From UHGV virus genome UHGV-0179803: a DNA stretch of 64,000 bases; one strand, given 5' to 3'. A program made the translations under genes and the position numbers. Under the pieces are notes generated by a model, which was given only the letters and a program-made list of their open reading frames with translations, had not been told where the DNA came from and did not search any database. Source of the DNA: a virus. Positions 1 to 64,000 of the stretch are shown piece after piece (positions within the stretch are counted from its first letter, which is position 1; the number at the start of each line of letters is the position of its first letter).

Positions 1-149
1 CAGGTAATCACCTATTGCTGGTGTTTTCGTACATTTTACAAACATCTCTACACCTTTTATTCGCCTTCAAAAGATTTCTTTTGCAATTCATCAATAGCGT
101 AGCTAACGATGAGATCTATCTGTTTTTAAGTAATTTCATCTTAAGCCCT

Positions 150-482
150 CTATTTTGCAGATTTCCTTGCTACTTTCTTCGTAGCTCTGCGGCGTTTGTG
201 GTAGATATCAAGAACAGCGTTCTCCTGGGCACATGTTTTGACTGTTTTCAGGTTGTAGGCTTGCGCTATCGGAAGATTCAGTTCCCACCAGCCAAGCCAG
301 TATAGCTCACTCTCTGTGAGCTTCTCCTCCTTTGCTTTTCGGTACAGCTTCTGCATACCCGCGATAATATCATCGAGCGGGGTATCAAACACAAAAGCTG
401 TTTTATCAAAAGGTGCTTTCTTCGGCTGTTTTGCCTTAGGCATCTTCCACCTCCTTAAATATCTGGTGCATCGATTCATCAC
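150..482 (-). CDS. hypothetical protein (basic C-terminus)
   Basis: ORF track; overlaps the next minus-strand ORF so the true start is uncertain; no recognisable motif. Confidence 0.3.
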   Translation of the reverse strand: MMNRCTRYLRRWKMPKAKQPKKAPFDKTAFVFDTPLDDIIAGMQKLYRKAKEEKLTESELYWLGWWELNLPIAQAYNLKTVKTCAQENAVLDIYHKRRRATKKVARKSAK

Positions 483-705
483 TCATCACCAGAAAATCCC
501 CAAAGAAGTCCACCAGCCAATCACCACGATGGAGAACATACCCACCAAAATCATCATCGATGAGGGCTTGTGGTCGGAAATCTCTCGTCCGTACAGCATG
601 ACGAACAAACACCCCAGTATCGTGCCAGTGTTGCAATTCAGACACGCTTGTGCTTGAGCCATCAAACTGGTGTGCTTCAATCGGTTTAATCAGTTCAAAT
701 TTCAT
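436..705 (-). CDS. hypothetical protein
   Basis: ORF track, co-oriented with neighbours; no motif recognised. Confidence 0.3.
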   Translation of the reverse strand: MKFELIKPIEAHQFDGSSTSVSELQHWHDTGVFVRHAVRTRDFRPQALIDDDFGGYVLHRGDWLVDFFGDFLVMSDESMHQIFKEVEDA

Positions 706-980
706 TCCGGTAACTCCTCAACAGGGTAAACTAACAGGTGGCAATCATCATAACGCACATTCATATGTTGCCAGCAGATAAATCGGATCGCTACAAGGTT
801 GATCAAGTTACGATCACCGTGCAGGCCGACACAGACATTACGCCAGTTACTACCATTCACCACACAGGTGTCAAAGTACAATTTTTCATCAAACTTGTGT
901 TCAATATCCTGAACAATACCTTTCAGAGCGGCAAATTGTCCACCGAACACGAAGTCTCCTTCGAGATCTTTCAGTTTCAT
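702..980 (-). CDS. hypothetical protein
   Basis: ORF track; 4-nt overlap with downstream ORF suggests translational coupling. Confidence 0.35.
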   Translation of the reverse strand: MKLKDLEGDFVFGGQFAALKGIVQDIEHKFDEKLYFDTCVVNGSNWRNVCVGLHGDRNLINLVAIRFICWQHMNVRYDDCHLLVYPVEELPE

Positions 981-981
981 C

Positions 982-1455
982 TTAGTTACCTTTTGCGTAA
1001 TTCTCCAACCACGAAAAATCAGTTTCCCAGACCTTGATCTTGCTTAGTTCTCTCCACTCTTCGAAGCACGCTTCATAATACTCCTGTGCCTGCTGTTCTG
1101 TCAACCAGTTTACGTCAGCAAAATGTTTTCTTGCACGGAGATAAACATCCCTGCCGAGGCAATTGCAGCGGCCAGGATGCACACTCATATGGCAGTCTGG
1201 GCACAATGCGATCAGACCCACACAGGTGATCTTGTGATCTTCGAACAGGTACAACTCGTGGGCTTCCACAGGATGTTTAGGTCCTTTACCACCACAGACT
1301 TCGCATCTGTACTCTGCTTCTTTGTAACAGCGTTTACGGGCTTTATCCCACAAGCCACGACCGATAGCTTCACGTCCTGCTACCCCCCACAGCGGTTTAG
1401 GGATAAGCTGAACGATCAGCATTTTCTCTTCACGCATTTTACGACCGTCTTGCAT
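982..1455 (-). CDS. Cys-rich putative zinc-binding protein
   Basis: CEVCGG...H and CPDCH...H motifs in translation; promoter-like element upstream on minus strand. Confidence 0.45.
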   Translation of the reverse strand: MQDGRKMREEKMLIVQLIPKPLWGVAGREAIGRGLWDKARKRCYKEAEYRCEVCGGKGPKHPVEAHELYLFEDHKITCVGLIALCPDCHMSVHPGRCNCLGRDVYLRARKHFADVNWLTEQQAQEYYEACFEEWRELSKIKVWETDFSWLENYAKGN

Positions 1456-1496
1456 GTAGCACCTCTCTTCTTATGCATACTCTTACCAGTAGGCGA

Positions 1497-1525
1497 ACCA
1501 TAACATAATTTTCATTTGCTGTCAA
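1497..1525 (-). promoter_or_regulatory. sigma70-like promoter for 982..1455
   Basis: minus strand reads TTGACA-17 nt-TATGGT about 40 nt upstream of the ATG. Confidence 0.35.
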
Positions 1526-2127
1526 TACTGATTTAAACGCTCTCAAACGCTCTGTAACGCTGTTGGTAGTTTAGTAATGCAACTGTAGCACTTAGTCACT
1601 ATTAGCTCACCACAGAAGCTACCAGAGGCCTCAAAGCCGATTTCTGGTGTTGGGATAAGGTTGAAGCGGCGGCGCAGACTTTCGACGGCTCCTCCCGGCA
1701 GCTTCGCTTTTCGCCGTCATCCCACATTAGCACCTCCCTCACGGTCGGTGATCTTCCCACACAACTCAGGCAGCTCTGTTGTCACAGACCTGCTATGTAC
1801 CCACATACATCTTCTGGATTGTTGATAATATAATATAAAATTTATTAAAACAATCCAGAAAAATAACCACCCACAGCCTGATCATCTGCTACAAAGCACT
1901 GCTTTGTCACTCCAGTGCTGTTGTCAGTGGATCATGATAATAATTATCATTAAGAAAGAGATCATTGATCAATTTGTAACATGCATAAAAAGTATGTTGA
2001 AGAGAGATCATGGAGGTGGTGGTAAATACCACAGAACTACCATCAAACAGACAGCGGAGGGTGTGCTTGGTATTAGCACCCACCTCCTAGTCTATTTTCT
2101 TTCTTTAGAAAGAAGAAAATAGTTAGG

Positions 2128-2243
2128 TGGGCCATTATTTGGCCCTTAGAATTCAGTTTAAGGGCCATTATTTGGCCCTTGGAAGCGTTTTAAGGGCCAT
2201 TATTTGGCCCTTGGATTGACTTTTATGGGCCATTATTTGGCCC
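2128..2243. repeat. four tandem ~33-bp repeats, each a GGGCC-ATTATTT-GGCCC hairpin
   Basis: GGGCCATTATTTGGCCC occurs at 2128, 2162, 2194 and 2227 with conserved flanks CTTRGA; lies in a ~980-bp noncoding gap. Confidence 0.85.
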
Positions 2244-2435
2244 TTAGAATCACTCATATTGGTGGGATTTATGGTATTTTCTGTTTATTGTCAAACAGTT
2301 ATAACAGTATTTCATTCTGTTGGTATCTTTATATAGACCGATCAGTCTATTACAACTATTTAACAAATGCCGACACTGTACAAAATTTCTGAGTTTTCAT
2401 GTTTGACATTTCGTTAACAAATCACCAATACAGTA

Positions 2436-3110
2436 TTATTTTCTTCTTTGAGGGAAGGGTATGTGGTCATATCCTTTCCCTGCATTATCATTCACCCATT
2501 TCAGGAAGTCTATTCTGTCTTCGAACACGTATTTCAGGTCACAACCCTCTGTACGGTACAGCATCAGGTAGTTCACCTGATTGGCATCTGGTAATTCATT
2601 CACCATTGCCAGGCGACGTGCTGGTACTCTCGTGCACAGATTTTTACCATCTTGTGGTTGCCTGCTGATCACAAGGCCAATTGACTCCAGGAACTTGATA
2701 CTTTCTGCTACCTTCCGGTTCCTGTTGTGGTTCTTGTCATATGGCAATCCTGCTTCCATAGCGATTACATGTGTGGAATCCCCGCACCAGTTGTTCCTGT
2801 GCATATCTTCATAGCTTGTCTGCTTACGAATCTGGTAGCATTTGAACTGGATTCTGTTCTGATCAGCAAGATGACTCAACACTGCCTTGTCAATATTGGT
2901 CAGAAACAGGCAGCTTTTCTCTGCCCACACACTACCAGCCTCAGGGATTCTTCGCTTATCGAAATCTTTCCTGTTGGTCACATCTGCCGGATTTTTCACC
3001 CACACAGCAAACAGGTTGTCAACCTTCCGATGACAATCGTCGTTGCCAAAGCAGATGTTTTTGTTGAACCAGTTCTCCAGTACGCTTGATTTGATCTCTT
3101 GTTCTGCCAT
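2436..3110 (-). CDS. hypothetical protein
   Basis: 224-aa ORF; minus-strand promoter and RBS (GAAGGTAACAGAG-ATG) upstream. Confidence 0.45.
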   Translation of the reverse strand: MAEQEIKSSVLENWFNKNICFGNDDCHRKVDNLFAVWVKNPADVTNRKDFDKRRIPEAGSVWAEKSCLFLTNIDKAVLSHLADQNRIQFKCYQIRKQTSYEDMHRNNWCGDSTHVIAMEAGLPYDKNHNRNRKVAESIKFLESIGLVISRQPQDGKNLCTRVPARRLAMVNELPDANQVNYLMLYRTEGCDLKYVFEDRIDFLKWVNDNAGKGYDHIPFPQRRK

Positions 3111-3138
3111 CTCTGTTACCTTCTTCTGTTTTTAACAG

Positions 3139-3167
3139 AGTATAGCAGGCACAAGGCCTGCTGTCAA
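3139..3167 (-). promoter_or_regulatory. sigma70-like promoter for 2436..3110
   Basis: minus strand TTGACA-17 nt-TATACT. Confidence 0.4.
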
Positions 3168-3170
3168 TGT

Positions 3171-3290
3171 TCACTCGTCACGTAATGCTTTGATCATCTG
3201 TTCGAAGAATCTCCTTGCATCGTCGTAGTGCTTGTTCAGGAGTGCTTCTTTATAGTAGTAACGATAAACAACGTATTCAACGCCACGCAT
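3171..3290 (-). CDS. small ORF (39 aa), hypothetical
   Basis: minus-strand ATG preceded by GAGGTGG; not in ORF track because under 60 aa. Confidence 0.25.
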   Translation of the reverse strand: MRGVEYVVYRYYYKEALLNKHYDDARRFFEQMIKALRDE

Positions 3291-3298
3291 ATGCCACC

Positions 3299-3457
3299 TC
3301 ACTTGTTGTCAGCTTCAATCATCAGGAGTAATGCATCTTTGAACCCCATAAAAAGAACGCCACAGCGAATTTGCGGGTACGCCCTCAGGATTGGGAGCAT
3401 GTACACCTTCTCTTCGTCACAGAACGTTTGAACGCTGTAGAATACGATTCTTCTCAT
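3299..3457 (-). CDS. small ORF (52 aa), hypothetical
   Basis: minus-strand ATG preceded by AGGAGG at ideal spacing. Confidence 0.3.
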   Translation of the reverse strand: MRRIVFYSVQTFCDEEKVYMLPILRAYPQIRCGVLFMGFKDALLLMIEADNK

Positions 3458-3586
3458 GGTGGTTTCCTCCTATGTGTGCAAAACATATCACACCTTGTTG
3501 TGGAAGTCAAGAATAAAATCATGTTGACAACGAGATCAGGATGTGTTATCGTTCGCCAACAAGCGGATAAATGGAGGACTCATAAC

Positions 3587-3886
3587 ATGATTAGTCAAGA
3601 AACAGTACACGATATGGCACTGGCATTCATCCGTGAGGGGTGTGATGTGTGTTACATACCAAACCCTCGCCATCAGAATGACCCTGAAGACCCATCTATT
3701 TATCTTTCTGTATCTGGCAGAGGAATGGACCATCTTATCTATCTCGGACTGAGTAGTAAGAGAAGGGATGAATATATTGAAAAATACCAGCAGGCAATTG
3801 ATCAGGCAAAAGAAGACGCACATGGTGAACAGATGTACAATTTTATTCCTGGTTTGGACGATTGTAAGGATGGAGGTGCTTTATGA
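3587..3886 (+). CDS. hypothetical protein
   Basis: internal ATG of track ORF 3371..3886 preceded by GGAGG; 4-nt overlap with next gene. Confidence 0.45.
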   Translation: MISQETVHDMALAFIREGCDVCYIPNPRHQNDPEDPSIYLSVSGRGMDHLIYLGLSSKRRDEYIEKYQQAIDQAKEDAHGEQMYNFIPGLDDCKDGGAL

Positions 3887-4608
3887 AGAAGGTTTTAGAG
3901 TTTCAATTTGAAATTGCTGAAATAGGTGGAGAAAGACGGAGGCTTGTTAATGCAAGAGATTTGCATAAACAGTTAGGCATTCGTACACGCTTTAGTGACT
4001 GGATTAAAAGGTCATTAATTAATCAAAATTTCTTGCAAGATGTTGATTTTATCGTGGTTCTCAAAAATGAGTATGACGCAAGTAAGTTTGGTGGCATACG
4101 TAAGCAAGAGGAATATTTATGCACTGTTGAGACAGCTAAACACCTTGCTATGATGGCGAAGACACCGAAAGGTAAAGAGGTTCGTAATTACTTTATCGAA
4201 ATTGAAAGAAAGTACCGCGAGTACATGATTGAGCAACGGAGGTTGGCAAGGAAGATGCTTAACATGGAAAGCTCAACAGATATGGTCTGCATAACTGTTT
4301 CGGCGAAGAAAATCGCTAAAGTGCTTGGGATAACCATGTCTGTGTTTGACCTGAATGGATTCTTGAGGACGGATGGTTACAAGCATAAACATTGGTATAA
4401 CGCAACTCTTGCTGGTCAGGAGGTGTGGAATGATTGGGTTATGAAAAGCAAATATGGGGGTCATAGGTTTACAAGCCAGAACAGTATTAACATTGTGCAA
4501 TGCCTGCTTTATGAAAAAGGTATTAGTAAGCTGGAGGATGACATTTGGCAAGAACTTGTTTGGATTGTGTTCATGAAGAATTGGGTTGATTATCTTGCCA
4601 ACAGATGA
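3883..4608 (+). CDS. Bro-N/KilA-N/AntA-like DNA-binding protein (antirepressor-type)
   Basis: N-terminal FQFEIAEIGGERRRLVNARDLHKQLG...FSDWIKR pattern resembles phage Bro-N/AntA N-terminal domains. Confidence 0.45.
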   Translation: MKKVLEFQFEIAEIGGERRRLVNARDLHKQLGIRTRFSDWIKRSLINQNFLQDVDFIVVLKNEYDASKFGGIRKQEEYLCTVETAKHLAMMAKTPKGKEVRNYFIEIERKYREYMIEQRRLARKMLNMESSTDMVCITVSAKKIAKVLGITMSVFDLNGFLRTDGYKHKHWYNATLAGQEVWNDWVMKSKYGGHRFTSQNSINIVQCLLYEKGISKLEDDIWQELVWIVFMKNWVDYLANR

Positions 4609-4662
4609 TTGACAAACACAACCAAACATGCTAAGATTCTTCTTATCGAAAGGAGGTACACC

Positions 4663-4863
4663 ATGGATAATCCTGTTGCTAAAAACTGCAACAAGTTTAA
4701 CAAAGCTGCAACTCATGCTGATCGGAAGAAAGGTTGGTGTCCAGATTTAGACGAAGGACTTGAAGAGTACTTCGAAGATGAACTGGAAGACCTAGCAGAC
4801 AATGCTCAAGAGATTGCAATCAGGGAATATGCAGAAAGAGCGAAAGCTGCAAGAATTTGTTGA
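4663..4863 (+). CDS. hypothetical acidic protein
   Basis: ATG preceded by AAAGGAGG; internal start of track ORF 4609..4863. Confidence 0.4.
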   Translation: MDNPVAKNCNKFNKAATHADRKKGWCPDLDEGLEEYFEDELEDLADNAQEIAIREYAERAKAARIC

Positions 4864-4888
4864 CAATACCCTGTTTGTTTGGTAATAT
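4860..4888 (+). promoter_or_regulatory. sigma70-like promoter
   Basis: TTGACA-17 nt-TAATAT with TGG immediately upstream of the -10. Confidence 0.4.
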
Positions 4889-4942
4889 TAAAGCATGAGG
4901 TGAGGTAAACGATTTTAGTTTGAGAGGTCTACAGGAAATGCT

Positions 4943-5185
4943 ATGTTTAAGGTTAAGCTCGTTTTCAGATCCTTAGAAGGAGACTATTTAGAACACGAAT
5001 CTGAACACAGATTCTTTGATGATGCTTTTGAAGTTGCAAACGATATTGCCTGCGAGAACACAGGTTACGGACTGGAGTTCTGGGAAGGAGGTGCACAAAT
5101 AGATAAAAGCAAAATCTTCTATTTTTACCCGGATCCAGAATGCAGACATGTGAAATATGTGTTGTTCTTCTGTGTATTGCAATAA
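4943..5185 (+). CDS. hypothetical protein
   Basis: ORF track; RBS-like AGGAAATGCT-ATG. Confidence 0.35.
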   Translation: MFKVKLVFRSLEGDYLEHESEHRFFDDAFEVANDIACENTGYGLEFWEGGAQIDKSKIFYFYPDPECRHVKYVLFFCVLQ

Positions 5186-5222
5186 GGAGAGACATGAAAG
5201 ACGAATTTGATGGCTTTTAGCT

Positions 5223-5251
5223 TGACAATGTTGAGTTAAAACGCTATACTT
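5223..5251 (+). promoter_or_regulatory. sigma70-like promoter
   Basis: TTGACA-17 nt-TATACT. Confidence 0.45.
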
Positions 5252-5482
5252 ACAGTGTTCCCCATAGAGGGCTTGATAGTGCACCACACTGAAAAATGGT
5301 AGGAACGTAGAGGGCTACGGACGCGTAGGGTTCCAGCAACCTGTAATAAGGTCGAGTCCAAGTACGGTAATGGCTTCCCCTTTCCCTTCGAGGGCTTGAA
5401 AATGCCAGAGACGGACTGGCAATCTATTGACAATCTCCAGAGTACGTGATAAACTCAGCTTATTAACTATTCTGGAGGTTAT

Positions 5483-5830
5483 ATGGTGGACAAAAAAGAG
5501 AAAGCGAAAAAACGTCGTCGCAGGGGCAGACCCCTGAAAGAGGAATCAAACGCTATTCAACTTGATAAAAATCTTATTGAGATGAAAGAAGCGTTCATTG
5601 CAATGGTTCCAGAGGCACACAAAGTTCTCCGCGATATGATGAATAACCCCAAAACGAAAGAAAACATTCGTCAGGGCATAGCAACATACGTTCTGGAGAA
5701 AGCTGCTGCCATGCAGGAAGAGTACGACGAAATGTTCGGGGAAGAGGAAGAAGAATCTACTGTTGTAGATGCGACCCCAACACCGTTCTCTCCGTTTACT
5801 ACAGAGATTATCCCGATCAACGATCAGTAA
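5483..5830 (+). CDS. small protein with basic N-terminus (KKRRRRGRP) and acidic C-terminus; possible DNA-binding protein or small terminase subunit
   Basis: RBS GGAGG before ATG; composition only; lies upstream of the packaging genes. Confidence 0.4.
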   Translation: MVDKKEKAKKRRRRGRPLKEESNAIQLDKNLIEMKEAFIAMVPEAHKVLRDMMNNPKTKENIRQGIATYVLEKAAAMQEEYDEMFGEEEEESTVVDATPTPFSPFTTEIIPINDQ

Positions 5831-5899
5831 TCATTGTTGTGTAGCCTTGGAGAGAGAAGAGTGCTTGGGCGGTAAGCACTGGAAACACCGCTCAGTAGT

Positions 5900-5975
5900 G
5901 CCCCGTTAGTTCAAATGGAAGAACAGTGGCCTTCTAAGCCATAGGTTACAGGTTCGAGTCCTGTACGGGGTGCCA
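5900..5975 (+). tRNA. tRNA-Arg (anticodon TCT)
   Basis: hand-folded cloverleaf: acceptor GCCCCGT/ACGGGGT, D-stem GTTC/GAAC, anticodon loop CTTCTAA, T-arm ACAGG-TTCGAGT-CCTGT, 3' GCCA. Confidence 0.8.
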
Positions 5976-6019
5976 ACACTTTTAACCAAAACACTAATCA
6001 TTTAAAGGAACTTAGTAAT

Positions 6020-6286
6020 ATGTATACATTAAAAATCGTAGAACGTGTAATGCCAGAAGGTGAACCGGAAGATACCAACATTCCATCTAAACCGTATCTT
6101 CGTGAGTCATACTATGACATGAATAAAAACACAGATGTTATCTTCTATGAACCAAATCAGGAAGGTATCATCGCTGTGGTAATGGATGGTGAACAGAAGG
6201 TCTACATTTATGATGACACTTCTGCTTACCTGATGAATGAAAACGCTGTTACAGTACGTATCATTCATCGTGTTCAGTTCAACTAA
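6020..6286 (+). CDS. hypothetical protein
   Basis: ORF track; RBS-like AAAGGAAC; followed by hairpin terminator. Confidence 0.4.
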   Translation: MYTLKIVERVMPEGEPEDTNIPSKPYLRESYYDMNKNTDVIFYEPNQEGIIAVVMDGEQKVYIYDDTSAYLMNENAVTVRIIHRVQFN

Positions 6287-6353
6287 GGTGGTTTCAGTTC
6301 ATAATCAGTTTCATTGATACATCTCCTTTCATTGGTTTATAAGTTTTAACCCG

Positions 6354-6386
6354 CCCCGTTGACTGAAATGGTCACGGGGTTTTTTA
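6354..6386 (+). terminator. rho-independent terminator
   Basis: CCCCGT...ACGGGG hairpin followed by TTTTTTATTT. Confidence 0.5.
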
Positions 6387-6407
6387 TTTGTATGTTCTGG
6401 AGGTTTC

Positions 6408-6809
6408 GTGCCAGCAGTACTTGCATTCCTGATAAAATATAAGCGCGTGATAAAATGGACTATCGCGGCTGTCTTACTGGTTGTAGCCTGCGCTGGAGTG
6501 CACAGTTGGTACAACACCCAGATACAAAATGCCTACAACGAAGGGGTCGCTGTAACAGAGCAGAAATGGGATAAACTGATGATGCAGCAGAAGCTACAGG
6601 CCAACCAGACGAAGTTGGAACACGCTTACGAAGTCAGAGAGCTTGAGCAAAAGCTGGCTAACATGCAGAACGCCATGAACGCTCCTGGAGCTTTTGGTGG
6701 GGCTACACAACAGCAGTTCCAGTCATCTCCAGAAGGGCAACAGAACCGGATCCCAGATAAAGTGATCGATATCTACAACGAAAGTATTAACTCGGAGGTG
6801 CAGCAATGA
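6408..6809 (+). CDS. i-spanin (Rz-like inner-membrane spanin component)
   Basis: GTG start after GGAGG; N-terminal TM segment WTIAAVLLVVACAGV then a Q/E/K-rich coiled-coil region; overlaps the next gene by 4 nt. Confidence 0.55.
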   Translation: MPAVLAFLIKYKRVIKWTIAAVLLVVACAGVHSWYNTQIQNAYNEGVAVTEQKWDKLMMQQKLQANQTKLEHAYEVRELEQKLANMQNAMNAPGAFGGATQQQFQSSPEGQQNRIPDKVIDIYNESINSEVQQ

Positions 6810-7102
6810 GGTGGTTACTTGCATTAGCGATTGCACTCACGTTTTCTATGGCCCTGGTAGGTTGTAGCTCACCTAAAAGTACGCCAGTTACAGTTGCACC
6901 GCAGAAAGTTGAACAACTTGCTGTAGAGCCTCCTGCGGCAGCTATGATCCCACCAGCAATAGCTATCCCCTTGGTGAAAGGTGCACCAGATGCGGATAAC
7001 TCTGCAATTATGAGGCAGAACAATCTCTCCTGTAGCAATGATCGTGCCAAATTAATCATCTTGCAGGATTATGTAAAATCTTTATTCAATAAGGAGAATT
7101 AA
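6806..7102 (+). CDS. o-spanin (Rz1-like outer-membrane lipoprotein)
   Basis: signal peptide ending in lipobox LVGC, proline-rich mature part; immediately downstream of and overlapping the i-spanin gene. Confidence 0.6.
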   Translation: MRWLLALAIALTFSMALVGCSSPKSTPVTVAPQKVEQLAVEPPAAAMIPPAIAIPLVKGAPDADNSAIMRQNNLSCSNDRAKLIILQDYVKSLFNKEN

Positions 7103-8217
7103 TGGCTAAAATGTATGGCCCATGCTCCCGTAAACAACAAATGATTCTGGAAAATGATGCCGACTTCCTGATCATTGGTGGGGCAGCGGGTTGTTTGTCA
7201 ATGCGACATGAGGTGATGACACCTAACGGGTGGATCAGAATATCGGAATGGGATGGTCAAGATATCCTCCAGTTTGATAAAGAAACTGGTAAGGCCATGT
7301 TTATCCAGCCTGAAGAGTTTGTTAAGCTGGAATGCGACAAACTAACCAGGATTGTGCAGGATGGTATTTGTCAGGAATTATCCGACGAGCACACAGTTCT
7401 GTACGTCCCAGAAGACGGAACAGCTTACGGTACACTTAATTTCGGAGAAGTGGCTGAACAGTATGCTAACGGTGAGTTGGCAATGCGTATGCAGACCACG
7501 TTTGTGAACATGGGTGGTACTGGCCTTGGCATTTCTGACGAAGAGCTGAAAGAAAGGGCAAGATATTACAAATTCACAGATGAGTGGTATAATTGTGATC
7601 GTCGTCAGTTGTTGCAGATCTGGTATGAGATTTACCTGAACGGTAATGATCCCCATGCCTACGTTGTTCCAACGAAAGAACAGGCTGATTTCTTGCAATA
7701 CCTCGGATCATCTTTAGGTTTCAACGCACAGATCTTCTTCGAAGAAGGTTACAAAGTTGTGTTCTCTAATGAACGTGCAGGTACGATTGCTCTTAATAAC
7801 GATGCAACGTTCGAAGAGTTTGAGCCGGAAGATGGTTACAAATATTGTTTTGCTACCACAACAGGCTATTTTATCACCAGACTGGAAAACTGCATTGCAG
7901 TGACTGGTAACAGTGGTAAATCCTTTCTTCTACAGCTTCTCCCACTAAAGATGATAGATGACCCCAACACTTCTGTGGTGATGTTCCGTAGGACAACTCC
8001 ACAACTGGAAGGTGAAGGTGGTCTGTGGCCTAAAGCACTGAGTGTGTATCTGGATCTTCCTGAGTACATGAGGCCGAAATTCAGAGAGAAAGACCATAAG
8101 TTTACTTTTCCATATTATGATGCAAAGACGGGCAAATGGAATAAGAAAAGAGACGGAGCAGTAATCAAATACTGCCATATGGAATACGTCCAAGATAAGC
8201 TGAATCATCAAGGGTAA
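7102..8217 (+). CDS. terL: large terminase subunit, N-terminal (ATPase) part, carrying an in-frame intein-like insertion
   Basis: flanks of the insertion rejoin as IIGGAAG|SGKSFLL, a GxxxxGKS Walker A; the reading frame stops at 8217 where intron-like sequence begins. Confidence 0.65.
   Translation: MAKMYGPCSRKQQMILENDADFLIIGGAAGCLSMRHEVMTPNGWIRISEWDGQDILQFDKETGKAMFIQPEEFVKLECDKLTRIVQDGICQELSDEHTVLYVPEDGTAYGTLNFGEVAEQYANGELAMRMQTTFVNMGGTGLGISDEELKERARYYKFTDEWYNCDRRQLLQIWYEIYLNGNDPHAYVVPTKEQADFLQYLGSSLGFNAQIFFEEGYKVVFSNERAGTIALNNDATFEEFEPEDGYKYCFATTTGYFITRLENCIAVTGNSGKSFLLQLLPLKMIDDPNTSVVMFRRTTPQLEGEGGLWPKALSVYLDLPEYMRPKFREKDHKFTFPYYDAKTGKWNKKRDGAVIKYCHMEYVQDKLNHQG
7192..7911 (+). other. candidate intein (240 aa) inserted in the terminase P-loop
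   Basis: begins with Cys (CLSMRHEV...), ends with Asn followed by Ser (..IAVTGN|SGKS); removing it restores a canonical Walker A. Confidence 0.5.
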
Positions 8218-8742
8218 ACAAACCTGCCCTTCGTGCCTAATTCGGTGAAACTCCTTGACAAAAGGACAATACCGAGCTACGGTTAAAGGATTAGTTGAAA
8301 CCGAGTGTAACGACTATCCCCGATGAGTGTAGGGGAGTAGAATCACAAGCGATTGGTGATCCAAACGGCACGCCAAGGAGGGAAGAGCTAGTCTGTTCCA
8401 CATGGTAACATGTGGCGGGTGTCTTAGCACACCGCGTCGGAGTAGCGATCCGGCGGGACAAAAGTGGAATATACTTTAATATGTTTTGATGAGGGTTAAC
8501 TGGTAGCTCTCGTAAAACCTCCCTAATTGCGGGGAAATCTTTACTATTGACACCACCAACCTATTATGGTAACATAATATTGGCTTCGGAGAAATACCGA
8601 AGGTATGGTAATAGCGTGTTGATTTAGATAATCCGCAGCGAAGCATCCTGATAGGATGTGTGCTCAACGACTATCGCTTACGGGCGTTAGGGCCAAGCGG
8701 CTGGGGAAACCCACAGTCTTTTAAGACTGCCGAAACGGGAGG

Positions 8743-9036
8743 ATGGGAATGTGTAAAACTAAAAAATGTGTAGATTGCCAGAGAGTCCTACCTCTTGAGG
8801 ATTTCTTTTTATCTTCTAAGAGTAATGATGGGTACTCTGGTACATGCAAGGAATGCTATATGTACTACAGAAAGAATGGATCTCGTAGAAACAAGGATAT
8901 GGTTAAGAGAGATGATGCAGCAGCGTTTATTCAAGATTTGCTAGAGAAAGGTGAGCTTTTTGAATGCAAATCTTGTCATAAAAGTATGCTCGCTGACAAT
9001 TTTACACAAAACGTGATTATGGTAGGGTATATCTAG
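8743..9036 (+). CDS. Cys-rich zinc-finger-like protein, intron-encoded
   Basis: CVDCQ...GTCKEC and CKSCH motifs; RBS GGGAGGATGGGA-ATG; inside the intervening sequence. Confidence 0.4.
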   Translation: MGMCKTKKCVDCQRVLPLEDFFLSSKSNDGYSGTCKECYMYYRKNGSRRNKDMVKRDDAAAFIQDLLEKGELFECKSCHKSMLADNFTQNVIMVGYI

Positions 9037-9053
9037 TCACGGGCAGGTGTAAA

Positions 9054-9338
9054 ATGTGTGAGAAGTTCTATCAGCTTGAGAAGAAATTTCACATAACAAA
9101 AGACGAATATTTTCGTCTACTCTCAGATCAAGATTATAAATGTGCCATTTGCGGGATATCACTTGATGAGTATAGGTCGCAAGGGTACAGAGATTTCTTT
9201 AGTGTTGATCATGACCATAAGACTGGCGCTGTAAGAGGTTTGCTTTGTGATAAGTGTAACAGAGCTTTAGGTTTTTTCCAGGAGGATGAGGAAACTCTTC
9301 TTAAAGCGGCAGAGTATTTACACACTCATAAGATATAG
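9054..9338 (+). CDS. HNH / endonuclease VII-family homing-endonuclease-like protein
   Basis: motif CAICG...SVDHDHKTGAVRGLLCDKCNRALG matches the EndoVII/HNH signature (DHDH-x-TG-x-RG-x-LC-xx-CN). Confidence 0.7.
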   Translation: MCEKFYQLEKKFHITKDEYFRLLSDQDYKCAICGISLDEYRSQGYRDFFSVDHDHKTGAVRGLLCDKCNRALGFFQEDEETLLKAAEYLHTHKI

Positions 9339-9454
9339 TCTGGTCTGCATGGAGACATGCAGCTGCCACATGGTGGCGGGGCAAGAGTAGCGACCTTGCC
9401 CGAACACAAACGACACAGTTCGATTGGGAGCAAATCGACTACCTGATTTCTCGT

Positions 9455-10534
9455 ATGAGGTCGAAATCGAAATACTCTTCACGGATGGTGATCAGCTGTA
9501 ACCCGGATTCTGAACACTATTTAGCCAAACTGGTTCGTTGGTGGCTTGACGACGAGGGCTACCCAGATGAAAGCAAGTGTGGCGTTAAGCGCTATTTCAT
9601 CCGTAGGGATGGGGAATTTATCTTCGGCGATACGCCAGAAGAGTTGATCGAGAAGTATACCTATGTTAACGGCAAAGGTGTTGAGATAATCCCAAAACCA
9701 CTCTCTATCGCTTTTATCGGTGCAACAATCCACGATAACCCCATCTGCTTGCGTGATAACCCAGAATATCTTGCATTCCTGGAAGGTCTGCCAGAGCTGG
9801 AAAAAGCACAACTCCTCTACGGTAACTGGTTCGCTAAGCCTGAAGGTGCAAACTATTTCAGTCGCACATTCTTGAAAGATGCGGATCATGTCCCCCTCGG
9901 AGCAGTTTCTGTAAGAGCATGGGATAAAGCTGGTACAGAACGTACCTCTGGCAACAAATTCCCCGACTATACAGCCAGTATCAAGGTCAGTAAGGATAGT
10001 GATGGTTACTACTACATCTCCGGTGACTATTGCCCTGAAAACGTAGATGATGGCAGATATTCTACGGGCTTGCACGGTAAGTTCTGCAAGAAAGCTGGGG
10101 AACGTGATGTTATTATCAAGAAACAGGCAGAGTTTGATGGTGAGGACTGCGTAATTGTCTTCTCTGTGGACCCCGGTCAGGCAGGTAAGAGTGAGTTTCT
10201 TACTTCATCTCGTAAACTTCTTGCCGGAGGGTTCAGGGTAGAAGAAGACCCAATGCCGTCTAACAAATCAAAACTCACCCGTTTCTCCCCGTTTGCCAAC
10301 CTTGCCCAACAAGGGATGGTGCGGCTTGTCCGGTCAAGTTTCGACCCGGATACACTGGAAGCATTTTTGACAGAGCTGGAGAAATTTAACGGCGAACGGT
10401 CAACCTTTAGCCGTAAAGATGATTGGGCTGACTCCATTGCTTCTGCAATTAACTACCTTGAAAAAGAGGAAGTTGCTATGCCATGTGTTATTCCGAAGAT
10501 TGTTTCACCCTCTATGTATAAGAGGATGATTTAA
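9455..10534 (+). CDS. terL: large terminase subunit, C-terminal part (nuclease domain exon)
   Basis: frame is open from 9332; contains ISCNPDSEHY, RAWDKAGT and DDWADSIASA acidic motifs expected of a terminase RNase-H-like nuclease domain; true 5' end depends on the splice junction. Confidence 0.65.
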   Translation: MRSKSKYSSRMVISCNPDSEHYLAKLVRWWLDDEGYPDESKCGVKRYFIRRDGEFIFGDTPEELIEKYTYVNGKGVEIIPKPLSIAFIGATIHDNPICLRDNPEYLAFLEGLPELEKAQLLYGNWFAKPEGANYFSRTFLKDADHVPLGAVSVRAWDKAGTERTSGNKFPDYTASIKVSKDSDGYYYISGDYCPENVDDGRYSTGLHGKFCKKAGERDVIIKKQAEFDGEDCVIVFSVDPGQAGKSEFLTSSRKLLAGGFRVEEDPMPSNKSKLTRFSPFANLAQQGMVRLVRSSFDPDTLEAFLTELEKFNGERSTFSRKDDWADSIASAINYLEKEEVAMPCVIPKIVSPSMYKRMI

Positions 10535-10540
10535 GTAGTT

Positions 10541-10569
10541 GCCAATCTTAGATGAATGTGTTACAATAA
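10541..10569 (+). promoter_or_regulatory. sigma70-like promoter
   Basis: TTGCCA-17 nt-TACAAT upstream of the portal gene. Confidence 0.3.
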
Positions 10570-10634
10570 TCTATAGAGCATAACTAAGCCCTCTTCGGAG
10601 GGCTATTTCTTTTGTCTAACTTGAGGGTAATCTT

Positions 10635-12194
10635 GTGTCCAAGAAAAGCCGTAGGAAAAACAACGCAGCAGCCAAAGCGAGGGCTGTGAAAAAAGCTGGA
10701 AATCAAGATGCCCAGGTGCACAATGTTCGTCTGGGAGAGATTGGTTCCGGTGCACTGGCTCAGATCCAATTTGAATCTCAGCAGATGATGGTTGAGGAGT
10801 TGCGTTGGCCCAACCTTATCGCTACCGTAGAGACGATGAAATGCGACTCAACAGTAGCTACCGCTCTGGATTCTAAATATGTACTGATCACCAAAGCCTT
10901 CAACGATTTCAAAATTCTCTGTAATGAAGAGAGTGAAGAATCTAAGAAAGCAGCAGCATTTATCGACTATGCCCTGCGTAATCTCTCTAATCAGCAAACA
11001 CTTCGTGATATTGCAAGAAGTGCAGCCACCTTTAATGAATACGGCTTCTCAATATTTGAGAAAGTTTACCGTCGTGAACAGGAAGGGGAGTACGCTGGTA
11101 AATTAGTTATTGACAAGTTTGCATTCAGACCTCAAGCGAGCCTGTCCCGCAGTAACCCGTTCCAGTTTGATAAAAATAGTCGTAAACTTGAAGGTATATG
11201 GCAGTCACCGAATGCGTTTGTTAATTTCAAACGTAATTCATACGCTGGCCCACTACTTTCTGCTCCGGCAAACTTCAACGGTGAGGAGATTTTCATTCCG
11301 GCTAAGAAAATCATGATCATGACTCTTTCCGGTACAGAGTCCAATCCGGCAGGTGTTTCACCTATGATTGGTTGTTACAGATCCTTCCGTGAGAAAGTGC
11401 TGATCGAAAACCTGGAAGTGGTTGGTTGCTCCAAAGATCTTGGTGGTGTGCTTGAGCTGAAAATACCGTCCAACATTCTGAATAAAGCAAGTATCGACCC
11501 CACCTCAATGGAAGGTCAGATGGTTGCTAACCTGATGGCAGATGCTGCAAATGCCCACTCCGGTGAACAGAGTTTCTTTATTCTCCCATCGGATCGTGAT
11601 AAATCAGGTAAAGAACAGTATTCCATGGACCTGAAAGGGATCAATGGTGCTGGTAAACAATACTCCACCAAAGATCTTGTTGATGCACGTAAGAAAGCTA
11701 TCCTTGATAGATTTGGTGCTGGTTTTATTAACTTAGGTAACGACAACGTTGGTTCTTACTCGTTGTCCGAGTCCAAACAGTCTTTACATGGTCACTTCGT
11801 TAACCGTGATATTGACATTATTGTTGAGGCTTTCAACAAAGACTTCATTCCCCAGATGCTGGCGCTGAACGGTATCTACCTCTCCAATGAGGATATGCCG
11901 AAACTCAAACCAGGGTTGACTGAAAAAGTTGACATGGAAGAGTTCTCCAAATTCGTACAGCGTATTGGTGCAGTTGGTTATCTGCCTAAAACTCCGGGTG
12001 TTATCAATAAAATCCTTGAAGTTGGTGGTTTTGACTACCGCGTTGATGAGGATATTGACACTGAAGAGTTAATGCAAATACTGGGTCAGGATGTAAGTCG
12101 GTCAGGTGACGGTATGGCGGCGGGGACCAACGGTAATGGCACGTCCAGAATGTCATCCACACGCGATAATTCTGTATCAAATATGGAAAATTAA
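10635..12194 (+). CDS. portal protein (putative)
   Basis: GTG start after GAGGG; 519 aa; position immediately after terminase; no motif-level confirmation. Confidence 0.55.
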   Translation: MSKKSRRKNNAAAKARAVKKAGNQDAQVHNVRLGEIGSGALAQIQFESQQMMVEELRWPNLIATVETMKCDSTVATALDSKYVLITKAFNDFKILCNEESEESKKAAAFIDYALRNLSNQQTLRDIARSAATFNEYGFSIFEKVYRREQEGEYAGKLVIDKFAFRPQASLSRSNPFQFDKNSRKLEGIWQSPNAFVNFKRNSYAGPLLSAPANFNGEEIFIPAKKIMIMTLSGTESNPAGVSPMIGCYRSFREKVLIENLEVVGCSKDLGGVLELKIPSNILNKASIDPTSMEGQMVANLMADAANAHSGEQSFFILPSDRDKSGKEQYSMDLKGINGAGKQYSTKDLVDARKKAILDRFGAGFINLGNDNVGSYSLSESKQSLHGHFVNRDIDIIVEAFNKDFIPQMLALNGIYLSNEDMPKLKPGLTEKVDMEEFSKFVQRIGAVGYLPKTPGVINKILEVGGFDYRVDEDIDTEELMQILGQDVSRSGDGMAAGTNGNGTSRMSSTRDNSVSNMEN

Positions 12195-12214
12195 AAAAAT
12201 TTTCATAAACAGGG

Positions 12215-12243
12215 TTGCATTTTAATTTGCAGTGTGGTAGAAT
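12215..12243 (+). promoter_or_regulatory. sigma70-like promoter with extended -10
   Basis: TTGCAT-17 nt-TAGAAT with TGG upstream of the -10. Confidence 0.4.
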
Positions 12244-12261
12244 AGTTTACATGAGGTAAAA

Positions 12262-12690
12262 ATGTCTACAACTGAAGAGATGATTTCATACGAGATCATC
12301 TACGAACCAAACACTAAAGATGCTCACGGCGAGTGGATGTCCGAAGAAACTCTTCGCAAAGCGAAAGAAAGCTGGGACATGGCATACGCCGCTGGCATCG
12401 CCAGAGAAAACCTTTTCCATCTCACCTCCACTGAAGCATTCACTATCGAAAAAACCTGGATTCAGGAAGAACTTGATGTGGTTGTTGCAGAAACCGGACA
12501 ACCTATCAAGGCTGGATCATGGGTAGCTAAAGTGAAATACAATAACGAAGCCTTGTGGGAAGCTAAGAAAGCTGGCATTGTCGGTGGACTAAGCATCCAG
12601 TGCACAGGCCATGTTAACGAAGAGACAGGTGAGATTACAGATATCAATTTCGGGGCCACAATCGTGGAAAATGAAGAGGGCGATGAATAA
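12262..12690 (+). CDS. head morphogenesis protein (hypothetical)
   Basis: ORF between portal and scaffold genes; RBS GAGG; overlaps the next gene (ATAATG). Confidence 0.4.
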   Translation: MSTTEEMISYEIIYEPNTKDAHGEWMSEETLRKAKESWDMAYAAGIARENLFHLTSTEAFTIEKTWIQEELDVVVAETGQPIKAGSWVAKVKYNNEALWEAKKAGIVGGLSIQCTGHVNEETGEITDINFGATIVENEEGDE

Positions 12691-13745
12691 TGGCAGACAC
12701 CATCAAAATTCAAGAGAAGGGCATTGCACTGTGCCATGAAGCACAAGGTTTCAGTGCCAATAACCGTCCGATCTCTTTGCTGATGAAAAGTGATCTTGAA
12801 CCAGAACAGTTGACAGCTGATATTGTCAAAGCTCTGCGTCAGGTCACGGTGGATCTTAGTTTTGAAGAATACCTCATGAGATTCTTCGGTTTGTGGGCCT
12901 ATGATGCTAAAAAATTAGCCGCACTTCTGGGGTTTGAAATCGAAGAGGAAGCCTTCGCTAGAGAACACCCAGACAATGATTGGGCGCAAGCCGACGCTGA
13001 AATGGTTCGTGAATGGCTGGAAGAAGTAAACTCCACAGTAACGATCCACAAAGCTGCTCAGGAAGGTAAAGACCTTTCTTTAGTCGAACAATATGAACTT
13101 CTGAAAGCACAGCAGAAGTTCGAGGAAGTAACCGCTGATCTCTTCGATGCAGAAGGGAACCTTATTAAAGCGGTCGAAGACCCAGTAGAACCTGAGGTGA
13201 AACATGAACCTCAACCGGAGCCGAAACCGGAACCTGTACCTGAAGAAGTAGTTCCAGTTAAGCCTGTGAAAGAAGTTCCTGAAAAAACCCCAGCTAATAC
13301 TGATAACAATGAACCCGCAAATATCGAGGGGAATACGGTGGAAGATGTAACCAAATCTCAAGAGTACATTGACCTGTTGAAACAGTTTGAAGCATTGCAG
13401 GCTAAACAAGCAGAAGCCGATGCAATCATCAAAGCTCAGGTTGAACTCAAAAAAGCAGAAATGCTTGAAAAAGCTAAAGCTCTTAGCTTCGTAACTGAAG
13501 AAGATCATGAAATGCTGGTTGACTTCATGTTAGAAAAAGCTAATGAAGCAGTTGTCGCACTTCTTGAAAAAGCTCAGGCACGTATTGCTGAACTTGAAGC
13601 GGAAGTTAAAAAAACCAAAGAAGAATTCGCAACCGCCGAACACGGTAAAGACGGCGAACCTATTGTGGATGATGTTCAAAAATCCGCAGAAGAAATCCTT
13701 GCAGAAAACGTAGCGAAAGCTCTCGCTGCAAAAGCTAACAAATAA
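12690..13745 (+). CDS. scaffolding-like protein
   Basis: acidic, coiled-coil-rich, PEPKPEPVPEE low-complexity stretch; sits between portal and capsid genes. Confidence 0.45.
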   Translation: MADTIKIQEKGIALCHEAQGFSANNRPISLLMKSDLEPEQLTADIVKALRQVTVDLSFEEYLMRFFGLWAYDAKKLAALLGFEIEEEAFAREHPDNDWAQADAEMVREWLEEVNSTVTIHKAAQEGKDLSLVEQYELLKAQQKFEEVTADLFDAEGNLIKAVEDPVEPEVKHEPQPEPKPEPVPEEVVPVKPVKEVPEKTPANTDNNEPANIEGNTVEDVTKSQEYIDLLKQFEALQAKQAEADAIIKAQVELKKAEMLEKAKALSFVTEEDHEMLVDFMLEKANEAVVALLEKAQARIAELEAEVKKTKEEFATAEHGKDGEPIVDDVQKSAEEILAENVAKALAAKANK

Positions 13746-13757
13746 TTCAAGGGGAAA

Positions 13758-14135
13758 ATGATGATCACCACTCAATATTCTGATATCGTGCTCGGCAAAG
13801 TAGACGCAAGCGATGCTGGCTTCAACTTTAAAGAGATCGAAATCACTCTGACTGATGACCATGTAGCAGGTGCTGTAGTTACCGCTACTGGTACTCTGGC
13901 TAACGCAGATGGTTCTGATACATTCGGTGTTCTGGTAGACCGTGCCTTACTGCCTGATTCTGCTGGTCGTGTAAACCTGGCTGAACCGCTGACTATTGGT
14001 CAGACCTATAAACTGGTTGTTGCTGTTCGCGGCGTTACCTTTGCAAAAGAACATCTGGTTATCGCTGACGGTGCAGAAGCTCCTGAAGCTGTTCTGAAAG
14101 CTCTGGAAGCTCGTGGTAACAAAGTTCAAGAATAA
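13758..14135 (+). CDS. small head protein (possible decoration protein)
   Basis: 125 aa immediately upstream of the capsid gene; strongly biased codon usage; position-based call. Confidence 0.35.
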   Translation: MMITTQYSDIVLGKVDASDAGFNFKEIEITLTDDHVAGAVVTATGTLANADGSDTFGVLVDRALLPDSAGRVNLAEPLTIGQTYKLVVAVRGVTFAKEHLVIADGAEAPEAVLKALEARGNKVQE

Positions 14136-14158
14136 TTGATTGATAACTGGAGAAAATA

Positions 14159-15163
14159 ATGATCACTCGTAAAGATGATTTTGGTATTGTTGACCTGGGT
14201 GCAACTCTTGAGCTGGTTCCACGCCAATTCCGTCTGATCACTGGCATGAACCTTTTTGAAACCCACCTGGGTACTTCTACCATCGCACAAATCGAACGTG
14301 TTGACGAAATCGTAGCAGATATCCCTGCTCGTCGTCGTGGTGGTGAACGTAACTACGTAGGTAGCGAACGTGCTCAGATCAAAAACCTGAACATCCCGTT
14401 CTTCCCATTGGATAAAGGGATTACAGCAGCTGACGTTCAAAACTTCCGTCGCTACTTTACTCCTGATGCTCCGAAAACTGTGGAAGATGTTGTAACTCGT
14501 GTAGTTCGCCGCATCCGTATCTCCCATGAAGCTCTGCGTGAAAAAGCACTGTTTGCTGCTGTCATGGGTAAATCCTATGCTCCTGGTGATGCAACCTGCA
14601 AATATGACTATTACACCCTGTGGGGCGTAACTCAGAAATCCATCGAAATCGATCCGGCTGATGCTGCTCAGGACCCGATGGAAGTTATCGAAGAAGGTCG
14701 TCTGCACATTGCTCTGCAAGCTGGTGACAATGCTGGTGCATACCGCATTATTTGCCTGTGCTCTCCTGAATTCTTCAGTGCACTGGTTCATCATCCGCTG
14801 GTAGAACTGGCTTACACCTACTACAGCTCACAACAGGAACCTCTGCGTCGTCGTCTGGGTGCTGGCGGTGAAAATTCAGTCTATCGCGTATTTGAACACA
14901 AAGGCATGACCTTCATCGAAGATATCTCCGGCAACATCCCGGCAAAAGAAGCACGTTTAGTACCGATGGGTATTGATGCTATGTTCCAGCTGCACTTTGC
15001 TCCGGCAGATGACCTGGCAGAAGCAAATACTCCGGCACAAGAACTGTACATGTGGTACAAACACTCAGCTTATCTGCGTGAAGAAAAAGTTGAGTCTGAA
15101 ACCTCTATGCTGGCTGTTAACACCCGTCCTGAACTGGTTGTTAAAGTCACTCTTCATGAATAA
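14159..15163 (+). CDS. major capsid protein (putative)
   Basis: 334 aa, highly biased codon usage (CTG/CGT/GGT) typical of abundant virion proteins, strong RBS GGAGAAAATA-ATG, position after scaffold. Confidence 0.6.
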   Translation: MITRKDDFGIVDLGATLELVPRQFRLITGMNLFETHLGTSTIAQIERVDEIVADIPARRRGGERNYVGSERAQIKNLNIPFFPLDKGITAADVQNFRRYFTPDAPKTVEDVVTRVVRRIRISHEALREKALFAAVMGKSYAPGDATCKYDYYTLWGVTQKSIEIDPADAAQDPMEVIEEGRLHIALQAGDNAGAYRIICLCSPEFFSALVHHPLVELAYTYYSSQQEPLRRRLGAGGENSVYRVFEHKGMTFIEDISGNIPAKEARLVPMGIDAMFQLHFAPADDLAEANTPAQELYMWYKHSAYLREEKVESETSMLAVNTRPELVVKVTLHE

Positions 15164-15245
15164 TCGTCACCTCGGTGACTAACCTCGAAGGGGGGAGGGG
15201 GAACCCTCTCCCCTTTCTTGTTTTAGGGCTGTAAAGGAGACTCTT

Positions 15246-16670
15246 GTGTTCTATCCAGTTGAATATGATCCGAAATTACGGATTTTCAATAACCAGGTAG
15301 ACTTCTACGAATTTCTGGCAGAAGCTAATCCAGAAATCAACGTAGGTCTGTCTGCGTTATTACCACCAACCGAATTTGTTGTTGGTGAAAAACACTTCCC
15401 ATGCAGAACGATTGTGGATTTCTTCGAACAGATTGCAGAACAGACTGGATTGCCAATCGACACGGAAGCCTCCACTATCCGTATGGGTGTAATTCTTTTG
15501 TTCTTCACAGAAGACTTGGGTGAGAGCATCTTAACACTTCAAAGCGGTGATGCTCATATTACGCTTACCCCTTCCGTGTTTAAAGAGGTAGATGCTGCTT
15601 CCAAGGTTTCAGTGGCAAAAGGTCATCTGTGGTATCCTGAAGAAATGCCCAGCAAGGTTACCATAAATGATGAGCAATGTGATGTTGTTTATGCAGAGGG
15701 TACTCAAACTTTCACCATTGGGTGGCCTAAGAAACGTTCTCAGGTTGTAAATCCAGGTCTGACTTCCGAACCGATTGTAAGAGAAGAGTGGGAAGAGAGT
15801 CCTAATACGCTACCAAATGAAAGAGCACTTAAAGAAGACGGTACTTTAAAAATGGGAACGGGTGTAAAAGGCACTTATGCTACAGTTACCAGTGATGGGG
15901 TAATTGAATTAGCACTCATTCCAATGATACCTGGTCGTAAAGTATTAGGTCCTGCTGGCGATGATGGTATTTTTACTAAAACAGAAAAAGGCGACGTTTC
16001 TTGTTTCTTTGGTGTGACTAGTTTGAAATATCCGTTAAAAGATGTAATTGGTTTATATGATTCCATTACTTTAGATGTAATTAGTGATGGTACACCTATA
16101 CAAAAAATGGACTTACAATTACATAATGGCGGTTGGTATGACAAAAACGGAGAAATGTTAGAGGGTACTTACCTTGACGAATATACTATTCAAGAAGCCA
16201 CTCGTGTATCATTCTATGCAGAAAGGGGTAGAGAACATAAGTTTGTTTTAAGTGCTACCTCTGGAGAAAACACGGAGAGCATAGAAGTTACCGTTATTGA
16301 TGAGTACGTAGAACCGGATCCTGAACCAGAGCTGGAACCAGAGCCGGACCCGGATACAGGAGTTGACCCAGGACCTGATCCAGAATCATTACCTGAGCCA
16401 GGACCCACTGTGGGAGACAACGGTGAAACTACAGGGCCTGCTGAATCACAGGGTGCGGAGCCAGCTATAATGACAATGAGTATGGAAGAAGCTGCTCCCG
16501 ATAGCGTCGATGCCATCCTACAGCAGGCTGCTGTTTTAGAAGACGAAGCAGACAAGAGTGGCTCTAAAGTGGCTCTTGAAGCATTCGCCAAACAATACGG
16601 TGTGAGCTTAGCTCGAAATAAAACTTTCGCCAATATGATGAAAGATTTCGAAGCAGCTCTTAGAGCATAA
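15246..16670 (+). CDS. head-associated protein with acidic Pro-Glu-Asp-rich linker
   Basis: GTG start after AAAGGAG; PEPELEPEPDPD...PGPDPESLPEPGP segment; position after capsid gene. Confidence 0.4.
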   Translation: MFYPVEYDPKLRIFNNQVDFYEFLAEANPEINVGLSALLPPTEFVVGEKHFPCRTIVDFFEQIAEQTGLPIDTEASTIRMGVILLFFTEDLGESILTLQSGDAHITLTPSVFKEVDAASKVSVAKGHLWYPEEMPSKVTINDEQCDVVYAEGTQTFTIGWPKKRSQVVNPGLTSEPIVREEWEESPNTLPNERALKEDGTLKMGTGVKGTYATVTSDGVIELALIPMIPGRKVLGPAGDDGIFTKTEKGDVSCFFGVTSLKYPLKDVIGLYDSITLDVISDGTPIQKMDLQLHNGGWYDKNGEMLEGTYLDEYTIQEATRVSFYAERGREHKFVLSATSGENTESIEVTVIDEYVEPDPEPELEPEPDPDTGVDPGPDPESLPEPGPTVGDNGETTGPAESQGAEPAIMTMSMEEAAPDSVDAILQQAAVLEDEADKSGSKVALEAFAKQYGVSLARNKTFANMMKDFEAALRA

Positions 16671-16696
16671 AATTAAAAATTACACCACTACTGGCC

Positions 16697-16735
16697 CCAC
16701 ACCATTCCCGGTCTGGGGCTTTATTTTTATCAGCT
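16697..16735 (+). terminator. rho-independent terminator
   Basis: GCCCCA...TGGGGC hairpin followed by TTTATTTTTAT. Confidence 0.5.
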
Positions 16736-16754
16736 TACATGTTATAATAATTAA

Positions 16755-17456
16755 GTGTTCATAATCCTCAAAGGAGATAGAATGGCGTGGTATGAAGAAG
16801 AAGAGGTAGTCCCTACTCCTGGTGGGGGAGAGCCTGAAAATCCAGATCCTGTAGGGCCAGATGTTGGTGAAGGCGAGGAACCCACAGATCCTGTGCCTGA
16901 GGAACCGGAACTGCCGACTGTACCAGATGAAGATATTGATCCAGATTTTAGTCAAGAAGATTCATTGTCAGCATTCGTTCGTATTCTGCTTGGTAATGTA
17001 TCACCTGAAGTACTTCCACCGGAAACACTGGCTCTGTTTGTAGAAATGGCAGTAATGAAATACGATCTGGAAAACCATCCAGAAAGGTTGCCGAATGTCA
17101 AATATGATGCAATGGTCCAGGCTGTACGCTGGCTGATGGTTCAGGAAGTTGCGAGCGGTGAGTCCAGCATCAGTTCTCGTCTGGAAAAAGTTGGTGATGA
17201 AACTATCGAAGTCCGTATAGGTCAGACTACATGGCAAGGCTGGAAAGACTTCCTTGACTGGCTGGTTGCCAATCCAGATTATGTTGACTCTGAACTGGAT
17301 TCCTGTGGCAGACTGGTTATCATCGGTGGTGTGCGTGAAGATGAGTTCCAGAGAGTCAAACGTAATAGAAACAGTGTTTGTGGCTTTGATGTTTCTGGTA
17401 TCACACCTATGAGTGGTTTACATGGACAACCAAAAAGATACCCATCTCGCAGGTAA
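16755..17456 (+). CDS. virion protein with acidic Pro-rich N-terminus
   Basis: RBS AAAGGAG; N-terminal EEEEVVPTPGGGEPENPDPVGPD... low-complexity region. Confidence 0.35.
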   Translation: MFIILKGDRMAWYEEEEVVPTPGGGEPENPDPVGPDVGEGEEPTDPVPEEPELPTVPDEDIDPDFSQEDSLSAFVRILLGNVSPEVLPPETLALFVEMAVMKYDLENHPERLPNVKYDAMVQAVRWLMVQEVASGESSISSRLEKVGDETIEVRIGQTTWQGWKDFLDWLVANPDYVDSELDSCGRLVIIGGVREDEFQRVKRNRNSVCGFDVSGITPMSGLHGQPKRYPSRR

Positions 17457-17472
17457 TTTGCTAAATTAGTAT

Positions 17473-17501
17473 TGAAAATTGTTGCAGCCTGTGGTATAAT
17501 T
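17473..17501 (+). promoter_or_regulatory. sigma70-like promoter with extended -10
   Basis: TTGAAA-17 nt-TATAAT preceded by TGTGG. Confidence 0.45.
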
Positions 17502-17518
17502 TATCTATTGGGGGCAAA

Positions 17519-17986
17519 GTGCTTAGAGTAAAATGCACTTCTAAAACCAATTTTAAGCCGCTTGAAAGGTTCCACAGGGAACTTATTAAGTTGGAAAGTA
17601 AAACAATCTCCTATGGATTCTACGACGAAGAACATTACTCCGGCCTGAATATGGCAACACTGGCTGCAATTCATAACTTTGGCTGGAATGGTCTTCCGGT
17701 TCGTAACTTCATGGAAACTGCTTTCGTATTTTATAATGCGGAACTCTCCAAGCAGATGGAACGACTGCTCCGCGCGATGGCGCGTGGGGCAAGTCCAGAT
17801 ACTATCCTGAAGCAAATCGGTAAAGGCGGGGCTGAGGCCATTAAGTTTGTTATCGAGGCGGGGATGTTCAGCAATCCAAAGGTTAGCGAACAGTGGGCGC
17901 AAGAAAAAGGCTTTAACGAAGCTATGCGTCATTATGATGTGTTGCTTGAGTCAGCAACCTTCAAAATCGGACAATTAAAAGACTAA
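17519..17986 (+). CDS. head-tail joining/neck protein (hypothetical)
   Basis: GTG-start ORF between head and tail modules; position-based. Confidence 0.35.
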   Translation: MLRVKCTSKTNFKPLERFHRELIKLESKTISYGFYDEEHYSGLNMATLAAIHNFGWNGLPVRNFMETAFVFYNAELSKQMERLLRAMARGASPDTILKQIGKGGAEAIKFVIEAGMFSNPKVSEQWAQEKGFNEAMRHYDVLLESATFKIGQLKD

Positions 17987-17996
17987 TGGAGGTTGA

Positions 17997-18434
17997 ATGG
18001 CTGTAGGCTACAGATTGATTGGTAAAAATAAATTAATTCCGAGAAAGACTTTTAAAGGTCGTCACAGAACGCTTAAACGCATTGATAACAGCCCTTTTGC
18101 TAACAAAGGTGTTGAGCTTGAGATAGAAGAGTTCGATGTTTTAGAATGCGTTATGCAGCCTTTAACAGGCCGTGCGGCTAAAGACTACTCCTCGCAAATT
18201 AACCCCGAAGGTGGCAGACAATACGAAGCGTATACAGTTTACTCTTCTGTACGTCTACGTAACCCCGACGAAGGGGAATATCAACTTGCAGATCAGATCC
18301 AGTTGCCAAACCTGCATGGTGAGTTAACATGGTTCACTGTTCTGAAATGCGATCAATATCATACATCAGGTGTGGAAAGATACCGCTCCTATGTTGTGGA
18401 AGAACCCGCAAATAACGAAGGAGACACAATCTGA
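17997..18434 (+). CDS. head-tail joining/neck protein (hypothetical)
   Basis: RBS GGAGG; overlaps next gene by 1 nt; position-based. Confidence 0.35.
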   Translation: MAVGYRLIGKNKLIPRKTFKGRHRTLKRIDNSPFANKGVELEIEEFDVLECVMQPLTGRAAKDYSSQINPEGGRQYEAYTVYSSVRLRNPDEGEYQLADQIQLPNLHGELTWFTVLKCDQYHTSGVERYRSYVVEEPANNEGDTI

Positions 18435-18982
18435 TGGAAGAGTTTGAAAAAGTTTTTAGCGATCTGGAGGAAATTGTTGCTAAGATGGCAAGAGTTGCCA
18501 CAGGCAGACGTGTCATCATGGGTGATCAGGAGATCATTCCGAAACCAGATGGTGAGTTTATCCTTCTTGAAACGATGGGTATTCAGCCACACATCTGGGA
18601 AGACAATGAATTCCAGACCGAAGAGGGTGTTGCTTACGTTACCCACAACTACACAGTTACCTATATGTTAACTGCCTATCGTGGTAAAGCGTATGCAGCA
18701 TTGTCCAGATTATTGCAAGCAATAAACCTTCCGATGTTTTACGATAAATTCTTTCCTGATGGTTCTATGTACGCCTATTCTTCGGCCTCTACAATCTCAC
18801 CTCTGCGAGTACCGATGAATAAGCAAGCATATGAGGTAAGAGCCACGGTAATGATGACGTTTAACGTCAGGTTTATTGAGACTGACATGGCAGCGTTCGA
18901 AGATCTTCAGGGCATCGAAGCTGAGCTTCATGTTCTCCACCCTGCTGATGACAGTCAAGCGGTTATCGACCCTGGTCAGTAA
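18434..18982 (+). CDS. head-tail joining/tail completion protein (hypothetical)
   Basis: ORF track; position-based. Confidence 0.35.
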   Translation: MEEFEKVFSDLEEIVAKMARVATGRRVIMGDQEIIPKPDGEFILLETMGIQPHIWEDNEFQTEEGVAYVTHNYTVTYMLTAYRGKAYAALSRLLQAINLPMFYDKFFPDGSMYAYSSASTISPLRVPMNKQAYEVRATVMMTFNVRFIETDMAAFEDLQGIEAELHVLHPADDSQAVIDPGQ

Positions 18983-19054
18983 TCGTTCTCCATGTAGCGT
19001 AATGATTATGCTACTTGTTAATATCCTGTGCACAAGATATTGAAGAGGAAACAA

Positions 19055-20443
19055 ATGCCTTACAATGATAAAGTTGTCGATGTGCAAGTAAACCTGGGTA
19101 CACAGCCGATTGACACAGTAGGCTTCGAAACTCCCCTGTTTATTGCCATCCACAATAATTTTACTGAACGCGCTCGCGTTTACGCTGAACTCGATCAGTT
19201 AGTTGACGATGGTTTTGCACCAGGTAGTGCTGCTCACACCTTCGCTTCTAACGCTTTCGGTGGTGAGTTTCCGCCACAATACATTGTCATTGGTCGTCAG
19301 GCTGCAACAGAAACTGTTGTTGACTTTGTTGGTGGTGTATTCCCAGCTGAATCTGAAGTTATCGTAAACGTAGCAATCCCTAATTATGATCGTGCCGTAG
19401 TCATCCAAGTTGGTGGTGGTACTGCTGCTACAGCAATTGCTGAGGCTCTGGCTACAGCGATCACTGAAGATGAAACCTTGTCAGGTGCTGGCGTAACTGC
19501 TACCGCTGGGGAAGGTAAAGTTACCGTTACAGGGGCTACCGTAGGCTACAGTGCTGGCGATTTCAAAATCGAAAATAAATCTGATGAAACTCCGCAGACG
19601 ATTATCGATGAAATCAATGACGCGAACAACAACTGGTATTTCCTGTGTGCCGAAGATCACAGCACTACTGCTATCACAGCTCTTGCAAAATGGGCACAAG
19701 CTAACTACAAACTCCATGTTTACTCCACTGCTGATGAAGATGCAATGGGCGTAGAAGGGGGTATCGGTTACGCTCTCAAACTGCTCCAGATTGATAATAC
19801 CATAGGTATGTGGGATCCGCGTGCTAACATGGACTTCCCAGAAGGTGGTATCATCGGTGCAATGGCATCCAATGACCCGTCATATGGTGATAGCTTACAC
19901 CTGAAAAAAATGCCAGGCATTACTCCTCCGAACATGAGTATCGGACAGAGAATGGCATTGTGGGATAATAACCTGAACTTCTACAGAATGATCAATGGTG
20001 TTGGTTGCTTCTGGGAAGGTAAATGCGCTTCAGGCCAATATGCTGACGTAATCAGATTCTCCCACTGGATCAAATTCCGTTCCGAAGAATCTATGTTTGG
20101 CTACATGCATCGCAGATCCAATATAGGCATGAGCATGAAAATGTCTGATGATGACCTGCCTGTTATTAAATCTGTTCTGATGAACGACCCGATCAACGTT
20201 GGTATCACCAACGGTGCTATCCTGACCGGATATGACGAAGAAAATAGTGTGTTCTATGATCCGATTATCACTGTTCCGAAACGTGCTAACATCCCTACCA
20301 ATCAGCTGGCTGCTCGCACTTTGGAAGGTGTTAAAGTAGAACTGGTCTATAACAACGCTCTGCACTTTGTTAAAATCCGTATCAATGTCCTGCTGGACAA
20401 AACGGGTACTACCGGCACAAGTGCTCAGGCAATGACTGCATAA
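19055..20443 (+). CDS. tail sheath protein (putative)
   Basis: 463 aa from ATG after GAAGAGGAAACAA; directly followed by a ~157-aa gene, the usual sheath-tube pair; biased codon usage. Confidence 0.5.
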   Translation: MPYNDKVVDVQVNLGTQPIDTVGFETPLFIAIHNNFTERARVYAELDQLVDDGFAPGSAAHTFASNAFGGEFPPQYIVIGRQAATETVVDFVGGVFPAESEVIVNVAIPNYDRAVVIQVGGGTAATAIAEALATAITEDETLSGAGVTATAGEGKVTVTGATVGYSAGDFKIENKSDETPQTIIDEINDANNNWYFLCAEDHSTTAITALAKWAQANYKLHVYSTADEDAMGVEGGIGYALKLLQIDNTIGMWDPRANMDFPEGGIIGAMASNDPSYGDSLHLKKMPGITPPNMSIGQRMALWDNNLNFYRMINGVGCFWEGKCASGQYADVIRFSHWIKFRSEESMFGYMHRRSNIGMSMKMSDDDLPVIKSVLMNDPINVGITNGAILTGYDEENSVFYDPIITVPKRANIPTNQLAARTLEGVKVELVYNNALHFVKIRINVLLDKTGTTGTSAQAMTA

Positions 20444-20454
20444 CAGGAGGGTAA

Positions 20455-20928
20455 ATGGTCACAGATATTTTAACACCTTATGCATATGACCCGAAAAAGG
20501 TTCGTCTCTACTTGATGACTCAGAGAGTATTCGGTTTTGCAGCGGATACAAAAATTGTTGTTTCTCGTAACGAGGACAATATTTACCCGCATATGGGCGT
20601 GGATGGTGAACTAAGTGCAGCTTTATCCCGTAACCAATCTGGTGTAATGACTGTATCTTTACAGAACACCTCCGCATGGAACGCCTACCTGTCAGACTGG
20701 CAGAAACAAGCATCTATCACAGGTCTTGTATTCTTCCCAGTGCTGCTGGAAGGTAGCCAGGGGCCAGGCATCAGCACTATTGGCTGGATTCAGAAACAAC
20801 CTGATCTGACTTATGGTACTGAAGTTGCCCAACTTGACTGGGAAATCGGCGTACTGGATTGCTGGTTAAACAAAGACAACATCGAATCTGCAATGATGGG
20901 ACTTGCAGGTTTAACTGGTATCATTTAA
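20455..20928 (+). CDS. tail tube protein (putative)
   Basis: 157 aa after RBS AGGAGGG; followed by strong terminator. Confidence 0.45.
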   Translation: MVTDILTPYAYDPKKVRLYLMTQRVFGFAADTKIVVSRNEDNIYPHMGVDGELSAALSRNQSGVMTVSLQNTSAWNAYLSDWQKQASITGLVFFPVLLEGSQGPGISTIGWIQKQPDLTYGTEVAQLDWEIGVLDCWLNKDNIESAMMGLAGLTGII

Positions 20929-20934
20929 TGCTAC

Positions 20935-20963
20935 AGGCCACCTTCGGGTGGCCTTTCTTGTTT
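20935..20963 (+). terminator. rho-independent terminator (UUCG tetraloop)
   Basis: AGGCCACCTTCGGGTGGCCT hairpin then TTTCTTGTTT. Confidence 0.6.
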
Positions 20964-20970
20964 ATAAGGT

Positions 20971-21000
20971 TTGACAAAAGTTGGTGTTTTGTGGTATAGT
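20971..21000 (+). promoter_or_regulatory. sigma70-like promoter with extended -10
   Basis: TTGACA-18 nt-TATAGT preceded by TGTGG. Confidence 0.5.
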
Positions 21001-21033
21001 TCCTTTGTGTTTAAAATTACTAGGAGTTTACAG

Positions 21034-22560
21034 ATGGCTGGAAAATGTTACACTAAAAAAGAATGGCTAACAGCTGTCTTCAAAGAAAACCCTGAGTTTG
21101 AAGAAATGTACGATTACAGTCAAACTGAGTACAAAGGCAGTAGAGAAAAAGTGAGCATTATTTGCAAAAAACATGGTGCGTTTTCTGTAGAAGCAAATGC
21201 TCATAGAAAAGGAGAGGGATGCAAAGAATGCTACCTTGAGCGTAAACGTGGAAACAAGGAAGAATTCGTTGAAAAAGCTAAAGAAGTGCATGGGGTGCGT
21301 TACAACTACTCTAAGGTTGTGTATAAAGACAGAGTGACAAAAGTAGATATCATCTGCCCTGATCACGGAGTGTTCTCACAAAAACCTAGCAAACATTTGA
21401 GAGGACAGGGCTGCCCCCATTGTGCTAACATGGCTCGTGGTAGAAAAAGAAGAAACTCTTTTGAGGAAGTAGTGGAACAGGCCAAAGAGGTCCACAAAGA
21501 TAAATACGTTTACAAAGGTATGTTTTACGATGAAAGGAAGAAAGGTATTCTTAATATTAAATGTTCAAGGTGTGGATCAGAGTTCCAACAACCTGTGAAA
21601 GACCATGTACACCAAAATCATGGGTGTAGACATTGTGCAAAACTAACCTCAAGAGTGGAAGAATCTGTCTTTGACTTCATAAAAACTATCTGCCCAGACG
21701 CGGAGCAGTCTGATCGCACTATCCTGGATGATGGCAAAGAGTTAGATATCTATGTCCCATCAAAGCGTGTGGCGATTGAAGTCAATGGTATCTTCTGGCA
21801 TGGAGACAATCATAAGCCTAGGGATTATCATTACAAAAAATGGTTAGCCTGTAAAGAGAAAGGTATTCGTCTGATCCAGATCACAGATTATGATTGGAAT
21901 AACAACCAAAAAGTGTTTAGCCAGTTGCTGGCTCATGCCTTGGGGTGCAATAGTGAGCGTAAAGTGAATGCTAGGGAATGCGAAGTGGTGCATCTCAAAT
22001 CAACAGAGTGCAAAGAGTTTTACAACGCTTACCACCCACAAGGCCATTCTCCTAACCCAATTAATCTGGCCTTGAAAACGAAAGAAGGGGAAATTGTAGC
22101 GATCATGAGCTTTGGTTATGGTAAAACTACAAGGGGTCAGGCCAGAGCTAACGGTACGACTAAAGCAACATGGGAGTTATCAAGATTTGCATCAAGCTGC
22201 TCTGTTCGTGGTGGGGCATCTCGACTGTTTAAAACGTTCATCAGAGAGAACAATCCAGAAGAGGTTAGCTCATTCAGCATGAATGACTACTTCGCTGGTG
22301 GGGTTTACGAAGTGTTAGGATTTGTTGCGGAGACGTATGGCAAACCAGACTACAGAGTGTTCCATCCGTTCAGCGGGTTACGCCACAAATCATACTGGCA
22401 ACGCCGTAATATCCCGAAACGTTTGAAAGAACTGGGTAAAGAAGAATTAAACTTTGACCCAGAAATTGATCAGCGTACAGAGCGGGAGATAGAGGATTTG
22501 GTTGGTGCTATCCGGTTGTGGGACAGCGGCAAGATCAAATGGGTATGGAAAGCTGAGTAA
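21034..22560 (+). CDS. free-standing putative endonuclease: triple zinc-ribbon N-terminus plus Vsr/DUF559-like nuclease domain
   Basis: three repeats of C-x2-HG-x-F...G-x-GC-x2-C; C-terminal DIYVPSKRVAIEVNGIFWHGDNH resembles the Vsr-type D..P...AI.V.G.FWHG motif; own promoter and RBS AGGAG. Confidence 0.5.
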   Translation: MAGKCYTKKEWLTAVFKENPEFEEMYDYSQTEYKGSREKVSIICKKHGAFSVEANAHRKGEGCKECYLERKRGNKEEFVEKAKEVHGVRYNYSKVVYKDRVTKVDIICPDHGVFSQKPSKHLRGQGCPHCANMARGRKRRNSFEEVVEQAKEVHKDKYVYKGMFYDERKKGILNIKCSRCGSEFQQPVKDHVHQNHGCRHCAKLTSRVEESVFDFIKTICPDAEQSDRTILDDGKELDIYVPSKRVAIEVNGIFWHGDNHKPRDYHYKKWLACKEKGIRLIQITDYDWNNNQKVFSQLLAHALGCNSERKVNARECEVVHLKSTECKEFYNAYHPQGHSPNPINLALKTKEGEIVAIMSFGYGKTTRGQARANGTTKATWELSRFASSCSVRGGASRLFKTFIRENNPEEVSSFSMNDYFAGGVYEVLGFVAETYGKPDYRVFHPFSGLRHKSYWQRRNIPKRLKELGKEELNFDPEIDQRTEREIEDLVGAIRLWDSGKIKWVWKAE

Positions 22561-22564
22561 TCAT

Positions 22565-22588
22565 AAGCCTCTTCGGAGGCTTTTCTGT
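22565..22588 (+). terminator. rho-independent terminator (UUCG tetraloop)
   Basis: AGCCTCTTCGGAGGCT hairpin then TTTCTG. Confidence 0.5.
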
Positions 22589-22593
22589 CTACA

Positions 22594-22622
22594 TTGACAA
22601 AAAGTGAGTACAATGTTATAAT
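22594..22622 (+). promoter_or_regulatory. consensus sigma70 promoter
   Basis: TTGACA-17 nt-TATAAT, spacer ends in TGT. Confidence 0.6.
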
Positions 22623-22701
22623 AAATCTATATAATAACGTGGTGGTGACAGTTGTCTAAAATCGCATATCTGAATGCTTTTCATAAGAGGATAATAAAGA
22701 A

Positions 22702-23844
22702 ATGACAGATATCTACAACGATAAAGTTGTACACGCCGAGGTGGCTCTTGGTAAAGACGCTGCATCGGGTGGCAACAGGACTTCTCTGGATAAAGAGGCT
22801 TTACGAAGTTATGTTCTTGCTGCTAGAGAGGCGGCTAACAAAGCTAAAGTGGCTTCAGAAGAGGCAGCTTTATCACGAGACGCTTCCCAAGCAAACGCTA
22901 ACAATGCATCGATTTCCGCAACCAATGCACAAGATAGTGCAGATCGTGCAGAATCAGCAGCTAACGCAGCCGAATTATCTTCCTCTTCTGCTGAGGGCAG
23001 TGCAACTGCCGCTGCCTTATCTGCAACGCAAGCATCCGCTGATGCATCTACAGCAACACAAGCAAAAGATGACGCTGTTGCAGCCTCTGGTGTGGCAACC
23101 CAACAAGCAGCAAATGCTGAATCATCTGCCGATACATCCGCTGAAAGTGCAGATGCAGCAGCAGCAAGTGCCGCTTCTGCTCAAGGATCTGCAACTTCTG
23201 CTTCCGGTTCTGCCACGACTGCAACAGAGAAAGCAACAGCAGCGAACAAATCTGCCACCGCAGCAAAAACGTCAGAGACTAATGCCAAAACCTCTGAAAC
23301 CAACGCCGCAAGCTCAGCTAGTGCAGCATCCGTTTCAGAAAGCAATGCTTCTGATTCTGCAACAGCAGCAGAGTCTTCAGCGACTTCTGCAAGATCGAGT
23401 GCTTCAAGTGCATCGACAAGCGCCAGCACAGCCACTACTAAAGCGAACGAAGCTGCAACCAGCGCCACTGATGCTGCTAACAGTGCCAAATCCGCTTCTA
23501 ATAGTGCATCAACTGCGACAACAAAAGCAGGTGAAGCAAGTAAGTCAGCAACAGATGCTGCAAATTCAGCAAGCTCTGCTTCAGCAAGCAAAGATGCTGC
23601 TGCTGCCTCAGCCAGCGCCGCAGCTACCAGCGAAACCAAAGCAAAAGCCAGTGAAACTGCTGCTGCAAGCTCTGCTTCTTCGGCAGCCACCAAAGCATCC
23701 GAGGCTGCAACATCTGCCACTAACGCAGCAAAAAGTGCATCAGACGCTGCAAATAGTGTGGAGGAGGTAAAAGCACAGTTCGAACAGCGCCTTACTGAAC
23801 TTGAGGCAAGAATTGCTGCTCTTGAGGGTGCTAAAAATAATTGA
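22702..23844 (+). CDS. Ala/Ser/Thr-rich repeat protein resembling the stalk region of side-tail-fiber (Stf-like) proteins, ending in a coiled coil
   Basis: repeats such as TAAKTSETNAKTSETNAASSASAAS and ATTKANEAATSATDAANSAKSAS resemble the repeat region of lambda-type side tail fibers; C-terminal QFEQRLTELEARIAALEG heptad segment; no receptor-binding C-terminal domain. Confidence 0.55.
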   Translation: MTDIYNDKVVHAEVALGKDAASGGNRTSLDKEALRSYVLAAREAANKAKVASEEAALSRDASQANANNASISATNAQDSADRAESAANAAELSSSSAEGSATAAALSATQASADASTATQAKDDAVAASGVATQQAANAESSADTSAESADAAAASAASAQGSATSASGSATTATEKATAANKSATAAKTSETNAKTSETNAASSASAASVSESNASDSATAAESSATSARSSASSASTSASTATTKANEAATSATDAANSAKSASNSASTATTKAGEASKSATDAANSASSASASKDAAAASASAAATSETKAKASETAAASSASSAATKASEAATSATNAAKSASDAANSVEEVKAQFEQRLTELEARIAALEGAKNN

Positions 23845-24011
23845 CACAAAAACCGCTTGATGTATTATGCCTCCAACAAACAAGTTGGGGGCTTTTGCTA
23901 TGAAACACTTTGAAGAGACTTAGGGTTGCATCTTTTGGATTATTGCAACACTGATGATCGGTCTGTTCTTTGTTGTACCTGGTGTGGAGGCTGCACGGAC
24001 TATGCACCTTG

Positions 24012-24040
24012 TTGACAAAAAGAAAGTACAATGCTATAAT
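24012..24040 (+). promoter_or_regulatory. consensus sigma70 promoter
   Basis: TTGACAAAAAGAAAGTACAATGCTATAAT, near-identical to the element at 22594. Confidence 0.55.
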
Positions 24041-24086
24041 AAACCTATGCGATAACGCATAACAACTAACTTAAGGGTAACGAGAA

Positions 24087-24551
24087 ATGCCAAACTTTAG
24101 ACCTACTACAGAAATAGATTTAGTCGGACATAACTTCATCATAACCCATTGGTCCCCGATGGTGTGTATGCATAACCTGCCAAAGATTGGTAGGATTATC
24201 GCTGTGCCGATGGGAGCTATTGGTGGTGAATTACTTAATGGTGGGAGAAATTTAGCAGAAGTGCTCCCAACAGCCTTAGTCTATCTGTTCGAACAACTTG
24301 ATGACCAATCTATTGACGAACTGTTTAAAATCCTCTTCAGCGATGTTACAGTAGACGGTGTGGACAAGGTGGATCCTGATAAACTCTTTACTGGCAATCT
24401 GTTTGCAATGCTTAAACTGGCTGGTAAGGTGCTGGAGGTAAATTACGGATCTTTTTTCACGCAAGAAGGTTTAGACGGCCTGATGTCGATGTTGCAGGGA
24501 CTGCAAATGGCGAATCAGATCAACAGTCTGGACCAGGAAACTCAGGAATAA
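24087..24551 (+). CDS. tail assembly chaperone (putative)
   Basis: 154-aa acidic protein directly upstream of the tape measure gene; position-based. Confidence 0.4.
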   Translation: MPNFRPTTEIDLVGHNFIITHWSPMVCMHNLPKIGRIIAVPMGAIGGELLNGGRNLAEVLPTALVYLFEQLDDQSIDELFKILFSDVTVDGVDKVDPDKLFTGNLFAMLKLAGKVLEVNYGSFFTQEGLDGLMSMLQGLQMANQINSLDQETQE

Positions 24552-24562
24552 GCAAAGTCGTA

Positions 24563-24808
24563 TTGCAGGCCAGCGAGTGGGCAAGGAAACATAGCTCACT
24601 CAGCTGGTTCGATTTCCTGTGGTGTAAAGTGTTGAAAGGGTTTCGTGGTGAGAACTATGAATCTCTCAATAGCGCCGACATGGACTACTTCTTGATGTTG
24701 TGTGAGTATCTTGACATAGAAGAGTTCCTTGACGGTGTTCAGAACAAAGAGTTTGAGAGAGAGCAAGAAGCCAGGATAGCCCAGGCAAAAGCGAAACGTA
24801 GACGTTAA
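24563..24808 (+). CDS. small protein upstream of tape measure (possible second chaperone component)
   Basis: ORF track; followed by hairpin plus T-tract at about 24814-24850. Confidence 0.35.
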   Translation: MQASEWARKHSSLSWFDFLWCKVLKGFRGENYESLNSADMDYFLMLCEYLDIEEFLDGVQNKEFEREQEARIAQAKAKRRR

Positions 24809-24865
24809 AGCAGAGGGCTGGTTCCGAAAGGATCCGGCCCTTTTTATTACTAACCAGGAGAGAAT

Positions 24866-27220
24866 ATGGCTGGTAACAAAGTGGTTGCCACAACCACAAA
24901 CCGAATTACATTTGAGATTGACAACAATAGCTACAAAAAAGCTATTGAAAGAATTAAAGGATTAGGCAGAGAGTTTACAAAGCTGGGCGATTCTTTGGGA
25001 AAGGGGAATCCTCTGAAAGCCTGGCAAGCATCAATGGAGAAGACTGGTCAGATTGTTCAGAGGGTACAGAATAAACAGTTGCAACAGCAACGCCGTATGC
25101 ATCAGGAAGCTGTATCCCAGGCCAAACGTGAAGCTGCTGTACGATCTGCGATAGAAAAACGTGAGAATGCCAGAAGGAAACAGGTTGTCGGTCAGATGAC
25201 TGCCAAAGATCCTGAATTGGTGAGAATGCGTAAATTCTATCAGGAGCAATCTAAGTTGGCTAAGAAAAGTGGTGGCTTAGGTGGTTCCTACTTCTCCAAC
25301 AAACCAGTCTCACCTCGTGCTCTGTCCAGAGCAAATACCTTCAGATATATCCCAGGTAACCCCAACATGGGGGGTGTAGCTTCCAACCCTGCACTTGTTC
25401 GTGCCCAGACTGCCGCTATGAATAGATGGCATAAGCAGAATGGTGGTACAGGAGGCTCAGGAACGCCAAGGCGCAACAATGTAGGCATGGATAGGCTAAC
25501 ACACCTTACCAATATGTCAACGCGTCTGACAGCTCGTTATGGGGCTAATTTCAGGGATATGCTTGGCGGCTACCGTCAGGTTGAACAGCAATACGCAAAA
25601 GGGTTGATAGGTAAGTCAACTTTCAACGCCCAGATCGCTGCAATGCAGAAGGGGTTTGCTAATGCTGCTGCCGGAACCATGTCTTTGAGCACTGCCTTCA
25701 ATAAACTAAGAACAACAGTCATGGATCTGACCAAAGCATACACTGCATTCTCTGCAATTGTTAGTGTTAACAGGTCTGGTCACATGATGGAAGGTGCGAG
25801 TGCTGCTCTCACTAACGTTATGGGTGATCCTACGAAAGCTAACGCGGAAGTTGCATTCGTGCAAAGTGAGGCTATGAGATTAGGCTTCGACCTGAAATCA
25901 GGTCTGCAAGGTTACGCTCAAATGGCAGTAAACGCCAAAAACCAAATGACAGGGCAGGAAGTCCGTGATCTGTTCTCTGCTTATTCGCAATATGCTGCGT
26001 CTTATGGTGCTGATGAAGTGAAATACCAACGTGGTATTATGGCAATCCAGCAAATGCTCGGCAAAGGGCAGGTAATGTCGGAGGAACTAAAACAACAATT
26101 GGCAGAGGCAATGCCGGGTGCTTACGAGCCGTTCATTAAAGCAACAAAAGAGGCTTTCAACCTGTCCGAGCTGACTATGGAACAGTTCATGGACATGATG
26201 CAGAAAGGCCAGGTCAAAACAGCCAAAGTAATGAAATATGTTGCTAAGTACATGAACGAAGCATCTGCTGCTGGTTATGAACGTATGCAGAAATCTAACG
26301 TTCTGGCTGAAAACCGTTTGAAAACTTTCATCGAATTAACCAAACAGAAACTGTTCACTACATGGTCAGATGAACTTACCGAGTTCTATTACACCCTGAT
26401 CCGTACAGGTGAAACATTCACCCCTATGATTATGCAAGCTGGTGAGTTTGTATCTGGCTTTATCCAAGGTCTGAACGACATTGTTGGTGAATTGAATAAT
26501 ACAATTGTTAGTATTCGTATCTGGTGGTTGCAAGTCAGAGATCACTTTGGTCTGCTGAAAAAAGAAGTCAAAGATACAAGCAACACTGTTGATGAAACCT
26601 TCAGCAAAGCTAAGTGGGTGGGCTATGCATTCTCCATCTTAGTTGTTGTTAGCGCTGTTGGTAGATTGTTAAAAATCATCAAAGCTGTTGCCGCAACCTT
26701 AGGTATGATTAAAGCTGCGGGTGGTATAGCAGGTGCTATAGGTGGTGCCGCAGGTGGCGCAGCTGCCGGAGGAGCAGCGGCAGGAGGTGCAGCAGCCATG
26801 GCTAAGAAAGGATTGTTTGCAAGGATACTTGGTGGCCTGTGGAAATACAAAGGACCATTAGCTATTGGCTACATGGGGTATGAAGGTGCCAACCTGATTG
26901 ACGAATGGATGCAAAACTACCATCAGGAAACTGACGTGACTAAGCATCCGCAGTGGCTTGTTGATGGTGTTAATGGTATTTCATCTTTCTTTGGCTTGGA
27001 CTACCGCATGGATAATCCAATTACCTACAGAGCTAATCCAACCCCAAGTACACCTTTGGATCCGTTCCAATCTTTCAACGTTCCTCCGATTCCTCTGGAA
27101 ATTGGTGAGGGTAAAATTACAATTGAGTTTGACGCTGCTCAGTTCGAAGAAATGCTGGATGCAAGGTTTGAATGGGAAAACTGGAAAGATATTAACTTGT
27201 TTGCAAGTCCTAATAACTAA
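24866..27220 (+). CDS. tail tape measure protein
   Basis: 784 aa; helical N-terminal region, hydrophobic segments and Gly/Ala-rich stretch GGAAGGAAAGGAAAGGAAA; follows the chaperone genes. Confidence 0.7.
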   Translation: MAGNKVVATTTNRITFEIDNNSYKKAIERIKGLGREFTKLGDSLGKGNPLKAWQASMEKTGQIVQRVQNKQLQQQRRMHQEAVSQAKREAAVRSAIEKRENARRKQVVGQMTAKDPELVRMRKFYQEQSKLAKKSGGLGGSYFSNKPVSPRALSRANTFRYIPGNPNMGGVASNPALVRAQTAAMNRWHKQNGGTGGSGTPRRNNVGMDRLTHLTNMSTRLTARYGANFRDMLGGYRQVEQQYAKGLIGKSTFNAQIAAMQKGFANAAAGTMSLSTAFNKLRTTVMDLTKAYTAFSAIVSVNRSGHMMEGASAALTNVMGDPTKANAEVAFVQSEAMRLGFDLKSGLQGYAQMAVNAKNQMTGQEVRDLFSAYSQYAASYGADEVKYQRGIMAIQQMLGKGQVMSEELKQQLAEAMPGAYEPFIKATKEAFNLSELTMEQFMDMMQKGQVKTAKVMKYVAKYMNEASAAGYERMQKSNVLAENRLKTFIELTKQKLFTTWSDELTEFYYTLIRTGETFTPMIMQAGEFVSGFIQGLNDIVGELNNTIVSIRIWWLQVRDHFGLLKKEVKDTSNTVDETFSKAKWVGYAFSILVVVSAVGRLLKIIKAVAATLGMIKAAGGIAGAIGGAAGGAAAGGAAAGGAAAMAKKGLFARILGGLWKYKGPLAIGYMGYEGANLIDEWMQNYHQETDVTKHPQWLVDGVNGISSFFGLDYRMDNPITYRANPTPSTPLDPFQSFNVPPIPLEIGEGKITIEFDAAQFEEMLDARFEWENWKDINLFASPNN

Positions 27221-27226
27221 CTTTTC

Positions 27227-27255
27227 AGGGGCCTTTATGGCCCCTTTTCTTTTAT
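27227..27255 (+). terminator. rho-independent terminator
   Basis: AGGGGCCTTTATGGCCCCT hairpin then TTTCTTTTAT. Confidence 0.5.
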
Positions 27256-27260
27256 GTAAC

Positions 27261-27289
27261 TTGTAAAAACCACATTTCTATGGTATAAT
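27261..27289 (+). promoter_or_regulatory. sigma70-like promoter with extended -10
   Basis: TTGTAA-17 nt-TATAAT preceded by TGG. Confidence 0.5.
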
Positions 27290-27323
27290 TATGAAATGGT
27301 GACTACTAGCAACTGGAGAGGTT

Positions 27324-28205
27324 ATGCCCTATACACCTGGTGTATCAACAGTGGTTGATGAGAAAGACCTGAATAAACCTCATCTGGTCAGGTCAGAAAA
27401 GGCAAAAGAAGCTGAGAAACAAACAGAGGACGTGCAGTTCACACTGTTTATCAGTGGGCTTAATTATGGTGGTCGTAACATTGAGCTGAAAGGTAAAAAC
27501 TTCACCAACGATATCGCTATCATATTTGACCAGATTGAGAATTACACTTTTGACAGAAGTATTGATAAATCCCAATTTGCAGTAGAAGATCGTGTTACAA
27601 TTTCGGATCACGCAGTGATCAAAGATGCAGTGTTCTCCTTCACAGGTAGGGTGAATACTTCCCCACACATCATCTACGAACAAAACTATATTGACAGAAA
27701 CACTGACCCAGAAAGACCAGCAGACTCTGCAAGACCTGAGGCTGCATTGCAGGCAATGGGTGAAGTCATCAAGAGAAGACAACTGGTTACATTGGTAACT
27801 GAGGAAGCTGTCCTTGAAAACTACATCGTTACCAAGTGCAGTGCGAAGAAAAGCACAGGTGAGGGAGCTGCTCTGGTGTTTGATGTTGAGCTGACAGAGT
27901 TCAGAACTTTTGTCCTCAACAAAATGGTTAATGCGACTGTCTACACCAATCCTAAAAAAATTGATAAATCAAAACAGAAAGGTGCGGTTAACGATTGCAC
28001 GAAGGATAGTAATGTTGGTAACTCAAATAATGGTCCGTATGCAGATACGACCTATACCAATGCTGCTGAGAAGTGGAACAGCCAGAAAAATATCCAGCTC
28101 AAAAATTCCGGTATGACTGTTCAGGAAGCCTATCGTCAAGAGTACGGTGGTAACTCTACAATAGTCCCCTCTGAGCAAGGTAACTACATGCATGACAACA
28201 AATAA
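27324..28205 (+). CDS. tail/baseplate protein (hypothetical)
   Basis: first gene after tape measure; RBS GGAGAGG; position-based. Confidence 0.35.
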   Translation: MPYTPGVSTVVDEKDLNKPHLVRSEKAKEAEKQTEDVQFTLFISGLNYGGRNIELKGKNFTNDIAIIFDQIENYTFDRSIDKSQFAVEDRVTISDHAVIKDAVFSFTGRVNTSPHIIYEQNYIDRNTDPERPADSARPEAALQAMGEVIKRRQLVTLVTEEAVLENYIVTKCSAKKSTGEGAALVFDVELTEFRTFVLNKMVNATVYTNPKKIDKSKQKGAVNDCTKDSNVGNSNNGPYADTTYTNAAEKWNSQKNIQLKNSGMTVQEAYRQEYGGNSTIVPSEQGNYMHDNK

Positions 28206-28213
28206 GGTGGCGT

Positions 28214-28591
28214 ATGGAAATCAAAGAAATGTGTGTCATCACGTTTACATGGGACATTGATGGCTATGCAGACCAAACCATGCGTGTTGTGCTTGACAAT
28301 GAAACCTACGAAATGCGACTGCAATGGAATGAGAGAGATGAGTCCTGGTGGTTATCCCTTGGGGCATTAGGTGATGATCCTTTGGTATGCAGAAAAGTTT
28401 GCAACTGCCAGGACATTCTTGATGGCCTCCATTACAGAGACGATTTGCCGAAAGGTAAGCTGATAGTTCTGTGCTTTAAAGATCAGCTCTACTGGGGCCG
28501 CTGCGGTCGCTACAATATGGGTGCACGTTCTGAGCTGCAACTGGTGTATGGTACACCTGCAAGCCTCTACGATGAAATCTACATGGAGTGA
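28214..28591 (+). CDS. tail/baseplate protein (hypothetical)
   Basis: ORF track; tightly packed with neighbours. Confidence 0.35.
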   Translation: MEIKEMCVITFTWDIDGYADQTMRVVLDNETYEMRLQWNERDESWWLSLGALGDDPLVCRKVCNCQDILDGLHYRDDLPKGKLIVLCFKDQLYWGRCGRYNMGARSELQLVYGTPASLYDEIYME

Positions 28592-28594
28592 TTT

Positions 28595-29629
28595 ATGGCT
28601 GAGTACAGACACAGAACTTGGCGATTACTCTTTGGCAGATGTATTGACGCTAAAAGTAAATCCAAAATAGATATCCCGAAAGCAGTTCAAAAGCGTAATG
28701 AATCAGATTCCGGTGTCTATGAGATCAGCTCCGATACCGGATTCGCCAACATTGAGTTTGATTTGCAGAAAGATAATTCCAAAGAGCCAAACAAAGGCTA
28801 TGTGGTTGTCTACAACTTGTCAGATGATACAGTGAACTATCTTGATGCCCATCAAGCAGATGCTGTTGCTGTTCTGCTTGAAGCAGGCTATGATAACGAT
28901 AACCAGGTTATCTTCTCTGGTACAGTTGAGTTTGTGGAAGATACATGGGATGGGCCAACCCGTAAGACTAAACTGATCTTCGGCGATGGTACAGAGAACA
29001 TCATCAAATGCCAGACAACAAGATCATATGCCAAAGGTACTCCGATGGATACGGTGTTGAATGATCTTTTAAACGATATGAATCTACCCCGTGGACGTGT
29101 GGTTAAGTTCGGCAATCAGACTTTGCAATATTCTATGGCTTTCTCCGGCAACACGGCTGAGAACCTTCGGAAGTTTGCACGTCTCACCAACTCTAATTTC
29201 AGCGTTCAAGATGGCGCAGTTTATTGGACTAAGACGGGTAAACGGTTTAAAGATTCAGTCTATGAGATCAGCGCCGAGACTGGTATGCATGGTTCTCCTA
29301 CACCTAAGAACCCAGAACCTGCTAAAAAACGCAAAACAAAAGCTGCTGCTAAAAGTGGTGGCAAAAGCCCTATCACCGATGAGCAAGCTGGTGTAACTGG
29401 TAAGAAAAAGAAAAATCCGAAAGAGGATGTTGGCCTGACGGTAACTACGGTGCTGAACGGTGCAATTATCCCTGAATCGACAATTTACCTGAAAAGCAGA
29501 AAATACACAGGCTTCTACAAAGTGATCACGGTTCACCACAAAGGACAGTTGGAGTCAGGGTCCTGGGAAACCGAGCTTGGCTTAGGTGAATGCTATGCAG
29601 GTGTAGTTGATGATAGTCAGGAGGAATAA
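28595..29629 (+). CDS. baseplate protein (hypothetical) with Lys-rich segment
   Basis: ORF track; overlapping start with next gene (TAATG). Confidence 0.35.
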   Translation: MAEYRHRTWRLLFGRCIDAKSKSKIDIPKAVQKRNESDSGVYEISSDTGFANIEFDLQKDNSKEPNKGYVVVYNLSDDTVNYLDAHQADAVAVLLEAGYDNDNQVIFSGTVEFVEDTWDGPTRKTKLIFGDGTENIIKCQTTRSYAKGTPMDTVLNDLLNDMNLPRGRVVKFGNQTLQYSMAFSGNTAENLRKFARLTNSNFSVQDGAVYWTKTGKRFKDSVYEISAETGMHGSPTPKNPEPAKKRKTKAAAKSGGKSPITDEQAGVTGKKKKNPKEDVGLTVTTVLNGAIIPESTIYLKSRKYTGFYKVITVHHKGQLESGSWETELGLGECYAGVVDDSQEE

Positions 29630-30309
29630 TGGGAACACTTGCCAGAAAAGATGCAGCGTTTCGTAGTTTCATCGAAGAGACGATGAGAGGCTTCCACACT
29701 TCTGTGAGAGCAAGAGTTGTCTCTGTAGACTACTCCATTCCTTCTGCCTCTGTCCAGCCTCTGGCTGAGACATATTTCGAAGATGATGATGTGGATCGCT
29801 TTCCACTGATTTATGATGTGCCGCTTCAGATGGTATCTGCCAATGGCGGTAAGGCAAGGCTGACATTACCAATCAAACCTGGAGATATCGTTGGTTTACA
29901 GTTCTCTGAGCGTAATGAGAACAACAACGATGATATGCAAACTCATGGCCTGTTCCCTGGGTGGGCGATTACTTCTGTTCATTCAGATGGTAATGCAATG
30001 CCTATTGACCCGGAGAACGTTGAGCTGTATAATGACCAAGTGCATTTCACAATGACACCGAACGGAGATTTTACATTACAGACTCCAGCTGGTACTCTAG
30101 TTGTGGATCAATCTGGTGAGTTCAGCTTCAACAACGGGGCAGCAAGCCTGACTGCTAAGACAGATGGTAACATTGTGATGAATGGAGCCAAGGTTACTCC
30201 TGAGGGGAGAATGATTACTGCCAACGGCGTTGACCTTGACAGTTTCTATCAGGAATACAAATCTCATACTCACAATTGCCCTGACGGTGGTACTTCCGCA
30301 CCTCGTTAA
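29629..30309 (+). CDS. baseplate spike-like protein (putative)
   Basis: beta-rich 226-aa protein with C-terminal His/Cys cluster KSHTHNCPDGG; position in baseplate block. Confidence 0.35.
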   Translation: MGTLARKDAAFRSFIEETMRGFHTSVRARVVSVDYSIPSASVQPLAETYFEDDDVDRFPLIYDVPLQMVSANGGKARLTLPIKPGDIVGLQFSERNENNNDDMQTHGLFPGWAITSVHSDGNAMPIDPENVELYNDQVHFTMTPNGDFTLQTPAGTLVVDQSGEFSFNNGAASLTAKTDGNIVMNGAKVTPEGRMITANGVDLDSFYQEYKSHTHNCPDGGTSAPR

Positions 30310-30320
30310 TAGGAGAAGAA

Positions 30321-31037
30321 ATGGCAACACTATACAACGATTTCTTACTAGACCCTGTAACTGGAGATTTGGATATCCGGTCAGGGTTGCAGATGATAGA
30401 GTCTAATCAGTTGAGCCTGAGACAGAGACTGTATCTACGCTTCAACACATGGAAAGGCAATTGGTATTTCGATGAAACATTCGGTTTTCCCTATATGGAT
30501 TATATTGGCAAAAAGGTAATGAAAACGGTTCTTGATAACAAGATTCGTTCCATTGCTCGGGAGGAGCCGGATGTATTGAACATCATCAATTTCGAATCCA
30601 CAATGGACCGCAGATCCCGCACCTATCAAGCATTTTTCGAGGTAGTCACCAAAGAGAATGAGATTGTCAGGATTGCATTCATAGGCTTCGACCAGTTCGA
30701 ATACCCGCAGCCTGAAGCTGGCTCCACATCTTTGTGTGATGATGAGGGCTGGATTAAGTGGGCTAATAAACTTTATTACCTGATTAACTTCCGTCTACCA
30801 CGTACTGGTGATGCTACATGGTGGAGTGAGTGGGCTGGCCCTGAAATGGAAAACCCGATTCCAGTTGGTTCTCTACTTGCACAGAATAAAGATCTGCTGC
30901 TCACAGATGCTGATCAGACGATTAACAGAAACAACTTCCAGACCATTCCTGATGAACGTGAATTCTCTGGTGTTATTGCGACAACAGATGGTGAAGGTAT
31001 TGCTAACCAATCTGATCGTGGTATTGATGTAAACTAA
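30321..31037 (+). CDS. baseplate wedge protein (gpW/gp25-like, putative)
   Basis: N-terminal DPVTGDLDIRSGL...LRQRLYLRF...FGFPY pattern resembles gpW/gp25-family baseplate proteins. Confidence 0.4.
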   Translation: MATLYNDFLLDPVTGDLDIRSGLQMIESNQLSLRQRLYLRFNTWKGNWYFDETFGFPYMDYIGKKVMKTVLDNKIRSIAREEPDVLNIINFESTMDRRSRTYQAFFEVVTKENEIVRIAFIGFDQFEYPQPEAGSTSLCDDEGWIKWANKLYYLINFRLPRTGDATWWSEWAGPEMENPIPVGSLLAQNKDLLLTDADQTINRNNFQTIPDEREFSGVIATTDGEGIANQSDRGIDVN

Positions 31038-31047
31038 TGGAGATCTT

Positions 31048-31716
31048 ATGGCTGTAGCTTATCCTACAATTCCTATCCCAGATCTTGATGATGTGTCTAC
31101 AGTATTGACAGATGACTTCTTAGTTGTCAACCAGTCAGATGGCACACGCAAGGCTAAAATTAATGACGTACTGAACGATATCGGCATTGCGAAGATTGTC
31201 TACTTCAACGAAGGTGGTCATCTAGATAGCAAAAAAGATCTTGCCTATGACATTGAGACTAACCGTTACTACACCTGGAACGGCGAGTATCCGAAAGTAA
31301 TCCTACCGGACTCCACGCTGGAAGGTGCTGGTGGTGTGAGAGCTGGTGCATGGGCAGTCTTTGGTGAACTCCCAGTAACTGCTTCTGGTGGTATAATTGA
31401 CTACGGTGCCATCGGTGGTACACTAGAACTTGACCTTAAAGTTGCAGATACTTTCATTGTTCGTTTGACTACAGACACCACCCTTGTCTTCGATAACGAA
31501 ACAGAAGGTGTTGAGGGTACAGCGCGTTCTGTTACGATTGTGATTACACAGACTACAGGTGGTAGCAAAATTCACTGGCCTGAGAACATCCGTTGGGCAT
31601 TTGGTAGAAAACCTATTCTTACCTTTACCCAGGGTGCTACTGATATCTTTAAACTTGAGACGTATGATAACGGATTAACGTGGTACGGCTCATTAATCAT
31701 CGCAGGAGCTATGTAA
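31048..31716 (+). CDS. baseplate/tail protein (hypothetical)
   Basis: ORF track; position. Confidence 0.35.
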   Translation: MAVAYPTIPIPDLDDVSTVLTDDFLVVNQSDGTRKAKINDVLNDIGIAKIVYFNEGGHLDSKKDLAYDIETNRYYTWNGEYPKVILPDSTLEGAGGVRAGAWAVFGELPVTASGGIIDYGAIGGTLELDLKVADTFIVRLTTDTTLVFDNETEGVEGTARSVTIVITQTTGGSKIHWPENIRWAFGRKPILTFTQGATDIFKLETYDNGLTWYGSLIIAGAM

Positions 31717-31717
31717 T

Positions 31718-34306
31718 ATGCGTATTCAACACGGCATTGATAACGTATACCAGATGATAGAGGGGCACAGGACGTGCCTCGACAACAACACTGGCCTTAC
31801 AGTTAGCCCAACGAGTCAGAACTTTCTTGTTGATCCTGAACATCTAATCGCCAGCGGTTGGAAGGGTTCCATTATCAACAATGACTGGACGACTCCAGAG
31901 GCCCAGGCTGTGTTGATCCTGGGTTACGTAGAGGTATACAGAGCAACAGAGGATGAGTTCTGGTTAGACAGAGCTAAAACCTGCTGGGATGCTTATGCTA
32001 AACACTTAACAGATAGTTTTGCAGTAGAAGGAAAATGCAATCGTGTTTCCCACTACCCATTAACAGATGACGGTATTCCACAACACGGTGGTTTTAAAGG
32101 GGTAAACATCTCTTTCAGTGAAGGGAGAGCTAAAATACCCTCTGGCTCACCTACCTGGGGTGAGTATCTTGATATTGCAGTTATGGCTTACGATGGTGCT
32201 TTAGGCCGTAATTCTATGAATTCTGATGTGTATGCAGGTACAGATGATGCCCCAAACTGGTATGCGTCTGGTACGAAGTATCCGGTTGATTGGTACATAG
32301 CTTGGGATGGTAACCGTTACTGGGACAATGGTACTATCGCCGATACAGGACATGCTGCTTCTGAGTACGGCACTGTTCAGTTAGCCAGCACTTCGGTTAA
32401 CGGCACACATAAATTAAACTATGCAGTACGTTTACCTGTTGCGCAGGGAGGTAAAGAGATTGAACGTTATGATCCGGTGATCACTTCTCCATGTAACGTG
32501 ACAGCACCTGACCAGCCAAAGCCTGTTGACTCATTGGCGATGTGGTGTGATGCTTGCTATGCACTTTATTCAATCACTTATGAAAGCAAGTATTTTGAGG
32601 CCTATAAGAAGGCCCACAGCGAGCTATTAGCGTACTGCAACCCAAATGCCTATGATATGATTTATAGACGCACCACGGCGATGAGAGCGCCTTTTACCGA
32701 CGGTAATGTGACAATCACTGGCAACAGACCTACACTTACCCGCGATGCTGAAGGTTATATCAATGTTGGCATGGGTGCACGTAGACCGTGTGAAGTTATC
32801 CAGCAAGGTCTGACTTACAAGGTTGACAGAGATTCTTCAACTGTGATTGAGTTCGGTGGTGAGAATGTTTTGTTCCAGCCGTATTTCACTATTGACGACG
32901 GTTATGGTAAAAACATAGAGTACCGTGTCGGTGTCCCGTTTGGTGGGGCAGGTATGCAGGCTAATACTTTCGAGATCCGCGACTTTGTAAGGGTATCCCC
33001 AGAGTTTGGCGACCCCTACCTGCTGCCAAAAGAAGAGAGATTGACAGCCAGCGGTGGTGCTGTTCTGGGTATGGGCTACTCCAGCACTTTATTGGGCCAT
33101 AGTGATAACTACGCTTCACTGAACCTGTCAAGCGGTCAGGTTGTTTTTGATTTTGATGGTGTGAAAGCGCTACGTTCCATTACTTATCAATGCACAGCAG
33201 ATATTGTCAGGATTAATTTCCTTGATAAAGATGGCTGGTTATGGTATACTGATCTACATGGCACAGGTGCAAACTGGGTCACTGAAAATTTATCAATTGG
33301 TGATTTTCTGCTTGAATCTACGCAACCTAATCACTCCGCTGACGAAGTGAAACCCTTCTTTGCCAACCTGAAAGAAGTAACTCAAATTACTCTCAAACTG
33401 GCAACGACTAAGATTGGTGATGGCATTTTCAATCTATACTGTGTAAACAATTTACCAGAGTTCTTTAACTTTGTTGGTGACGTTTACATCGTAAGATTCT
33501 CAATGCATCTTTCATCCCGTGTGGCAGCAACTGCTAAACTCGGCGATTGCTATGTCACAAATTACAAATTTGACAGCTTGAACTATGCACCAGGGGCATG
33601 GCCTACAGGTAAGGTTGCCAATCCAGACAGATACCTGCTGGAAGAAAGACCTGCCTATCCGGTAGCTGGTGAACAGTACCCTGCTGTATTCTGTATGGGT
33701 GAAGAACCTACAGACCTTACAGAGCTTACGAACTGTGTTAAATTCTTGTTTGATGCTCAGCAGCAATACGCAGTCGTATTTGACACAGAAGGCCCTATCT
33801 ACACAGCCTACAACTGGCAGAAAGGTAGCCTGATTGGTGGGTTCATGATGTTGGACAATTCTAAAATGCAAAGCAGAGCATTTGTTGCTGGTTGCAGAGC
33901 ACTTTATGAATTGAAGAAAAATAGAAAACCTGTGGATGAACGTTTAGAGAAATATTGCCAGAAATGGATTGCTTTCCTGAATAGATTCCAGTCAGCGAAT
34001 AGTGGCAGATTACCCACAGATTTCAATACAACAGGTGGCTATTCCAATCAGGACAGAGGTGACAAACAATGGATCACTGCTGAATGGTTAGCTGGTTGTT
34101 GTTATGCAGGTCTTGCAGGTTACACATGGGCACAGATTGACCCGGTGATTGAAGCCTGTATGAATAACTTGCAGAAACATTATTTTGTTAACAGTACCAA
34201 TATTCTCAACGGTTGTTGGGCTAACTCGGATCCTGTAGGTTTCCACTCCGGTGAAATACTGAGAGGTCTGGGCCTTTACGCTCAATATCGCAACTTGTAT
34301 ATTTAA
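31718..34306 (+). CDS. large tail/baseplate-associated protein (hypothetical, 862 aa)
   Basis: ORF track; followed by hairpin GGAGGGCTTCGGCCCTCC before the fiber gene. Confidence 0.4.
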
Positions 34307-34341
34307 TCTGGAGGGCTTCGGCCCTCCTAACAGGAGAAACA

Positions 34342-37300
34342 ATGGCAGATGTGAAACTTGTCAGGATTGAGTCCTTGCCTGTAACCACAGAAGTCAACAA
34401 AGAAGAAGACTTTCTGATCGTTCAGCAACCAGACCTCACCCGCAGAACTTCAGTGAAAGATCTGATGGCAGGTGATCCGACTCTCTCCCACGTTGTTAAC
34501 TTCCATGACGGTGGCACCTTGAATGGTCCGATGGACTTCTGCTACTACGAGGAAGAAGATTTATACTTACGCTGGACAGGGGGATTCCCGCATACTGTAC
34601 CTTCATTATCAAGCCCATACGAAGATGGTGACATAACCGATGGTGCATGGGCAGTTTACACTGACCCGTCTTTACGTGACGAGTTAGGTTCCACAATCGG
34701 TGCTTCCCTGGTGTTGACTGAAGATGGTAGAACCATCCAGGATACTATGGATGAAGCTATTGATGCTGCTTTTGAAGCTGTACGTGTGCTGAATGGCCTG
34801 AGCTTTGAAAGAGTGACTGTTGTATCGGATGCTAACTACCTCGAAGGCTATGCAGGCCACATCGTAATGGATGAAAAAGCAACGGTTCATTTCCCTGACG
34901 TTGCAAGAGGTGAAGGCACCTTGAACGGTTTTGTATCGAAAGTTGTGGAAACAGACACTTCTAACGTGTACGAAGCTATTATGCAGGGTGGCACAACTGG
35001 GGCGATCTACACCATCCGTGTTTCTGAAGAAGAACACAAAGCGGTATGCCACAGACATGCATTGAAATCTGAATTGAGTCGTTATGACCAAACCAATCCG
35101 ACTCGCACAGTAATCAAAGCTGGCGATGATGCTAACGCATCCTACTTACAACTTGATGCAACTGGTCGTTGGGGTGTATGGAATCCTTCCATAACCAACT
35201 GGCAACCGTTAGCTATGGAACAAGGTGGTACAGGGGTTCGTGATGCTGCTACGTTCCGTCGTAACTTCGCAGTATTTCACAGATCTCATACTGCACTGGA
35301 AGCTGATTTCAATATCAATAACCTGAAAGGTAATGATGCTGGTGTTTACTATCAGCCTATGTCAGCTCTTGCTACTACTGCTAACGGTTATCCTTGCCAA
35401 CAGGCAGGTGTATTGATTGTATTACAGAACAATGCTAACGGAGGAGATGGTTGCCGTCAGGAATATCATCCGTTCAATACTGAGGATACCTACTATTCTC
35501 GCTGGTACAATGCGGGTGAAAAAACATGGCAAGCGTGGGTAACCTGGGCAAGACCCGTGAACACTAACAGCTTCCGTGAGCGGATAGGGATTGGTGCAGG
35601 TAACTCCCCTAGCTTTAGTAATCTGTATTTGAGAGCTGTAACAGACGACAAAGGTGCTTCTGGTATCCTGAATGGTACTAAATATAAAGCAGATGGTACG
35701 ACAGAAGAGCACGGTTTCCGTATTTACTCTGAAGTCCGCAAGGATAATAAAACTTGGTTAACCTTCCACCTGAAAACAGGTCCAGAAGGTAATCAACTTC
35801 ACAAATACCTCGGCTTAAGCGAAGATGGTAATTTTGAAGTTCCGAACAATATTGCTTGTAATACTTTCGCAGTACGTGATCTGAATACAACCCGTAATAC
35901 TTTACAGGTTAACAGATTTGTACAGGCAGGTTCTGAAACTGCCGTCAACAACCCAACAAACACTGCTAAACTGATCATCACAGAGGGTAAACTTTGGGGT
36001 GCTTACGATATTGCCAACAGTTCTTACATCCCGCTGGCAATAGGCCAGGGTGGTACAGGCGCAAGAGATGCAAATACAGCCTGGGCCAATCTAGGTGGTA
36101 AGGCTCTGGGTAAACTTGACAGCATTGCATTGACCGATAATAAGATCACTGGTGTGCTGCCTGTGTCTAAAGGTGGTACAGGTGCTACAAACGTTAACGG
36201 CATTAAGAGCAGCTTAGGTGTTAACCGTTTAGTCAACTCAAGTGCAGAACGCACCATTGTACAGTCTACGGATGTACAAGGTGACGGCTGCTATCTGCAA
36301 GTCGATAAAGGTGGTCAATGGGGCTGCTTCAACCCAGTAGCTGGTAACTGGCAGGCTTTATCTATTGCTCAAGGCGGTACTGGGGCCAAAGACGCAGCCA
36401 CTGCATGGACCAATTTAGGTGGTCGTGCACTAGGTAAAATGGATTCTATCGGCTTAACCGATGGTAAAATTACAGGTGTACTCCCAGTAAGCAAAGGTGG
36501 TACTGGTTGCGTATCTGATACGGAAGTTAAAGCATGGTTAGAACGCATAGGTATCTCCGGCGGCGGTGAAGGTGGTGGCAGTACAGGTACAGGCGGTTCT
36601 GCTGTAAACACGACACCTTTCGTAATTCAGAAACCTGATGGTGCGGAAGATGGTAAATATTACCCTGTCATTATTAATACATCTGAGGTAAACGCTTCAA
36701 TTGGTACAGACCTCCTTGTTAGTACCAGATCCTCGGTAGGCACTGATCCTATGAACTGTTCTACCTTGAGATGCTGGTATCGTACTGGCGGTTGGACAGA
36801 TAGAGGTGATTCTGCCTATGGTATGATCTCCTTCTACCAGAGTGAAGTGTCCATTTTAGGTTTGCTTGTTCCTACTCGTGGTCAGACAAACTATGCCGCT
36901 ATTTATGTGCATGAAAAAGCGTTCCCTATCTACGTTTATGCAAGTGCTGCGGTGACAGATGTTTGTGCCTATGCTGAAGACTTTGTAGCCAGTACTCCTA
37001 CAGATGGTCGAGATGGGGTTGTGTATAAAGCGGGTATTACAGATATCCACGAAGCAATTTTGGGTGATAATATAACCAACACTCGTCCACTTTTTGACTT
37101 TACTGGTGGTGTAAGCGGGTTCTACTGCAACCAATGGATGTACCGTGGCACCAAAGACAAATGGTTCTTGCAGAACAAAACAGAGATGGGTGAAACCGAA
37201 CTCTGGTATAATGGTCTGAAATACATCTGCCCAGGTAGCCAGACAGCCCGTAAAGCTCTGGAATCTAACGCAGGTTTCATGACGAAATCTGAGGGTACGG

Positions 37301-39012
37301 AAGATTTAATCAACGCCACGTTTACCTCTAAATGCGGTAACTTAGGTCAGGCTGAATTCCGTGCAACAAACAGTGCTGGTCAGATCATTGTTCGTGATAT
37401 GGCAGGTACTGCTCATAAATTCTGGAACTTTAATCCTGACGGCACTTTTAACTCACCTAGCGGTTTTGTTTGTCAGACAGGTGGTGACTGGAACAACCAG
37501 TTCGGGAACAATAACCCATGTAAAGTAATGGCTGGTAGCGCCAACGGGCCTGAAGGTTCGATGGTTGTCGGTGGGCTGTCTGTATCATTCTCTGGAAACT
37601 ATGCTTTCCAGATGGCTGGTCGCCTTGATCAGTTGTATACCAGATCCATTGAAGCTGGTAACCATAGAGCATGGAATAGGGTCTTAACTCACAAAGGTGT
37701 AGGACTTGACACTACAGACCTGGACGCTTATGATGGTACTCGTGAGGGTATTTACCACCAACAAAAAGATGCCGAATGTACATCTGGAAGGCATTACCCA
37801 GCACCATACGCTGGTACTCTAATTGTTTACCAGAACAATGCAAACAATACGAAAGGCTGCGTACAGGAGTACATCACACGTTTTGGTGACAGATATACTC
37901 GTGTTGGTAACATGGATAGAACTGGGTCCACTTTTATGTGGGAAGTTTGGCGGCATGATTCTGGTAAAGCTATCCAGCTACGCCCGAATCGTAATGTTGA
38001 TGAAACAGACAAAGAGTTGCTCATTCATGTTGGTGGTTCTGACAATCCCAGCAACAACACTAGCTTACCTGCTAATAACGCTAGACTGTTCTATTGGGGT
38101 AACGGTAATGATCGTAAGAACGTTCTGGAATTACAAATCGCAGGTACTGATGATGCCGAGCAGGGTATTTCTAATTGGGTATTCCATTGTGGTACTTTAG
38201 ATGATAACTTGCATAAATACTTCTCAGTAAACGGTAACATTAATGGTCAAACCATTACAGCAAGTAAGTTCATGACTACGGACGGTACTGACCTCGCTGC
38301 TGGAGCAGGTGTTCCAGTCGGTGTTCCGCTACCGTGGCCTACTGACACAGCACCTGACGGTTATGTTATCATGGCTGGGCAGGAATTTGATAAAGCTGCT
38401 TACCCCCAATTGGCTGCTGCGTATCCGAGTGGGGTTCTCCCTGACATGCGTGGTCAGACCATTAAAGGTAAACCAGCCACTGGTCGTACTGTTCTGTCAA
38501 CCGAAGCTGACGGTGTGAAATCCCACACCCACGGTGCAAGTTCCAACAGTGTGGATCTTGGTACTAAAACTACCTCTGGGTTTGACTATGGTAGTAAAGA
38601 CACCAGTGAGAGCGGTTGGCACGGTCACGGCCTCAGTGGTAGTGTTGCTTCTGGTGGTGCTCACCAACACGTAAGATCTGGTCCCCGCACGATAGGTAGT
38701 TTTGCTGACGATGTTTTTGCAGACGGGTATACTCTTGAAAGTGCAAACGCCTATGGTAAACTCACCCAGTATGGGTCAGGTACAGCTGCAACAAAAGTAG
38801 CCAAAACATCTAACGATGGTGCCCACAGTCACACCATGAGTGGTGCTTCTATCAGCGGAGCTGGGAATCACACCCACACAGTGGGTATTGGTTCACACAG
38901 CCATACGGTAGGTATTGGTGCTCACAGCCACACAATCACAGTTAATAGCACGGGTAACACGGAAAACACTGTTAAAAACGTGGCATTTAACTACATTGTG
39001 CGTTTAGCGTAA
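34342..39012 (+). CDS. long tail fiber protein with lambda Stf / T4 gp37-type distal domain
   Basis: C-terminus PLPWPTD...[43 protein letters not shown]...SHTHG...GAHSHT...[47 protein letters not shown] matches the His-x-His repeat receptor-binding tip of lambda Stf-type fibers; RBS AGGAGAAACA. Confidence 0.8.
36031..36530 (+). repeat. tandem internal duplication (~100 codons) within the tail fiber gene
   Basis: [51 protein letters not shown] repeated as [51 protein letters not shown]; also seen at nucleotide level. Confidence 0.7.
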
Positions 39013-39095
39013 CAGAAAGGAGAGGATTGCATGAGAACGTTAATCCTCTCTGCTGTTGCAGAGATTAACAAATGCTTCAATCATGAGGGTTAATT

Positions 39096-39551
39096 ATGGC
39101 TTTTGAAATGTCAGATGAAATGCAAGTTGTTCACGTTTACAATGTGACAAATGACACATTTGCCTTCGTGGACGAAGCAGATGTACAAATTCCACCACAC
39201 ACTGGGTTGCCTGCACTGTGCACAACAATTGCTCCACCAGATGTAATCCCTGAAGGCCAGATGGCAATCTTTGATTTTGAGTTGGAAGAGTGGACTCTGG
39301 TGGATTATTTTGATGAAGCAATGGAAGCTGCAATTATGCCTCTGTCTTTGGAAATGGAAGAACCGGAGATTGCAGAGCCAAGCGCAGAACAATTAATGAT
39401 TGCAGAGCAGGAAGCTAAGCTGATTGAAGCACAGAACAGGATTGCTGAGCTGGAAGAACAAGTGGCGAGTTTGCAACGTGTGAACGACCTTGAGAAAAAT
39501 CTTGAGGAGCTTACTCGTATGGTTGAAAAACTGCGTAACAAGGAAGAATAA
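39096..39551 (+). CDS. tail fiber assembly protein (Tfa-like N-terminal domain) with coiled-coil C-terminus
   Basis: N-terminus MAFEMSDEMQVVHVYNVTNDTFAFVDEADVQIPPHTGLPA resembles lambda Tfa / T4 gp38-family N-terminal domain; directly follows the fiber gene. Confidence 0.65.
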   Translation: MAFEMSDEMQVVHVYNVTNDTFAFVDEADVQIPPHTGLPALCTTIAPPDVIPEGQMAIFDFELEEWTLVDYFDEAMEAAIMPLSLEMEEPEIAEPSAEQLMIAEQEAKLIEAQNRIAELEEQVASLQRVNDLEKNLEELTRMVEKLRNKEE

Positions 39552-39576
39552 AATTTAAGTTTCTCCTGATACATTA

Positions 39577-39598
39577 CCCCGCTTCGGCGGGGTTTTTT
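39577..39598 (+). terminator. rho-independent terminator (UUCG tetraloop)
   Basis: CCCCGCTTCGGCGGGG then TTTTTTG. Confidence 0.6.
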
Positions 39599-39608
39599 GT
39601 ATCTGTAA

Positions 39609-39637
39609 TTGACTATTTCGCTGTTTTTTGGTAAAAT
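39609..39637 (+). promoter_or_regulatory. sigma70-like promoter with extended -10
   Basis: TTGACT-17 nt-TAAAAT preceded by TGG. Confidence 0.4.
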
Positions 39638-41162
39638 AGGTCACAGAGGTTTCTCCCAACTGAGAGGAAATATGGCTAAATATGGTTTAACAGATGCTGG
39701 GTTTATATTGCCCACGCTCAACGACTTGATCGTTGAAACTAAGCAGAGCTTGATCAGGGCGTTTGGGGATGATTTCAACGTCCAGAGTAACTCGGTTGCT
39801 GACAAGCTCACCACAATTTTTAACGAACGTGAATACCAGTTAATCCTCATGATGGCTGCTGTATACGCCTCCCAGACACTGTATGGGGCAGAAGGCATCT
39901 ACCTTGATGAATTACTGGGCAGACAAGGTGTTTATCGTAGAGGGCGTACCAAGGCTTCTGGTCAGTGCCAGTTGACGATTAACAATACTGTCCCCTACAA
40001 CATGATTTACGACACAGAAACTTACAGCATTGATAGTGGTAACTTCAAACTTGCAAGTAATGTACAGGTAGCAGGCAACATAATTGCTCATAAGATAACA
40101 GCACCGGATCTCAGAATTGGTAAATACACATTCCAGATGACCAACCAGGTTGATGGCACTATCTTTACCAAAACCATGATTCTTACTGATAAGGCACTGG
40201 ATTCAACAGACCTTGTTAGTTTCTACGGCGAAATCAAGCAATTTATTGTTGACAACTCCACTCTTTTGAACGAAGATCTGATTCAGGTTGACATGACCAC
40301 AGGTACATTGTGGATCGGCTACGATGCTACCCTTGAGCGTGTGGGTCTGAACAGTAAAGTTGACTTTCGTGTATCTCCGATTGTGGGCGAACGCGCTGTA
40401 GTGATGGAAGTGATTGCTGCTGAAGCAGGTGCTCTGTCGCGTGAAGCAAATACGGTGACTACAATCTCCCCAACACCGAGTGGTTTCATCTCCCTCACTA
40501 ACAGAGAGATGTTTAACGAAGGTACTAATGTGGAGACTGATGCAGAGTATCGTCTAAGAGCTACAGGAACAAACGCTGTAACCTCTAAAGCTACTCGTCC
40601 GGCGATCCTGAGTGCAGTTCAAAATGTGGCAGGTGTAAGTAGGGTAAGGGTATTTGCCAACAATACAGACAAGACCAACAGCCTTGGCATCCCGCCCTAT
40701 AAATTCCAGGTGGTTGTATTTGGTGGTGCCACTGCTGACATTTGCCAGGCTCTGTATGATACGATTGCCTGTACGAACAGAACCTACGGCAACCTGTTCT
40801 ACGATATCAACACCTCAGATGGTCAGGTGGAGAGGATTTACTACTCCAAAGCAAGCACCTATCGTCTGGACATCAGGGTAACATATTCAGGGGCTGCACT
40901 TTCTGCTACTGAAAAAGAATCAATTATAAATGCCATGATGTCAGTTGTTAACGGTCTTGATATTGCAGACACTCTCTACAACATCCAGCTTGTAGGTGCT
41001 GCTTCTGCCGCTGTCAGTATTGGTCGTTTTAACAAACTGAACATTCATGTGAAACCGATTGGTGCTTCAGATGAGGCTTATACAGCTAATGACATTACAG
41101 CCGCTATGTCAGAGGTGTTTGACCTTGATGAAAACAACATCACATTCCAGCAAATCATTTAA
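39609..41162 (+). CDS. tail/baseplate structural protein (hypothetical, 517 aa)
   Basis: ORF track; true start probably the internal ATG at about 39672 after GAGAGGAAAT; position-based. Confidence 0.4.
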   Translation: MTISLFFGKIGHRGFSQLRGNMAKYGLTDAGFILPTLNDLIVETKQSLIRAFGDDFNVQSNSVADKLTTIFNEREYQLILMMAAVYASQTLYGAEGIYLDELLGRQGVYRRGRTKASGQCQLTINNTVPYNMIYDTETYSIDSGNFKLASNVQVAGNIIAHKITAPDLRIGKYTFQMTNQVDGTIFTKTMILTDKALDSTDLVSFYGEIKQFIVDNSTLLNEDLIQVDMTTGTLWIGYDATLERVGLNSKVDFRVSPIVGERAVVMEVIAAEAGALSREANTVTTISPTPSGFISLTNREMFNEGTNVETDAEYRLRATGTNAVTSKATRPAILSAVQNVAGVSRVRVFANNTDKTNSLGIPPYKFQVVVFGGATADICQALYDTIACTNRTYGNLFYDINTSDGQVERIYYSKASTYRLDIRVTYSGAALSATEKESIINAMMSVVNGLDIADTLYNIQLVGAASAAVSIGRFNKLNIHVKPIGASDEAYTANDITAAMSEVFDLDENNITFQQII

Positions 41163-41171
41163 GGTGGAGTT

Positions 41172-41861
41172 ATGGCAGAGAAGAAAATAGATGTTAACCA
41201 CATTCACACTCTGCCAGATTTCGTTGAGGGGGGTCTTGATTACCTCCCCGGCGATTTTCTGAGAGAGAAAGAAGACCTGACAACATTCCTGTCTATCTAC
41301 CTTAAAAGGTTGCAGACTGTTGATGAGATGTTAGTTGCTCTTGCAGAAGGCCGTCTTCTTAACAATGCCAGCGGTAAATATCTTGATGAGATCGGTAATC
41401 AGCTTGGCATAAAAAGAAATGGCTTGCAAGATGCAGATTATCGTGCTACACTTATTATTCAGCAGGCATCTTTGTCCCGTGGTGGTACGCGTGAGGATGT
41501 AATTTCCACACTACAACAACTGTTGGGCAGAAACAATTTTGATACATGGGCTGGAGATAATTTCAGATTTGACATTAACGTCAGAAAAACCTGTTTCGAC
41601 ATTAGTCAGGCAATTGACCAGATCCTTGATATGCTACCACTGCCAACACATCTGAGATTGACAGAATCGCAGGGCAGGGCATTTGGTTTTGCCGGAGATG
41701 ATACTGCTGCGGGTTTCGGATCAATCTGGGACGATGCGCAGTTCGGAGTAGATGGTATTGCTACTCTGACTTATGTACCGGATGAACGACCTGATTGGGG
41801 TTCCACCACTGTTTGGTGTGAAAGTATTGTTGTTGACGCAACTATTGTTACGGAGGCTTAA
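41172..41861 (+). CDS. tail/baseplate structural protein (hypothetical)
   Basis: ORF track; overlapping start with next gene. Confidence 0.35.
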   Translation: MAEKKIDVNHIHTLPDFVEGGLDYLPGDFLREKEDLTTFLSIYLKRLQTVDEMLVALAEGRLLNNASGKYLDEIGNQLGIKRNGLQDADYRATLIIQQASLSRGGTREDVISTLQQLLGRNNFDTWAGDNFRFDINVRKTCFDISQAIDQILDMLPLPTHLRLTESQGRAFGFAGDDTAAGFGSIWDDAQFGVDGIATLTYVPDERPDWGSTTVWCESIVVDATIVTEA

Positions 41862-43939
41862 TGGCAACCGCTGTATTCAAAGCCTACAGGGATTACACCA
41901 CACTACAAGCAGAATTTATGTACAACACACTGGCAGATACAGCTGTGCCAGGGCGTGACTACACTCACGTCGAAGGTAAGGCGATCATTCCGGTGGATTC
42001 TGCCTCTATAGACATTCCTGTTGATATTGTGGATAAAAAACCTAACAGACTGCCTCGTAGCTTCTATATGCAGTTCCATACCCCCTCACAAGGGACGATG
42101 ATTGGGACCAAACAAGCAAAATGCACGATTACCTCCCAAGAAGATTTGAGCAGACTTGAATGGGGAACACAAGAAGAACGGATGTTCCACCCACGTTATT
42201 GGGTAACAAATTGCCAGCCGACTGAAAGTACGTCAATCAAGTCAGACAACTCCACTGTGATTGTCACGATGACTGCACGTACGATGGGGGGTATGTCTGG
42301 AGCAATCTGGGAAACAGTTGACACATACGACCACTTTGGTGTAGGATACGATGATCATTATGAAATGCGTAACACCAAACTGTGGTTCAGGGTCAAATTC
42401 ACCAATGCTCTTGACTTTACAACCCCAGGTCAGGCCACAATTACTGTCACACTTGTTGACGGTTCAATAATTTACGTCCGTATGTCAGACTATGCTTCTA
42501 ACATCTCGGATGATAAAACTACGGCAGATATTCATCTAAACTTTGAGGATTGTCTGGGTGTTGACCAGAATAACTATTTGATGGCAGTTGACCCCCGTCA
42601 GGTTCGTAAGATCCTGATCCCGTTAATGCCTAAGGACTATGTGGCTAACAGTACAGACGTTCGCACGACCAATGTTGACTGTGAACTTCGCATTGACATG
42701 TTGGAGCCGGACACTGGTTGGAAATATATGCAGCTTAATGATTTGACTGTTGAAGGTCACGATTTAAGAGCTTGCACTGCATATGATGATATGTGGAATG
42801 TTTCTCCGGCGCGTGTTCTTTATAACCTTCAGAAACTTGGCTACCGTGGTAGAATCAACCACTATTGCGGAATGAGCCATTATTATAATTACACATGGAG
42901 CAACGCAACCCATAAATGGGAGATCGATAAATCAGGGACTCTGAACAAAGCTGCCAAAGCGTGGCATGAGGATTTTGCTTATAATCTGACTCGCTACGGA
43001 TTCACAGATGCAATGTTCTCTATCAGCATGGAGCTTTACAGCGATGCCTGTCCTCTGGAATGGACCCAACGTGAATGGGACGATAGCTACGCTAAGACAG
43101 GGTATACACCTTGCAGCTACCTGTTATCACCTTGTATCGAAGAAGGTATGACATTCTTATTGAACGTCTTTAAAAACTTCGCTCAGATTTTAAAAACTCA
43201 AAGCCTGCCTGTTATTATGCAGATTGGCGAACCGTGGTGGTGGTACAATACAGACTCCCGCAGACCTTGTATCTATGACTACACCACAAAAGAGATGTTC
43301 TATGATGAAACAGGGGAGTATGCACTTGACATAGGCACTATCGACAACCCATTAACTGGTGGTGTTTATGACAGATACATCGCATTCTGTCGCGACAAAT
43401 TTGGTCAGAGAATTGCAACACTCGCTACTGGCATCAAGGCAGCATTCCCTGGTGCTCAAGTTACAGTTCTTGTCTTCTACCCCACCATTGTTGGTACACT
43501 GATGGAAGAACTTAACCTGCCAGACCAGTACAAGAAAGAGTCAGGAGTACTTGACTTCTTCTGTTCAGAATGCTATGATTGGGTTATGAATGGGGAAATA
43601 GAACATTCATTTGAAGCTATTGAGCACCCTCGCAAAACCTTAGGTTGGAACAGGAACGAAATCCATTACCTCGCAGGGTTTGTACCTGGTAAAGATTTAG
43701 CTCCAGTGTATGGCTATGACCCAGAGAAGAACTATCAGGAATTTTTGTGGAGAGTGATCTGCGGTAACATCTGTACTACTGAGTATCATTACCCAGAGGT
43801 ACAGCAGTACGTATGGGCTTATCCGCAACTTATGAATGATAGTATCACATTCAGTGCGAAAGAGTCAACTGTTGTTCACATGGGGCAGACAGCCCTTAAA
43901 AGCTACACAGAAGATGTGACACCACCAGACCTTTCATAA
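41861..43939 (+). CDS. tail/baseplate structural protein (hypothetical, 692 aa)
   Basis: ORF track; position-based. Confidence 0.4.
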   Translation: MATAVFKAYRDYTTLQAEFMYNTLADTAVPGRDYTHVEGKAIIPVDSASIDIPVDIVDKKPNRLPRSFYMQFHTPSQGTMIGTKQAKCTITSQEDLSRLEWGTQEERMFHPRYWVTNCQPTESTSIKSDNSTVIVTMTARTMGGMSGAIWETVDTYDHFGVGYDDHYEMRNTKLWFRVKFTNALDFTTPGQATITVTLVDGSIIYVRMSDYASNISDDKTTADIHLNFEDCLGVDQNNYLMAVDPRQVRKILIPLMPKDYVANSTDVRTTNVDCELRIDMLEPDTGWKYMQLNDLTVEGHDLRACTAYDDMWNVSPARVLYNLQKLGYRGRINHYCGMSHYYNYTWSNATHKWEIDKSGTLNKAAKAWHEDFAYNLTRYGFTDAMFSISMELYSDACPLEWTQREWDDSYAKTGYTPCSYLLSPCIEEGMTFLLNVFKNFAQILKTQSLPVIMQIGEPWWWYNTDSRRPCIYDYTTKEMFYDETGEYALDIGTIDNPLTGGVYDRYIAFCRDKFGQRIATLATGIKAAFPGAQVTVLVFYPTIVGTLMEELNLPDQYKKESGVLDFFCSECYDWVMNGEIEHSFEAIEHPRKTLGWNRNEIHYLAGFVPGKDLAPVYGYDPEKNYQEFLWRVICGNICTTEYHYPEVQQYVWAYPQLMNDSITFSAKESTVVHMGQTALKSYTEDVTPPDLS

Positions 43940-43952
43940 TCAGGAGAAATAA

Positions 43953-44993
43953 ATGGCTAAACCTAGTTTTCCTCTGGAGATATGGGCAGCGGAGGATCAA
44001 ATCCTCCCCAACTCCCATAAACAGAACAAGATGCGCCCCATTGACGACCTCTGGAGAAAAGGTTGGGATAAAGGGCAGAAACCATCGTGTGAAGAACTGA
44101 ACTATCTCCTGAACATGATGGCTACCTGGGCTAAATACATTTCTGAAGATCAGATCCCGTCTATGGAAGGACGTTATCTTATTAAGGACAACAACCTGAG
44201 TGATCTTCTGAATGTAGAGATTGCCCGTAAAAACCTTGGCATTGTTACCCAGGCTGAGACTGACGCTCGTTACGTTAAGATCACTGGTGACACAATGACA
44301 GGCCCTCTGGGGTTGCAACGTATTAATTTTGCGGCAGCGGAAACAGATGCGGCATGGATAGAAACCACAATCAGCCCAGATAAAACCTTGTTGGACTTCT
44401 GTCTGATGGATAACGTTGGTTCATTTGACGATGGTGGTACTTCCACAGTTGATGCTTTCCGTTGGAGATTCCAGCCTACACAACCAGATATCAACCCAGA
44501 GTTTACACTGATGCACCTGAATGCTATCTCTGTTAACCGTGCACTTCTCAAAGTCATCGGTAACATTGAAGCACAAGATAACGTGCGTTCCAACACAGTC
44601 ACCATCACTGGTACAGCTTCCTTCGGTAACGTCAGCGTATCGAGCCAGTTGACCACAGGTAGCTTCTATGCTAACGGTGGTTCCAACGTTGATAACATGA
44701 CAGTCCGTAGCCAGTATTGTGTGGTTGGTGGTCGCCATGTAGTTCGTTCAGTCAACGGTGTGAACGCAGATGGTAATGGTAACCTGACTATCAGTATCCC
44801 AGCTTCAGGCGTTCAGGATATTCGCTGCGGCGGTATGTTGATCGATGGGGTTTCTGATAACAGGGTACGTCCGGGTTATGTTATGAGAGGATGGGCTAAT
44901 GGTAATAAAAAAGAACTCCGTGGTGCAGGTTACTGGGCAGCTCCGCTACAGAAACTTGTTAACGGACAGTGGATTACCGTTCAGACATTATAA
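43953..44993 (+). CDS. tail fiber / receptor-binding protein, paralog 1
   Basis: N-terminus MAKPSFPLEIWAAED and C-terminus GYVMRGWANGNKKELRGAGYWAAPLQKLVNGQWITVQTL shared with 46032..47096; NLSDLLNVEIARKNLG fiber-type motif. Confidence 0.6.
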   Translation: MAKPSFPLEIWAAEDQILPNSHKQNKMRPIDDLWRKGWDKGQKPSCEELNYLLNMMATWAKYISEDQIPSMEGRYLIKDNNLSDLLNVEIARKNLGIVTQAETDARYVKITGDTMTGPLGLQRINFAAAETDAAWIETTISPDKTLLDFCLMDNVGSFDDGGTSTVDAFRWRFQPTQPDINPEFTLMHLNAISVNRALLKVIGNIEAQDNVRSNTVTITGTASFGNVSVSSQLTTGSFYANGGSNVDNMTVRSQYCVVGGRHVVRSVNGVNADGNGNLTISIPASGVQDIRCGGMLIDGVSDNRVRPGYVMRGWANGNKKELRGAGYWAAPLQKLVNGQWITVQTL

Positions 44994-45009
44994 TTGAGGG
45001 TTATAGATT

Positions 45010-45627
45010 ATGATTAAAATAGCTACAGGTTTTGAGTTGTATGATCCGCAAGAGCCTCGCCCAGAGGTGTTGGCTCTTGATGAAGATCAGCCACAAACCT
45101 TGGAATTAACAGAGCAGGAGATTGAAGATTACGCTCGCTATTCTGCTTACTTCCTTCGCAACGAGCACGGTGACTGGTATGCCCAGACCCGAGAATTACA
45201 GCAGATTGCCCAGGAATCTGGAGTAGAATACCTGTTTGCAGTCATAGAAGCTGATGGTTTACTGAAAATTGTAACCACGGACCCAACAGGTATTTTCCCC
45301 AGCAACGGTCTTCAAGTCCTGCATGGTAAACGAGAGGAGTTCCCGGAAGACATTGAAAACATGATCAATGCCTACCGCTGGAATGGTGAGAAATTTGTTG
45401 TTGATAACAAACCTTACATCGATGCTGCACAACAGGTTGTCGAAGAAGAGTTGCAATGGGCTACAGCAAGGCTTGGAGCTTTCAGCGACATGCTGGACTT
45501 GGATTATATACTCTCTCCTGCACAGGAGCAGTTTGTTAAGGAATTAAAACTTTACAGGATTCATCTACTGGAGATTGATATAAACAAAGCCCCCAACATA
45601 CATATCCCTGATCGCCCAGCCCTCTAA
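45010..45627 (+). CDS. tail fiber assembly chaperone (Tfa-like C-terminal domain)
   Basis: C-terminal LKLYRIHLLEIDINKAPNIHIPDRP resembles the conserved Tfa C-terminal motif (..YRV.L.RVD....PDI.WP..P). Confidence 0.6.
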   Translation: MIKIATGFELYDPQEPRPEVLALDEDQPQTLELTEQEIEDYARYSAYFLRNEHGDWYAQTRELQQIAQESGVEYLFAVIEADGLLKIVTTDPTGIFPSNGLQVLHGKREEFPEDIENMINAYRWNGEKFVVDNKPYIDAAQQVVEEELQWATARLGAFSDMLDLDYILSPAQEQFVKELKLYRIHLLEIDINKAPNIHIPDRPAL

Positions 45628-45636
45628 GGAGGTAAT

Positions 45637-45951
45637 GTGGAACTGGACTTTGGTACGCTTTTTGAGATAATCATGAGCGCTATTGTCCCTATAGGTGTCT
45701 GGATTTTTGGTCAGTGGCACGTAAAATGGAAAGCCGTCTCTAAAAGATTGGATGATTTAGAGAAGGACCTTATTTTGGTGAAAAGCAATATGGTTACGAA
45801 AGACAGACTTGACGCGGTGCTAAATCAGCGTCTTAAAGATATTCAAGATAACCTTGACGAACTAAGGAAAGAGGTCAAAGGTGACGTTAATGGATTGCGT
45901 AGTGATATTCAACAAATTATCCAGATTCTTCTCAGTAACAAGGAGAAATAA
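45637..45951 (+). CDS. membrane-anchored coiled-coil protein (holin or spanin-like candidate)
   Basis: GTG start after AGGAGG; one N-terminal TM segment IIMSAIVPIGVWIFGQW then coiled-coil region. Confidence 0.4.
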   Translation: MELDFGTLFEIIMSAIVPIGVWIFGQWHVKWKAVSKRLDDLEKDLILVKSNMVTKDRLDAVLNQRLKDIQDNLDELRKEVKGDVNGLRSDIQQIIQILLSNKEK

Positions 45952-46031
45952 CCTGCGGCAAGGAAGCCTCTGGTTGCATTTTGAGGAGTTTAGTGCTAAA
46001 ATAATGTCAAGAATTTTAGTCAGGAGAAAAC

Positions 46032-47096
46032 ATGCCAAAACCAACTTATCCGCTTGAGGTGTGGGCATATCAGGATGTGATGCTTGACACCACGCGAGAA
46101 TTAAATAAGGCCCAGCCTAGTAAGGAACAAAGGTTAGCTGGTTGGGACTTCAGTCAGAGAATCGCTGTTGAACATATGAATTTCGAGTTCAATATGATTA
46201 GTAACTGGCTGAAATACTTGAACGAAGAGGTTGTTCCTGGTTGGGATGATCGATTTTTAAAAGTTGCAAATAACCTAGCAGAAATACCGGATAAAGCTGC
46301 TGCAAGACAAAACTTAGGTTGCCTGACAATAGAGGAGATGGATGACCGTTATGTTCACCTAACAGGGGATACCTTGAAAGGTACTATGACTTTAGGGGTT
46401 ACAAGGATTAATTTTAAATCTGCTGATACAGACTCGTGTGCGATTTATTGTTCCACGATTGCAGATACCCCAGGGTATAAAGGTGGGGATAAAACCTATT
46501 TCGATTTTCGTATGGCAGACAACTACGGTACAGATGACATTGAGGCATCTTACTATACAGGCACAGAAGGATTCCGCTACAGATTCCACCCCGCAGGCGG
46601 TAGCTTGTTCACATTGATGAAATTGTGTGCTATCTCTCCAAACCGTGGGAGATTGTCCGTAGTAGGTGACATTATTGCTGCTGATAACTTACGTGCTGGT
46701 TCTATGAATGGTAACACTGTTGATATCTGGAGTACAGCTTCTGTATCAAGTCAGACACTGTGTGGTAACCTCTATACCAACAGTTTTAACTGCGATAGCC
46801 ACACAACCCGTAGTAATTACCATGTTGTAGGTGGAAGACATGTTTGCAGGTCAGTAAACGGTGCCACAGCGGATGGTAACGGCAACTTAACATTAACACT
46901 ACCTCAACCCGCTATCTCTGATGTTCGTTGTGGAGGTATGCTGATAGATGGCACAGGTGATAACCGCGTAAGGGCTGGCTACGTAATGCGTGGTTGGCAG
47001 AATGGTAATAAGAAACAATTGCGTGGCGCTGGCTATTGGGCAGCTCCACTCCAGAAACTGGTAAATGGTCAATGGATCACAGTACAGACATTGTAA
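46032..47096 (+). CDS. tail fiber / receptor-binding protein, paralog 2
   Basis: termini shared with 43953..44993 (MPKPTYPLEVWAYQD ... GYVMRGWQNGNKKQLRGAGYWAAPLQKLVNGQWITVQTL) with a divergent centre. Confidence 0.6.
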   Translation: MPKPTYPLEVWAYQDVMLDTTRELNKAQPSKEQRLAGWDFSQRIAVEHMNFEFNMISNWLKYLNEEVVPGWDDRFLKVANNLAEIPDKAAARQNLGCLTIEEMDDRYVHLTGDTLKGTMTLGVTRINFKSADTDSCAIYCSTIADTPGYKGGDKTYFDFRMADNYGTDDIEASYYTGTEGFRYRFHPAGGSLFTLMKLCAISPNRGRLSVVGDIIAADNLRAGSMNGNTVDIWSTASVSSQTLCGNLYTNSFNCDSHTTRSNYHVVGGRHVCRSVNGATADGNGNLTLTLPQPAISDVRCGGMLIDGTGDNRVRAGYVMRGWQNGNKKQLRGAGYWAAPLQKLVNGQWITVQTL

Positions 47097-47104
47097 AGAA
47101 GGGG

Positions 47105-47475
47105 TGATGTTTAAGAAAACCAAAGCCTTTTTGTGGATGTTGGTCGCAGCACCAGACGATCCCGACAAGGTATCTCAGACCAAGTTGTGGTCCAATATAG
47201 GTATGCTAGCTATGACTATCGTTTTCCTGCACATGGGGTACACTAATACTTTGCAGGAATGGTATGCATGGATCTATGCTCCTTCAGTTGCTTGCCCACA
47301 ACTGATCAGCAAGTTTATTTCACTTCGTTGGGGCTGGAGAAGTCCTTCTTTTGGTGAACGCTACCCAGATGAGGAGTATCCTGGTAGCAGATACTCAGGA
47401 GATTGTAACTACAGGCATTCTGAATGTTCTGACTCCCCCATTGAACCAGAAGATTATAGAGATTCAAGGAGATAA
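47105..47475 (+). CDS. small single-TM protein (hypothetical)
   Basis: ATG after AGAAGGGG; hydrophobic segment IGMLAMTIVFLHMGY; stop abuts the start of the next gene. Confidence 0.35.
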
Positions 47476-49231
47476 CGTGGCTCAAGATATGACAAACTTT
47501 GAGGAGGCCGTGGATCAGGTCATAATTGATTCTGAGCGCCTCCATCTGGTTGTCAATGGTACTGCCGTGGATGAAGTTGTGGTAGAGGATGGGACAACCA
47601 TCCCTACCGTCCGTAAGGCACTACTTGATAACCTGTATTTTAAAACTCCACCAATCCCGTGGGTATATGGTTCTTCCACCACAGTATTTAACCAGATTTA
47701 TGAATACAAAGCGGATGGAAAAATCACATGGTGGTATGCTCCTGGAGCATCTAAATCCACACCAGTGCGCTTGCCAGCAGACCCTTTCACCTCTACCGCG
47801 TGGAGGTTGTATACTGATGCCAACGTGCTTGCTGAATTCTATGCTAAACTGAGTAGCCCACTCTTCCAGGGGGATCCGCGTGTTCCGACACCGCCGATGG
47901 ATGATAAATCTCTGTCCATTGCCAACACCACATTCGTTGTTGACTATGTAGACAGCATTTTTGAAGCTATGGCTGGTATGCAGGTCACAGTTGGTTCCCT
48001 AGTTGTTCGTGGCTTATCAGAATTAGCTAACACTATTATTGACGGTACTTTAACTGTACGTGGTCCTTTAAATGCTTCCGACTTTGCTGGGCGTTTCAAA
48101 GAGTTGACTTTAACAGGTAAAGATTCCGCTATCAATTTTAACTGGACAGACAGGAACCATCCTAACTGGACCTCCACAGCGCTGGATCCTTACAACATCG
48201 AGACTCACCTGTTGACCTCTGATGTGATCCACAATGGTGCTCCGGTAAGTGATAACACCACTGTTCACTTCGATGGTCGCGGTAACAACTTCTTTGACTA
48301 CGTTTATATTCGGGGGAATTCTCAGAAAGATGTTCAGGAACCCACCCTGACGGTTGACGGTGTAACTCAAGTCAAAGATCTGAAAGTAACAGGTAAAGTT
48401 GAAGGTATTGTTCACTCTGTAGATGGTCTGGATATTTACCCGAACTATCTGGAAACAACTAACGATGCCCGTGTCAACGGTGACTTGCAGGTTGGTGGAT
48501 CAGTGGTTATTCAGGGTAATGCAATGGTTCAGGATTTGTCTACCAACACATTCAGATCTAACCAGCAGGCTACTTTTGAGGGTAACGGTATTGTTGCCAA
48601 TAAAGCTGCGATTACGACTTTAACTGGTACAACTGCCACCATTGATACTGGTAACTTCACTAATTGTAATGTGAATCACAACTTGCAGGTAAATGGGGAT
48701 GTAAGCCTGAACGCAGAGGGTAATGGTACGACTTATGTTCATAACATCCAGGTCTCTGGCACACTGACAGGTTGGATGCCGGATTACACAGGTAAAACTC
48801 TCAACTGTGGCGGTGTGAACGCATCAGGTAACATCAGCATCAATGGCGACCTCAGCGTTGGTGGTAGCACTACAATTGGGAAGATCCGTACAACCAAACT
48901 GGAATTCGAATCTGAGGATATCGCTGGCGCTACGGGGACATGGACCCCATCAGGAAATGCTAACATGTACGTTGTTGAAGTTACTGGCGACCTGAACGTA
49001 GCAACATGGCCTGGCGTTACAGCAGCTTCAGAAGAGGATAAACCTTATCCGTTCTCAGTGGTGATTTATTTCCGTCAGGATGCTACAGGGCATCAGGTCA
49101 CATTCAGTGATAAGTATGCAATCTTGTCTGCAACTCCTGTAGTTAACAACAAAGCCAATAGCGTGACCCTTTGTCAACTAACCTACCCTGGCTTCGGCGA
49201 CATTGTGGACGTTATTATTGCACAACGTTAA
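47476..49231 (+). CDS. tail fiber/spike-like protein (beta-rich, 585 aa)
   Basis: GTG start 5 nt after AAGGAG; repetitive N/G/T/V-rich beta-strand-like sequence; the track ORF start at 47351 lacks an RBS. Confidence 0.5.
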
Positions 49232-49237
49232 TTAATT

Positions 49238-49268
49238 AGCCTCTCCTGCGGGAGAGGCTTTACTGTTT
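49238..49268 (+). terminator. hairpin (attenuator/terminator-like)
   Basis: AGCCTCTCCTGCGGGAGAGGCT followed by TTACTGTTT; weak T-tract. Confidence 0.35.
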
Positions 49269-49278
49269 GGAGAACACA

Positions 49279-58584: not shown

Positions 58585-59076
58585 TTATTTTTCATGTAAG
58601 TACTCCTCTGGTTCAGCTTCAGGTTCTGGATAGTCCTCTATAACGAGAGGCCAGTTATTCTCTTTCGCTTTACGTTTGTACATCACTTCATCCCTGGCGA
58701 ACTCCAGTTGATTCTTAGCCGGGATACCTGCTGGATTATCATCAATCCAGATATCTGGGAAGATGCCCATCGTAGCCATATAAGCTGCTTTCTGTATACC
58801 AGAAGTATAGAAGATATCCATACCCAGTTTTTCAGCCCACATCTGAATGTCACAGCTGTCCTGTTCAGGGAAACGGAATGTGACAAAGCAGCAATACCAA
58901 CCAGCCTTCTGCAATGCGCCCACAAAAGAGGCGAAGATAAAAGGCTCTGCATTGAACGTATTATCGAAGTCAAATGCAGCAACTTTCGTGCCATTACGTG
59001 TTTCAAACGGCAGAGAAGTGGTTAAGCTACTGTAATCAAAAATATCCCCACTAACGTCATCATAGCCTGAATCCAT
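58585..59076 (-). CDS. HAD-superfamily phosphatase-like protein (possible nucleotidase)
   Basis: motif I VAAFDFDNT (DxDxT) near the N-terminus and DIWIDD near the C-terminus. Confidence 0.5.
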   Translation of the reverse strand: MDSGYDDVSGDIFDYSSLTTSLPFETRNGTKVAAFDFDNTFNAEPFIFASFVGALQKAGWYCCFVTFRFPEQDSCDIQMWAEKLGMDIFYTSGIQKAAYMATMGIFPDIWIDDNPAGIPAKNQLEFARDEVMYKRKAKENNWPLVIEDYPEPEAEPEEYLHEK

Positions 59077-59086
59077 AGCCTACTCC

Positions 59087-59356
59087 TTATTTTTTCAAGA
59101 ATTTGTATGCAAAAGCATGTGTGTTTTCCGCAGCTTCAATGATACAACGAATCTTGCGATCCAGTTCTTCATTTTCTTTTACCAGCTGCGGGATCTCTTT
59201 GGCATGAACTGTGAACTCGGCAAAGTCCATATCCAAGATCTGGTTGATACGGGCATCATTAGCTTTGGCTTGCATATTCATACGATATGCAGCAGACAGA
59301 CCTTCCTGTACCATCGACAGGCCGTATTCAAGGTAGCGTAACTGTTCTTTAGTCAT
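59087..59356 (-). CDS. hypothetical protein
   Basis: internal ATG (MTKEQLRYLEY...) of track ORF 59087..59416. Confidence 0.35.
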   Translation of the reverse strand: MTKEQLRYLEYGLSMVQEGLSAAYRMNMQAKANDARINQILDMDFAEFTVHAKEIPQLVKENEELDRKIRCIIEAAENTHAFAYKFLKK

Positions 59357-59452
59357 CGTAGTGGTCCTTCGTTCTGTTGATGAGGTATTTATACCACAAC
59401 GTACGGGGTATGTCAACAGTTTTCTTTCAATAAATCAGTTGTGTAGGAAAAG

Positions 59453-59478
59453 ACAAAAATAAACCCCGCCGAAGCGGG
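59453..59478 (-). terminator. rho-independent terminator (minus strand, UUCG tetraloop)
   Basis: minus strand reads CCCCGCTTCGGCGGGG then TTTATTTTTG; same hairpin as 39577 on the + strand. Confidence 0.5.
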
Positions 59479-59488
59479 GTCTATGCGA

Positions 59489-59632
59489 TTAGAAGTTCAT
59501 CTGCATATATCCCATCGGATGTGCTCCTGCCATGCTTTCAGCTACTGCACCCCAATCCACGTCCATAGCATGAACCCCTAAAACTACCAAACCCATTGCA
59601 ACCAGTGCTAAAACTTCAATTCTCATTTTCAT
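59489..59632 (-). CDS. small secreted/membrane peptide (47 aa) with signal peptide
   Basis: MKMRIEVLALVAMGLVVLGVHA signal-like N-terminus; RBS GAGGGG. Confidence 0.35.
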   Translation of the reverse strand: MKMRIEVLALVAMGLVVLGVHAMDVDWGAVAESMAGAHPMGYMQMNF

Positions 59633-59642
59633 AACCCGCCCC

Positions 59643-59795
59643 TCATTTATCGAATGCACTAAGATTATCAATGCAGAAATCTTTTACTTCATTTTTGTCT
59701 GCACCTTGTACAAGGATTTCACCCGGACAAGCCTGATCCATAGAATCTGCAAAATCTTCTTTAAAGCAAGCTAAGTTGTCAATATCGTATTTCAT
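59643..59795 (-). CDS. small Cys-containing protein (50 aa)
   Basis: ATG after AAGGAG at ideal spacing; internal start of track ORF 59643..59858. Confidence 0.35.
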   Translation of the reverse strand: MKYDIDNLACFKEDFADSMDQACPGEILVQGADKNEVKDFCIDNLSAFDK

Positions 59796-59896
59796 GGCTG
59801 ACTCCTTATTTATCTGTTGTACTGTGCTTCTCTTCATTTGATGGAAGCATCTTAACACAACTGATCTTCCATGTCAAGAAATATTTCTACTTTCTT

Positions 59897-60502
59897 TTAG
59901 TCAAATTGTAATATCAGATCGACCAGTTTACTTGGTTCGTTGATATACTCATCTTTACCGTATGGCACAGGTCTCATTTCGTGGATAGGCTGTTCTTCTA
60001 CGTACGGTCTGATAAATTCTGCCAGCACCAGTTCCACAACCCCTGGCCCACAAGGTGATTCCAGCATTCTCCGGTGGAGTTTGGGATCTCTCAGTGCCAG
60101 AAGTGGACCGTAACCATCCATTCTGCCATACAATAGATACTCCGCAGAGTGGTGGATGAAAGCCTTCTCGTAGCGTCTGCGTTGGTTTAAGGTCGCTATG
60201 ATTATCTCTGCATAGGCATCCTGTAGAGCCTTCTTAGCGTGTTGGATGTTGTTATCCCCAGACTCCAGTAAGCCTTCCAGGATTCTTACACGACTCATGT
60301 GGACCTGATTCTCACTGACGTGGGCGATAATATTCCCTGTCTGATCGAAGTTTTCCATCAGCCTCCACACGATGTTGACACTGCCTGTCTGGGATAATGA
60401 CTTGGCGTACCAGCCTTGCTTGTGGAAGTACCAGTCAGCGTCCTCCATCAGGATTTTACTGAAGTCTGCTTTCAGTTGTTCTTTGCTGTGCGGATCATTC
60501 AT
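59897..60502 (-). CDS. hypothetical protein
   Basis: start re-placed at MNDPHSK... (GGGAG 6 nt upstream), abutting the stop of the upstream gene. Confidence 0.4.
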   Translation of the reverse strand: MNDPHSKEQLKADFSKILMEDADWYFHKQGWYAKSLSQTGSVNIVWRLMENFDQTGNIIAHVSENQVHMSRVRILEGLLESGDNNIQHAKKALQDAYAEIIIATLNQRRRYEKAFIHHSAEYLLYGRMDGYGPLLALRDPKLHRRMLESPCGPGVVELVLAEFIRPYVEEQPIHEMRPVPYGKDEYINEPSKLVDLILQFD

Positions 60503-61088
60503 TGCCATCTCCCAACAATTGAAGCAGAAGGTTGATACCTTCGTTTGGGTCATCATCCTCACCGTAGTGTTTGGCAGACATTGCATAGCCTTCACCATCC
60601 ACATACTGTTTGATGTATTTGAACAGGCTCGAACGCAGCATATCCATCCCCATCGGATCTCGCAGTAAGCGATCCAACAGTTTTGGTGCACGTTTTTCCA
60701 TCACACAAGGGCCACCGTTATTGCCACAACCATTACGGTTAGTCAGGAGGTCAACTCCGAACTGTAGCAGCTCTTTCTTGTGCTTCTCGCGTTTTCTCCA
60801 GATCTTGACGTGCATTTCGCCATCAACATCGTGGACCATGTTGCGAAGATCACTTATGCTGGGGTGCTCATTGTTCTTCAAAGCCCTTATCATTACTTTA
60901 CACTTAGTAGTGTAAGTTTCTTCCCTGTAGTACCGTGGTACTGGGAAGATATACTTCTCGAATATCATCTTGAAGGCGTTGAAGCGAGAACTGGCAAAAT
61001 AATTATCCCAGTAGTCCTTCCACTCAAATTCAAGAAAAGTATCCAGATCCCTCTGGAGATTGTTAGTAAAAAATTCTACATTGCTCAT
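60495..61088 (-). CDS. hypothetical protein
   Basis: ORF track; 4-nt overlaps with both neighbours. Confidence 0.4.
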   Translation of the reverse strand: MSNVEFFTNNLQRDLDTFLEFEWKDYWDNYFASSRFNAFKMIFEKYIFPVPRYYREETYTTKCKVMIRALKNNEHPSISDLRNMVHDVDGEMHVKIWRKREKHKKELLQFGVDLLTNRNGCGNNGGPCVMEKRAPKLLDRLLRDPMGMDMLRSSLFKYIKQYVDGEGYAMSAKHYGEDDDPNEGINLLLQLLGDGNE

Positions 61089-61327
61089 AGCTCTACCACC
61101 GTACCTTCCAGGTCTTCTTCAATCAGGTCATCCAGCTTAACCACCTTGATAAGGCCACGACGGATGTACAGATCCATCATCTCACGATAGTTTTTGAATG
61201 GATCGTCACTGTTACTGACTACAACAACTTTATGGTCTTGACGAGCTTCTTGCCATACCAGACGGCAACGCATCAGGTGCCCCAGTACATCTTTATCCAT
61301 TTCTGGCTTACGTGCAAACATTATCAA
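61085..61327 (-). CDS. hypothetical protein
   Basis: ORF track; overlapping ATGA junctions with neighbours. Confidence 0.4.
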   Translation of the reverse strand: MIMFARKPEMDKDVLGHLMRCRLVWQEARQDHKVVVVSNSDDPFKNYREMMDLYIRRGLIKVVKLDDLIEEDLEGTVVEL

Positions 61328-61758
61328 TCCCCCGTAAAATATTCTTTAAGTTTTTCTGTTAAAAAGTTTTGTAATTCCTGCTCGTCGAGCTTCTCGTCAA
61401 AGTCAGCAGCAGCTGCCTCAACACACATATGATAGATCGCAATTTCAAGGTCGTCAAGCCCCAACATCAATTCGACCATCATATTTTCATCATCTGTTGG
61501 GTGAGCCGGATCAGAGATCATATCCATTGGTACGATGACTTTCCAGTCTTCTTTAGTCCCCACAGGACCTTGAATTTTACGGCTAATCTCTATCAGATGC
61601 TTGGTGTAAAAGGCTTCGTACTGAACAATCTCGTAGTTATTACGGTAGTAAACGTAGTCGAGGTAAGTACCCAGCCGAAGCTGGCATACTTCAACCCCAA
61701 ACCACTCCTTCTTCCACTGTTTTTCGCCTGAAGATTGGCATTGGCGTTTAGTCAGCAT
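61324..61758 (-). CDS. hypothetical protein
   Basis: ORF track; part of the same overlapping minus-strand operon. Confidence 0.4.
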   Translation of the reverse strand: MLTKRQCQSSGEKQWKKEWFGVEVCQLRLGTYLDYVYYRNNYEIVQYEAFYTKHLIEISRKIQGPVGTKEDWKVIVPMDMISDPAHPTDDENMMVELMLGLDDLEIAIYHMCVEAAAADFDEKLDEQELQNFLTEKLKEYFTGD

Positions 61759-61773
61759 GGCTGGGTTCTCCTG

Positions 61774-62052
61774 TTATTGACGAGCGTATCCGCAGAGGAC
61801 GATGGTTGCATTAATTTCTGTTGCAGATAAGTCCCCATCCATAATTTGTAAAGAGAAATCTTCCAGGTCTACAGTGTAGATGCCTCCGTCATAAGAGTTA
61901 TCCTCCATGATTAGCACGTTGCGTACTTCAGCAGCCACTATGATTTCTACAATCGTACCTGGTTTAAAATTTTTGAGAGGTTTGACTACAGGTTCAAGCT
62001 CTCTTAAAGATACAGATGTTGCCATAATGTGTCTCCTATTTAACGTTTTCAA
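61774..62052 (-). CDS. hypothetical protein
   Basis: ORF track. Confidence 0.35.
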   Translation of the reverse strand: MKTLNRRHIMATSVSLRELEPVVKPLKNFKPGTIVEIIVAAEVRNVLIMEDNSYDGGIYTVDLEDFSLQIMDGDLSATEINATIVLCGYARQ

Positions 62053-63487
62053 TCAAATCTATAGTTCTGCCAAAAGATGGCGTATAGTCTTTGTTACCAC
62101 CTTCTGTCCTAATCCAGAGCGTATTATACTTATCCCAACCGTTGCTGTCAACCTCTTTTTCAAAACCTGATTCAAGAAACAGGTCAGTAAAGATAATAAC
62201 ATCCTGAACATCAGACAGATGTTTATCCAGATATTCAAACACACAACCTGCACGAGTACCGAACGTAGACTTGATCTGGTAGTCTGGCATCTGTGCAATA
62301 TTCTGGTGAGTGTATACCTGAACATCACCAACTTCTGTTGACCAACAGAACATCGTAACTTTAAACTCTTTATACAGGCTGCACAACCCGCTGATTTCTG
62401 AAGTGATACGTTTCAGAGTCCGTGGAGAGATAGAGCCTGATACGTCGAATGCCACCACTATATCAATCGTTTTCTCCTGGTTGCGACCTGGGAGAATAAC
62501 AGACTGGCGATTGTTGATAGCCCCTCTGCTACGCAATGTGTGAGTTAAAGCACCAGAGCGACGGGCCGGACGACGATAAGTCATATCAGCTTTCCGGTGT
62601 GACAACATACGTTGACGAATCACATCCAGATAGTTGATGATAGGCTTATTGCGATTCTTGATCCACTCACGCACCTGTGCCGGACCTTCACCACCTGCCG
62701 CTTTCATAGCAGCTTCCATCATGTCACCAGAGTCCTGCATTGCTGCATCTTTCTCTGCCTGAGTCATTGCTGGTTGGTTGCCTTTTTCGTAGCCCATAGC
62801 TTCACTGAGGTTGTCAGACTGGCCTTGTCCGTCCCCCATGTGAGTATCTGTGGCTCGTAGACCACCGCCACTAGCTTTACCTGGTTGTTGCTGTTGCTGT
62901 TGTTGTCTTTCCAGGTCTGCATAAACTTTTTCAGTTATCCACCCGTGGTATTTCTTATCACAATAACAATATTCAAGAAATGCAAACGGCTGGCCTTTTT
63001 TCAGCTGTGTGCGAATCCCGTGTGGGAACATTGCACATGGCGGTTCGGCTAAATCTACCATCAGACCAGTATTAATAACGTGGTCAGCGGCCTGATTAAA
63101 CAGGTTGTGATCAGAGAAGGCTTTACCACGGCTGAGGTGATCAGCAATGATGTGACCTATCTCATGGCACAGGAGAAAAGCAACCTCTTTAAGCGTTTTA
63201 GGTGCATAGAAAGCGTCCAGCTGTTCTTTCATCTTATCATCGCACTTAGGCAGAATGATAGCACGGCGTTCCTGGCAAACACCTATGATGAACTCTGGAT
63301 TGTAGTAAATCCGCTTATGGTCTGTGGCGATAGTGTCACACCATGTGTGGTTCTCAACAAATTGTAAGCCTGACAGGAGCACACCGTAGAAGCTCAATCT
63401 TTCCATGAGCCACATGCGAGCACCCTGAAGCATACGTAGAGCTTCTGGTTTCTGTGCTAAAATCAGTTCTGAACTTCTTGCGTCCAC
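62036..63487 (-). CDS. vWA-domain protein with N-terminal HExxH metallopeptidase-like domain
   Basis: HEIGHIIADH (HExxH) in the N-terminal half; MIDAS-type DVSGS in VAFDVSGSISPRT in the C-terminal half; poly-Q linker. Confidence 0.6.
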   Translation of the reverse strand: MDARSSELILAQKPEALRMLQGARMWLMERLSFYGVLLSGLQFVENHTWCDTIATDHKRIYYNPEFIIGVCQERRAIILPKCDDKMKEQLDAFYAPKTLKEVAFLLCHEIGHIIADHLSRGKAFSDHNLFNQAADHVINTGLMVDLAEPPCAMFPHGIRTQLKKGQPFAFLEYCYCDKKYHGWITEKVYADLERQQQQQQQPGKASGGGLRATDTHMGDGQGQSDNLSEAMGYEKGNQPAMTQAEKDAAMQDSGDMMEAAMKAAGGEGPAQVREWIKNRNKPIINYLDVIRQRMLSHRKADMTYRRPARRSGALTHTLRSRGAINNRQSVILPGRNQEKTIDIVVAFDVSGSISPRTLKRITSEISGLCSLYKEFKVTMFCWSTEVGDVQVYTHQNIAQMPDYQIKSTFGTRAGCVFEYLDKHLSDVQDVIIFTDLFLESGFEKEVDSNGWDKYNTLWIRTEGGNKDYTPSFGRTIDLIENVK

Positions 63488-63538
63488 TACGATCCTCCAA
63501 AGGGGGCAAAAGCCCCCTCGTTGTTATTTTCTGCTATC

Positions 63539-63988
63539 TTACACCTTTTTAAAGATGTTTGCAAGCTCTGCCATCGTCATGTTAGTCGTTTTCATGAGGT
63601 CAGTCATCGCCTTTTCCATCACAGGTGTAACTACCATGAAGTTGCCTTTGACAAAACCTTTATCGCGATCAGCCACCAGGATAGATTTAAGGCCGTCACC
63701 CAGACGTTCACCAGTCAGTGCACAACATTTTTTCTGGTACACTTGTTTGAACTGTCCGAATGTCAGATCTACTTTCATGCCTATATCATAGAAGACCTGA
63801 CAGTAGAAAGCGTAAGCCTGAGCAATAGCCACATCTGGTGGTAATGCCTGAGGTAGCGGTTTAGGCTCTTCAGGAGCGTCTGTACGGTCCTCAACAACTT
63901 CGGCTTGTACTTCTTCAACTTCAGCCGTTTCTTCAACCACAGGCTCACTCATGATGTTCCTGACATGTTTTTCAGCACGTTTGTCCAT
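63539..63988 (-). CDS. hypothetical protein (frame may extend past the window edge)
   Basis: ORF track; acidic N-terminus; upstream sequence leaves the window. Confidence 0.35.
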   Translation of the reverse strand: MDKRAEKHVRNIMSEPVVEETAEVEEVQAEVVEDRTDAPEEPKPLPQALPPDVAIAQAYAFYCQVFYDIGMKVDLTFGQFKQVYQKKCCALTGERLGDGLKSILVADRDKGFVKGNFMVVTPVMEKAMTDLMKTTNMTMAELANIFKKV

Positions 63989-64000
63989 GAACTCACGTAA

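Follow-up and report, generated by a model that had tools for sequence, protein, structure and literature searches.

A single-locus array of 17-bp palindromes as a candidate replication or control site in an rV5-like phage

A gene-free region of an uncultured phage distantly related to rV5 carries four exact copies of a 17-bp palindrome. The copies are regularly spaced, constrained in sequence, confined to one locus, inverted in two relatives and allelic to a different cassette in five others. We tentatively propose, at a probability of about 0.4, that a dimeric protein, possibly the 224-aa product of the adjacent gene, binds the array as a series of phased double-stranded sites in an origin-like or regulatory complex. 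The design is a familiar one: in this new rV5-like phage the palindromes most likely serve as docking sites of a DNA-binding protein, which makes the array a candidate site of replication or control.

RESULTS

A gene-free region with four identical palindromes

The window analysed, a stretch of 64,000 nucleotides, belongs to one of eight related uncultured phages of ~140 kb, which are distantly related to rV5 and not represented in the phage database. Positions 1456–2435 are flanked by two minus-strand ORFs, an HNH endonuclease gene (982–1455; PHROG 5200, E 1e-52) and a 224-aa orphan ORF (2436–3110). The absence of genes in this interval, claimed in an earlier sequence-only reading, was borne out. 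No conserved ORF and no tRNA was found there, and Rfam searches of the region and of its counterparts in two more distant relatives, L009 and L011, gave no match at gathering score, all matches obtained in E-value mode being far below threshold. The ORFs inside the region, none longer than 72 aa, are broken by indels in close relatives. As candidate genes we rejected a 41-aa ORF (1602–1727, minus strand), frame-shifted or truncated in L010 and L008, and, on frameshifts, indels or truncation in relatives, a 58-aa ORF (1907–2083, minus strand) and plus-strand ORFs of 72 and 62 aa. Nucleotide searches of the region against the phage database, with settings for near and distant similarity, returned no match. 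GC content falls to 0.32–0.33 at 1801–2000 and 2201–2500, versus 0.43–0.50 in the neighbouring genes. The region adjoins a divergent promoter junction syntenic with rV5 genes 81/82, and the structural gene block starts at 7102, ~5–8 kb from the array.

The four hairpin units described previously are present, the first starting at 2129 and not at 2128. The array (2129–2243) comprises four exact copies of GGGCCATTATTTGGCCC at 2129–2145, 2162–2178, 2194–2210 and 2227–2243, each with a 6-5-6 architecture (GGGCCA TTATT TGGCCC). Start-to-start distances are 33, 32 and 33 bp, with spacers of 15–16 nt; TRF reported a period of 33, 3.7 copies and a score of 172. Allowing up to 3 mismatches, we found no further copy across the 64 kb, and four copies were reached in 0/100 shuffles. 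The array occupies a single locus per ~140-kb genome. Searches of IMG/VR, JGI metagenomes and 185,579 species genomes revealed none outside its own clade. Diverged arrays were sought as two occurrences of GGGCCA-N5-TGGCCC in viral, metagenome and genome collections; the other matches came from one organelle-like contig and from GC-rich repeats in coding sequence, all unrelated, and were rejected. Similarly, tandem palindrome copies with any loop in the 185,579 species genomes were only unrelated GC-rich repeats. A CRISPR-like or RNA anti-CRISPR mini-array was also discarded: the whole period is 33 bp, versus an expected repeat of ~28–37 nt plus spacers of ~30 nt, and the single Rfam CRISPR-DR match in the region (1811–1861) lies outside the array and scores 21 bits against a gathering score of 47.

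The palindrome is conserved, the spacers only in length

The array occurs with 2–4 copies in 8 related genomes, and its spacing is 32–34 bp in the seven others. We compared 19 copies of the 17-mer from five close genomes (~87–95% identical across the cassette) and counted a single substitution over 323 nt, against a divergence of ~25% in the spacer cores. Stems and core agree at 17/17 positions between lineages with 25–40% divergence in the flanks. By this comparison, the 17-mer is under strong sequence-specific constraint relative to the spacers. These vary in sequence, with a length held at 15–17 nt across array-bearing genomes. In L009 and L011, the exact 17-mer is present twice, separated by 17 nt (34-bp spacing) of unrelated sequence. 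Retention of spacer length without sequence fits helical phasing. Both ends of the 2-, 3- and 4-copy arrays are always whole 17-mers.

With respect to the conserved flanks (ATCCCACCAA..TCTAA upstream, ACCTAACTAT and a palindrome downstream), the 17-mer of L009 and L011 has the opposite orientation. The inversion leaves the duplex site the same and changes the RNA loop from AAUAA to UUAUU. The array starts there 3–16 nt past the stop codon of the 224-aa homologue; the AT-rich spacer that runs from this stop codon to the array in the window (2250–2435, GC ~0.33) is absent in both.

The array belongs to an exchangeable block

The block 1795–2494, which we call the Type A cassette, is replaced in other close relatives, L008, L010, L012, L071 and L072. 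Alignment and blastn coordinates place its right junction within the 3′-terminal ~19 codons of the 224-aa ORF. The replacing Type B cassette consists, in the same slot, of a 132–145-aa winged-helix gene, different iterons and AT-rich palindromes. The iterons of L008, L010, L012 and L071 comprise 3–4 direct and 2 inverted copies of GGTA[T/C]GGAAACC; the L072 contig ends 54 nt past the winged-helix gene, so that its iterons would lie beyond the sequence seen. The winged-helix ORF of Type B and rV5 gp075 show weak mutual resemblance, and both match Pfam DUF6945 below threshold. Foldseek with a low-confidence model of the Type B protein gave weak matches to RepA_N plasmid initiators, which at a pLDDT of 55 are to be read as weak hints. 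A tblastn search with this protein against the phage database found no match.

A neighbouring protein as candidate partner of the site

The 224-aa ORF lies directly upstream of the array in transcription order, and its product has a winged-helix-like segment at residues ~109–161. A consensus scan placed a sigma-70-like promoter before it on the minus strand (3139–3167; TTGACA-17-TATACT, 11/12, with a TG extension). No family was matched in Pfam, PHROGs or PDB sequences, and tblastn against the phage database was negative. Its homologues form 6 clusters only, plus one distant relative of 306 aa, the sole addition when 1.8 billion representatives were searched exhaustively with a profile. Similarity to the winged helix of rV5 gp075 was weak (hhalign E 0.007, probability 5%), and the AF2 model, with a pLDDT of 41, was unusable.

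The gene precedes the array and is intact in 8/8 array-bearing genomes, the homologue in L009/L011 being 57–58% identical. All genomes with the 17-mer share one putative recognition stretch, HNRNRK, without change. In the distant homologue P0008 this stretch differs, and so does the repeated palindrome that follows, TGTTCAA-N9-TTGAACA. Among genomes without the array, L010 encodes a homologue with an 11-aa deletion in the putative wing, and in L072 the gene is truncated at its 5′ end. In three Type B genomes the protein is intact and the 17-mer is missing.

Other elements of the region

Directly distal to the array lies an AT-rich palindrome (2092–2122), CTATTTTCTT(11 nt)AAGAAAATAG, which is kept in the distant relatives together with the ACCTAACTAT junction. 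The long imperfect palindrome GGAGGGTGTGCT..AGCACCCACCTCC reported earlier was located at 2056–2087; this GC-rich hairpin is T-rich on the flanks of both strands and hence resembles a terminator acting in both directions. Its position is taken by another GC hairpin in L009 and L011. Further on, a plus-strand promoter-like sequence (TTGTCA-18-TATCAT, 1921–1950), a consensus match, overlaps a Fur-box-like palindrome that matches at 17/19 positions at 1930–1948 and has a second register at 1936–1954. These are the only two Fur-box matches with up to 4 mismatches in the 64 kb, where shuffles gave 0.27 per window.

The AT-rich inverted repeats also proved correct: TTCTGGATTGTT (1812–1823) and AACAATCCAGAA (1849–1860) form perfect 12-nt arms at the left edge of Type A and enclose a 25-nt spacer made of A and T only. 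The GC-rich block stood as well, with a GC content of 0.56 over 1601–1800 versus 0.32–0.33 in the flanking AT-rich blocks. Its nearly invariant part (1660–1740, minus strand) is common to Type A and Type B genomes and probably non-coding, because the 41-aa ORF is frame-shifted or truncated in L010 and L008. Homology of this block to rV5 DNA downstream of gp075 was considered and rejected (three short collinear seeds, not significant). A sigma-70-like promoter of the HNH gene (1497–1525, minus strand; TTGACA-17-TATGGT) is kept in 6/6 aligned genomes and is preceded by a 10-bp tandem repeat, AAACGCTCTC, in 2.7 copies (1535–1561).

Concerning usual origin motifs, one DnaA box with one mismatch lies at 1820, versus 33 such sites in the window, five GATC sites within 150 bp (1880–2010) only tie the window maximum, so that neither motif stands out, and no repeated 13-mer-type motif was identified in the AT-rich flanks of the array.

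DISCUSSION

Proposed phased binding sites for a dimeric protein

We infer protein binding, the identity of the protein and the role of the complex from the comparisons above. Site centres are 32–34 bp apart, about three helical turns, a distance at which a single sequence-specific protein could bind as neighbouring dimers on one helix face. The most likely partner would be the upstream-encoded 224-aa protein with its winged-helix-like segment, and the complex, in DNA of 32–33% GC on both sides, may serve as an origin-like or autoregulatory site. The sequence-only reading had listed iteron-type protein-binding sites, a pac-like site and a structured RNA as candidates. Among these three, the comparative data favour the first, through the constraint on the 17-mer, its uniqueness, its survival of inversion and its allelism to a cassette of winged-helix gene and iterons; the partition function mentioned with it found no support. 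Several observations count against phased binding sites. A dimer site would not usually have an invariant A/T core, and the corresponding cores of rV5 vary; the plus-strand fold advantage and the loop-located variation described below fit terminators; and Type B genomes retain the 224-aa protein without the sites. On the same side stand the lack of a significant family or structural match to the 224-aa protein, its weak similarity to gp075, the mostly regulatory annotation of gp075 and the undistinctive DnaA and GATC sites. At the same junction, KPP-1 and Hena1, from other Vequintavirinae genera, have no comparable module, thus the array is not a universal origin.

An extended version of this reading is doubtful. 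The 224-aa protein would be the founder of an undescribed phage initiator family, the palindromes its iterons and 1795–2494 a swappable origin cassette. The Type A allele would then pair the upstream protein with identical palindromes phased at three turns, and the Type B allele its own RepA_N/DUF6945-like winged-helix protein with iterons; inversion within the palindromes would switch the strand that bears the tandem terminator.

Terminators and other explanations

The main rival, which we consider somewhat less likely, is that the array is a set of tandem plus-strand Rho-independent terminators or a transcriptional insulator. Terminators had been discounted earlier because no hairpin was followed by a U-tract. 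This holds for the within-unit register and for the minus strand, where a stem followed by a U-tract is absent, but the dismissal was premature, because another pairing register gives terminator-like hairpins. In this register, the GGCCC of one unit pairs with the GGGCC of the next, and a plus-strand scan detected three such hairpins in the array, with 11–12 pairs, loops of 3–6 nt and the tail TTATTT. The terminator unit would consist of the arm TGGCCCUURGA, a variable loop, the arm UUUAAGGGCCA and the tail UUAUUU, one per 33 bp, and its tandem duplication would automatically yield the within-unit GGGCC..GGCCC ‘hairpins’. Such a block would stop transcripts from the promoter-like site at 1921–1950 from entering the 224-aa gene antisense; in L009/L011, the inverted array would end the sense transcript just past the stop codon.

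Several data agree with terminators. Non-Watson-Crick pairs of the extended stem are all G-U on the plus strand, and in five genomes the plus-strand RNA folds better by 10–18 kcal/mol (−63 to −72 versus −54 to −56 kcal/mol on the minus strand), but this asymmetry may just reflect plus-strand G+T richness. Substitutions among close genomes fall within loops of the between-unit hairpins. The same strand carries, 180 bp upstream of the array, the promoter-like site with its 17/19 Fur box, a consensus match only. In L009/L011 the orientation of the T-tract agrees with the gene, and the array follows its stop codon within 3–16 nt. However, the between-unit hairpin of these genomes is poor (loop of 11–17 nt, 6–9 pairs; a 6-bp stem and a 17-nt loop in L011), and a stronger GC hairpin with a U-rich tail lies within 50 nt. 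Compensatory changes are tolerated in terminators, yet the 17-mer is 17/17 identical across diverged lineages, and a conserved spacer length without conserved sequence is not required of a terminator loop. In addition, the arrays end in complete 17-mers that include half-sites without a pairing partner, and three or four identical tandem terminators would be unusual.

Alternatively, the units could be protein-binding RNA hairpins in the minus-strand sense transcript, for antiterminator recruitment ahead of the GC hairpin terminator, as with lambda nut/boxB, or as a multi-hairpin decoy or sponge RNA, which we regard as improbable. In the sense strand each unit folds as GGGCCA AAUAA UGGCCC, an A-rich pentaloop on a GC stem of 6 bp, and the layout of strong promoter-like site, 224-aa gene as the first of any size, array and terminator-like hairpin resembles pR-cro-nutR-tR1. 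But between the same flanks the sense loop of L009/L011 is UUAUU instead of AAUAA, and loop-specific RNA recognition would thus be lost. There is no boxA-like sequence beside the hairpins, and the covariance-model check against Rfam of the structured RNA suggested earlier matched no known family. Also, bacterial species genomes that were scanned have no tandem palindrome copies, so the array is not a mimic of a host CRISPR array or REP cluster.

A shade less probable still is a selfish or neutral palindromic repeat without phage function, either MITE- or REP-like or a by-product of recombination. Copy number varies (2, 3, 4), units are inverted and reshuffled, and Type B genomes do without the entire block. 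The many dispersed copies per genome that are the hallmark of REP/BIME or MITE elements were nevertheless not seen, the array occupying one locus per ~140-kb genome with no copies elsewhere in any collection, and, among lineages whose neighbouring proteins share ~57% identity, the 17-mer is under strong purifying selection relative to the spacers.

Least probable of all is a packaging or terminus signal, whether a pac-like site or a repeat beside a direct terminal repeat: the array is unique in the genome and ~5–8 kb from the start of the structural block, and the termini of phage Gotham lie in ~2.5 kb of non-coding DNA rich in direct and inverted repeats, and Vequintavirinae have a fixed packaging start and terminal repeats of 459–514 bp (PMC7471380, PMC9862379). 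However, the location of these short direct repeats in a different, convergent non-coding region makes this reading unlikely (PMC7471380), the Gotham termini being at a convergent junction and the array between co-oriented genes beside a divergent promoter junction, with no sequence similarity to the Gotham terminal region and with Type B sister genomes whose lack of the array is hard to square with an essential packaging signal.

Significance for rV5-like phages

No replication origin or early regulatory site is known to have been defined in rV5-like phages (Vequintavirinae), which are isolated widely with a view to treating infections by E. coli, Klebsiella, Salmonella and Cronobacter; skew analysis failed to place an origin in the rV5 genome (PMC3606486). 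The array, the palindromes that follow rV5 gp075 and the Type B cassette represent three cis elements with candidate partner proteins, all near one divergent promoter junction. Should they prove to be origins, the allelic cassettes would mean that large lytic phages exchange origin modules; should the array be no more than a terminator block, it would be routine.

Comparison with known systems

Tandem intrinsic terminators share with the array GC-rich stems with a U-rich tail on one strand and, in L009/L011, the position after a gene. They differ from it in that the sequence here is invariant instead of covarying, the loops are long in the distant relatives and the end half-sites are unpaired. 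In the sopC centromere of the F plasmid, a unit of 43 bp is repeated in tandem, and SopB binds a short inverted repeat in every unit. Similarly, the array is made of tandem units with one dyad-symmetric site each and an inter-site sequence free to evolve, but no ParA/ParB-type genes were seen near it. The relatives are lytic myoviruses for which no plasmid stage is known.

The lambda origin contains four dyad-symmetric iterons of ~19 bp, to which O protein binds through dimers of its winged-helix N-domain, with an AT-rich region adjoining. The O gene itself contains these iterons, which are spaced by about two helical turns and differ from one another in sequence. Both systems have four tandem dyad sites of 17–19 bp, integral helical phasing, an AT-rich neighbour and a single copy per genome. 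Here, in contrast, the sites are intergenic, three turns apart and identical including the core, and the initiator is a candidate only.

The Type B cassette occupies the identical slot (1795–2494), between the 224/236-aa gene and the invariant GC block. Unlike the array, it carries its own candidate binding-protein gene, and its repeats (GGTAYGGAAACC) are direct and inverted 12–16-mers with 22–24-bp spacing, versus identical palindromes here.

In rV5, four 17-bp 6-5-6 palindromes, TGTCCG-N5-CGGACA, spaced by 21–22 bp, come right after gp075 (NC_011041, ~65,150–65,310) and are followed by a very AT-rich stretch; they are apparently not described in PMC3606486. Annotations of gp075 are mostly as transcriptional regulator, ‘replication initiation’ being a putative label. 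This module differs from the array in its half-sites, its spacing (21–22 versus 32–33 bp), its variable instead of invariant core and its place on the opposite side of the divergent junction. It resembles the array in the 6-5-6 design, the four copies, the position downstream of a (putative) winged-helix gene, the adjoining AT-rich DNA and a distance of no more than ~2 kb to this shared divergent promoter junction. As phased binding sites, the array would be the functional counterpart of both the Type B winged-helix gene with its iterons and the palindromes that follow rV5 gp075.

A palindrome array in a gene-free region

The window derives from an uncultured myovirus and had no nucleotide match among 50,697 phage records. 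Between 1456 and 2435 we found no convincing gene, as the sequence-only reading had proposed: ORFs are all at most 72 aa, the small ones are disrupted by indels in close relatives, and neither a tRNA nor an Rfam family was detected there. The AT-rich and GC-rich blocks described for this region are both present, as are an imperfect GC palindrome (2056-2087) and AT-rich inverted repeats, in the form of a perfect 12-nt inverted repeat at 1812-1860. The four tandem hairpin units proved to be exact copies of GGGCCATTATTTGGCCC, starting at 2129, 2162, 2194 and 2227 (TRF period 33), with a 6-5-6 palindromic architecture, GGGCCA-TTATT-TGGCCC. No further copy with up to 3 mismatches occurs in the 64 kb and no shuffled sequence contained four copies; the array is real and non-random.

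Two cassette types occupy the locus

The locus was recovered from about a dozen contigs, via the motif and via the 224-aa protein encoded directly upstream of the array (ORF 2436-3110, -). Only six homologue clusters of this protein were found in 5.8 billion proteins, and one further distant relative came from a profile search over 1.8 billion representatives. The contigs fall into two types: array-bearing Type A (the window, L006, L007/L019, L026, L034 and the distant L009 and L011) and array-less Type B (L008, L010, L012, L071 and L072). In Type B, window 1795-2494 is missing and replaced by a 132-145-aa ORF with sub-threshold winged-helix matches (Pfam DUF6945, MarR_2, PHROG replication-initiator and DnaD-like families). 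Past this ORF, four genomes (cassettes at L008 6690-7830, L012 6729-7770, L010 1458-2500 and L071 4001-5000) carry 3-4 direct and 2 inverted repeats containing GGTA(T/C)GGAAACC at 22-24-bp spacing, then an AT-rich 35-60-nt inverted repeat followed or accompanied by several ACTAAGT palindromes; repeats were scored in these four, the L072 contig stopping 54 nt past the gene. The T or C of the repeat is a one-base difference between genome subgroups.

The flanks are common to both types, including the promoter-like site of the HNH gene and the GC-rich block (1660-1740, -), which is nearly invariant in six genomes of both types, the neighbouring non-coding DNA varying by about 10%. At its start the block has GGAGGTGCTAATG, which combines a Shine-Dalgarno sequence with an ATG, but the small ORF there lacks conservation (frame-shifted in L010, truncated in L008), and RNAalifold detected only four covarying pairs in six sequences.

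The 17-mer is conserved and its spacers turn over

Identity over the cassette reaches 87-95% in the five close Type A genomes, whose arrays hold 4, 4, 4, 4 and 3 copies; the 17-mer shows 1 substitution across these 19 copies, and the spacer cores of the window and L006 are about a quarter different. In L009 and L011, whose upstream protein is just 57-58% identical, two exact 17-mers each lie 34 bp apart and the array starts 16 and 3 nt after the stop codon, respectively. Their spacers have no sequence in common with those of the window, with a length of 17 nt versus 15-16 nt. Flanks are collinear in all genomes, with ATCCCACCAA..TCTAA before the array and ACCTAACTAT, an AT-rich palindrome and a GC hairpin after it. 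Despite this collinearity the 17-mer is inverted, reading in gene orientation GGGCCAAATAATGGCCC in the window group and GGGCCATTATTTGGCCC in L009 and L011. One unit with its flank, GGGCCAAATAATGGCCCATAAAA, is found as an exact reverse complement in L009, which points to recombination within the palindromes as the probable source of the inversion.

Outside this clade, a scan of IMG/VR, JGI metagenomes and 185,579 species (one genome for each) for two tandem GGGCCA-N5-TGGCCC with any core returned only unrelated matches, namely GC-rich coding repeats and one organelle-like contig. Downstream of its array, L009 has 3.2 kb without a called gene (977-4186), with several repeat families inside. A GC-rich stretch conserved between L009 (1225-1395) and L011 (1605-1775) is a candidate structured RNA, given five compensatory base-pair changes between the two sequences and no Rfam match.

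Phased protein-binding sites as the preferred reading

We consider a set of phased protein-binding sites the most likely reading of the array, with a probability of about 0.4. The pattern of change suggests that what is selected is the 17-bp sequence as duplex DNA, and not an RNA loop or simply a stable stem: the 17-mer, core included, is invariant across lineages with diverged flanks, its inversion is tolerated, spacer length is kept while spacer sequence has turned over, and a whole 17-mer stands at both ends of every array. Centre-to-centre distances of 32-34 bp, about three helical turns, would let dimers line up along the same face of the helix. Of the candidates proposed earlier, the comparative data favour the iteron-type protein-binding sites. 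The module is not subfamily-wide, being missing from KPP-1 and Hena1 at the divergent promoter junction near which the array lies, so that the array, if an origin, would be a lineage-specific one. In rV5, skew changes follow transcription orientation, not an origin (PMC3606486).

The Type A cassette contains no protein-coding gene and the 224-aa ORF is its sole constant neighbour, making the product a candidate binder on circumstantial grounds. Residues ~109-161 (STHVIAMEAGL..NRNRKVAESIKFLESIGLVISRQPQDGKNLCTR) have the appearance of a helix-turn-helix plus wing and align weakly with the winged helix of rV5 gp075 (hhalign E 0.007, probability 5%; BLASTP E 0.04-0.08). An HNRNRK stretch is invariant in all homologues accompanying the 17-mer; in the distant homologue P0008 a different stretch takes its place and two copies of a different palindrome follow the gene. 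Among array-less Type B genomes, the homologue carries an 11-aa deletion in the putative wing in L010 (763-1440) and misses its first 42 codons in L072 (3400-3984). Against a binder role, three array-less Type B genomes retain an intact copy. No family or structure match to the protein was found and its AF2 model was unusable. The L010 homologue also has a divergent C-terminal third, and in another recombined protein, P0007, only the C-terminal 60 residues are of the 224-aa type, behind an AntA-like N-terminus.

Possible plus-strand terminators and other readings

The main rival, a coherent alternative that we judge only somewhat less likely, takes the array for a tandem block of plus-strand terminators. 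A terminator role for the hairpins had been doubted earlier; however, the units can also pair with their neighbours, GGCCC of one with GGGCC of the next, which gives three plus-strand hairpins of 11-12 pairs, all with UUAUUU directly behind them and all reported by a terminator scan. On the plus strand every wobble pair is G-U, and in five genomes the array is 10-18 kcal/mol more stable there than on the minus strand; the positions that vary fall in the loops of these between-unit hairpins. A sigma-70-like promoter sequence, TTGTCA-18-TATCAT (1921-1950, +), lies about 180 bp upstream, and a transcript from it would first run through the GC hairpin at 2056-2087, which has a U-rich tail, before reaching the array. 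In L009 and L011 the inverted array has a T-tract in sense orientation just past the stop codon, but the hairpins there have loops of 11-17 nt and short stems, and a better GC terminator lies no more than 50 nt further on. Moreover, the 17-mer is invariant in sequence and not covarying, spacer length is conserved, and unpaired half-sites are kept at both array ends, all of which speaks against terminators. The protein-site and terminator readings are not mutually exclusive.

Overlapping this promoter-like sequence is a Fur-box-like site, GATCATGATAATAATTATC (1930-1954), with a 17/19 match to the E. coli Fur-box consensus and a second overlapping register; these registers are the only matches with ≤4 mismatches in 64 kb (shuffles, 0.27 per window). 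L006, L007 and L026 conserve the site; in L034 it is degraded, and L009, L011 and the Type B genomes do not have it. It could be a sign that a lytic phage has iron-responsive transcription.

A pac-like site, also proposed from sequence, or a terminus is unlikely: Vequintavirinae have fixed ends with terminal repeats of 459-514 bp (PMC7471380, PMC9862379), those of Gotham lie in a convergent non-coding region not syntenic with the array region, and Type B genomes are array-less. A nut/boxB-like or decoy RNA role does not fit the loop inversion, and REP- or MITE-like and CRISPR-like readings (the latter with the 33-bp period) were rejected on the single locus per genome and the absence of tandem copies from the bacterial genomes scanned.

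Genomic setting and a parallel module in rV5

Minus-strand genes span 3457 down to 150 and plus-strand genes start at 3587, which places a divergent promoter junction at ~3460-3590, syntenic with the rV5 gene 81/82 junction. Small proteins encoded at 436-705, 4663-4860 and 4943-5182 share ~65% identity with rV5 gp083, gp072 and gp071, and the HNH endonuclease (982-1455, -) shows ~58% protein identity to rV5-like phage counterparts. The different genomic neighbourhood of the latter suggests a mobile homing-type gene; the gene in the window has its own promoter-like site (1525-1497), and L008 has a divergent allele at the same place. tRNA genes noted in the window are four, Arg-TCT (5900-5975, +) and a Met-CAT, Thr-TGT, Arg-CCT cluster (58080-58323, -). 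A group I intron (Rfam RF00028, 84 bits) adjoins the terminase gene of a related phage (L012 302-631, -); none was detected in the window.

An AntA-domain anti-repressor-like gene (3883-4608, +) has no counterpart in the otherwise collinear L006-L008, which differ from the window across 3836-4603; here, too, next to the divergent promoters, lies a slot whose content is exchanged. The corresponding slot of rV5 holds gp073-gp077, including a winged-helix gene and palindromes.

In rV5 (L013, NC_011041), four 17-bp 6-5-6 palindromes, TGTCCG-N5-CGGACA, directly follow gp075 at 21-22-bp spacing (locus 2200-2320, record ~65,150-65,250, -), and beyond them come about 120 nt of very AT-rich DNA, containing GATC and CTAAGTAC palindromes, and a GC-rich stretch. 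This layout is apparently not described in the rV5 genome paper (PMC3606486). RefSeq names gp075, a winged-helix protein of 116 aa, as 'replication initiation protein', and elsewhere it is annotated as 'putative transcriptional regulator'; both it and the Type B ORF give sub-threshold hits to one Pfam family, and the two show a weak alignment. Taken with Types A and B, three related phage groups thus carry three different phased-repeat sets within ~2 kb of one promoter junction, two of which adjoin a winged-helix gene. The gp075-palindrome layout resembles lambda ori, and the array adds a new example of a well-known design, from a phage clade not yet characterised.

Follow-up and report, generated by a model that had tools for sequence, protein, structure and literature searches.

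Host-type promoters and terminators in the virion module of an rV5-like phage and their probable role as joints for gene exchange

Results

The locus and its relatives

The DNA analyzed here, called the window throughout, is 64 kb long and holds only half of a phage genome: the late (virion) module together with neighboring regions of early type. The phage is an undescribed relative, at the genus level, of Vequintavirus, the rV5-like myophages. Its gene order is colinear with that of JES2013 and rV5, and it shares its genome architecture with the latter. The major capsid protein has 90% amino acid identity to Vequintavirus, and the proteins are 69-90% identical to those of rV5, whereas megablast fails to align most of the DNA (the best matches to Vequintavirus are only ~79% over 650 bp), which makes the window a different lineage. 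Unlike rV5, it carries extra genes bounded by promoters and terminators between the tail tube and chaperone genes and in the 55-60 kb region. The predicted promoters (-35, spacer length in nt, TGn where present, -10), terminators and variable segments are as follows.

4860..4888, + strand: promoter TTGACA-17-TGG-TAATAT, 5' of small non-structural ORF 4943-5185; ortholog of rV5 P075/ORF75
5222..5250, + strand: promoter TTGACA-17-TATACT, without TG, followed by a ~230-nt conserved non-coding stretch (5257-5426) and no gene
5427..5455, + strand: promoter TTGACA-17-TGA-TAAACT, 5' of ORF 5483-5830; ortholog of rV5 P074; not originally listed
8547..8575, + strand: promoter TTGACA-17-TGG-TAACAT, within the second group I intron of terL, 5' of the intron ORFs
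10539..10567, + strand: portal promoter TTGCCA-17-TGT-TACAAT; ortholog of rV5 'late' P064
12215..12243, + strand: promoter TTGCAT-17-TGG-TAGAAT, 5' of prohead protease gene 12262-12690
16720..16748, + strand: extended -10 promoter TGT-TATAAT-A with weak -35 TTTATT, directly 3' of terminator 16706-16718; not originally listed
17472..17500, + strand: promoter TTGAAA-17-TGG-TATAAT, 5' of neck/tail-completion gene 17519-17986; ortholog of rV5 P056
20935..20954, + strand: terminator AGGCCACC-UUCG-GGUGGCCU, 3' of tail tube gene 20455-20928
20971..21000, + strand: promoter TTGACA-18-TGG-TATAGT, predicted to drive free-standing homing endonuclease 21034-22560
22565..22582, + strand: terminator AAGCCUC-UUCG-GAGGCUU, 3' of the homing endonuclease gene
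22594..22639, + strand: upstream copy of the 46-nt promoter repeat, TTGACA-17-TGT-TATAAT (12/12), 5' of inserted fiber-like ORFan 22702-23844
22640..24011, + strand: insert relative to siblings L088 and L089 (leader, fiber-like gene 22702-23844, terminator 23869-23892, ~120 nt spacer)
24012..24057, + strand: downstream copy of the promoter repeat, TTGACA-17-TGC-TATAAT (12/12), 5' of tail assembly chaperone 24087-24551; ortholog of annotated rV5 P51
27227..27289, + strand: terminator 27227-27245 and promoter 27261-27289 (TTGTAA-17-TGG-TATAAT), separating the tape measure gene from gene 27324-28205; ortholog of rV5 t049/P048
39576..39637, + strand: terminator ACCCCGC-UUCG-GCGGGGU (39576-39593) and promoter 39609-39637 (TTGACT-17-TGG-TAAAAT-A), 5' of baseplate-wedge-like gene 39672-41162; ortholog of rV5 P036
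45974..46002, + strand: promoter TTGCAT-17-TGC-TAAAAT-A, 5' of gene 46032-47096; probably the equivalent of rV5 P030; not originally listed
55113..55131, both strands: bidirectional terminator GGGGGCC-TTGGT-GGCCCCC, end of the late module; position of rV5 t026/t027 between genes 26 and 27
55531..55558, - strand: promoter TTGACA-16-TATAAT (12/12), right-hand joint of the 2.8-kb tRNA/adhesin cassette
55978..55997, - strand: second copy of the tube terminator (37 nt, 34/37 including flanks), 3' of YadA-like adhesin gene 56013-57596 (-), within a variable cassette
57634..57662, - strand: promoter TTGACA-17-TGG-TATATT, 5' of the YadA-like adhesin gene and predicted to drive it
58348..58377, - strand: promoter TTGACA...TATAA(AA)T, 5' of tRNA cluster 58323-58080, left-hand joint of the 2.8-kb cassette
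59388..59416, - strand: promoter TTGACA-17-TGG-TATAAA, 5' of the rV5 gp20 homolog, right-hand joint of the ~420-bp cassette
59459..59484, - strand: second copy of terminator ACCCCGC-UUCG-GCGGGGU, inside variable cassette 59417-59837
59849..59877, - strand: promoter TTGACA-17-TGT-TAAGAT, left-hand joint of the ~420-bp cassette

Promoter and terminator census

The original prediction named nine promoters, and all of them were located in the window, seven at exactly the positions given and two displaced by one nucleotide (TTGACA starts at 5222 and TTGAAA at 17472). Each fits the sigma-70 pattern of a TTGACA-like -35 hexamer, a spacer of 16-18 nt and a TATAAT-like -10 hexamer with A2 and T6. The predicted spacing of 17-18 nt is correct, with 17 nt at eight sites and 18 nt at 20971, and so is the TGn upstream of the -10 in almost all of them (8/9, the exception being 5222 with CGC). 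The sites were also said to precede structural genes, which is not true of 4860, 5222, 20971 and 22594. Site 12215 was missed by the program promoter scan because its -35 hexamer retains only TTG (TTGCAT).

We defined a strong site as one with at least 10 of 12 consensus matches plus TG and took the expectation from 100 dinucleotide shuffles. A motif search of the 64-kb window found 20 strong sites versus ~1.3 expected (16 vs 0.70 on the + strand and 4 vs 0.56 on the - strand); 18 of them have a 17-nt spacer and each of the 20 runs in the direction of the genes around it. A looser scan (at least 9 of 12) gave a modest enrichment (50 vs 35.8, 42 vs 33.2 and 39 vs 37.3). The intragenic look-alikes at 30005 and 37706 are strong matches, but conservation is absent in the comparison and they look like chance. 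As judged by motif, the window contains a set of more than 20 predicted promoters of the host primary-sigma type, with a TTG(aca) -35, a 17-nt spacer, TGn and TAnAAT.

The window has nine perfect hairpins of the C(UUCG)G type with stems of 5 bp or more, versus 0.39 expected. The proposed recurrence of UUCG terminators on both strands was confirmed for two hairpins, each found once on the + and once on the - strand: GGCCACCTTCGGGTGGCC at 20936-20953 (+) and 55996-55979 (-), where the identity spans 37 nt (34/37), and CCCCGCTTCGGCGGGG at 39577-39592 (+) and 59479-59464 (-), where it spans 23 nt at 96%. The tube terminator is kept in all four sibling genomes and has a variant-stem form in rV5 (t052), while CCCCGCTTCGGCGGGG and GCCCTCTTCGGAGGGC are identical in the window and rV5, where they are t003 and t122, respectively. 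A promoter and a terminator stem-loop share one short intergenic region at 16706-16748, 20935-21000, 22565-22622, 27227-27289 and 39576-39637. The portal promoter sits upstream of a terminator hairpin (10587-10604), an odd arrangement for a productive promoter.

Conservation of the promoters

The promoters and terminators of rV5 were predicted in silico in 2013 (Kropinski et al. 2013, Virol J 10:76; regulatory features of GenBank DQ832317). The authors noted extended -10 elements, found the late motif TggTAaAAtA by MEME in the upstream regions of late genes only, noted its resemblance to the T4 late promoter, and considered that RNA polymerase reprogramming may be unnecessary in rV5, for which no gp33, gp45 or gp55 homologs were reported. 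As these predictions contain the same observation and the same inference, the core finding, itself a prediction from motifs, is already published for rV5. Five of the nine originally listed sites are orthologous to published P064-type late promoters of rV5 (P056, P051, P048 and P036 plus P075), and overall promoters occupy the same syntenic sites P075, P074, P064, P056, P051, P048 and P036 in both phages, which also have extended -10 elements, the late motif and UUCG hairpin terminators in common. The late motif lies upstream of orthologous genes (portal, neck, chaperone, the gene after the tape measure gene and a gp36-like gene) at window positions 10559, 17492, 24032, 27281 and 39629, corresponding to P064, P056, P051, P048 and P036.

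Individual sites vary in how far their conservation extends. The 4860 promoter and its rV5 counterpart, P75, which is annotated in the rV5 record and listed in Table S4, have the leader GAGGTCTACAGG.AATGCTATG in common, and the -35 hexamer TTGTAA at 27261 is identical in rV5. For the 5222 promoter, conservation was seen in neither rV5 nor JES2013. The 8547 promoter is conserved in JES2013, and the intron ORFs downstream of it include an endonuclease VII-like one (9054-9338). The portal-to-protease promoter (12215) is unlisted for rV5, although the sequence is present there; TTGCAa-17-TGnTAAAATA occurs at the equivalent position in all five comparison genomes. At the 17472-equivalent site, TTGnTT-17-TGGTAAAATA is found in all genera compared.

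We compared syntenic promoter positions in rV5, JES2013, TH18, PVP-SE1 and CR8. Across genera, the TTG of the -35, the TG and TAaAAT are kept, and the spacers and flanks have fully diverged. For the conservation test, 29 syntenic late sites, which are not statistically independent, were picked solely on TGNTANAAT. TTG is found exactly 17 nt upstream at 23/29 of them versus 7/58 other matches (p = 7.5e-10, the sites being non-independent), TGn is present at all of them, and their spacers have no information content. The TTG is missing only at some CR8, PVP-SE1 and TH18 sites, and some of the CR8 and PVP-SE1 sites are without a usable -35. In close siblings, substitutions fall in the spacers and leave the hexamers unchanged. 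That the listed sites would be functional host-type promoters is thus well supported by comparative evidence, with hexamers kept and spacers free to change in four genera and four siblings. The papers searched gave no transcript data for a member of the Vequintavirinae and neither mapped 5' ends nor in vitro transcription of one of its promoters.

Gene gain and loss at promoters

The promoter pair reported as near-identical is equal at 33 of 37 positions, and at 39 of 46 when extended (22594-22639 vs 24012-24057). The original prediction called it a reused promoter cassette. The two copies are real, but they appear to be a recombination footprint around an inserted gene and not a design feature of late transcription. 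Siblings L088 and L089 carry a single promoter copy at this place, against two in the window that enclose 1.4 kb (the indel with one repeat copy included is 1418 bp), and the single L088 copy is a 1-2-1-2 mosaic of the two in the window. In IMG/VR, only two contigs contain the 37-nt cassette pattern, one copy apiece, and it is single-copy in sibling contigs. The fiber-like gene itself is missing from all four siblings and from 50,697 phage records, and no close homolog was found among 5.8 billion proteins. Between tube and chaperone, the outgroups rV5, JES2013, L091 and L092 lack both the endonuclease and the fiber-like gene. Such a pattern marks the duplicated promoter as the likely seam where an extra gene was gained or lost, which is a new result of this analysis.

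Including this one, four indel or replacement events have both breakpoints inside promoters, and two of the four lie within the conserved virion module. At the 20971 locus, L087 and L090 carry different endonucleases with the same promoter hexamers and unrelated spacers; these endonucleases are unrelated (32% amino acid identity) and are flanked by the same -35 on one side and the chaperone promoter on the other. L096 is without 58327-55542, the 2.8-kb tRNA/adhesin cassette; the junction is within a promoter, and the 58348 promoter is fused directly to the gene following 55558. L097 and L098 are without 59837-59417, the small-ORF cassette of ~420 bp, and their junction has the -35 of one promoter on one side and the -10 of the following promoter on the other.

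Discussion

The most likely explanation, to which we assign a probability of roughly 0.7, is that host-type promoter-terminator units insulate the late genes and also serve as joints at which genes are shuffled. Most promoters of the late module lie directly 3' of a G+C-rich, often UUCG-looped intrinsic terminator, so the virion genes would form at least eight short transcription units, each insulated and with a promoter of its own. The sites would most likely be recognized by host RNA polymerase with sigma-70, through contacts of regions 2/3 with TGnTAaAAT and a partial -35. The same units may be the joints for gene gain, loss and replacement, as short promoter homology flanks the ORFan fiber-like gene, the alternative homing endonucleases, the tRNA/adhesin cassette and the small-ORF cassette. 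Insertion into an operon would not be polar because each cassette carries its own promoter and terminator. Both the reused promoter and the recurring terminators may then be footprints of cassette shuffling.

The modest enrichment in the loose scan and the two intragenic look-alikes would also be expected if the sites had no function and matched an A+T-rich consensus between genes by chance. The excess and uniform orientation of the strong TG sites, the hexamers kept across genera amid scrambled spacers and the sibling substitutions that avoid the hexamers effectively refute this. As for the direction of the shuffling, the two-copy arrangement could be ancestral, the siblings having lost the intervening genes by repeat recombination, in which case the events would be deletions and not insertions of mobile cassettes. 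The direct repeats of 33-46 nt that flank each variable segment are a suitable substrate for deletion, and the single-copy junctions are hybrids of left and right copies; the L088 mosaic, however, is not the product of a single crossover. Since the fiber-like gene is missing from outgroups, siblings and databases, its gain in the lineage of the window is more parsimonious, and we consider an ancestral two-copy arrangement rather unlikely.

The original prediction went on to propose that, if the sites are functional, late genes would need neither a phage-specific sigma factor nor a distinct late promoter. This part may not hold, as the late-module promoters form a recognizable subclass, TTGnnn-N17-TGnTAaAAT-A, distinct from the early ones. 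Selected by the same rule, promoters of the early regions combine a perfect TTGACA with a weak -10 (mean 4.3/6), whereas late ones have a weaker -35 and a strong -10 (5.6/6; Mann-Whitney p = 0.0014 and 0.03). An A follows the -10 at 24/29 late sites versus 13/58 controls. This A is not required by sigma-70. All four genera keep the core TGnTAAAATA, including at sites that have lost the -35. A class under temporal regulation would be expected to have such an appearance, and given these differences a phage factor could be involved. An early protein might block sigma region 4 or the beta-flap, turning -35-dependent early promoters off and leaving extended -10 promoters on (compare gp39 of P23-45, a possible precedent by analogy, and AsiA of T4), or there might be an unrecognized activator or sigma-like factor. 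The confinement of the rV5 MEME motif to late upstream regions is consistent with this. A -35-independent mechanism, however, would not need the TTG conserved at a fixed 17 nt, TGn is also present on many early promoters, and gp33, gp45 and gp55 homologs are missing from the rV5 report. A Pfam search with 10 early-strand ORFs from the window gave no AsiA or sigma-like match, and the 'Srd-like anti-sigma' of rV5 (window 63542-63844) resembles T4 Srd, now described as an RNase E stimulator. We consider phage control of the late sites unlikely. The broader proposition, that late promoters of Vequintavirinae are a separately regulated class through an early protein that weakens recognition at the -35 and sigma region 4 or otherwise retunes E-sigma70, with promoter-terminator units doubling as recombination joints, is similarly improbable. 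If true, it would mean a gp39/AsiA-like switch in an enterobacterial myophage without a phage sigma, and portable joints that admit foreign genes into the virion operon.

Two known promoter types were compared with the window sites. T4 late promoters (TATAAATA, served by gp55/gp33/gp45) resemble them in an A+T-rich, -10-like core with a trailing A. We rejected this type, with zero TATAAATA on the + (late) strand of the window and both TG and the -35 TTG present. Thermus phage P23-45 has extended -10 middle and late promoters and a specificity switch, gp39 (Tagami et al. 2014). In both phages late promoters rely on TGn and a strong -10, and the host primary sigma would be used throughout in the window as in P23-45. 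Unlike the P23-45 promoters, which have no discernible -35, those of the window lineage keep TTG at 17 nt (23/29 syntenic sites), so a -35-less class was rejected; no gp39-like protein was identified among the same early-strand ORFs by Pfam.

Returning to host-type units that double as joints, the modular shuffling at promoters resembles, by analogy, that at PeSLs, the promoter-early stem-loop cassettes of T4-like phages (Arbiol et al. 2010; Comeau et al. 2014). Both combine a compact, strong sigma-70-like promoter with a terminator stem-loop, occur at indel or replacement boundaries between close genomes, flank ORFans and homing-endonuclease-type genes, and would explain genome differences by recombination between copies. 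However, the window phage is not T4-like, its stem-loops lie upstream of the promoter without overlapping it, whereas the PeSL stem-loop overlaps the promoter, and its repeats are pairwise (only pairs were seen in 64 kb, half the genome), whereas PeSLs form a family of ~50 copies. PeSLs are found in hyperplastic early regions, and two of the window events are inside the conserved virion module. In summary, the virion genes of this phage appear to be arranged in short promoter-terminator units of the ordinary host (sigma-70, extended -10) type. Such an arrangement was already predicted for rV5 in 2013, and the new part is the shuffling of genes that would take place at their seams.

Identity and layout of the window

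The + strand carries a complete myophage virion module, recognized in PHROG searches and ending near 55.1 kb, in the order split large terminase, portal, protease, major head protein, sheath, tube, chaperone, tape measure, baseplate and fibres. The phages JES2013 and rV5 (the latter a coliphage, GenBank DQ832317) are colinear with the window in gene order, and the - strand from 55.3 to 64 kb is the counterpart of rV5 genes 11-26. The major head protein has 90% identity to its Vequintavirus counterparts, the protein encoded after the tape measure gene is only 69% identical, and DNA alignment is limited to 650 bp of the tape measure gene at ~79% identity. Given this combination, the window is, as judged from sequence comparison, an undescribed relative of rV5 in Vequintavirinae at roughly the genus level. 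When 10 kb were searched by megablast in a set of 50,697 phage records, coverage was only 7% at ~79% identity, so there is no close isolate among them.

The terminase gene is interrupted:

7102-8217 and 9455-10534, + strand: large terminase, split (PHROG searches)
8169-8415: group I intron (Rfam RF00028, E = 2.7e-7)
8461-9362: group I intron (RF00028, E = 2.9e-10), with a promoter at 8547 inside it and, at 9054-9338, an endonuclease VII-like ORF

Both intron matches lie slightly below the gathering score. The rV5 terminase is likewise annotated in three pieces.

Host-type promoters and selection on their elements

The original prediction listed nine sigma70-type promoters, almost all with an extended -10 element, and took them to precede structural genes. 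All nine are found in the sequence, two of them one position away (5222 and 17472). The spacer is 17 nt throughout, with the sole exception of site 20971 (18 nt), and TGn stands ahead of the -10 at eight of the nine. With a rule stricter than that of the first scan (at least 10 of 12 matches plus TG), the window contains 16 sites on the + strand and 4 on the - strand, compared with 0.70 and 0.56 in 100 dinucleotide shuffles. Each of the 20 is co-oriented with the genes around it, and in 18 of them the spacer measures 17 nt. Loose scans showed weak enrichment, and the signal thus resides in the strong sites. The two recurring terminator pairs are also real, the first spanning 37 nt (34/37 matching) with non-structural flanks and the second 23 nt, and perfect UUCG hairpins occur nine times against 0.39 expected. 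What did not hold for the whole list is the position ahead of structural genes, as four of the sites precede something else:

4860: small ORF, orthologue of rV5 ORF75
5222: conserved non-coding stretch
20971: homing endonuclease gene
22594: inserted ORFan

We compared syntenic intergenic regions of rV5, JES2013, TH18 (unclassified Vequintavirinae), PVP-SE1 (Seunavirus) and CR8 (Certrevirus). The portal-to-protease region contains TTGCAa-N17-TGnTAaAATA, and the region upstream of the neck gene TTGnTT-N17-TGGTAAAATA, in all compared genomes. TGnTAAAATA is equally universal in two further regions, one following the tape measure gene and one preceding the gp36-like gene; there the window and Vequintavirus retain the TTG of the -35, which is weaker elsewhere. 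When 29 syntenic sites were aligned on TGNTANAAT alone, the other informative positions were -23 to -21, with T, T and G (a -35 spaced by exactly 17 nt), and the base directly after the -10, an A; the spacer was uninformative. TTG occupies that position at 23 of the 29 sites, whereas 7 of the 58 further TGNTANAAT matches in these sequences have it there (p = 7.5e-10, indicative only, as the 29 sites share descent); the trailing A is found at 24/29 and 13/58, respectively. In four IMG/VR sibling genomes, IMGVR_UViG_3300045988_140627, _157310, _159287 and _133607 (95-96% protein identity), substitutions fall in the spacers and none in the hexamers. The intergenic sites are hence, on this comparative evidence, almost certainly functional promoters of the host primary-sigma type, and we infer that they are used by the host holoenzyme, E-sigma70.

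Several matches lie elsewhere. Those at 30005 and 37706 are intragenic; being unconserved and decaying at synonymous positions, they were put down to chance. The site at 33222-33250 (TTGATA-17-TGG-TATACT) lies within a tail protein gene (31718-34306); in a Vequintavirus contig its -35 is improved to TTGACA and its -10 is TATGCT. It may be an internal promoter or merely reflect conservation of the coding sequence. Further candidate sites lie at 7565 and 43551.

Relation to the rV5 promoters

Much of this was known in rV5. Kropinski et al. (2013, Virol J 10:76) reported eight copies of TggTAaAAtA upstream of its late genes, found no homologues of gp33, gp45 and gp55, and concluded from the genome-wide promoter distribution that modification of the host polymerase in the manner of T4 'might not occur'. 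Seven promoters in their Table S4, several of which are also annotated in the GenBank record, are orthologous to sites in the window:

P064: window 10539
P056: window 17472
P051: window 24012
P048: window 27261
P036: window 39609
P075: window 4860
P074: window 5427

Individual terminator hairpins are shared as well (CCCCGCTTCGGCGGGG is t003 and GCCCTCTTCGGAGGGC is t122 of rV5). The original observation and its interpretation therefore repeat a published, purely computational result, and host-type extended -10 promoters for late genes, already described for the type phage, are ordinary in Vequintavirinae. A literature search found no transcript mapping in this subfamily.

The portal promoter sits upstream of the hairpin that terminates the terminase unit (10539-10604), so that its transcript would run into this hairpin between about +13 and +30, and the hairpin may act by attenuation or by stabilising the 5' end; the order in rV5 is the same, with P064 followed by t064ABC. 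A conserved hairpin at 18994-19014 precedes the sheath gene and shows compensatory differences in rV5. A terminator-like hairpin at 24815-24840, between the chaperone and tape measure genes, is present in all compared genera and may be an attenuator setting the chaperone:TMP ratio. Four tandem hairpins (AAGGGCC-ATTATTT-GGCCCTT, 32-33 nt spacing) lie between small ORFs at 2129-2249 and might serve as a multi-terminator, as iterons or as an array for protein binding.

Downstream of promoter 5222, near tRNA-Arg, is a conserved non-coding stretch (5257-5426), which may be a small stable RNA. It contains long blocks identical in rV5 and JES2013 (GAGGGCTTGATAGTGCACCACACT, CAACCTGTAATAAGGTCGAG and CGGTAATGG), separated by variable hairpins with apparently compensatory changes. 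It has no Rfam match, and its minimum free energy is no better than that of shuffles (z-score +1.05).

Early and late promoters

According to the original prediction, late genes would, if the sites are functional, need neither a phage-specific sigma factor nor a distinct late promoter. The sites are indeed compatible with unaided E-sigma70. However, late promoters differ from early ones, and for this reason the claim is only partly supported. Under one selection rule for both classes, TTGACA is perfect and the -10 poor at promoters in the early-type regions (1-6.4 kb and the - strand), whereas late-module promoters combine a weaker -35 with a near-consensus -10 and the trailing A (p = 0.0014 and 0.03).

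Such a make-up could mark the late promoters as a class that a phage factor favours by disabling -35 recognition, for which gp39 of Thermus phage P23-45 is a precedent. Yet the TTG of the -35 is conserved at the late sites, TGn is also found on many early promoters, and a Pfam scan of 10 early-strand ORFs of the window returned no AsiA, sigma or sigma-like, or anti-sigma domain. The 'Srd-like anti-sigma' protein of rV5 resembles T4 Srd, for which the current description is that of a stimulator of RNase E. The late strand has no TATAAATA, which excludes a late promoter of the T4 type.

At the window edge (63539-63988, - strand) lies a homologue of this rV5 protein, gp11, matching its C-terminal third. 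The ORF in the window is only 149 aa long; the gp11 C-terminus maps to 63542-63844, with 75% amino acid identity over residues 210-310.

Promoters as recombination seams

In rV5, JES2013 and two other Vequintavirus contigs, only a terminator and promoter P51 separate the tube gene from the chaperone gene; the window has two additional genes there. The tube-side gene encodes a 508-aa homing endonuclease, ~40% identical to Xanthomonas phage endonucleases, and the second a 380-aa fibre-like protein. The latter has no tblastn match in the 50,697 phage records, at most 47% identity to IMG/VR proteins in an unrelated context, and no close relative among 5.8 billion proteins (best E = 6e-18, only coiled-coil or fibre-like similarity). 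Two siblings, L088 and L089, have the endonuclease and lack the fibre-like gene, and their single promoter copy aligns to both 22594-22639 and 24012-24057 of the window. What had been described as a reused promoter cassette is thus a genuine pair of near-identical copies (33/37 matching, and 39/46 over the longer repeat), but the pair is a direct repeat flanking a 1418-bp indel. In IMG/VR, the 37-nt cassette is found only as single copies in two sibling contigs and hence is not a dispersed repeat family. Two other siblings, L087 and L090, have other endonucleases at this locus (32% identity). Their homology to the window ends just past the TTGACA of 20971 and restarts at the TTGACA of 24012; at these joints the hexamers are the same and the spacers unrelated. 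The outgroups favour gain over loss for the tube-chaperone insertions.

The tape measure gene of L088-L090 has an insertion of ~826 bp (~7960-8790), absent from the window at 26104, which could be an intron, an intein or an endonuclease.

Two cassettes vary on the - strand:

58327-55542, - strand: three tRNAs, a small endonuclease VII-like ORF and, with a promoter and a terminator of its own, a YadA-like adhesin; absent from sibling L096
59837-59417, - strand: two small ORFs and the second CCCCGCTTCGGCGGGG terminator; absent from siblings L097 and L098

The L096 junction joins the window's tRNA promoter to the gene following promoter 55558. In L097 and L098 the junction is flanked by the -35 of promoter 59877 on one side and by the -10 of promoter 59416 on the other. 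Both - strand copies of the recurring terminators fall within these cassettes. The adhesin, a trimeric autotransporter of 527 aa (56013-57596, - strand; promoter at 57662) with the membrane anchor domain PF03895 (E = 4.7e-18), is carried here by a virulent-type myophage.

In four indel or replacement events, all eight breakpoints are inside promoters. As promoters make up a few per cent of the compared DNA, this is not chance. The terminator-promoter units are recombination seams of this lineage, the virion module included, and this finding is modestly new. The nearest known phenomenon is the modular shuffling mediated by promoter-early stem-loop (PeSL) cassettes in T4-like phages; a literature search found no paper tying PeSLs to Vequintavirinae.

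Implications

For transcription little changes: the in silico pattern of rV5 holds in one more lineage, to which the window adds comparative evidence of selection on the TTG of the -35, the TG and the -10. The difference between early and late promoters makes a temporal-switch hypothesis directly testable. The seams, at which siblings have exchanged homing endonucleases, an ORFan fibre-like gene, tRNAs and a YadA-like adhesin, carry the PeSL idea past T4-like phages and into the virion module. Phages of the Vequintavirinae type are widely used in biocontrol and therapy, and the terminator-promoter units mark natural non-polar insertion sites for phage engineering.

Follow-up and report, generated by a model that had tools for sequence, protein, structure and literature searches.

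Two probable group I introns around a 32-nt exon, and a probable intein, interrupt the large terminase gene of an rV5-like phage

The window analysed here, the whole 64,000-nt stretch of virus genome UHGV-0179803, belongs to an rV5-like (Vequintavirinae-related) phage with an interrupted large terminase (TerL) gene. The ORF that opens the gene (7102-8217) ends at a TAA stop (8215-8217), and the C-terminal part of the protein lies in a further ORF (9455-10534), as indicated by the ORF list and by comparison with homologues. A sequence-only reading of this DNA had stated that the terminase frame stops at 8217 and is open again from 9332, on which the ORF list agrees, and had taken the gap for a single group I intron of ~1.2 kb. 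We propose, with a probability of about 0.9, that the gap consists of two separate group I introns with a 32-nt mini-exon between them (Table 1). Group I sequence does interrupt TerL as had been claimed, but in the form of two introns, each of which is found alone in relatives.

Table 1. Predicted features of the TerL locus (positions in the window)
Feature	Position	Strand	Description or basis
TerL exon 1, N-extein part (aa 1-30)	7102..7191	+	Ends ...IIGGAAG, the first half of Walker A; ORF list
Probable intein, 240 aa	7192..7911	+	In the Walker A P-loop; starts CLSMRHEV, ends AVTGN, followed by Ser+1
TerL exon 1, C-extein part	7912..8215	+	SGKSFLLQ...NHQG and the first base of a Leu codon
Group I intron 1 (249 nt, no ORF, td-like/IA2-like)	8216..8464	+	RF00028 match; precisely absent in relatives
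Mini-exon, 32 nt	8465..8496	+	With U8215 encodes L-EYTLICFDEG, the Walker B strand and catalytic D-E
Group I intron 2 (916 nt, td-like/IA2-like)	8497..9412	+	RF00028 match; absent in relatives
Endonuclease N-terminal fragment	8743..9036	+	ORF, 97 aa; Cys-rich CxxC repeats, presumed DNA-binding part
Frameshift T-run	9000..9003	+	DNA alignment and translations
Endonuclease C-terminal fragment	8997..9338 (frame open); listed ORF 9054-9338, 94 aa	+	Endonuclease VII / His-Me finger catalytic domain
TerL exon 3 (TQFDWEQIDYLISRMRS...)	9413..10534	+	Remaining ATPase domain and RNaseH-like nuclease domain
Terminator-like hairpin	10587-10604		3' of TerL exon 3

The group I character of both insertions is supported by covariance-model searches. 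A default Rfam scan missed the two introns because their scores lie below the RF00028 gathering score of 50 bits, and the E-value mode revealed both, intron 1 at 38.0 bits (8169-8415, + strand; E 1e-7 in a 1.7-kb search, 4e-6 in the 64-kb window) and intron 2 at 47.9 bits (8461-9362, + strand; E 1e-10 and 4e-9), the window-wide values being for 64 kb against all 4227 families. The stretches that had been likened to group I core elements, and for which such a scan had been advised, are thereby recognised, although both scores remain under gathering. Each match is complete, spanning model positions 1-253. The Rfam search gave no further group I match in the 64-kb window, and the intron-less L004 gave no RF00028 match; in L005, whose copy of intron 2 has no ORF and is 97% identical in its core segments, the score was 81.4 bits, above the gathering score. 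The earlier suspicion that the first ~280 nt of the gap form a second structured element was well founded: this is intron 1, which occurs alone in L011 and TH18.

The predicted fold of intron 1 comprises P1, P3, P4, P5, P6, P7, P7.1, P7.2, P9, P9.1 and P9.2, with no P2; that of intron 2 comprises P1, P3, P4, P5 with an extension, P6/P6a, P7, P7.1/7.2, P8, P9, P9.1 and P9.2, with P8 formed by 8743-8754 and 9320-9329 and the endonuclease gene in its loop. P1 pairs 8210-8215 (AAGGGU) with 8226-8231 (GCCCUU) in intron 1, with a U8215.G8226 wobble, and 8489-8496 with 8506-8513 in intron 2, with a U8496.G8506 wobble; the U.G pair is kept in 5/5 sequences of each intron family, and P7 (GACUA/UAGUC) is invariant. 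In structure tests on small sets of five sequences each, from which some of the structures were themselves derived, 96.3% of cells were paired and 13 pairs had changed on both sides for intron 1 (96.9% and 15 for intron 2), values reached by 0/500 shuffles in either case, the slid controls being 32-45% paired. For intron 2 of Av-05 only the 5' part up to P9 was compared, because the Av-05 record is rearranged at its origin. Covariation backs the predicted P3-P9 core helices, including the P3/P7 pseudoknot, except for P8 of intron 1; the P8 sequences among the relatives of intron 2 are unrelated and yet able to pair. P10 of intron 1 is weak. A covariation of P10 in intron 2 (9416-9420 with 8498-8502) between the window and L005 was considered and rejected, as one pair is broken in L019 and the pairing in nomo would be in a different register. 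Both introns appear td-like/IA2-like by their architecture, in which P7.1/P7.2 separate P7 from P3' and the tail is P9-P9.1-P9.2, as in the T4 td intron and subgroup IA2. Over its 3' 79 nt, intron 2 is ~80% identical to the td intron; the window differs from td in the host gene, in the lack of P2, and in an EndoVII-type gene within P8 where td carries the GIY-YIG gene of I-TevI in P6a.

Both junctions are fixed to the nucleotide by the intron-less alleles of L004, L009, L006, L010, TH18, Av-05 and nomo, and the comparison with uninterrupted terminase homologues that had been recommended for defining the splice sites gives 8215/8465 and 8496/9413. The introns end in G8464 and G9412, and U8215 and U8496 are the respective 5' splice-site residues. 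Excising 8216-8464 and 8497-9412 yields ...VQDKLNHQGLEYTLICFDEGTQFDWEQID..., the same as the uninterrupted L009 protein across this stretch; the spliced translation around the mini-exon, ...NHQGLEYTLICFDEGTQFDWEQID..., matches L009 exactly over that stretch, and relatives without one or both introns have ...HQGLEYTLICFDEGTQFDWEQ... unbroken. The product that splicing would give matches both Terminase_6N and Terminase_6C (Pfam). Intron 1 lies just before the Walker B beta-strand and intron 2 directly after the Walker B D-E-G. Most of the gap is intervening sequence as had been thought, but bases 8465-8496 are exon, and the true 3' exon starts at 9413, not at 9332. A 3' site of intron 1 at G8455, which would give HQGWTKVEYT, was ruled out in favour of G8464 by intron-less homologues with HQGLEYT.

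It is extremely improbable that a single large group I intron, or a twintron, spans the whole of 8216-9412, in which case 8465-8496 would be intron sequence. The two ribozymes are adjacent and of the same architecture, and both upstream exons end in RGGGU, so that each guide sequence could dock either exon and the joining of exon 1 to exon 3 is possible in principle (cf. PMC11878797). Joining 8215 to 9413, however, shifts the frame, brings a stop after 29 codons and loses Walker B, whereas the 32 nt encode exactly the LEYTLICFDEG of every uninterrupted homologue; each intron, moreover, occurs singly in relatives, and there are two complete RF00028 matches. A separate idea, that intron 1 is a duplicate of intron 2, was discarded, only one 32-nt stretch being shared, at 78% identity.

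A different possibility is that the gene is not spliced at all, that separate TerL polypeptides assemble and that the endonuclease gene effectively stands on its own; the model for separately made, assembling polypeptides is the NrdA subunit of Aeh1, which mobE splits. Public records of related phages do list two or three separate 'terminase large subunit' CDSs, there is an in-frame ATG at 9455, and HNH insertions without splicing are documented (PMC7344957). We consider this very improbable, as the 32 nt that hold the Walker B segment have no in-frame start codon, so that this segment would be lost if the RNA stayed unspliced, and as both insertions have full group I cores, canonical boundaries and covariation. 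In the related Vequintavirinae phage CB7, furthermore, splicing of a related TerL intron in vivo has been proven by RT-PCR (PMC7344957).

In the two-intron arrangement that we favour, one pre-mRNA (7102-10534) would cover the whole TerL gene, and each intron would be removed by guanosine-initiated two-step self-splicing, in which the internal guide sequence would pair with the end of the upstream exon, the U.G wobble marking the point of cleavage, and the last G of the intron would set the 3' site. The joining of exon 1, mini-exon and exon 3 would give the mRNA for a 755-aa precursor, from which the probable Walker A intein may then excise itself to leave a 515-aa TerL. In-frame stop codons are present at both 5' splice sites (U/AA in intron 1, /UAA in intron 2, the slash marking the junction) and would keep ribosomes out of the ribozyme cores.

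One feature of intron 1 calls for separate consideration. No full P8 hairpin was found in it: between P3' and J8/7 there are 10 nt (8373-8382, CCAAGGAGGG) that can form at most 2 bp. This vestigial P8, in which CC would pair with GG across a loop of 6 nt, is atypical of an active core. A literature search for P8-less group I introns gave nothing relevant. It could be surmised that intron 1 is a crippled, P8-deleted remnant which needs a host or phage factor or intron 2, or that the gene is non-functional in the assembly, and the P8 of ~2 bp and the absence of P2 speak for this, as do the 7-bp P8 of the homologous Kuravirus XT18 intron, the Rfam scores of intron 1 copies, which in relatives lie at 34-49 bits and all below 50 (the L011 copy at 49.0), and the existence of Bastillevirinae introns that splice only in vivo (PMC11878797). 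Such a defect is nevertheless quite improbable: the window, L019, L011 and the four TH18-type isolates all retain the vestigial P8 together with intact TerL exons, and the remaining core helices are intact and covarying. TH18 and L011 lack intron 2, so intron 1 cannot depend on it, and without P2 there would be no L2 loop in need of a P8 receptor. Further proposals are more speculative and, in our view, rather unlikely: that splicing order or exon skipping, with a skipped product out of frame, acts as a control point for TerL production; that intron 1 is a naturally minimised IA2 ribozyme without P2 and with a near-zero P8; and that the 1-nt phase difference of the TH18 intron reflects a relocation directed by the guide sequence (reverse splicing or intron sliding) and not ordinary homing.

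The gap had been described as holding two Cys-rich ORFs, the second with an EndoVII/HNH signature. Both ORFs exist, in the P8 loop of intron 2, and the second (9054-9338) matches Pfam Endonuclease_7 (PF02945, E 9e-23), but according to the alignment they are the two halves of one predicted 196-aa endonuclease gene, split by a 1-nt deletion in a T-run. This run is T4 in the window, T5 in copies intact at this point (nomo, L008 and L019), and T6 in L007; a scan of IMG/VR for T-run alleles found only two contigs. Once repaired, the 196-aa endonuclease aligns along its entire length with endonuclease VII families of PHROG (phrog_1035, residues 3-195, E 3e-27). Its true start is probably the AUG at 8749, the intact nomo protein beginning at the equivalent position, and its Shine-Dalgarno sequence GGAGG (8738-8742) doubles as the 3' strand of P3, while the last codons and the stop lie within J8/7-P7' (AAGAUAUAGUC). 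The ribosome-binding site and start codon would be buried in P3'/P8; in T4 introns, the endonuclease translation signals are sequestered in the ribozyme structure. Promoter-like sites in 6700-10700 were no commoner than in shuffles, and a separate endonuclease promoter is unsupported. In relatives with an intact gene, the enzyme is presumed to cleave TerL alleles that lack the intron in co-infecting phages, and so to drive homing. The 1-nt deletion would have inactivated the enzyme here, which fits the decay phase of a homing cycle. The gene is absent from the otherwise 97% identical L005 intron and also from naam and slur16, and in L019 it is broken at sites other than 9000-9003.

The sequence-only reading had further considered the gene to be doubly invaded, by an intron and an intein. 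An intein in the same gene is probable, which brings the invasions to three and not two. The insert at 7192-7911 lies in frame in a conserved motif, with Cys1, a C-terminal Asn and Ser+1, and is absent from orthologues: where the window has GGAAG/C...N/SGKS, nomo has GGAAGSGKS within an unbroken IGGAAGSGKSF. It is absent at exactly that point in nomo, L006 and L010 and present in L004, L005, L009, L011, L019, TH18 and Av-05. The penultimate residue of the insert is Gly, not the usual His. Searches for a HINT domain gave no match of the insert in Pfam and none by phmmer against the PDB; the best PDB profile match is an intein, at an E value of 0.18, and a single-sequence AlphaFold (AF2) model had a pLDDT of 37.8 and was unusable.

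The close relatives show all combinations, with neither intron, either or both, and with an endonuclease gene that is present, absent or independently decayed; together they offer a natural snapshot of the homing cycle. L004 has neither intron, L005 has intron 2 only and without an ORF, L011 has intron 1 only, nomo has an intron 2 whose 196-aa endonuclease gene is intact, and L019 has the double arrangement of the window. Intron 1 is precisely missing in L004, L005, L009, nomo and Av-05, and intron 2 in TH18, L004, L009 and L011, where FDEGTQF is unbroken. The intron 1 sequence is 97-98% identical in L011 and L019. The intron block of L019 shares 97-100% identity with that of the window, the mini-exon 100%, and the flanking exons 89-94%; the higher identity of the intron block fits a recent horizontal spread.

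This is a known kind of selfish-element invasion, and the TerL introns do not overturn current understanding; the example is a crowded one, of note for its mini-exon, for an intron 1 with a vestigial P8 and for an endonuclease gene in decay. Three selfish elements would lie within ~110 codons of the mature TerL, the intein in Walker A and the introns on either side of Walker B. Selfish elements of this sort as a rule home in on the best-conserved catalytic positions of genes that phages cannot do without, and the TerL locus shows this within a short stretch. In database genomes of relatives, TerL is listed as two or three unrelated CDSs, and since ORF-based annotation would miss the 32-nt Walker B exon, the predicted proteins would be without the catalytic motif. 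The tandem introns, together with an intron 1 that has no P2 and nearly no P8, lend themselves well to work on the order of splicing, on exon skipping and on minimal IA2 cores.

The TerL gene of rV5 is reported to contain introns (PMC3606486), and the rV5-like homologues of intron 2 have been known as such since 2013. In the TerL intron of these phages (Vequintavirus; nomo MN850578, APECc02, JES2013), the insertion site is FDEG/TQF as in intron 2, the first 177 nt are ~88% and the last 113 nt ~92% identical, and the endonuclease gene, ~89% identical to that of the window, lies in the same P8 loop; the P7.1/P7.2 region differs. At only ~75% identity, the host exons are less conserved than the intron that they surround. 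Unlike the window, these phages have an intact endonuclease ORF (196 aa), no intron 1 and no intein. The LL-H terL intron is another case of a TerL intron. Several group I introns in one essential gene, with small exons between them, are known from Twort orf142 and from Bastillevirinae TerL, DNA polymerase and RNR genes, and exon skipping has been reported for Twort orf142 and SIOphi TerL (PMC11878797). The introns of these multi-intron Firmicute phage genes are unrelated to those of the window, whose predicted internal exon differs in being 32 nt long, in encoding a catalytic motif and in that its skipping is out of frame.

The counterparts of intron 1 are found in the isolated phages vB_EcoM_TH18, 18-1-2, 19-1-2 and 24-2-1, each in the sole TerL gene. 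Their intron is ~82% identical to intron 1, occupies the same protein position (HQG/L) and has the same vestigial P8, and the intein is at the same Walker A site. The public records of this TH18-type intron carry no intron annotation. In TH18 the splice phase is 1 nt off (GGT/TTG as against GGGT/TG in the window) and, unlike the window, this phage has no intron 2, a larger intein of ~329 aa and another, HNH-carrying intron farther downstream. The XT18 intron, which lies in a primase/helicase gene, differs from intron 1 in this and in having its HNH ORF in P6 and a full P8; its core is ~75% identical to that of intron 1, and the changes in P3, P5, P7.2 and P9 are compensatory ones.

The large terminase (TerL) gene of the window is read here as interrupted by two group I introns around a coding 32-nt exon, instead of by the single ~1.2-kb intervening element of the sequence-only reading; the first ~280 nt, suspected there of being a second structured element, hold the separate intron 1. 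The interruption of the TerL frame and the two ORFs within the gap are confirmed by the ORF listing. At the gathering threshold (default), the Rfam scan returned tRNAs only and no intron match, but an E-value scan of 8000-9700 bore out the suspected group I features, with two matches to the group I family RF00028 (gathering score 50 bits) at 8169-8415 (+; 38.0 bits, E 1e-7) and 8461-9362 (+; 47.9 bits, E 1e-10). When the whole 64-kb window was compared with all 4227 Rfam families, these matches had E-values of 4e-6 and 4e-9, and no further group I match was found anywhere in it. Both matches span model positions 1-253, which suggests a pair of introns and not a single one. Copies of intron 1 all fall under the Rfam cut-off (34-49 bits); an ORF-less copy of intron 2 in the related locus L005, with core segments 97% identical to those of the window, scores above it (81.4 bits), and the intron-less allele of locus L004 has no RF00028 match.

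The boundaries were defined by comparison with intron-less terminase homologues. The window is distantly related to the rV5-like phages (Vequintavirinae), with ~75-82% nucleotide identity across conserved genes; the phage collection has no record close to it. Uninterrupted TerL alleles read ...NHQGLEYTLICFDEGTQF(D/E)W..., which fixes the coordinates of both introns, the mini-exon and exon 3; they also rule out G8455 as the 3' splice site of intron 1, in favour of G8464. The spliced translation, VQDKLNHQGLEYTLICFDEGTQFDWEQID, is identical along that stretch to the protein of locus L009. U8215 and the mini-exon yield L-EYTLICFDEG, the Walker B strand with its catalytic D-E, and the spliced full product matches Terminase_6N (E 8e-20) and Terminase_6C (Pfam). 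In-frame stops occur at both 5' splice sites (UAA 8215-8217, split after its U, and UAA 8497-8499). One intron or a twintron across the whole gap is excluded, since the mini-exon is coding and some relatives carry just one of the two introns, and a TerL that is split and not spliced is very unlikely, since Walker B would then have no route to translation.

Features of the TerL region of the window
Feature	Position	Strand	Remark
TerL N-terminal ORF	7102-8217	+	stop TAA 8215-8217
Probable intein	7192-7911	+	240 aa; Cys1 ... Asn, then Ser+1
Intron 1	8216-8464	+	upstream exon's last base U8215; terminal base G8464
Intron 1 P1	8210-8215/8226-8231	+	U8215.G8226 wobble
Intron 1 P3	8232-8237/8367-8372	+	
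Intron 1 P4	8242-8247/8270-8275	+	
Intron 1 P5	8252-8256/8262-8266	+	
Intron 1 P6	8280-8284/8299-8303	+	
Intron 1 P7	8312-8316/8389-8393	+	
Intron 1 P7.1	8317-8321/8332-8336	+	
Intron 1 P7.2	8342-8346/8356-8360	+	
Intron 1 P9	8398-8404/8409-8415	+	
Intron 1 P9.1	8418-8422/8429-8433	+	
Intron 1 P9.2	8435-8441/8449-8455	+	
Mini-exon	8465-8496	+	32 nt
Intron 2	8497-9412	+	upstream exon's last base U8496; terminal base G9412
Intron 2 P1	8489-8496/8506-8513	+	U8496.G8506 wobble
Intron 2 P3	8518-8523/8737-8742	+	
Intron 2 P4	8528-8533/8632-8637	+	
Intron 2 P5			long extension
Intron 2 P6, P6a			modelled helices
Intron 2 P7	8669-8673/9336-9340	+	
Intron 2 P7.1			modelled helix
Intron 2 P8	8743-8754/9320-9329	+	encloses endonuclease gene
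Intron 2 P9	9345-9351/9356-9362	+	
Intron 2 P9.1			modelled helix
Intron 2 P9.2	9379-9385/9395-9401	+	
First gap ORF	8743-9036	+	97 aa; CxxC pairs abundant
Second gap ORF	9054-9338	+	94 aa; Pfam Endonuclease_7 PF02945, E 9e-23
Exon 3	from 9413	+	from comparison with uninterrupted alleles
Second TerL-like ORF	9455-10534	+	frame open from 9332

Folding from P1 to P9 gave a U.G wobble P1 in both introns, together with the helices tabulated above. The intron 1 model, tested on five homologues (the window, the metagenome contig L019, locus L011, phage TH18 and the primase/helicase intron of Kuravirus XT18), has 96.3% of cells paired and 13 pairs with both sides changed; for intron 2 (n=5 homologues) the values are 96.9% and 15. 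No shuffle out of 500 was as good in either case, and slid partners were 37-45% paired with 0-2 compensatory pairs for intron 1 and 32-42% paired for intron 2. The single-sequence MFE fold of intron 1 independently gives P1, P4, P5, P6, P7.1 and P9; P9.1 and P9.2 come out in its centroid fold. In both introns, P7.1/P7.2 is placed between P7 and P3', and P9, P9.1 and P9.2 make up a tail with a AGUAGCGA loop. Over its final 79 nt, intron 2 shares ~80% identity with the T4 td intron. By resemblance, the two are thus td-like (IA2-like). The P8 of intron 2 has unrelated sequences in L005, naam, Av-05 and nomo, with a hairpin possible in each. Intron 1 is without P2, and its P3'-to-J8/7 gap of just 10 nt (8373-8382, CCAAGGAGGG) has room for ~2 bp where the XT18 intron has a 7-bp P8. 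Four isolated TH18-type phages dependent on this TerL gene keep this vestigial P8, as do the window, L019 and L011, and it is therefore presumably compatible with splicing; a crippled intron 1 is unlikely, since viable phages devoid of intron 2 have conserved it. Its phase in TH18 (GGT^TTG) is 1 nt apart from that in the window lineage (GGGT^TG), at the same protein position, with AGGGU retained before the cleavage site in both (L002, the TH18 locus, ~4307-4563; window 8210-8215, 8465-8467). Synonymous changes cluster in the adjacent exon bases (TTG GAA TAT ACT vs CTT GAG TAC ACC in intron-less relatives), a pattern that looks like a co-conversion tract.

The EndoVII assignment of the second gap ORF stands on its PF02945 match; the two Cys-rich ORFs, both present as first described, are not separate genes but halves of one frameshifted gene, ~89% identical (DNA) to the intact gene of nomo. 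The T-run at 9000-9003 has four residues in the window vs five in nomo, locus L008 and L019; locus L007 has six and is frameshifted the opposite way. The run is a hot spot of recurrent frameshifts, or possibly reflects homopolymer sequencing error. With one T restored, the product is covered along its whole length by endonuclease VII families of PHROG (phrog_1035, residues 3-195), and its start is likely AUG 8749. The Shine-Dalgarno GGAGG (8738-8742) is the P3 3' strand, the start codon lies within P8 and the stop codon within J8/7. The gene is absent from L005, naam and slur16, and is thus optional within the intron. The L019 copy (~8181-8779) has T5 at the run, yet shows homopolymer indels at two other places and an active-site change from DHDH to DHNH; barring sequencing errors, these different lesions imply independent decay in the two genomes. 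Slippage of the ribosome by -1 on AAU-UUU-A would give full-length endonuclease, with no sign of programming.

The third insertion, in Walker A, is a probable intein, as judged from sequence. It splits the motif exactly between GGAAG and SGKS (vs nomo), is present in eight relatives, and has Gly as penultimate residue. The region has no Pfam match, its sole match of interest among PDB profiles is an intein (E 0.18), and a single-sequence structure model was unusable. The earlier proposal of a TerL invaded by selfish elements is thus upheld, with a count of three and not two.

Among relatives, the intein is found in TH18 (larger), Av-05 (L003), L004, L005, L009 and L011, and is absent from nomo (L001). 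Intron 1 occurs in TH18 and L011, and is missing from nomo, Av-05, L004, L005 and L009. Intron 2 is present in nomo, with an intact 196-aa endonuclease gene, and in L005 (344 nt, no ORF); Av-05 has an intron at this site, and TH18, L004, L009 and L011 have none. Another intron lies downstream in TH18, L009 and L011. Further TerL group I introns in relatives (L011 ~5026-6001, L010 ~3904-4886, L002 ~5000-5900, L009 7013-7847; RF00028 31-70 bits) occupy two other sites, after exon-3 nt ~318 and ~1012, so that this TerL clade has at least four intron sites and one intein site. The origin of the Av-05 record (L003/L018, KM190144.1) appears rearranged or misassembled: query TerL residues 11-116 fall on the opposite strand, and beyond P9 of the intron lies an inverted group-I-like segment. 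A degenerate pattern joining the intron 1 end, mini-exon and intron 2 start had no match in IMG/VR and retrieved one metagenome contig, L019 (ERZ1026772 NODE-16, 130 kb), with the same intein, introns and mini-exon. Between the two genomes, the stretch running from intron 1 to the end of the endonuclease gene, with the mini-exon and the intron 2 5' core (window 8216-9338, L019 7654-8779), is 97-100% identical, vs 89-94% for the flanking TerL exons and 87% for upstream DNA, which suggests that it moved between genomes recently.

We propose that a single pre-mRNA would carry the TerL exons and both introns, that both introns would self-splice with ligation of exon 1, mini-exon and exon 3, and that the ligated mRNA would encode a 755-aa precursor, from which protein splicing would release a 515-aa TerL. 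Both upstream exons end in RGGGU (8210-8215, 8491-8496); the intron 1 guide GCCCUU (8226-8231) is able to pair with either end, and the intron 2 guide (8506-8513) can form 5 bp with the exon 1 end. Either guide could thus dock either exon, making cross-docking and exon skipping mechanistically possible. There are published cases of skipping in Twort orf142 and in SIOphi TerL (PMC11878797), and it is conceivable here; the product without the mini-exon would be out of frame and terminate after 29 codons. TerL intron splicing was shown by RT-PCR in Vequintavirinae phage CB7 (PMC7344957), and from Bastillevirinae there are descriptions of TerL genes that contain two or three introns, with small exons between them and with exon skipping (PMC11878797), so that the intron-invaded gene of the window belongs to a known phenomenon. 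What sets it apart is a Walker B exon of 32 nt with an intron on either side, a set of three selfish elements within ~110 codons, an intron 1 with almost no P8, and an endonuclease gene that carries a frameshift.

Immediately 5' of TerL, a 98-aa ORF with a lipoprotein signal (...MALVGCSS) overlaps the 3' end of an ORF annotated as i-spanin in related records (6408-6809 and 6806-7102) and looks like an o-spanin; the nomo and naam records call its equivalent 'putative large terminase subunit'. One tRNA gene (5900-5972, +) precedes TerL by ~1.1 kb, and three others are clustered near the opposite end of the window (58083-58323, -).

Follow-up and report, generated by a model that had tools for sequence, protein, structure and literature searches.

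A probable free-standing Hef-like homing endonuclease gene with a Mom-like domain between the tail tube and tail assembly chaperone genes of an rV5-like phage

The gene described here lies in a stretch of viral DNA of 64,000 nucleotides (UHGV-0179803), referred to as the window, which showed full identity to a metagenome contig in ENA, 139.5 kb long, and represents an rV5-like phage distantly related to the Mydovirus-type (Vequintavirinae) phages. The open reading frame (21034..22560, + strand) starts with ATG at 21034, has its stop codon at 22558-22560 and encodes a protein of 508 aa, which PHROG and tblastn matches placed in the Hef-like homing endonuclease family. On its left is the tail tube gene (20455..20928, +; 157 aa, Pfam Phage_Tube_PhiTE), and the right flank of the site is formed by the tail assembly chaperone gene (24087..24551, +; Pfam Phage_TAC_15). 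The conserved order sheath, tube, chaperone and tape measure had been described as interrupted by the nuclease gene, and comparison bore this out: in Ro1 and 20 other outgroup loci the chaperone gene was found 80-180 bp from the tube gene, as it was wherever an outgroup contig extended to the chaperone. In the window the interruption spans 3.0 kb and, besides the nuclease gene, contains another gene (22702..23844, +), which encodes an Ala/Ser-rich, repetitive protein of 380 aa. The window was also searched for paralogues of the nuclease elsewhere, and none was found.

The nuclease gene carries a full set of expression signals. Its promoter (20971..21000, +) consists of TTGACA (20971-20976), a spacer of 18 nt and TATAGT (20995-21000), with the -10 hexamer preceded by TG (TGgTATAGT, an extended -10; TGGTATAGT), and scored 11/12 in the promoter scan. 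A Shine-Dalgarno sequence, AGGAG (21022..21026, +), precedes the ATG by 7 nt, so the promoter and ribosome-binding site reported in the earlier note are both present. The hairpin scan placed intrinsic terminators after the tube gene (20935..20954, +) and after the nuclease gene (22565..22582, +). Since it has its own promoter, AGGAG and terminator and follows the terminator of the tube gene, the nuclease gene is an autonomous transcription unit. The Ala/Ser-rich gene has a promoter of perfect sigma-70 consensus (22594..22622, +) and a terminator at 23869-23892, and another perfect sigma-70 promoter (24012..24040, +) precedes the chaperone gene and marks the right edge of the variable region, as judged by promoter scan and flank comparison. 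A copy of the tube-gene terminator hairpin, 37 bp long and 92% identical, was seen on the minus strand at 55963-55999 of the window.

The N-terminal part of the protein is made up of three zinc modules: module 1 (21049..21252, +; aa 6-73, ligands C44, H47, C63 and C66), module 2 (21253..21453, +; aa 74-140, ligands C108, H111, C127 and C130) and module 3 (21454..21645, +; aa 141-204, ligands C177, C180, C198 and C201). Three similar zinc modules also appeared in the AlphaFold2 model of the protein. Zinc ribbons had been proposed from the letters of the sequence, and the profile search agreed, with DUF4379 matching in two stretches above the Pfam cutoff (31.8 bits vs 24.5); the best DUF4379 stretch, aa 176-203, lay in module 3. 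Among 34 relatives, DUF4379 was matched in 33, DUF723 in 28 and CapR in five. In the family alignment the four ligands of each unit were invariant or nearly so. By Pfam score and ligand pattern, the N-terminal modules are thus assigned to the treble-clef zinc type (DUF4379 / DUF723 / CapR). The three tandem units had all been described as C-x2-HG; there are indeed three, and the C-x2-H pattern is true for units 1 and 2, but unit 3 reads C-x2-C-G, its ligands being arranged as C-x2-C ... C-x2-C.

Next to the zinc modules is a Vsr-fold nuclease domain of the EDxHD type (21646..21948, +; aa 205-305), in which S206, E209, D238, E249, N251, H256, D258 and K269 are invariant. The Vsr-like segment ELDIYVPSKRVAIEVNGIFWHG had been placed at the C-terminus of the protein; the segment is there, but in a central position, with about 200 aa beyond it. 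Pfam Vsr by itself gave a sub-threshold score: the cutoffs of Vsr proper were reached neither for PF03852 (15.9 bits vs 27) nor for TIGR00632 (14.5 bits vs 97.85), and the assignment of the Vsr fold follows from the family profile and the structure model. The protein has a Vsr fold and is no Vsr orthologue. The profile of the nuclease domain matched I-Bth0305I (PDB 3r3p) with an E-value of 3.6e-9, at 22% identity over 91 aligned residues, and in the profile comparison D238, N251 and H256 were aligned with D196, N208 and H213 of that enzyme. The invariant E209 is located in the preceding helix, like E170 of I-Bth0305I, which falls outside the aligned stretch. The column of D222 of I-Bth0305I, the fifth EDxHD residue, was not conserved in the window family, and an invariant Asp (D258) occurs two residues past the His (H256). 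Sequence profile and model together indicate that the nuclease domain is homologous to that of I-Bth0305I, a proven homing endonuclease.

The remaining 40% of the protein, about 200 aa, was absent from the earlier note and constitutes a Mom-like GNAT domain (21949..22557, +; aa 306-508), the region in which the family is best conserved. When the structure model was compared with solved structures by Foldseek, the best match was Mom of phage Mu (8bv8; E-value 7.8e-6), followed by ordinary GNAT acetyltransferases. The C-domain of the window protein by itself had no Pfam match, Mom (PF25680) included, and its relatives scored 24.9-28.8 bits with that profile, against a gathering cutoff of 27.1 (the top score, 28.8, being that of P0107). 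Alignment of 121 C-domains with 111 Mom homologues by hhalign gave an E-value of 1.7e-5 over 131 columns; hhalign against the single sequence of Mu Mom was not significant, and a search of PDB sequences with the profile of the C-domain returned chance matches only and missed Mom. The homology was therefore seen only with the structure model and the Mom family alignment.

In that alignment H58, R111, S124 and Y159 of Mom correspond to H334, R384, S396 and Y425 of the window protein, and each of these was present in 87-99 of the 121 family members. D149 and R151, invariant in the 111 Mom homologues, are replaced by M416 and D418, while a second subtype of the window family has D-R-Q/R at this motif; the dimerisation residue W48 of Mom is not kept in the window domain. 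R111, S124 and R151 are reported to be essential for Mom, and D149A to lower its activity strongly (PMC13219725). Mom is thus the closest GNAT fold according to the structure model, and the momylation residues R111 and S124 are present, but because D149 and R151 are replaced, the domain is regarded as Mom-like in fold and in part of the pocket and not as a canonical Mom. With these two important residues replaced, the domain most likely serves in DNA binding or base flipping and not as a complete modifier of the Mom type.

Over its length the protein belongs to a large and already named family. It matched phrog_559 with an E-value of 3e-103 over aa 9-507 and phrog_3339, labelled "homing endonuclease", with 2.4e-72; an NCBIfam search of the protein returned nothing significant. 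In tblastn against sequenced phages 966 records matched, 156 of them covering at least 80% of the query. The full-length matches were commonly annotated "Hef-like homing endonuclease", the best being 40-43% identical (Xanthomonas phages phiL7, OP1 and CP1), and Campylobacter phages carried up to 9-11 copies per genome. On this homology the protein is a member of the Hef-like / EDxHD homing endonuclease family. The tie to the founder Hef of phage U5 is drawn from the annotations of the depositors and from Taylor et al. (2011; PMC3239194), who placed Hef-type enzymes in the EDxHD family with I-Bth0305I. The PHROG label of phrog_559, "HNH endonuclease", was rejected, as no HNH family was found in the Pfam matches of the protein and 34 relatives. 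This label is a misnomer for a Vsr-fold nuclease, and annotations copied from it will be wrong.

For comparison of the insertion site, sequenced phages were searched with the 6-kb region by megablast; matches were limited to the sheath and tube genes, at 72-73%, so that no sequenced phage is a close relative, and relatives were therefore taken from metagenomes. A total of 36 related loci were fetched, and the sheath, tube, nuclease, Ala/Ser-rich, chaperone and tape measure genes were located in each. Tube proteins were 95-100% identical to that of the window in its clade and 62-89% in the outgroups. In the outgroup locus L017 the short gap between tube and chaperone genes consists of a terminator and a sigma-70-like promoter. 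Within the clade the flank proteins were 92-100% identical, and at least five cargo sets occupied the site. The window carries the nuclease gene and the Ala/Ser-rich gene. L007 has an orthologue of 93% identity and an ORF of 112 aa; L014 and L013 have orthologues of 92% and 86%, respectively, alone; L008, L009 and L010 have an allele of 70% alone; and L015 has an allele of 32%. In L005 an allele of 582 aa (54%) is accompanied by a remnant of the Ala/Ser-rich gene, and in L004 and L012 an ORF of 108 aa is found with a nuclease of 621 aa (33%). L011 carries an allele of 69% followed by a second nuclease of the same family; these tandem genes, encoding 515 aa and then 621 aa, lie at 5001-8503 between tube and chaperone. 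All alternative nucleases tested belonged to phrog_559.

In L006, a contig near-identical to the window, the Ala/Ser-rich gene comes straight after the tube gene. By blastn, 27-4564 of L006 corresponds to 16421-20958 of the window and 4599-4874 to 22629-22910, so that the nuclease cassette (20959..22628, +) has 1670 bp in the window for 34 bp in L006. The sequence of this contig stops within the Ala/Ser-rich gene, 1 kb further on; L006 is the sole nuclease-less case in the clade, and a nuclease further 3' is possible. A fully empty tube-chaperone site was found in none of the clade contigs. The loop of the tube terminator is inverted in L006 (4535-4565, = window 20931-20958), CCCGAAGG vs CCTTCGGG, with the stem kept. 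Homology among the relatives stops just 3' of the tube terminator, at 20958 or 20977. Variants diverge exactly at the -35 hexamer past this terminator, and the cassettes of L004 and L005 begin at the same TTGACA. Flank identity to L004 and L005 ends at 20977 and restarts at 24012 in L004 and at 23813 in L005, and the whole variable region between the conserved flanks is accordingly delimited as 20978..24011 (+). The gene is thus not a constant feature of this position in related phages, and the constancy that would have spoken against the earlier note is not seen: the outgroup sites are empty, L006 is without the cassette and other near-identical genomes carry different alleles at the same position.

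The occupant of the site has been exchanged even between close relatives. The flanks of L004 and L005 were 98-99% identical to those of the window (dS 0.02-0.05 for L005) and their nucleases were unalignable or saturated; from this it follows that the occupant was replaced in both. A different kind of exchange is suggested by the P0002 allele (L008): its nuclease and Mom-like domains were 93% and 89% identical, respectively, to those of the window protein, against only 37-46% for the zinc modules (zinc dN 0.55). By these sequence comparisons the putative DNA-reading part was either exchanged or diverged very fast. In the comparisons with L007, L014 and L013, dN/dS was 0.05-0.2 in each of the three regions, and 0.05-0.12 in the Mom-like domain; the whole protein, the Mom-like domain included, therefore appears to be kept functional. 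In the window, L007, L013 and L014, the dS of the nuclease gene (0.3-0.6) was near that of the flanks (0.25-0.3), and the gene thus seems to have been inherited with its neighbours in this sub-lineage. This dS pattern would fit long vertical residence as well as recent homing. In L004 (8846-9300, = window 24000-24400), the right flank was only 91-92% identical to the window over its initial 400 bp, which take in the promoter and half of the chaperone gene from its 5' end, and 99-100% identical further out. This divergent tract may be a trace of co-conversion linked to the different, 621-aa nuclease of L004, and it is the sole hint of this kind. A cleavage site was also sought from the sequence, and none could be inferred.

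The Ala/Ser-rich gene does not depend on the nuclease gene for its occurrence. Its protein had matches only to tail-fibre PHROGs, of low complexity. The gene occurs without the nuclease in L006 (72% identical), is a remnant in L005 and is missing from the other clade members. That it is part of the nuclease cassette was rejected on account of this independent occurrence (L006 vs L008, L013 and L014). Its promoter region and that of the chaperone gene form direct repeats flanking it (22594-22639 and 24012-24057 of the window; about 85% identical over 46 bp), with copies in L005, and such repeats could mediate gain or loss of a cassette by recombination.

Other junctions of the tail operon are variable as well, since extra DNA was found between chaperone and tape measure in the outgroups L033 (6995-8445, 1.4 kb), L031 and L035 (both about 7004-7518). 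In L013, L014 and L015, all close relatives, an insert of about 830 bp (10239-11054 in L013) interrupts the tape measure gene behind the codon for residue 412. The insert of L013 contains an ORF of 196 aa (10300-10890) that has the HNH-type motif VNHKDGNKANNH and resembles an HNH homing endonuclease of the intron-borne or free-standing kind. The tape measure gene of the window (24866-27220) is uninterrupted.

Several known systems resemble the window gene in part. Hef-like enzymes of T4-like, ViI-like, Campylobacter, Xanthomonas, Klebsiella and jumbo phages share full-length homology with it, and their genes, like the window gene, are free-standing, have their own expression signals and are situated beside conserved structural genes. 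One Hef-like gene of LIMEstone also adjoins the tail tube gene (PMC3296691), and Hef was reported to cut close to its own locus, in nrdB (PMC2988022). The site of the window, however, between tube and chaperone, was found occupied in no sequenced relative compared. I-Bth0305I (3r3p) has the same Vsr-type fold and the same core D, N and H, but is intron-encoded, with NUMOD/HTH DNA-binding regions and a C-terminal nuclease (PMC3239194), whereas the window protein is free-standing and has three zinc modules and an extra Mom-like domain 3' of the nuclease; in place of a conserved residue at D222, its family has D258 and K269 invariant. Mom of phage Mu (8bv8) is a stand-alone, Gly-tRNA-dependent modifier of adenine, while its counterpart in the window is a domain of a nuclease. 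The T5orf172/GIY-YIG homing endonucleases show the same repeated CapR/DUF723/DUF4379 modules and module swapping as the window family (Barth et al. 2023, PMC10448857). They also share with the window gene fixed positions in tail operons and interchangeable occupants (PMC10448857). Their catalytic domain is T5orf172/GIY-YIG, in contrast to the Vsr fold of the window protein.

Based on these comparisons, the gene probably codes for a free-standing homing endonuclease of the Hef-like (EDxHD, Vsr-fold) type and forms an autonomous cassette in the terminator-promoter spacer between tube and chaperone genes. A free-standing homing or mobile nuclease had been suggested in the earlier note, and that suggestion gains from the homology of the Vsr fold to I-Bth0305I and from the empty or differently filled sites of the relatives. 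The three N-terminal treble-clef modules would read a long DNA target, and the central Vsr-fold domain would cut it by means of D238, H256, N251 and E209. In a mixed infection, a related genome without the allele would be cut near the tube-chaperone junction, and repair of the break by recombination with the carrier genome would copy in the cassette together with neighbouring markers. We infer the cutting by the enzyme, the position of the cut and homing as the process of spreading from the pattern at the locus and from the relatives of the protein. A parallel is provided by homing endonuclease genes that can stand in for one another at a single place in phage tail operons (Barth et al. 2023, PMC10448857). 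Several observations count against the homing reading: a fully empty site was seen in no clade contig, with L006 as the sole nuclease-less case; the flank-like dS in four genomes suits long vertical residence equally well; conservation is strongest in a domain for which a plain homing endonuclease has no obvious use; and the fifth EDxHD residue, at the position of D222, appears not to be conserved.

The main rival explanation is favoured by how strongly the Mom-like domain is conserved. The protein could be a modification-plus-restriction enzyme in a single chain, in which the Mom-like domain modifies the phage's own adenines and the Vsr-fold nuclease attacks unmodified DNA of the host or of a superinfecting phage. 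Fusions of Mom domains to REase-fold nucleases were reported from jumbo phages, five of them in PA5oct, and read as a modification-plus-restriction pair (Iyer et al. 2021, PMC7824862). The C-domain of the window protein had four matches in PA5oct, annotated as Hef-like homing endonucleases, from which it would seem that "Hef-like homing endonucleases" and Mom-nuclease fusions are the same proteins. Also in its favour are the strong purifying selection that acts on the Mom-like domain (dN/dS 0.05-0.12) and the wide retention of the equivalents of H58, R111, S124 and Y159. However, the equivalents of D149 and R151 are exchanged in the window protein, which by itself has no Pfam Mom match; the gene is distributed like a selfish element, with variable presence, replacement of alleles and up to 11 copies per genome; and zinc modules that read sequence and vary between alleles are more in keeping with a long specific target than with general restriction. 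We consider this explanation rather unlikely.

Less likely than this are a domesticated role and a dead relic. A former homing endonuclease could have become a DNA-binding regulator of the tail operon, like CapR in PLE satellites, or a defence against satellites or competitors. Zinc modules of the CapR/DUF723/DUF4379 type, of which domesticated examples are known (Barth et al. 2023, PMC10448857), would agree with this, as would the purifying selection, the flank-like dS in four genomes and the fact that no full-length member of the clade has the site unfilled. However, the nuclease has invariant catalytic residues, so its activity seems to be retained, and the occupants are interchangeable, down to 32% identity, with outgroups having none at all, which speaks against an essential role at the tube-chaperone locus; domestication is accordingly considered improbable. 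As homing endonuclease genes often degenerate after fixation in a population, the gene might also be what is left of a mobile nuclease gene that has lost its activity and is in decay. An ORF intact at 508 aa, with all zinc ligands and catalytic residues present, a dN/dS of 0.05-0.2 and an intact promoter, ribosome-binding site and terminator make this very improbable.

A more speculative possibility, to which we give only a small chance, is that Hef-type enzymes are self-protecting "homing restriction-modification" elements, in which the Mom-like domain is an active transferase, possibly dependent on aminoacyl-tRNA as Mom is. If so, an adenine in the element's own target would be modified in the carrier and the nuclease would cut only the unmodified copies of competitors. 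The altered positions of D149 and R151 would then signify a different donor or chemistry, not lost activity.

Taken by itself, the window gene is ordinary in kind, one more probable homing endonuclease gene among those of phage tail operons. Its value is in the natural series found in public metagenomes, in which near-identical phages (flanks 98-99%) differ in the cargo at one site: no nuclease, the window nuclease, a version of it in which the zinc modules are swapped, alleles of the family unrelated to it, and two nucleases in tandem. This allele series is good material for mapping of targets, for co-conversion tracts and for the exchange of DNA-reading modules. The second point of value is that the most conserved part of the family is a Mom-like GNAT with the equivalents of R111 and S124. 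A literature search for Mom or GNAT linked with homing endonucleases found nothing relevant, and the link between the Hef-like and the Mom-nuclease literatures was not found to be made in the papers examined. As the chemistry of Mom is now known (2026), a possible modification of DNA by Hef-like nucleases has become directly testable.

Follow-up and report, generated by a model that had tools for sequence, protein, structure and literature searches.

A tip-less gene between the tube and chaperone genes of an rV5-like phage, derived from a mobile Stf-like fiber module and probably a decaying remnant

Introduction

Among described systems, the side tail fiber (Stf) of lambda is the closest in kind to the protein considered here. 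Residues 102-393 of Ur-lambda Stf form a trimeric coiled coil, the region equivalent to the stalk described below, and the stf frameshift of laboratory lambda is a precedent for distal loss (PMC12617516). Lambda Stf and our protein are alike in their Ala/Ser/Thr-rich heptads and in the motifs KTSETNAK and STATTKASEAATSA. They differ in that our gene belongs to an rV5-like myovirus, has had its tip deleted, has borrowed its C-terminus from another gene and is not followed by a tfa-like gene. In the part of the cryo-EM account that we draw on, the short tail fiber of Pectobacterium phage phiTE has the same overall plan as the parental fibers of our gene (PMC11972413), although its gene lies elsewhere. 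Phage phiTE is a member of a related group of myoviruses; the tube, adaptor and decoration proteins of the phage studied here match Pfam families that carry its name.

The only solved protein with detectable similarity is the N-terminal coiled coil of T5 pb1 (PDB 8hqz; E 9e-4), where query residues 133-355 align with chain residues 9-231 in a weak, composition-driven match. Both proteins have the same type of Ala/Ser-rich helical repeat, but pb1 is 1,076 aa or longer, has a distal receptor-binding region and an intramolecular chaperone, and does not share the anchor of our protein. In T4 fibritin (wac), a short attachment region at the N-terminus is followed by a long trimeric coiled coil in segments and, at the C-terminus, by a small oligomerisation element. 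Our truncated product resembles it in predicted overall architecture, yet Pfam, PHROG and PDB searches returned no fibritin similarity, and in place of the foldon stands a Leu/Ile helix of about 25 residues and foreign origin.

In genomic terms, the comparison is with morons and with the hot spots at which homing endonucleases insert. Like a moron, the cassette described here is a promoter-gene-terminator unit lodged between conserved adjacent genes and absent in close relatives; its cargo, however, is a structural fiber fragment and not a host-fitness gene, and its promoter is a duplicate of a resident one. Like a hot spot, its site hosts interchangeable endonuclease genes. We analysed this locus in a 64,000-nucleotide stretch (UHGV virus genome UHGV-0179803; hereafter the window) of an rV5-like E. 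coli-type phage, starting from an initial annotation made from the nucleotide letters.

Results

The open reading frame

The ORF at 22702..23844 (+) encodes a 380-aa protein composed of 33.4% Ala, 20.0% Ser and 10.0% Thr, with the motif TSETNAK present twice (aa 190-202) and ATTKANEAATSATDAANSAKSAS at aa 243-265, so that the frame, composition and motifs are those given in the initial annotation. Also as annotated, long ORFs cross the gene in other frames (22727..23770, +, 347 aa; 23181..23849, -, 222 aa). These we regard as spurious, because gene-like codon usage is confined to the annotated frame (+0.445 bits per codon versus at most 0.17 for the other frames); its synonymous score is 0.169, and 13 window genes span 0.05-0.42. 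A good ribosome-binding site, AAGAGG (22685-22690), lies upstream of the ATG. We looked for a disrupted frame or lost expression signals, as would mark a pseudogene, and found none: the frame is uninterrupted, and ribosome-binding site, promoter, terminator and normal codon usage are all present. The ORF is a real gene and, judging from these signals, is probably transcribed from its promoter.

Alternatively, the ORF might be an artefact, either an assembly collapse of a repetitive full-length fiber gene or a chance frame in low-complexity DNA. The window does come from a short-read metagenome assembly, and the region is of low complexity with long ORFs in three frames. We nevertheless consider this extremely improbable, because the interval 22550-24100 contains neither tandem DNA repeats nor exact direct repeats of at least 12 nt, the repeats of the protein being heptads at the protein level, and because the junction that removed the tip does not lie between repeats. 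Furthermore, an identical protein is encoded on four contigs of about 140 kb, an independent assembly (L098, below) contains a derivative with the same fusion end and the same nonsense-bearing gene remnant, and coding statistics and homologs are found in one frame only.

Database searches place the protein among fibers by its repeats. Among 5.8 billion proteins there was no full-length homolog, all matches being longer fibers aligned over the stalk alone; look-ups in an index of exact-sequence clusters did not find the 380-aa protein. Pfam gave no match and PHROG tail-fiber matches were confined to the repeat region, in agreement with the annotated lack of a receptor-binding domain. Since neither the ORF nor its anchor has a paralog among the other window proteins, including those of the large fiber genes at 31.7-55 kb, the gene is not a duplicated resident fiber gene. 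A tblastn search of the ORF, the parental tip and the neighbouring 94-aa protein against 50,697 phage records returned nothing, which for the ORF is explained by the low-complexity filter masking it; the module thus searched for is apparently absent from cultured phages. A structured RNA was considered and rejected: the only Rfam matches were to isrG, in antisense and at 28 and 22 bits, well under the gathering score of 100.

Architecture of the product

The protein has three parts (Table 1). Its N-terminal anchor is 56% identical to that of a 533-aa fiber protein (P0014) and 86% identical to that of P0121/L089, and residues 1-90 as a whole are 56-86% identical to P0014, P0121, P0123, P0124 and the L009 fiber. 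The anchor is presumed to be a virion-attachment peptide. It has no similarity to the gpStfN collar domain of lambda Stf or to any solved chain, and no PDB entry matched residues 1-91 even at E<=10, phiTE entries included. A word-indexed protein search with the N-terminal 63 aa alone gave no candidates, so that relatives had to be found by exhaustive HMMER search, and a scan of JGI metagenomes with the anchor alignment found none; the family is limited to a handful of rV5-like metagenomic phages.

Table 1. Features of the locus, in window coordinates
Feature	Position	Strand	Remarks
Terminator-like hairpin, TTCG loop	20935..20954	+	After tail tube gene (20455-20928); left edge of hot spot
Homing (HNH/DUF723-type) endonuclease gene, 508 aa	21034..22560	+	ATG at 21034; occupies the tube-chaperone hot spot
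Intrinsic-terminator-like hairpin AAGCCTCTTCGGAGGCTT, TTCG loop	22565..22582	+	T-rich tail (TTCTG); part of native terminator-promoter unit
Promoter segment copy 1, 46 bp	22594..22639	+	-35 at 22594-22599, TG-extended -10 at 22617-22622; upstream of ORF
5'UTR brought in with the fiber module	22640..22701	+	Crippled donor promoter (GTGACA..GTTGTCTAAAAT) and RBS
N-terminal anchor region	22702..22810	+	aa 1 to about 36; non-helical; conserved motif YNDKVVHA
Ala/Ser/Thr-rich heptad coiled-coil stalk	22792..23766	+	aa about 31-355; mosaic of L009-type fiber stalk blocks
C-terminal about 25 codons and stop	23767..23844	+	Ends ..QFEQRLTELEARIAALEGAKNN; from 3' end of donor 94-99-aa gene
Donor-derived terminator hairpin GCCTCCAACAAACAAGTTGGGGGC, then TTTT	23869..23892	+	Downstream of ORF
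Third-gene remnant (small membrane protein, ..AARTMHLVD..)	23900..24011	+	Truncated at right junction
Promoter segment copy 2, 46 bp	24012..24057	+	Upstream of tail assembly chaperone gene (24087-24551) and tape measure gene

The stalk has an Ala periodicity of 3.5 residues with core occupancies of 92% and 77% in one register, and this single heptad register runs unbroken for about 340 residues, from residue ~40 to 380. AlphaFold2 (AF2) leaves residues 1-30 unstructured and makes 31-379 helical; because the monomer model is of low confidence (pLDDT 65.7, pTM 0.25), with the rod doubling back on itself, it was used for secondary structure only, without fold searches. At the nucleotide level, blastn aligned the stalk with L009 in blocks at 22936-23129 (88.7%), 23146-23510 (84%) and 23506-23738 (77%), and in unmasked comparisons it is 45-60% identical to the stalk regions of numerous longer fibers. 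One of these, P0005, is encoded in an E. coli lambdoid prophage in the stf position just after gpJ; since composition-corrected BLASTP against P0005 gave no useful alignment, unmasked local BLAST was used instead. P0005 has the stalk and the tip junction in common with the fibers considered here, and the parental full-length fibers have a stalk-tip junction and tip like those of this prophage fiber. Heptads, helix prediction and identity to Stf-type stalks thus identify the window stalk as an Stf-type proximal rod, as had been annotated.

In the initial annotation, the protein was described as ending in a short coiled coil. This is not a native fiber end but the C-terminus encoded by a neighbouring gene for a 94-99-aa protein, fused in frame: window 23768-23903 matches L009 10753-10884 (82%) and L003 11869-12001 (85%), segments that lie inside or after this small gene, and from 23774 onward the window matches L089 from 7388 onward. 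The fusion keeps both the frame and the heptad register. No tip domain is found in the 380-aa protein, whose sequence stops 25 residues past the stalk; the tip of P0014, L009 and L089 (about 250 aa, with GGTG repeats) is deleted. The predicted product is therefore an anchor of ~30 residues followed by a continuous coiled coil of ~350 residues, about 50 nm long and without a receptor-binding end, which by analogy with Stf is presumably trimeric.

The locus and its promoter

The gene does lie at the annotated site between tube and chaperone genes, but an endonuclease gene (PHROG 559 HNH endonuclease, E 1.5e-103; PF05265), preceded by a TTGACA-18-TATAGT site at 20971-21000, intervenes after the tube. 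In relatives this endonuclease gene is represented by other alleles, present in two copies, or absent, and homology with L004, L006 and L098 (a different endonuclease) and with L089 (none) ends at 20977. The tetraloop terminator and perfect promoter reported to flank the gene were both located. The AAGCCTCTTCGGAGGCTT hairpin is also found upstream of the promoter in L005, L007, L089 and L098, and cultured phage JES2013 has an analogous terminator-promoter unit. The promoter, TTGACA-17-TATAAT at 22594-22622, matches the consensus at 12 of 12 positions with a TG upstream of the -10, and the window contains exactly two occurrences of its extended 29-nt motif (22594 and 24012), versus 0 expected in shuffled sequence.

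Thus the annotated consensus promoter is indeed perfect, but it is not the gene's own: it is a 46-bp duplicate of the resident promoter of the chaperone gene. Two relatives, L005 and L007, correspond to the window minus the cassette and have one promoter copy (5925-5970), which aligns to both 22594-22639 and 24012-24057. This single-promoter empty site indicates an insertion of 1,418 bp with a 46-bp duplication at its flanks, and, the promoter having been duplicated, one copy would drive the insert and the other the chaperone gene. The view of the gene as an independently transcribable insertion is borne out by the promoter, whose activity is predicted, the terminator and the empty site.

An intracellular role could also be imagined for such a unit, in which the protein would be expressed early from a sigma-70 promoter and act as a dominant-negative decoy, taking up fiber docking sites or chaperones of related phages in a co-infection, or serve some other moron-type function. 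The moron-like layout missing from relatives, the host-type consensus promoter within a structural operon, and the retention of the anchor domain with loss of the tip are consistent with this notion. Because the promoter is a resident duplicate, however, its strength is uninformative about the ORF; the protein has no similarity to defence or anti-defence families in Pfam or PHROG, the further decayed allele of L098 shows dispensability, and the idea is purely speculative. We regard it as very unlikely.

The donor module

The source of the cassette is a three-gene module of related uncultured rV5-like phages, consisting of a fiber gene, a gene for a 94-99-aa protein and one for a small membrane protein. 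The fibers of this module have an N-terminal anchor, an Ala/Ser/Thr heptad stalk and a globular tip of GGTG repeats, and the anchor occurs together with a tip in P0014 and in the L009 fiber (1,667 aa). The genes for both lie directly downstream of the capsid gene in relatives of 136-137 kb, and the capsid protein of these relatives shows only 61% identity to that of the window. The tail module to which the gene had been assigned is therefore not its origin, as in other phages the module adjoins the major capsid gene. The 474-aa protein encoded next to the window's own capsid gene was considered as a counterpart of P0014 and proved unrelated.

A complete module occupies the same tube-chaperone site in L089, whose flanks are 94% and 91% identical to the window at the nucleotide level. 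The outer junctions, left and right, coincide in L089 and the window, each of which has the 46-bp promoter segment in two copies, and the right junction CACCTTGTTGAC/AAAAAG is common to these two and L098. Donor sequence is recognizable on either side of the ORF. Upstream, window 22651-22717 is 78% identical to L003 9944-10017, and the 5'UTR could be aligned by eye with the sequence preceding the L009 fiber gene. Downstream, the GCCTCCAACAAACAAGTTGGGGGC-type terminator is kept after the small gene in L003, L009, L089 and L098. The window has neither an intact 94-99-aa gene nor an intact small membrane-protein gene after the ORF: only the last ~25 codons of the former survive, fused to the ORF, and the remnant of the latter has a nonsense codon after 7 codons (ATGAAACACTTTGAAGAGACTTAG, 23900-23923). 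This third gene is open as a 51-aa version in L089 and intact, with 79-95 aa, in L003 and L009.

We propose that in an ancestor of the window lineage the module entered the terminator-promoter spacer between the tube and chaperone genes by illegitimate recombination, at a site that is also a homing-endonuclease hot spot, and that a 46-bp stretch of the resident promoter was duplicated in the process. The window allele then lost ~1 kb, comprising the receptor-binding tip together with ~70 codons from the start of the 94-aa gene, so that the stalk now continues in frame into the Leu/Ile helix encoded by the end of that gene. Integration of a mini-circle through promoter homology, as in T4 PeSL-like events, was considered. 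Because the right junction lies within third-gene coding sequence and offers TTGAC-type microhomology only, a better fit is given by a pair of illegitimate joins whose targets overlap by 46 bp.

Decay and absence in relatives

The closest relative, L098, is 98-99% identical to the window at the nucleotide level and has an identical chaperone protein. It carries the window-type allele with a further 996 bp (332 codons) deleted between TTGCTGCT repeats; the ATG is lost, while the same C-terminal fusion end and the nonsense-bearing third-gene remnant are kept. We argue from this start-codon-less scar that the gene is dispensable. The anchor was sought on the full contigs of four close IMG/VR relatives (L004-L007) and not found, the cassette is absent in L008, and the cultured rV5-type phages Ro1 and JES2013 have none, their chaperone gene following the tube gene directly. 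The cassette-free relatives may never have received the insertion or may have lost it by precise excision through the 46-bp repeats. Relative to its orthologs the ORF is truncated, and in the closest relatives it is degraded or lost, as expected of a remnant.

The surviving sequence has a dN/dS of 0.39 for the anchor against L089, compared with 0.01-0.15 for neighbouring structural genes, and of 0.14-0.15 for the stalk blocks against L009. Other alleles of the gene also vary: that of P0121/L089 appears frameshifted, in an A8 run, and P0123 (137 aa) and P0124 (243 aa; from another phage lineage, where it lies next to the capsid gene) are independent short alleles in which the anchor is fused in frame to the same C-terminal helix.

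Discussion

In regard to what the gene now does, it seems probable that it is a dispensable, decaying, tip-less remnant of a mobile Stf-like accessory fiber module, a deletion derivative and not a purpose-built protein. This reading draws on the loss of a further 996 bp and the start codon in L098 and on the other close relatives without the cassette. Most likely the phage can do without the gene, which is in the course of being lost, and we infer that it lacks an adaptive function. Of the roles suggested in the initial annotation, a remnant of fiber-module recombination accords with the full-length version in L089 and the further decayed one in L098, whereas no evidence was found for a tail decoration, whisker or decoy, and the L098 scar argues that the gene is dispensable.

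Several observations run against decay: the ORF is intact, with every join in frame and in heptad register, it has a strong promoter, a good ribosome-binding site, normal codon usage and a dN/dS below 1, and its exact product recurs on four contigs. They would be accommodated if the product were a functional bald fiber or whisker, trimerising through the borrowed Leu/Ile helix and docking on the virion by its anchor. Without binding a receptor, it might then be a spacer or a stabiliser or might plug the docking site, and its tip-less state would be selected, for example because it silences an accessory receptor specificity while assembly stays intact. The terminator is likewise in place, the foreign-helix fusion too respects frame and register, the series of anchor, coiled coil and short C-terminal oligomerisation element recalls T4 fibritin, and in-frame anchor-to-helix fusions have recurred independently in P0123 and P0124. 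On the other hand, L098 has destroyed the same allele, the gene is missing from four close relatives and from all cultured relatives examined, and the co-transferred partner genes are deleted or pseudogenised. On balance we hold a functional bald fiber to be unlikely, if worth entertaining.

The recurrence itself could mean that tip-less fibers are selected and not merely tolerated: the ORF, P0123 and P0124 each fuse anchor and stalk in frame to the Leu/Ile helix of the 94-aa protein, so that the phage would keep a bald rod. The chance probability of three in-frame events is about 4%, but the sample is small and the P0121/L089 allele is frameshifted; in the window ORF, where it was checked, the fusion preserves the heptad register as well. 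Recombination between in-phase repeats could keep frame and register without selection, although this does not cover the final fusion. We view selection for tip-less alleles as doubtful. If it did operate, the Leu/Ile helix would be a portable trimerisation clamp, which might reflect that the small protein normally interacts with the stalk in the manner of a chaperone, and phages would be able to switch off an accessory receptor-binding fiber by deletion, with an assembly-competent bald rod staying on the virion. In that case rV5-like phages would possess an accessory fiber module not described before, moving between a post-capsid and a tube-chaperone intergenic hot spot.

Returning to the remnant that we favour, the ORF illustrates gene decay in phages instructively but is nothing out of the ordinary. 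Insertions of the moron type, modular exchange and truncation of fibers are already well known, and a single gene of this kind matters little. What it adds is an unusually complete natural series at one site with shared junctions, from the full module in L089 through the tip-less fusion in the window and the start-less scar in L098 to the empty site in L005 and L007. This series documents the insertion of an accessory fiber at a homing-endonuclease hot spot by promoter duplication, followed by erosion through microhomology deletions. Our findings also show that uncultured relatives of rV5-type coliphages carry an accessory Stf-like fiber module, which the cultured members that we examined did not yield, and its presence bears on host-range prediction and on annotation: lacking a tip, ORFs like 22702-23844 should not be annotated as receptor-binding tail fibers.

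Coding evidence and architecture of the stalk protein

The reading frame (ORF) introduced as a 380-aa repeat protein rich in Ala, Ser and Thr holds up in frame, composition (Ala 33%, Ser 20%, Thr 10%) and quoted motifs. Two more frames carry long ORFs over the gene (347 aa on the plus strand, 222 aa on the minus strand), rightly suspected to be spurious, as coding statistics are present in the annotated frame only: it scores +0.445 bits per codon vs at most 0.17 in the other frames, with a synonymous-codon score of 0.169 where 13 window genes span 0.05-0.42. Neither DNA-level tandem repeats nor exact direct repeats of at least 12 nt were found in the ORF region; thus the repetitiveness is degenerate and at the protein level, and assembly collapse is unlikely. 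Four metagenomic contigs of 50-200 kb carry the identical protein; the window itself stems from a contig of ~139.5 kb (ENA ERZ1034815 NODE_8). Two sub-threshold matches to isrG, a Salmonella sRNA family in Rfam (minus strand, 23225-23389 and 23507-23713; 28 and 22 bits vs a gathering score of 100), lie antisense to stalk DNA; their probable cause is overlap of the family with Stf-like prophage fiber sequence rather than an RNA gene here.

Alanine recurs with a sharp 3.5-residue periodicity, and a single heptad register runs from about residue 40 to 380. Ala fills one core position in 92% of heptads, the other is Ala or hydrophobic in 77%, and the flanking positions are mostly Ser and Thr/Asp/Glu. 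An AF2 monomer model (low confidence) is helical from residue 31 to 379, with the first 30 residues unstructured. Coiled coils rise about 0.148 nm per residue, and the predicted rod would be roughly 50 nm long. A Pfam search with the protein gave no match, PHROG tail-fiber families match in the repeat region only, and a tip is absent, all in keeping with the proposed lack of a receptor-binding domain. Of solved proteins, only the T5 L-shaped tail fiber shows sequence similarity, through its N-terminal coiled coil (8hqz, E 9e-4).

No full-length homolog was found among 5.8 billion clustered proteins; all matches there are longer (about 450-660 aa), continue into tip domains and share the stalk only, at 45-60% unmasked identity. 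One stalk relative, P0005, comes from an E. coli lambdoid prophage in which its gene occupies the stf position, immediately after gpJ; in lambda Stf itself, the equivalent region (residues 102-393) forms a trimeric coiled coil (PMC12617516). On these grounds the comparison of the stalk to side tail fiber repeats is correct, and the stalk is of the same type as those of lambda Stf and T5 pb1. The protein nevertheless departs from the Stf family in two defining features: the tip is absent and the N-terminal domain is unrelated.

Window features and their counterparts in the L003 and L009 fiber loci (nucleotide identity)
Feature	Window position	Counterpart or remark
Sheath gene	19028-20443	
Tube gene	20455-20928	
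Homing endonuclease gene	21034-22560	between tube gene and ORF
Upstream hairpin	22565-22582	TTCG loop, T tail
Promoter TTGACA-17-TATAAT	22594-22622	12/12, TG-extended
Fiber gene's upstream region and first codons	22651-22717	L003 9944-10017, 78%
AAGAGG		11 nt 5' of ORF's ATG
ORF (+)	22702..23844	380 aa
Anchor	22714-22963	L009 5563-5821, 71%
Stalk block	22936-23129	L009 6022-6215, 88.7%
Stalk block	23146-23510	L009 8983-9347, 84%
Stalk block	23506-23738	L009 9427-9680, 77%
3' end of small downstream gene, with terminator	23768-23903	L009 10753-10884, 82%
Second terminator-like hairpin	23869-23892	3' of ORF stop codon
Truncated start of membrane-protein gene	23900-24011	nonsense codon after seven codons
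Tail assembly chaperone gene	24087-24551	next gene after ORF
81-aa protein gene		between chaperone and tape measure genes
Tape measure gene	24866-27220	

Origin in a capsid-adjacent fiber module

Derivation of the ORF from a fiber module is well supported. In L003 and L009, uncultured rV5-like phages of 136-137 kb with a capsid protein that shares only 61% identity with that of the window, a fiber gene lies immediately 3' of the capsid gene. Next come a 94-99-aa gene ending ..LLNAKVDQRLAELEARVAALE.., a gene for a small membrane protein (..AARTMHLVDEY..), a kinase-like gene and then an adaptor gene. By its alignments, the ORF's DNA is a mosaic of this locus (Table). The short coiled coil described at the C terminus is present (..QFEQRLTELEARIAALEGAKNN), but the match to the 3' end of the small downstream gene identifies it as that neighbor's C terminus, fused in frame. 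The parental fiber is built like the short tail fiber of phiTE, with a joint at the N terminus, then a long coiled coil and a globular tip (PMC11972413).

The N-terminal anchor (YNDKVVHA) is rare: four proteins were found among 1.84 billion representatives searched exhaustively with HMMER, and IMG/VR and JGI contig scans added one extra locus only. Its carriers are P0014 (533 aa) and the L009 fiber (1,667 aa), both with tips, P0121 in the close relative L089, and two short proteins, P0123 and P0124.

The L009 fiber (5491-10494), whose gene adjoins the capsid gene, is exceptionally long for a 136 kb myovirus. It is almost wholly Ala/Ser heptad coiled coil, nominally >200 nm, broken around residues 610-720 by some 110 aa of inserted non-repeat sequence (..YYQSQTSLATIASHYPEQLPGALVALYINS..). 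P0005 (L094/L095 8001-9650, beside abgT) shares the stalk and tip junction with the module fibers and is followed by a 56-aa all-helical, coiled-coil-like ORF, similar in kind to the 94-aa partner, though no sequence similarity between the two was detectable; small helical proteins encoded 3' of fibers like these may form a recurrent class of partners. The window's own capsid-adjacent variable site (15246-16670) encodes a 474-aa protein unrelated to the module. This protein falls in PHROG 3259, contains an acidic repeat region rich in Pro and Glu, and matches 'minor head protein inhibitor of protease' at its C terminus; still other genes occupy the site in JES2013 and Ro1.

Insertion into the tube-chaperone spacer

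The window phage's capsid protein is 90% identical to that of rV5-like E. coli phages (Vequintavirus, e.g. JES2013). At the nucleotide level the window phage resembles cultured phages only distantly (about 73% in the sheath gene). In cultured Ro1 and JES2013 the chaperone gene directly follows the tube gene, and because the JES2013 spacer carries a terminator and a sigma-70-like promoter (L092 18575-18680), this unit is native to the site. The initial annotation placed the ORF between these genes; the chaperone gene is indeed next, but a homing endonuclease gene intervenes on the tube side.

The reported TTCG-loop terminator and perfect promoter are both present, although the promoter is not the ORF's own in origin. 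In L005 and L007, relatives with the same endonuclease allele, alignment to the window stops at 22639 and restarts at 24012, and their single 46-bp promoter segment matches both window 22594-22639 and 24012-24057. This makes the cassette 1,418 bp long and bounded by a 46-bp target duplication, and the ORF's promoter is a copy of the resident chaperone-gene promoter; the two copies are among four perfect consensus promoters in the whole window. Being absent from L005 and L007, the cassette bears out the idea of an inserted unit, which is moron-like by the operational definition.

L089 (93.6% nt identity to the window across sheath and tube, 90.7% across chaperone and tape measure) carries at the same site, in order, terminator, promoter, fiber gene with tip, 94-aa gene, a 51-aa remnant of the membrane-protein gene, second promoter copy and chaperone gene. 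Its full-length fiber is called as 158 + 655 aa owing to a frameshift in an A8 run (GAAGCAAAAAAAATGCC, about 5062-5069), which may reflect an error in sequencing or assembly, a genuine inactivating mutation or sequence prone to slippage. Both outer cassette junctions are identical in L089 and the window, with donor Leu-Val-Asp codons overlapping the -35 hexamer at the right one (..ATGCACCTTGTTGAC joined to AAAAAG..). These common junctions indicate that the module entered this lineage in a single ancestral insertion.

A terminator with a host-type sigma-70 consensus promoter inside the structural block (window 22565-22622, 24012-24040), kept through JES2013, would not be expected in a late operon and suggests that transcription of the chaperone and tape-measure genes is controlled separately. 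An 11/12 promoter-like site, TTGACA-16-TATTAT, lies over the ORF stop codon immediately before the terminator hairpin (23841-23868); it is kept in L089 and L098, with its -10 part seen in L009, and may be the promoter of the module's membrane-protein gene.

The spacer (window 20929-24086) is also a hot spot for homing endonucleases, and relatives show at least five states of occupancy: empty (Ro1, JES2013, L008); the window-type 508-aa HNH/DUF723 gene (L005, L007; 86-92% aa identity); unrelated endonuclease alleles (L004, 635 aa, and L006, 550 aa, about 32% aa identity; L098, 582 aa, 73% nt); two tandem endonuclease genes (L003 16605-20304); and a 61-aa ORF in place of the endonuclease (L089). 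In L005, L006 and L007 the tape measure gene, intact in the window (784 aa), is interrupted at codon 412 by some 850 bp of inserted DNA (about 8018-8862; window ~26104). In L007 this insert encodes a 196-aa HNH-type endonuclease-like ORF, suggesting an intron or free-standing homing element. The JES2013 terminase large subunit (L092 6493-8923) is annotated in two pieces with an endonuclease VII gene between, another mobile endonuclease insertion into a conserved gene of this phage group.

Decay or selection of a tip-less fiber

Set against its counterparts in L089, L003 and L009, the window allele is missing the ~250-aa tip together with some 70 codons of the 94-aa gene. No closer relative was found than L098, whose chaperone protein is identical and whose flanks match at 98.9% and 98.2% nt identity. 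L098 shares the window's cassette ends, the ..LEGAKNN-stop end and the nonsense-bearing remnant, and has lost 996 bp between two TTGCTGCT octamers (window 22817-22824, 23813-23820) as well as 10 nt including the ATG. It therefore descends from a window-type allele and is a pseudogene. Neither the cassette nor anchor-encoding sequence was found anywhere in the contigs (118-141 kb) of four other close relatives, L004-L007. Between the window and L089, dN/dS is 0.39 in the anchor (87 codons) vs 0.011 in tube, 0.015 in the 81-aa protein, 0.045 in tape measure, 0.051 in chaperone and 0.152 in sheath.

The main alternative is that selection keeps a "bald fiber". The ORF is intact, and all its joins, fusion to the foreign helix included, are in frame and in heptad register; repeat-guided recombination, however, by nature keeps phase inside the stalk. 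In two more natural alleles the anchor has been joined, independently and in frame, to this C-terminal helix: P0123 (137 aa), on a 934-bp contig with a short upstream ORF taken as the capsid gene's 3' end, and P0124 (243 aa), at the capsid-adjacent locus of an L003-type phage. That all three events are in frame has a chance probability of about 4%, which is suggestive, not decisive. We consider it unlikely that these are selected fibers capped by a borrowed trimerization helix.

The truncated product is alike in outline to T4 fibritin, and the ORF shows most, though not all, of the marks of a gene remnant. Roles as a decoration, whisker or decoy find no support, whereas the other suggestion, a remnant of fiber-module recombination, explains the ORF, its full-module parent and further-decayed descendant both being documented. 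We favor a probably dispensable remnant still transcribed and translated as a predicted tip-less coiled-coil rod. Full module, tip-less fusion, start-less scar and empty site form a series at one site.
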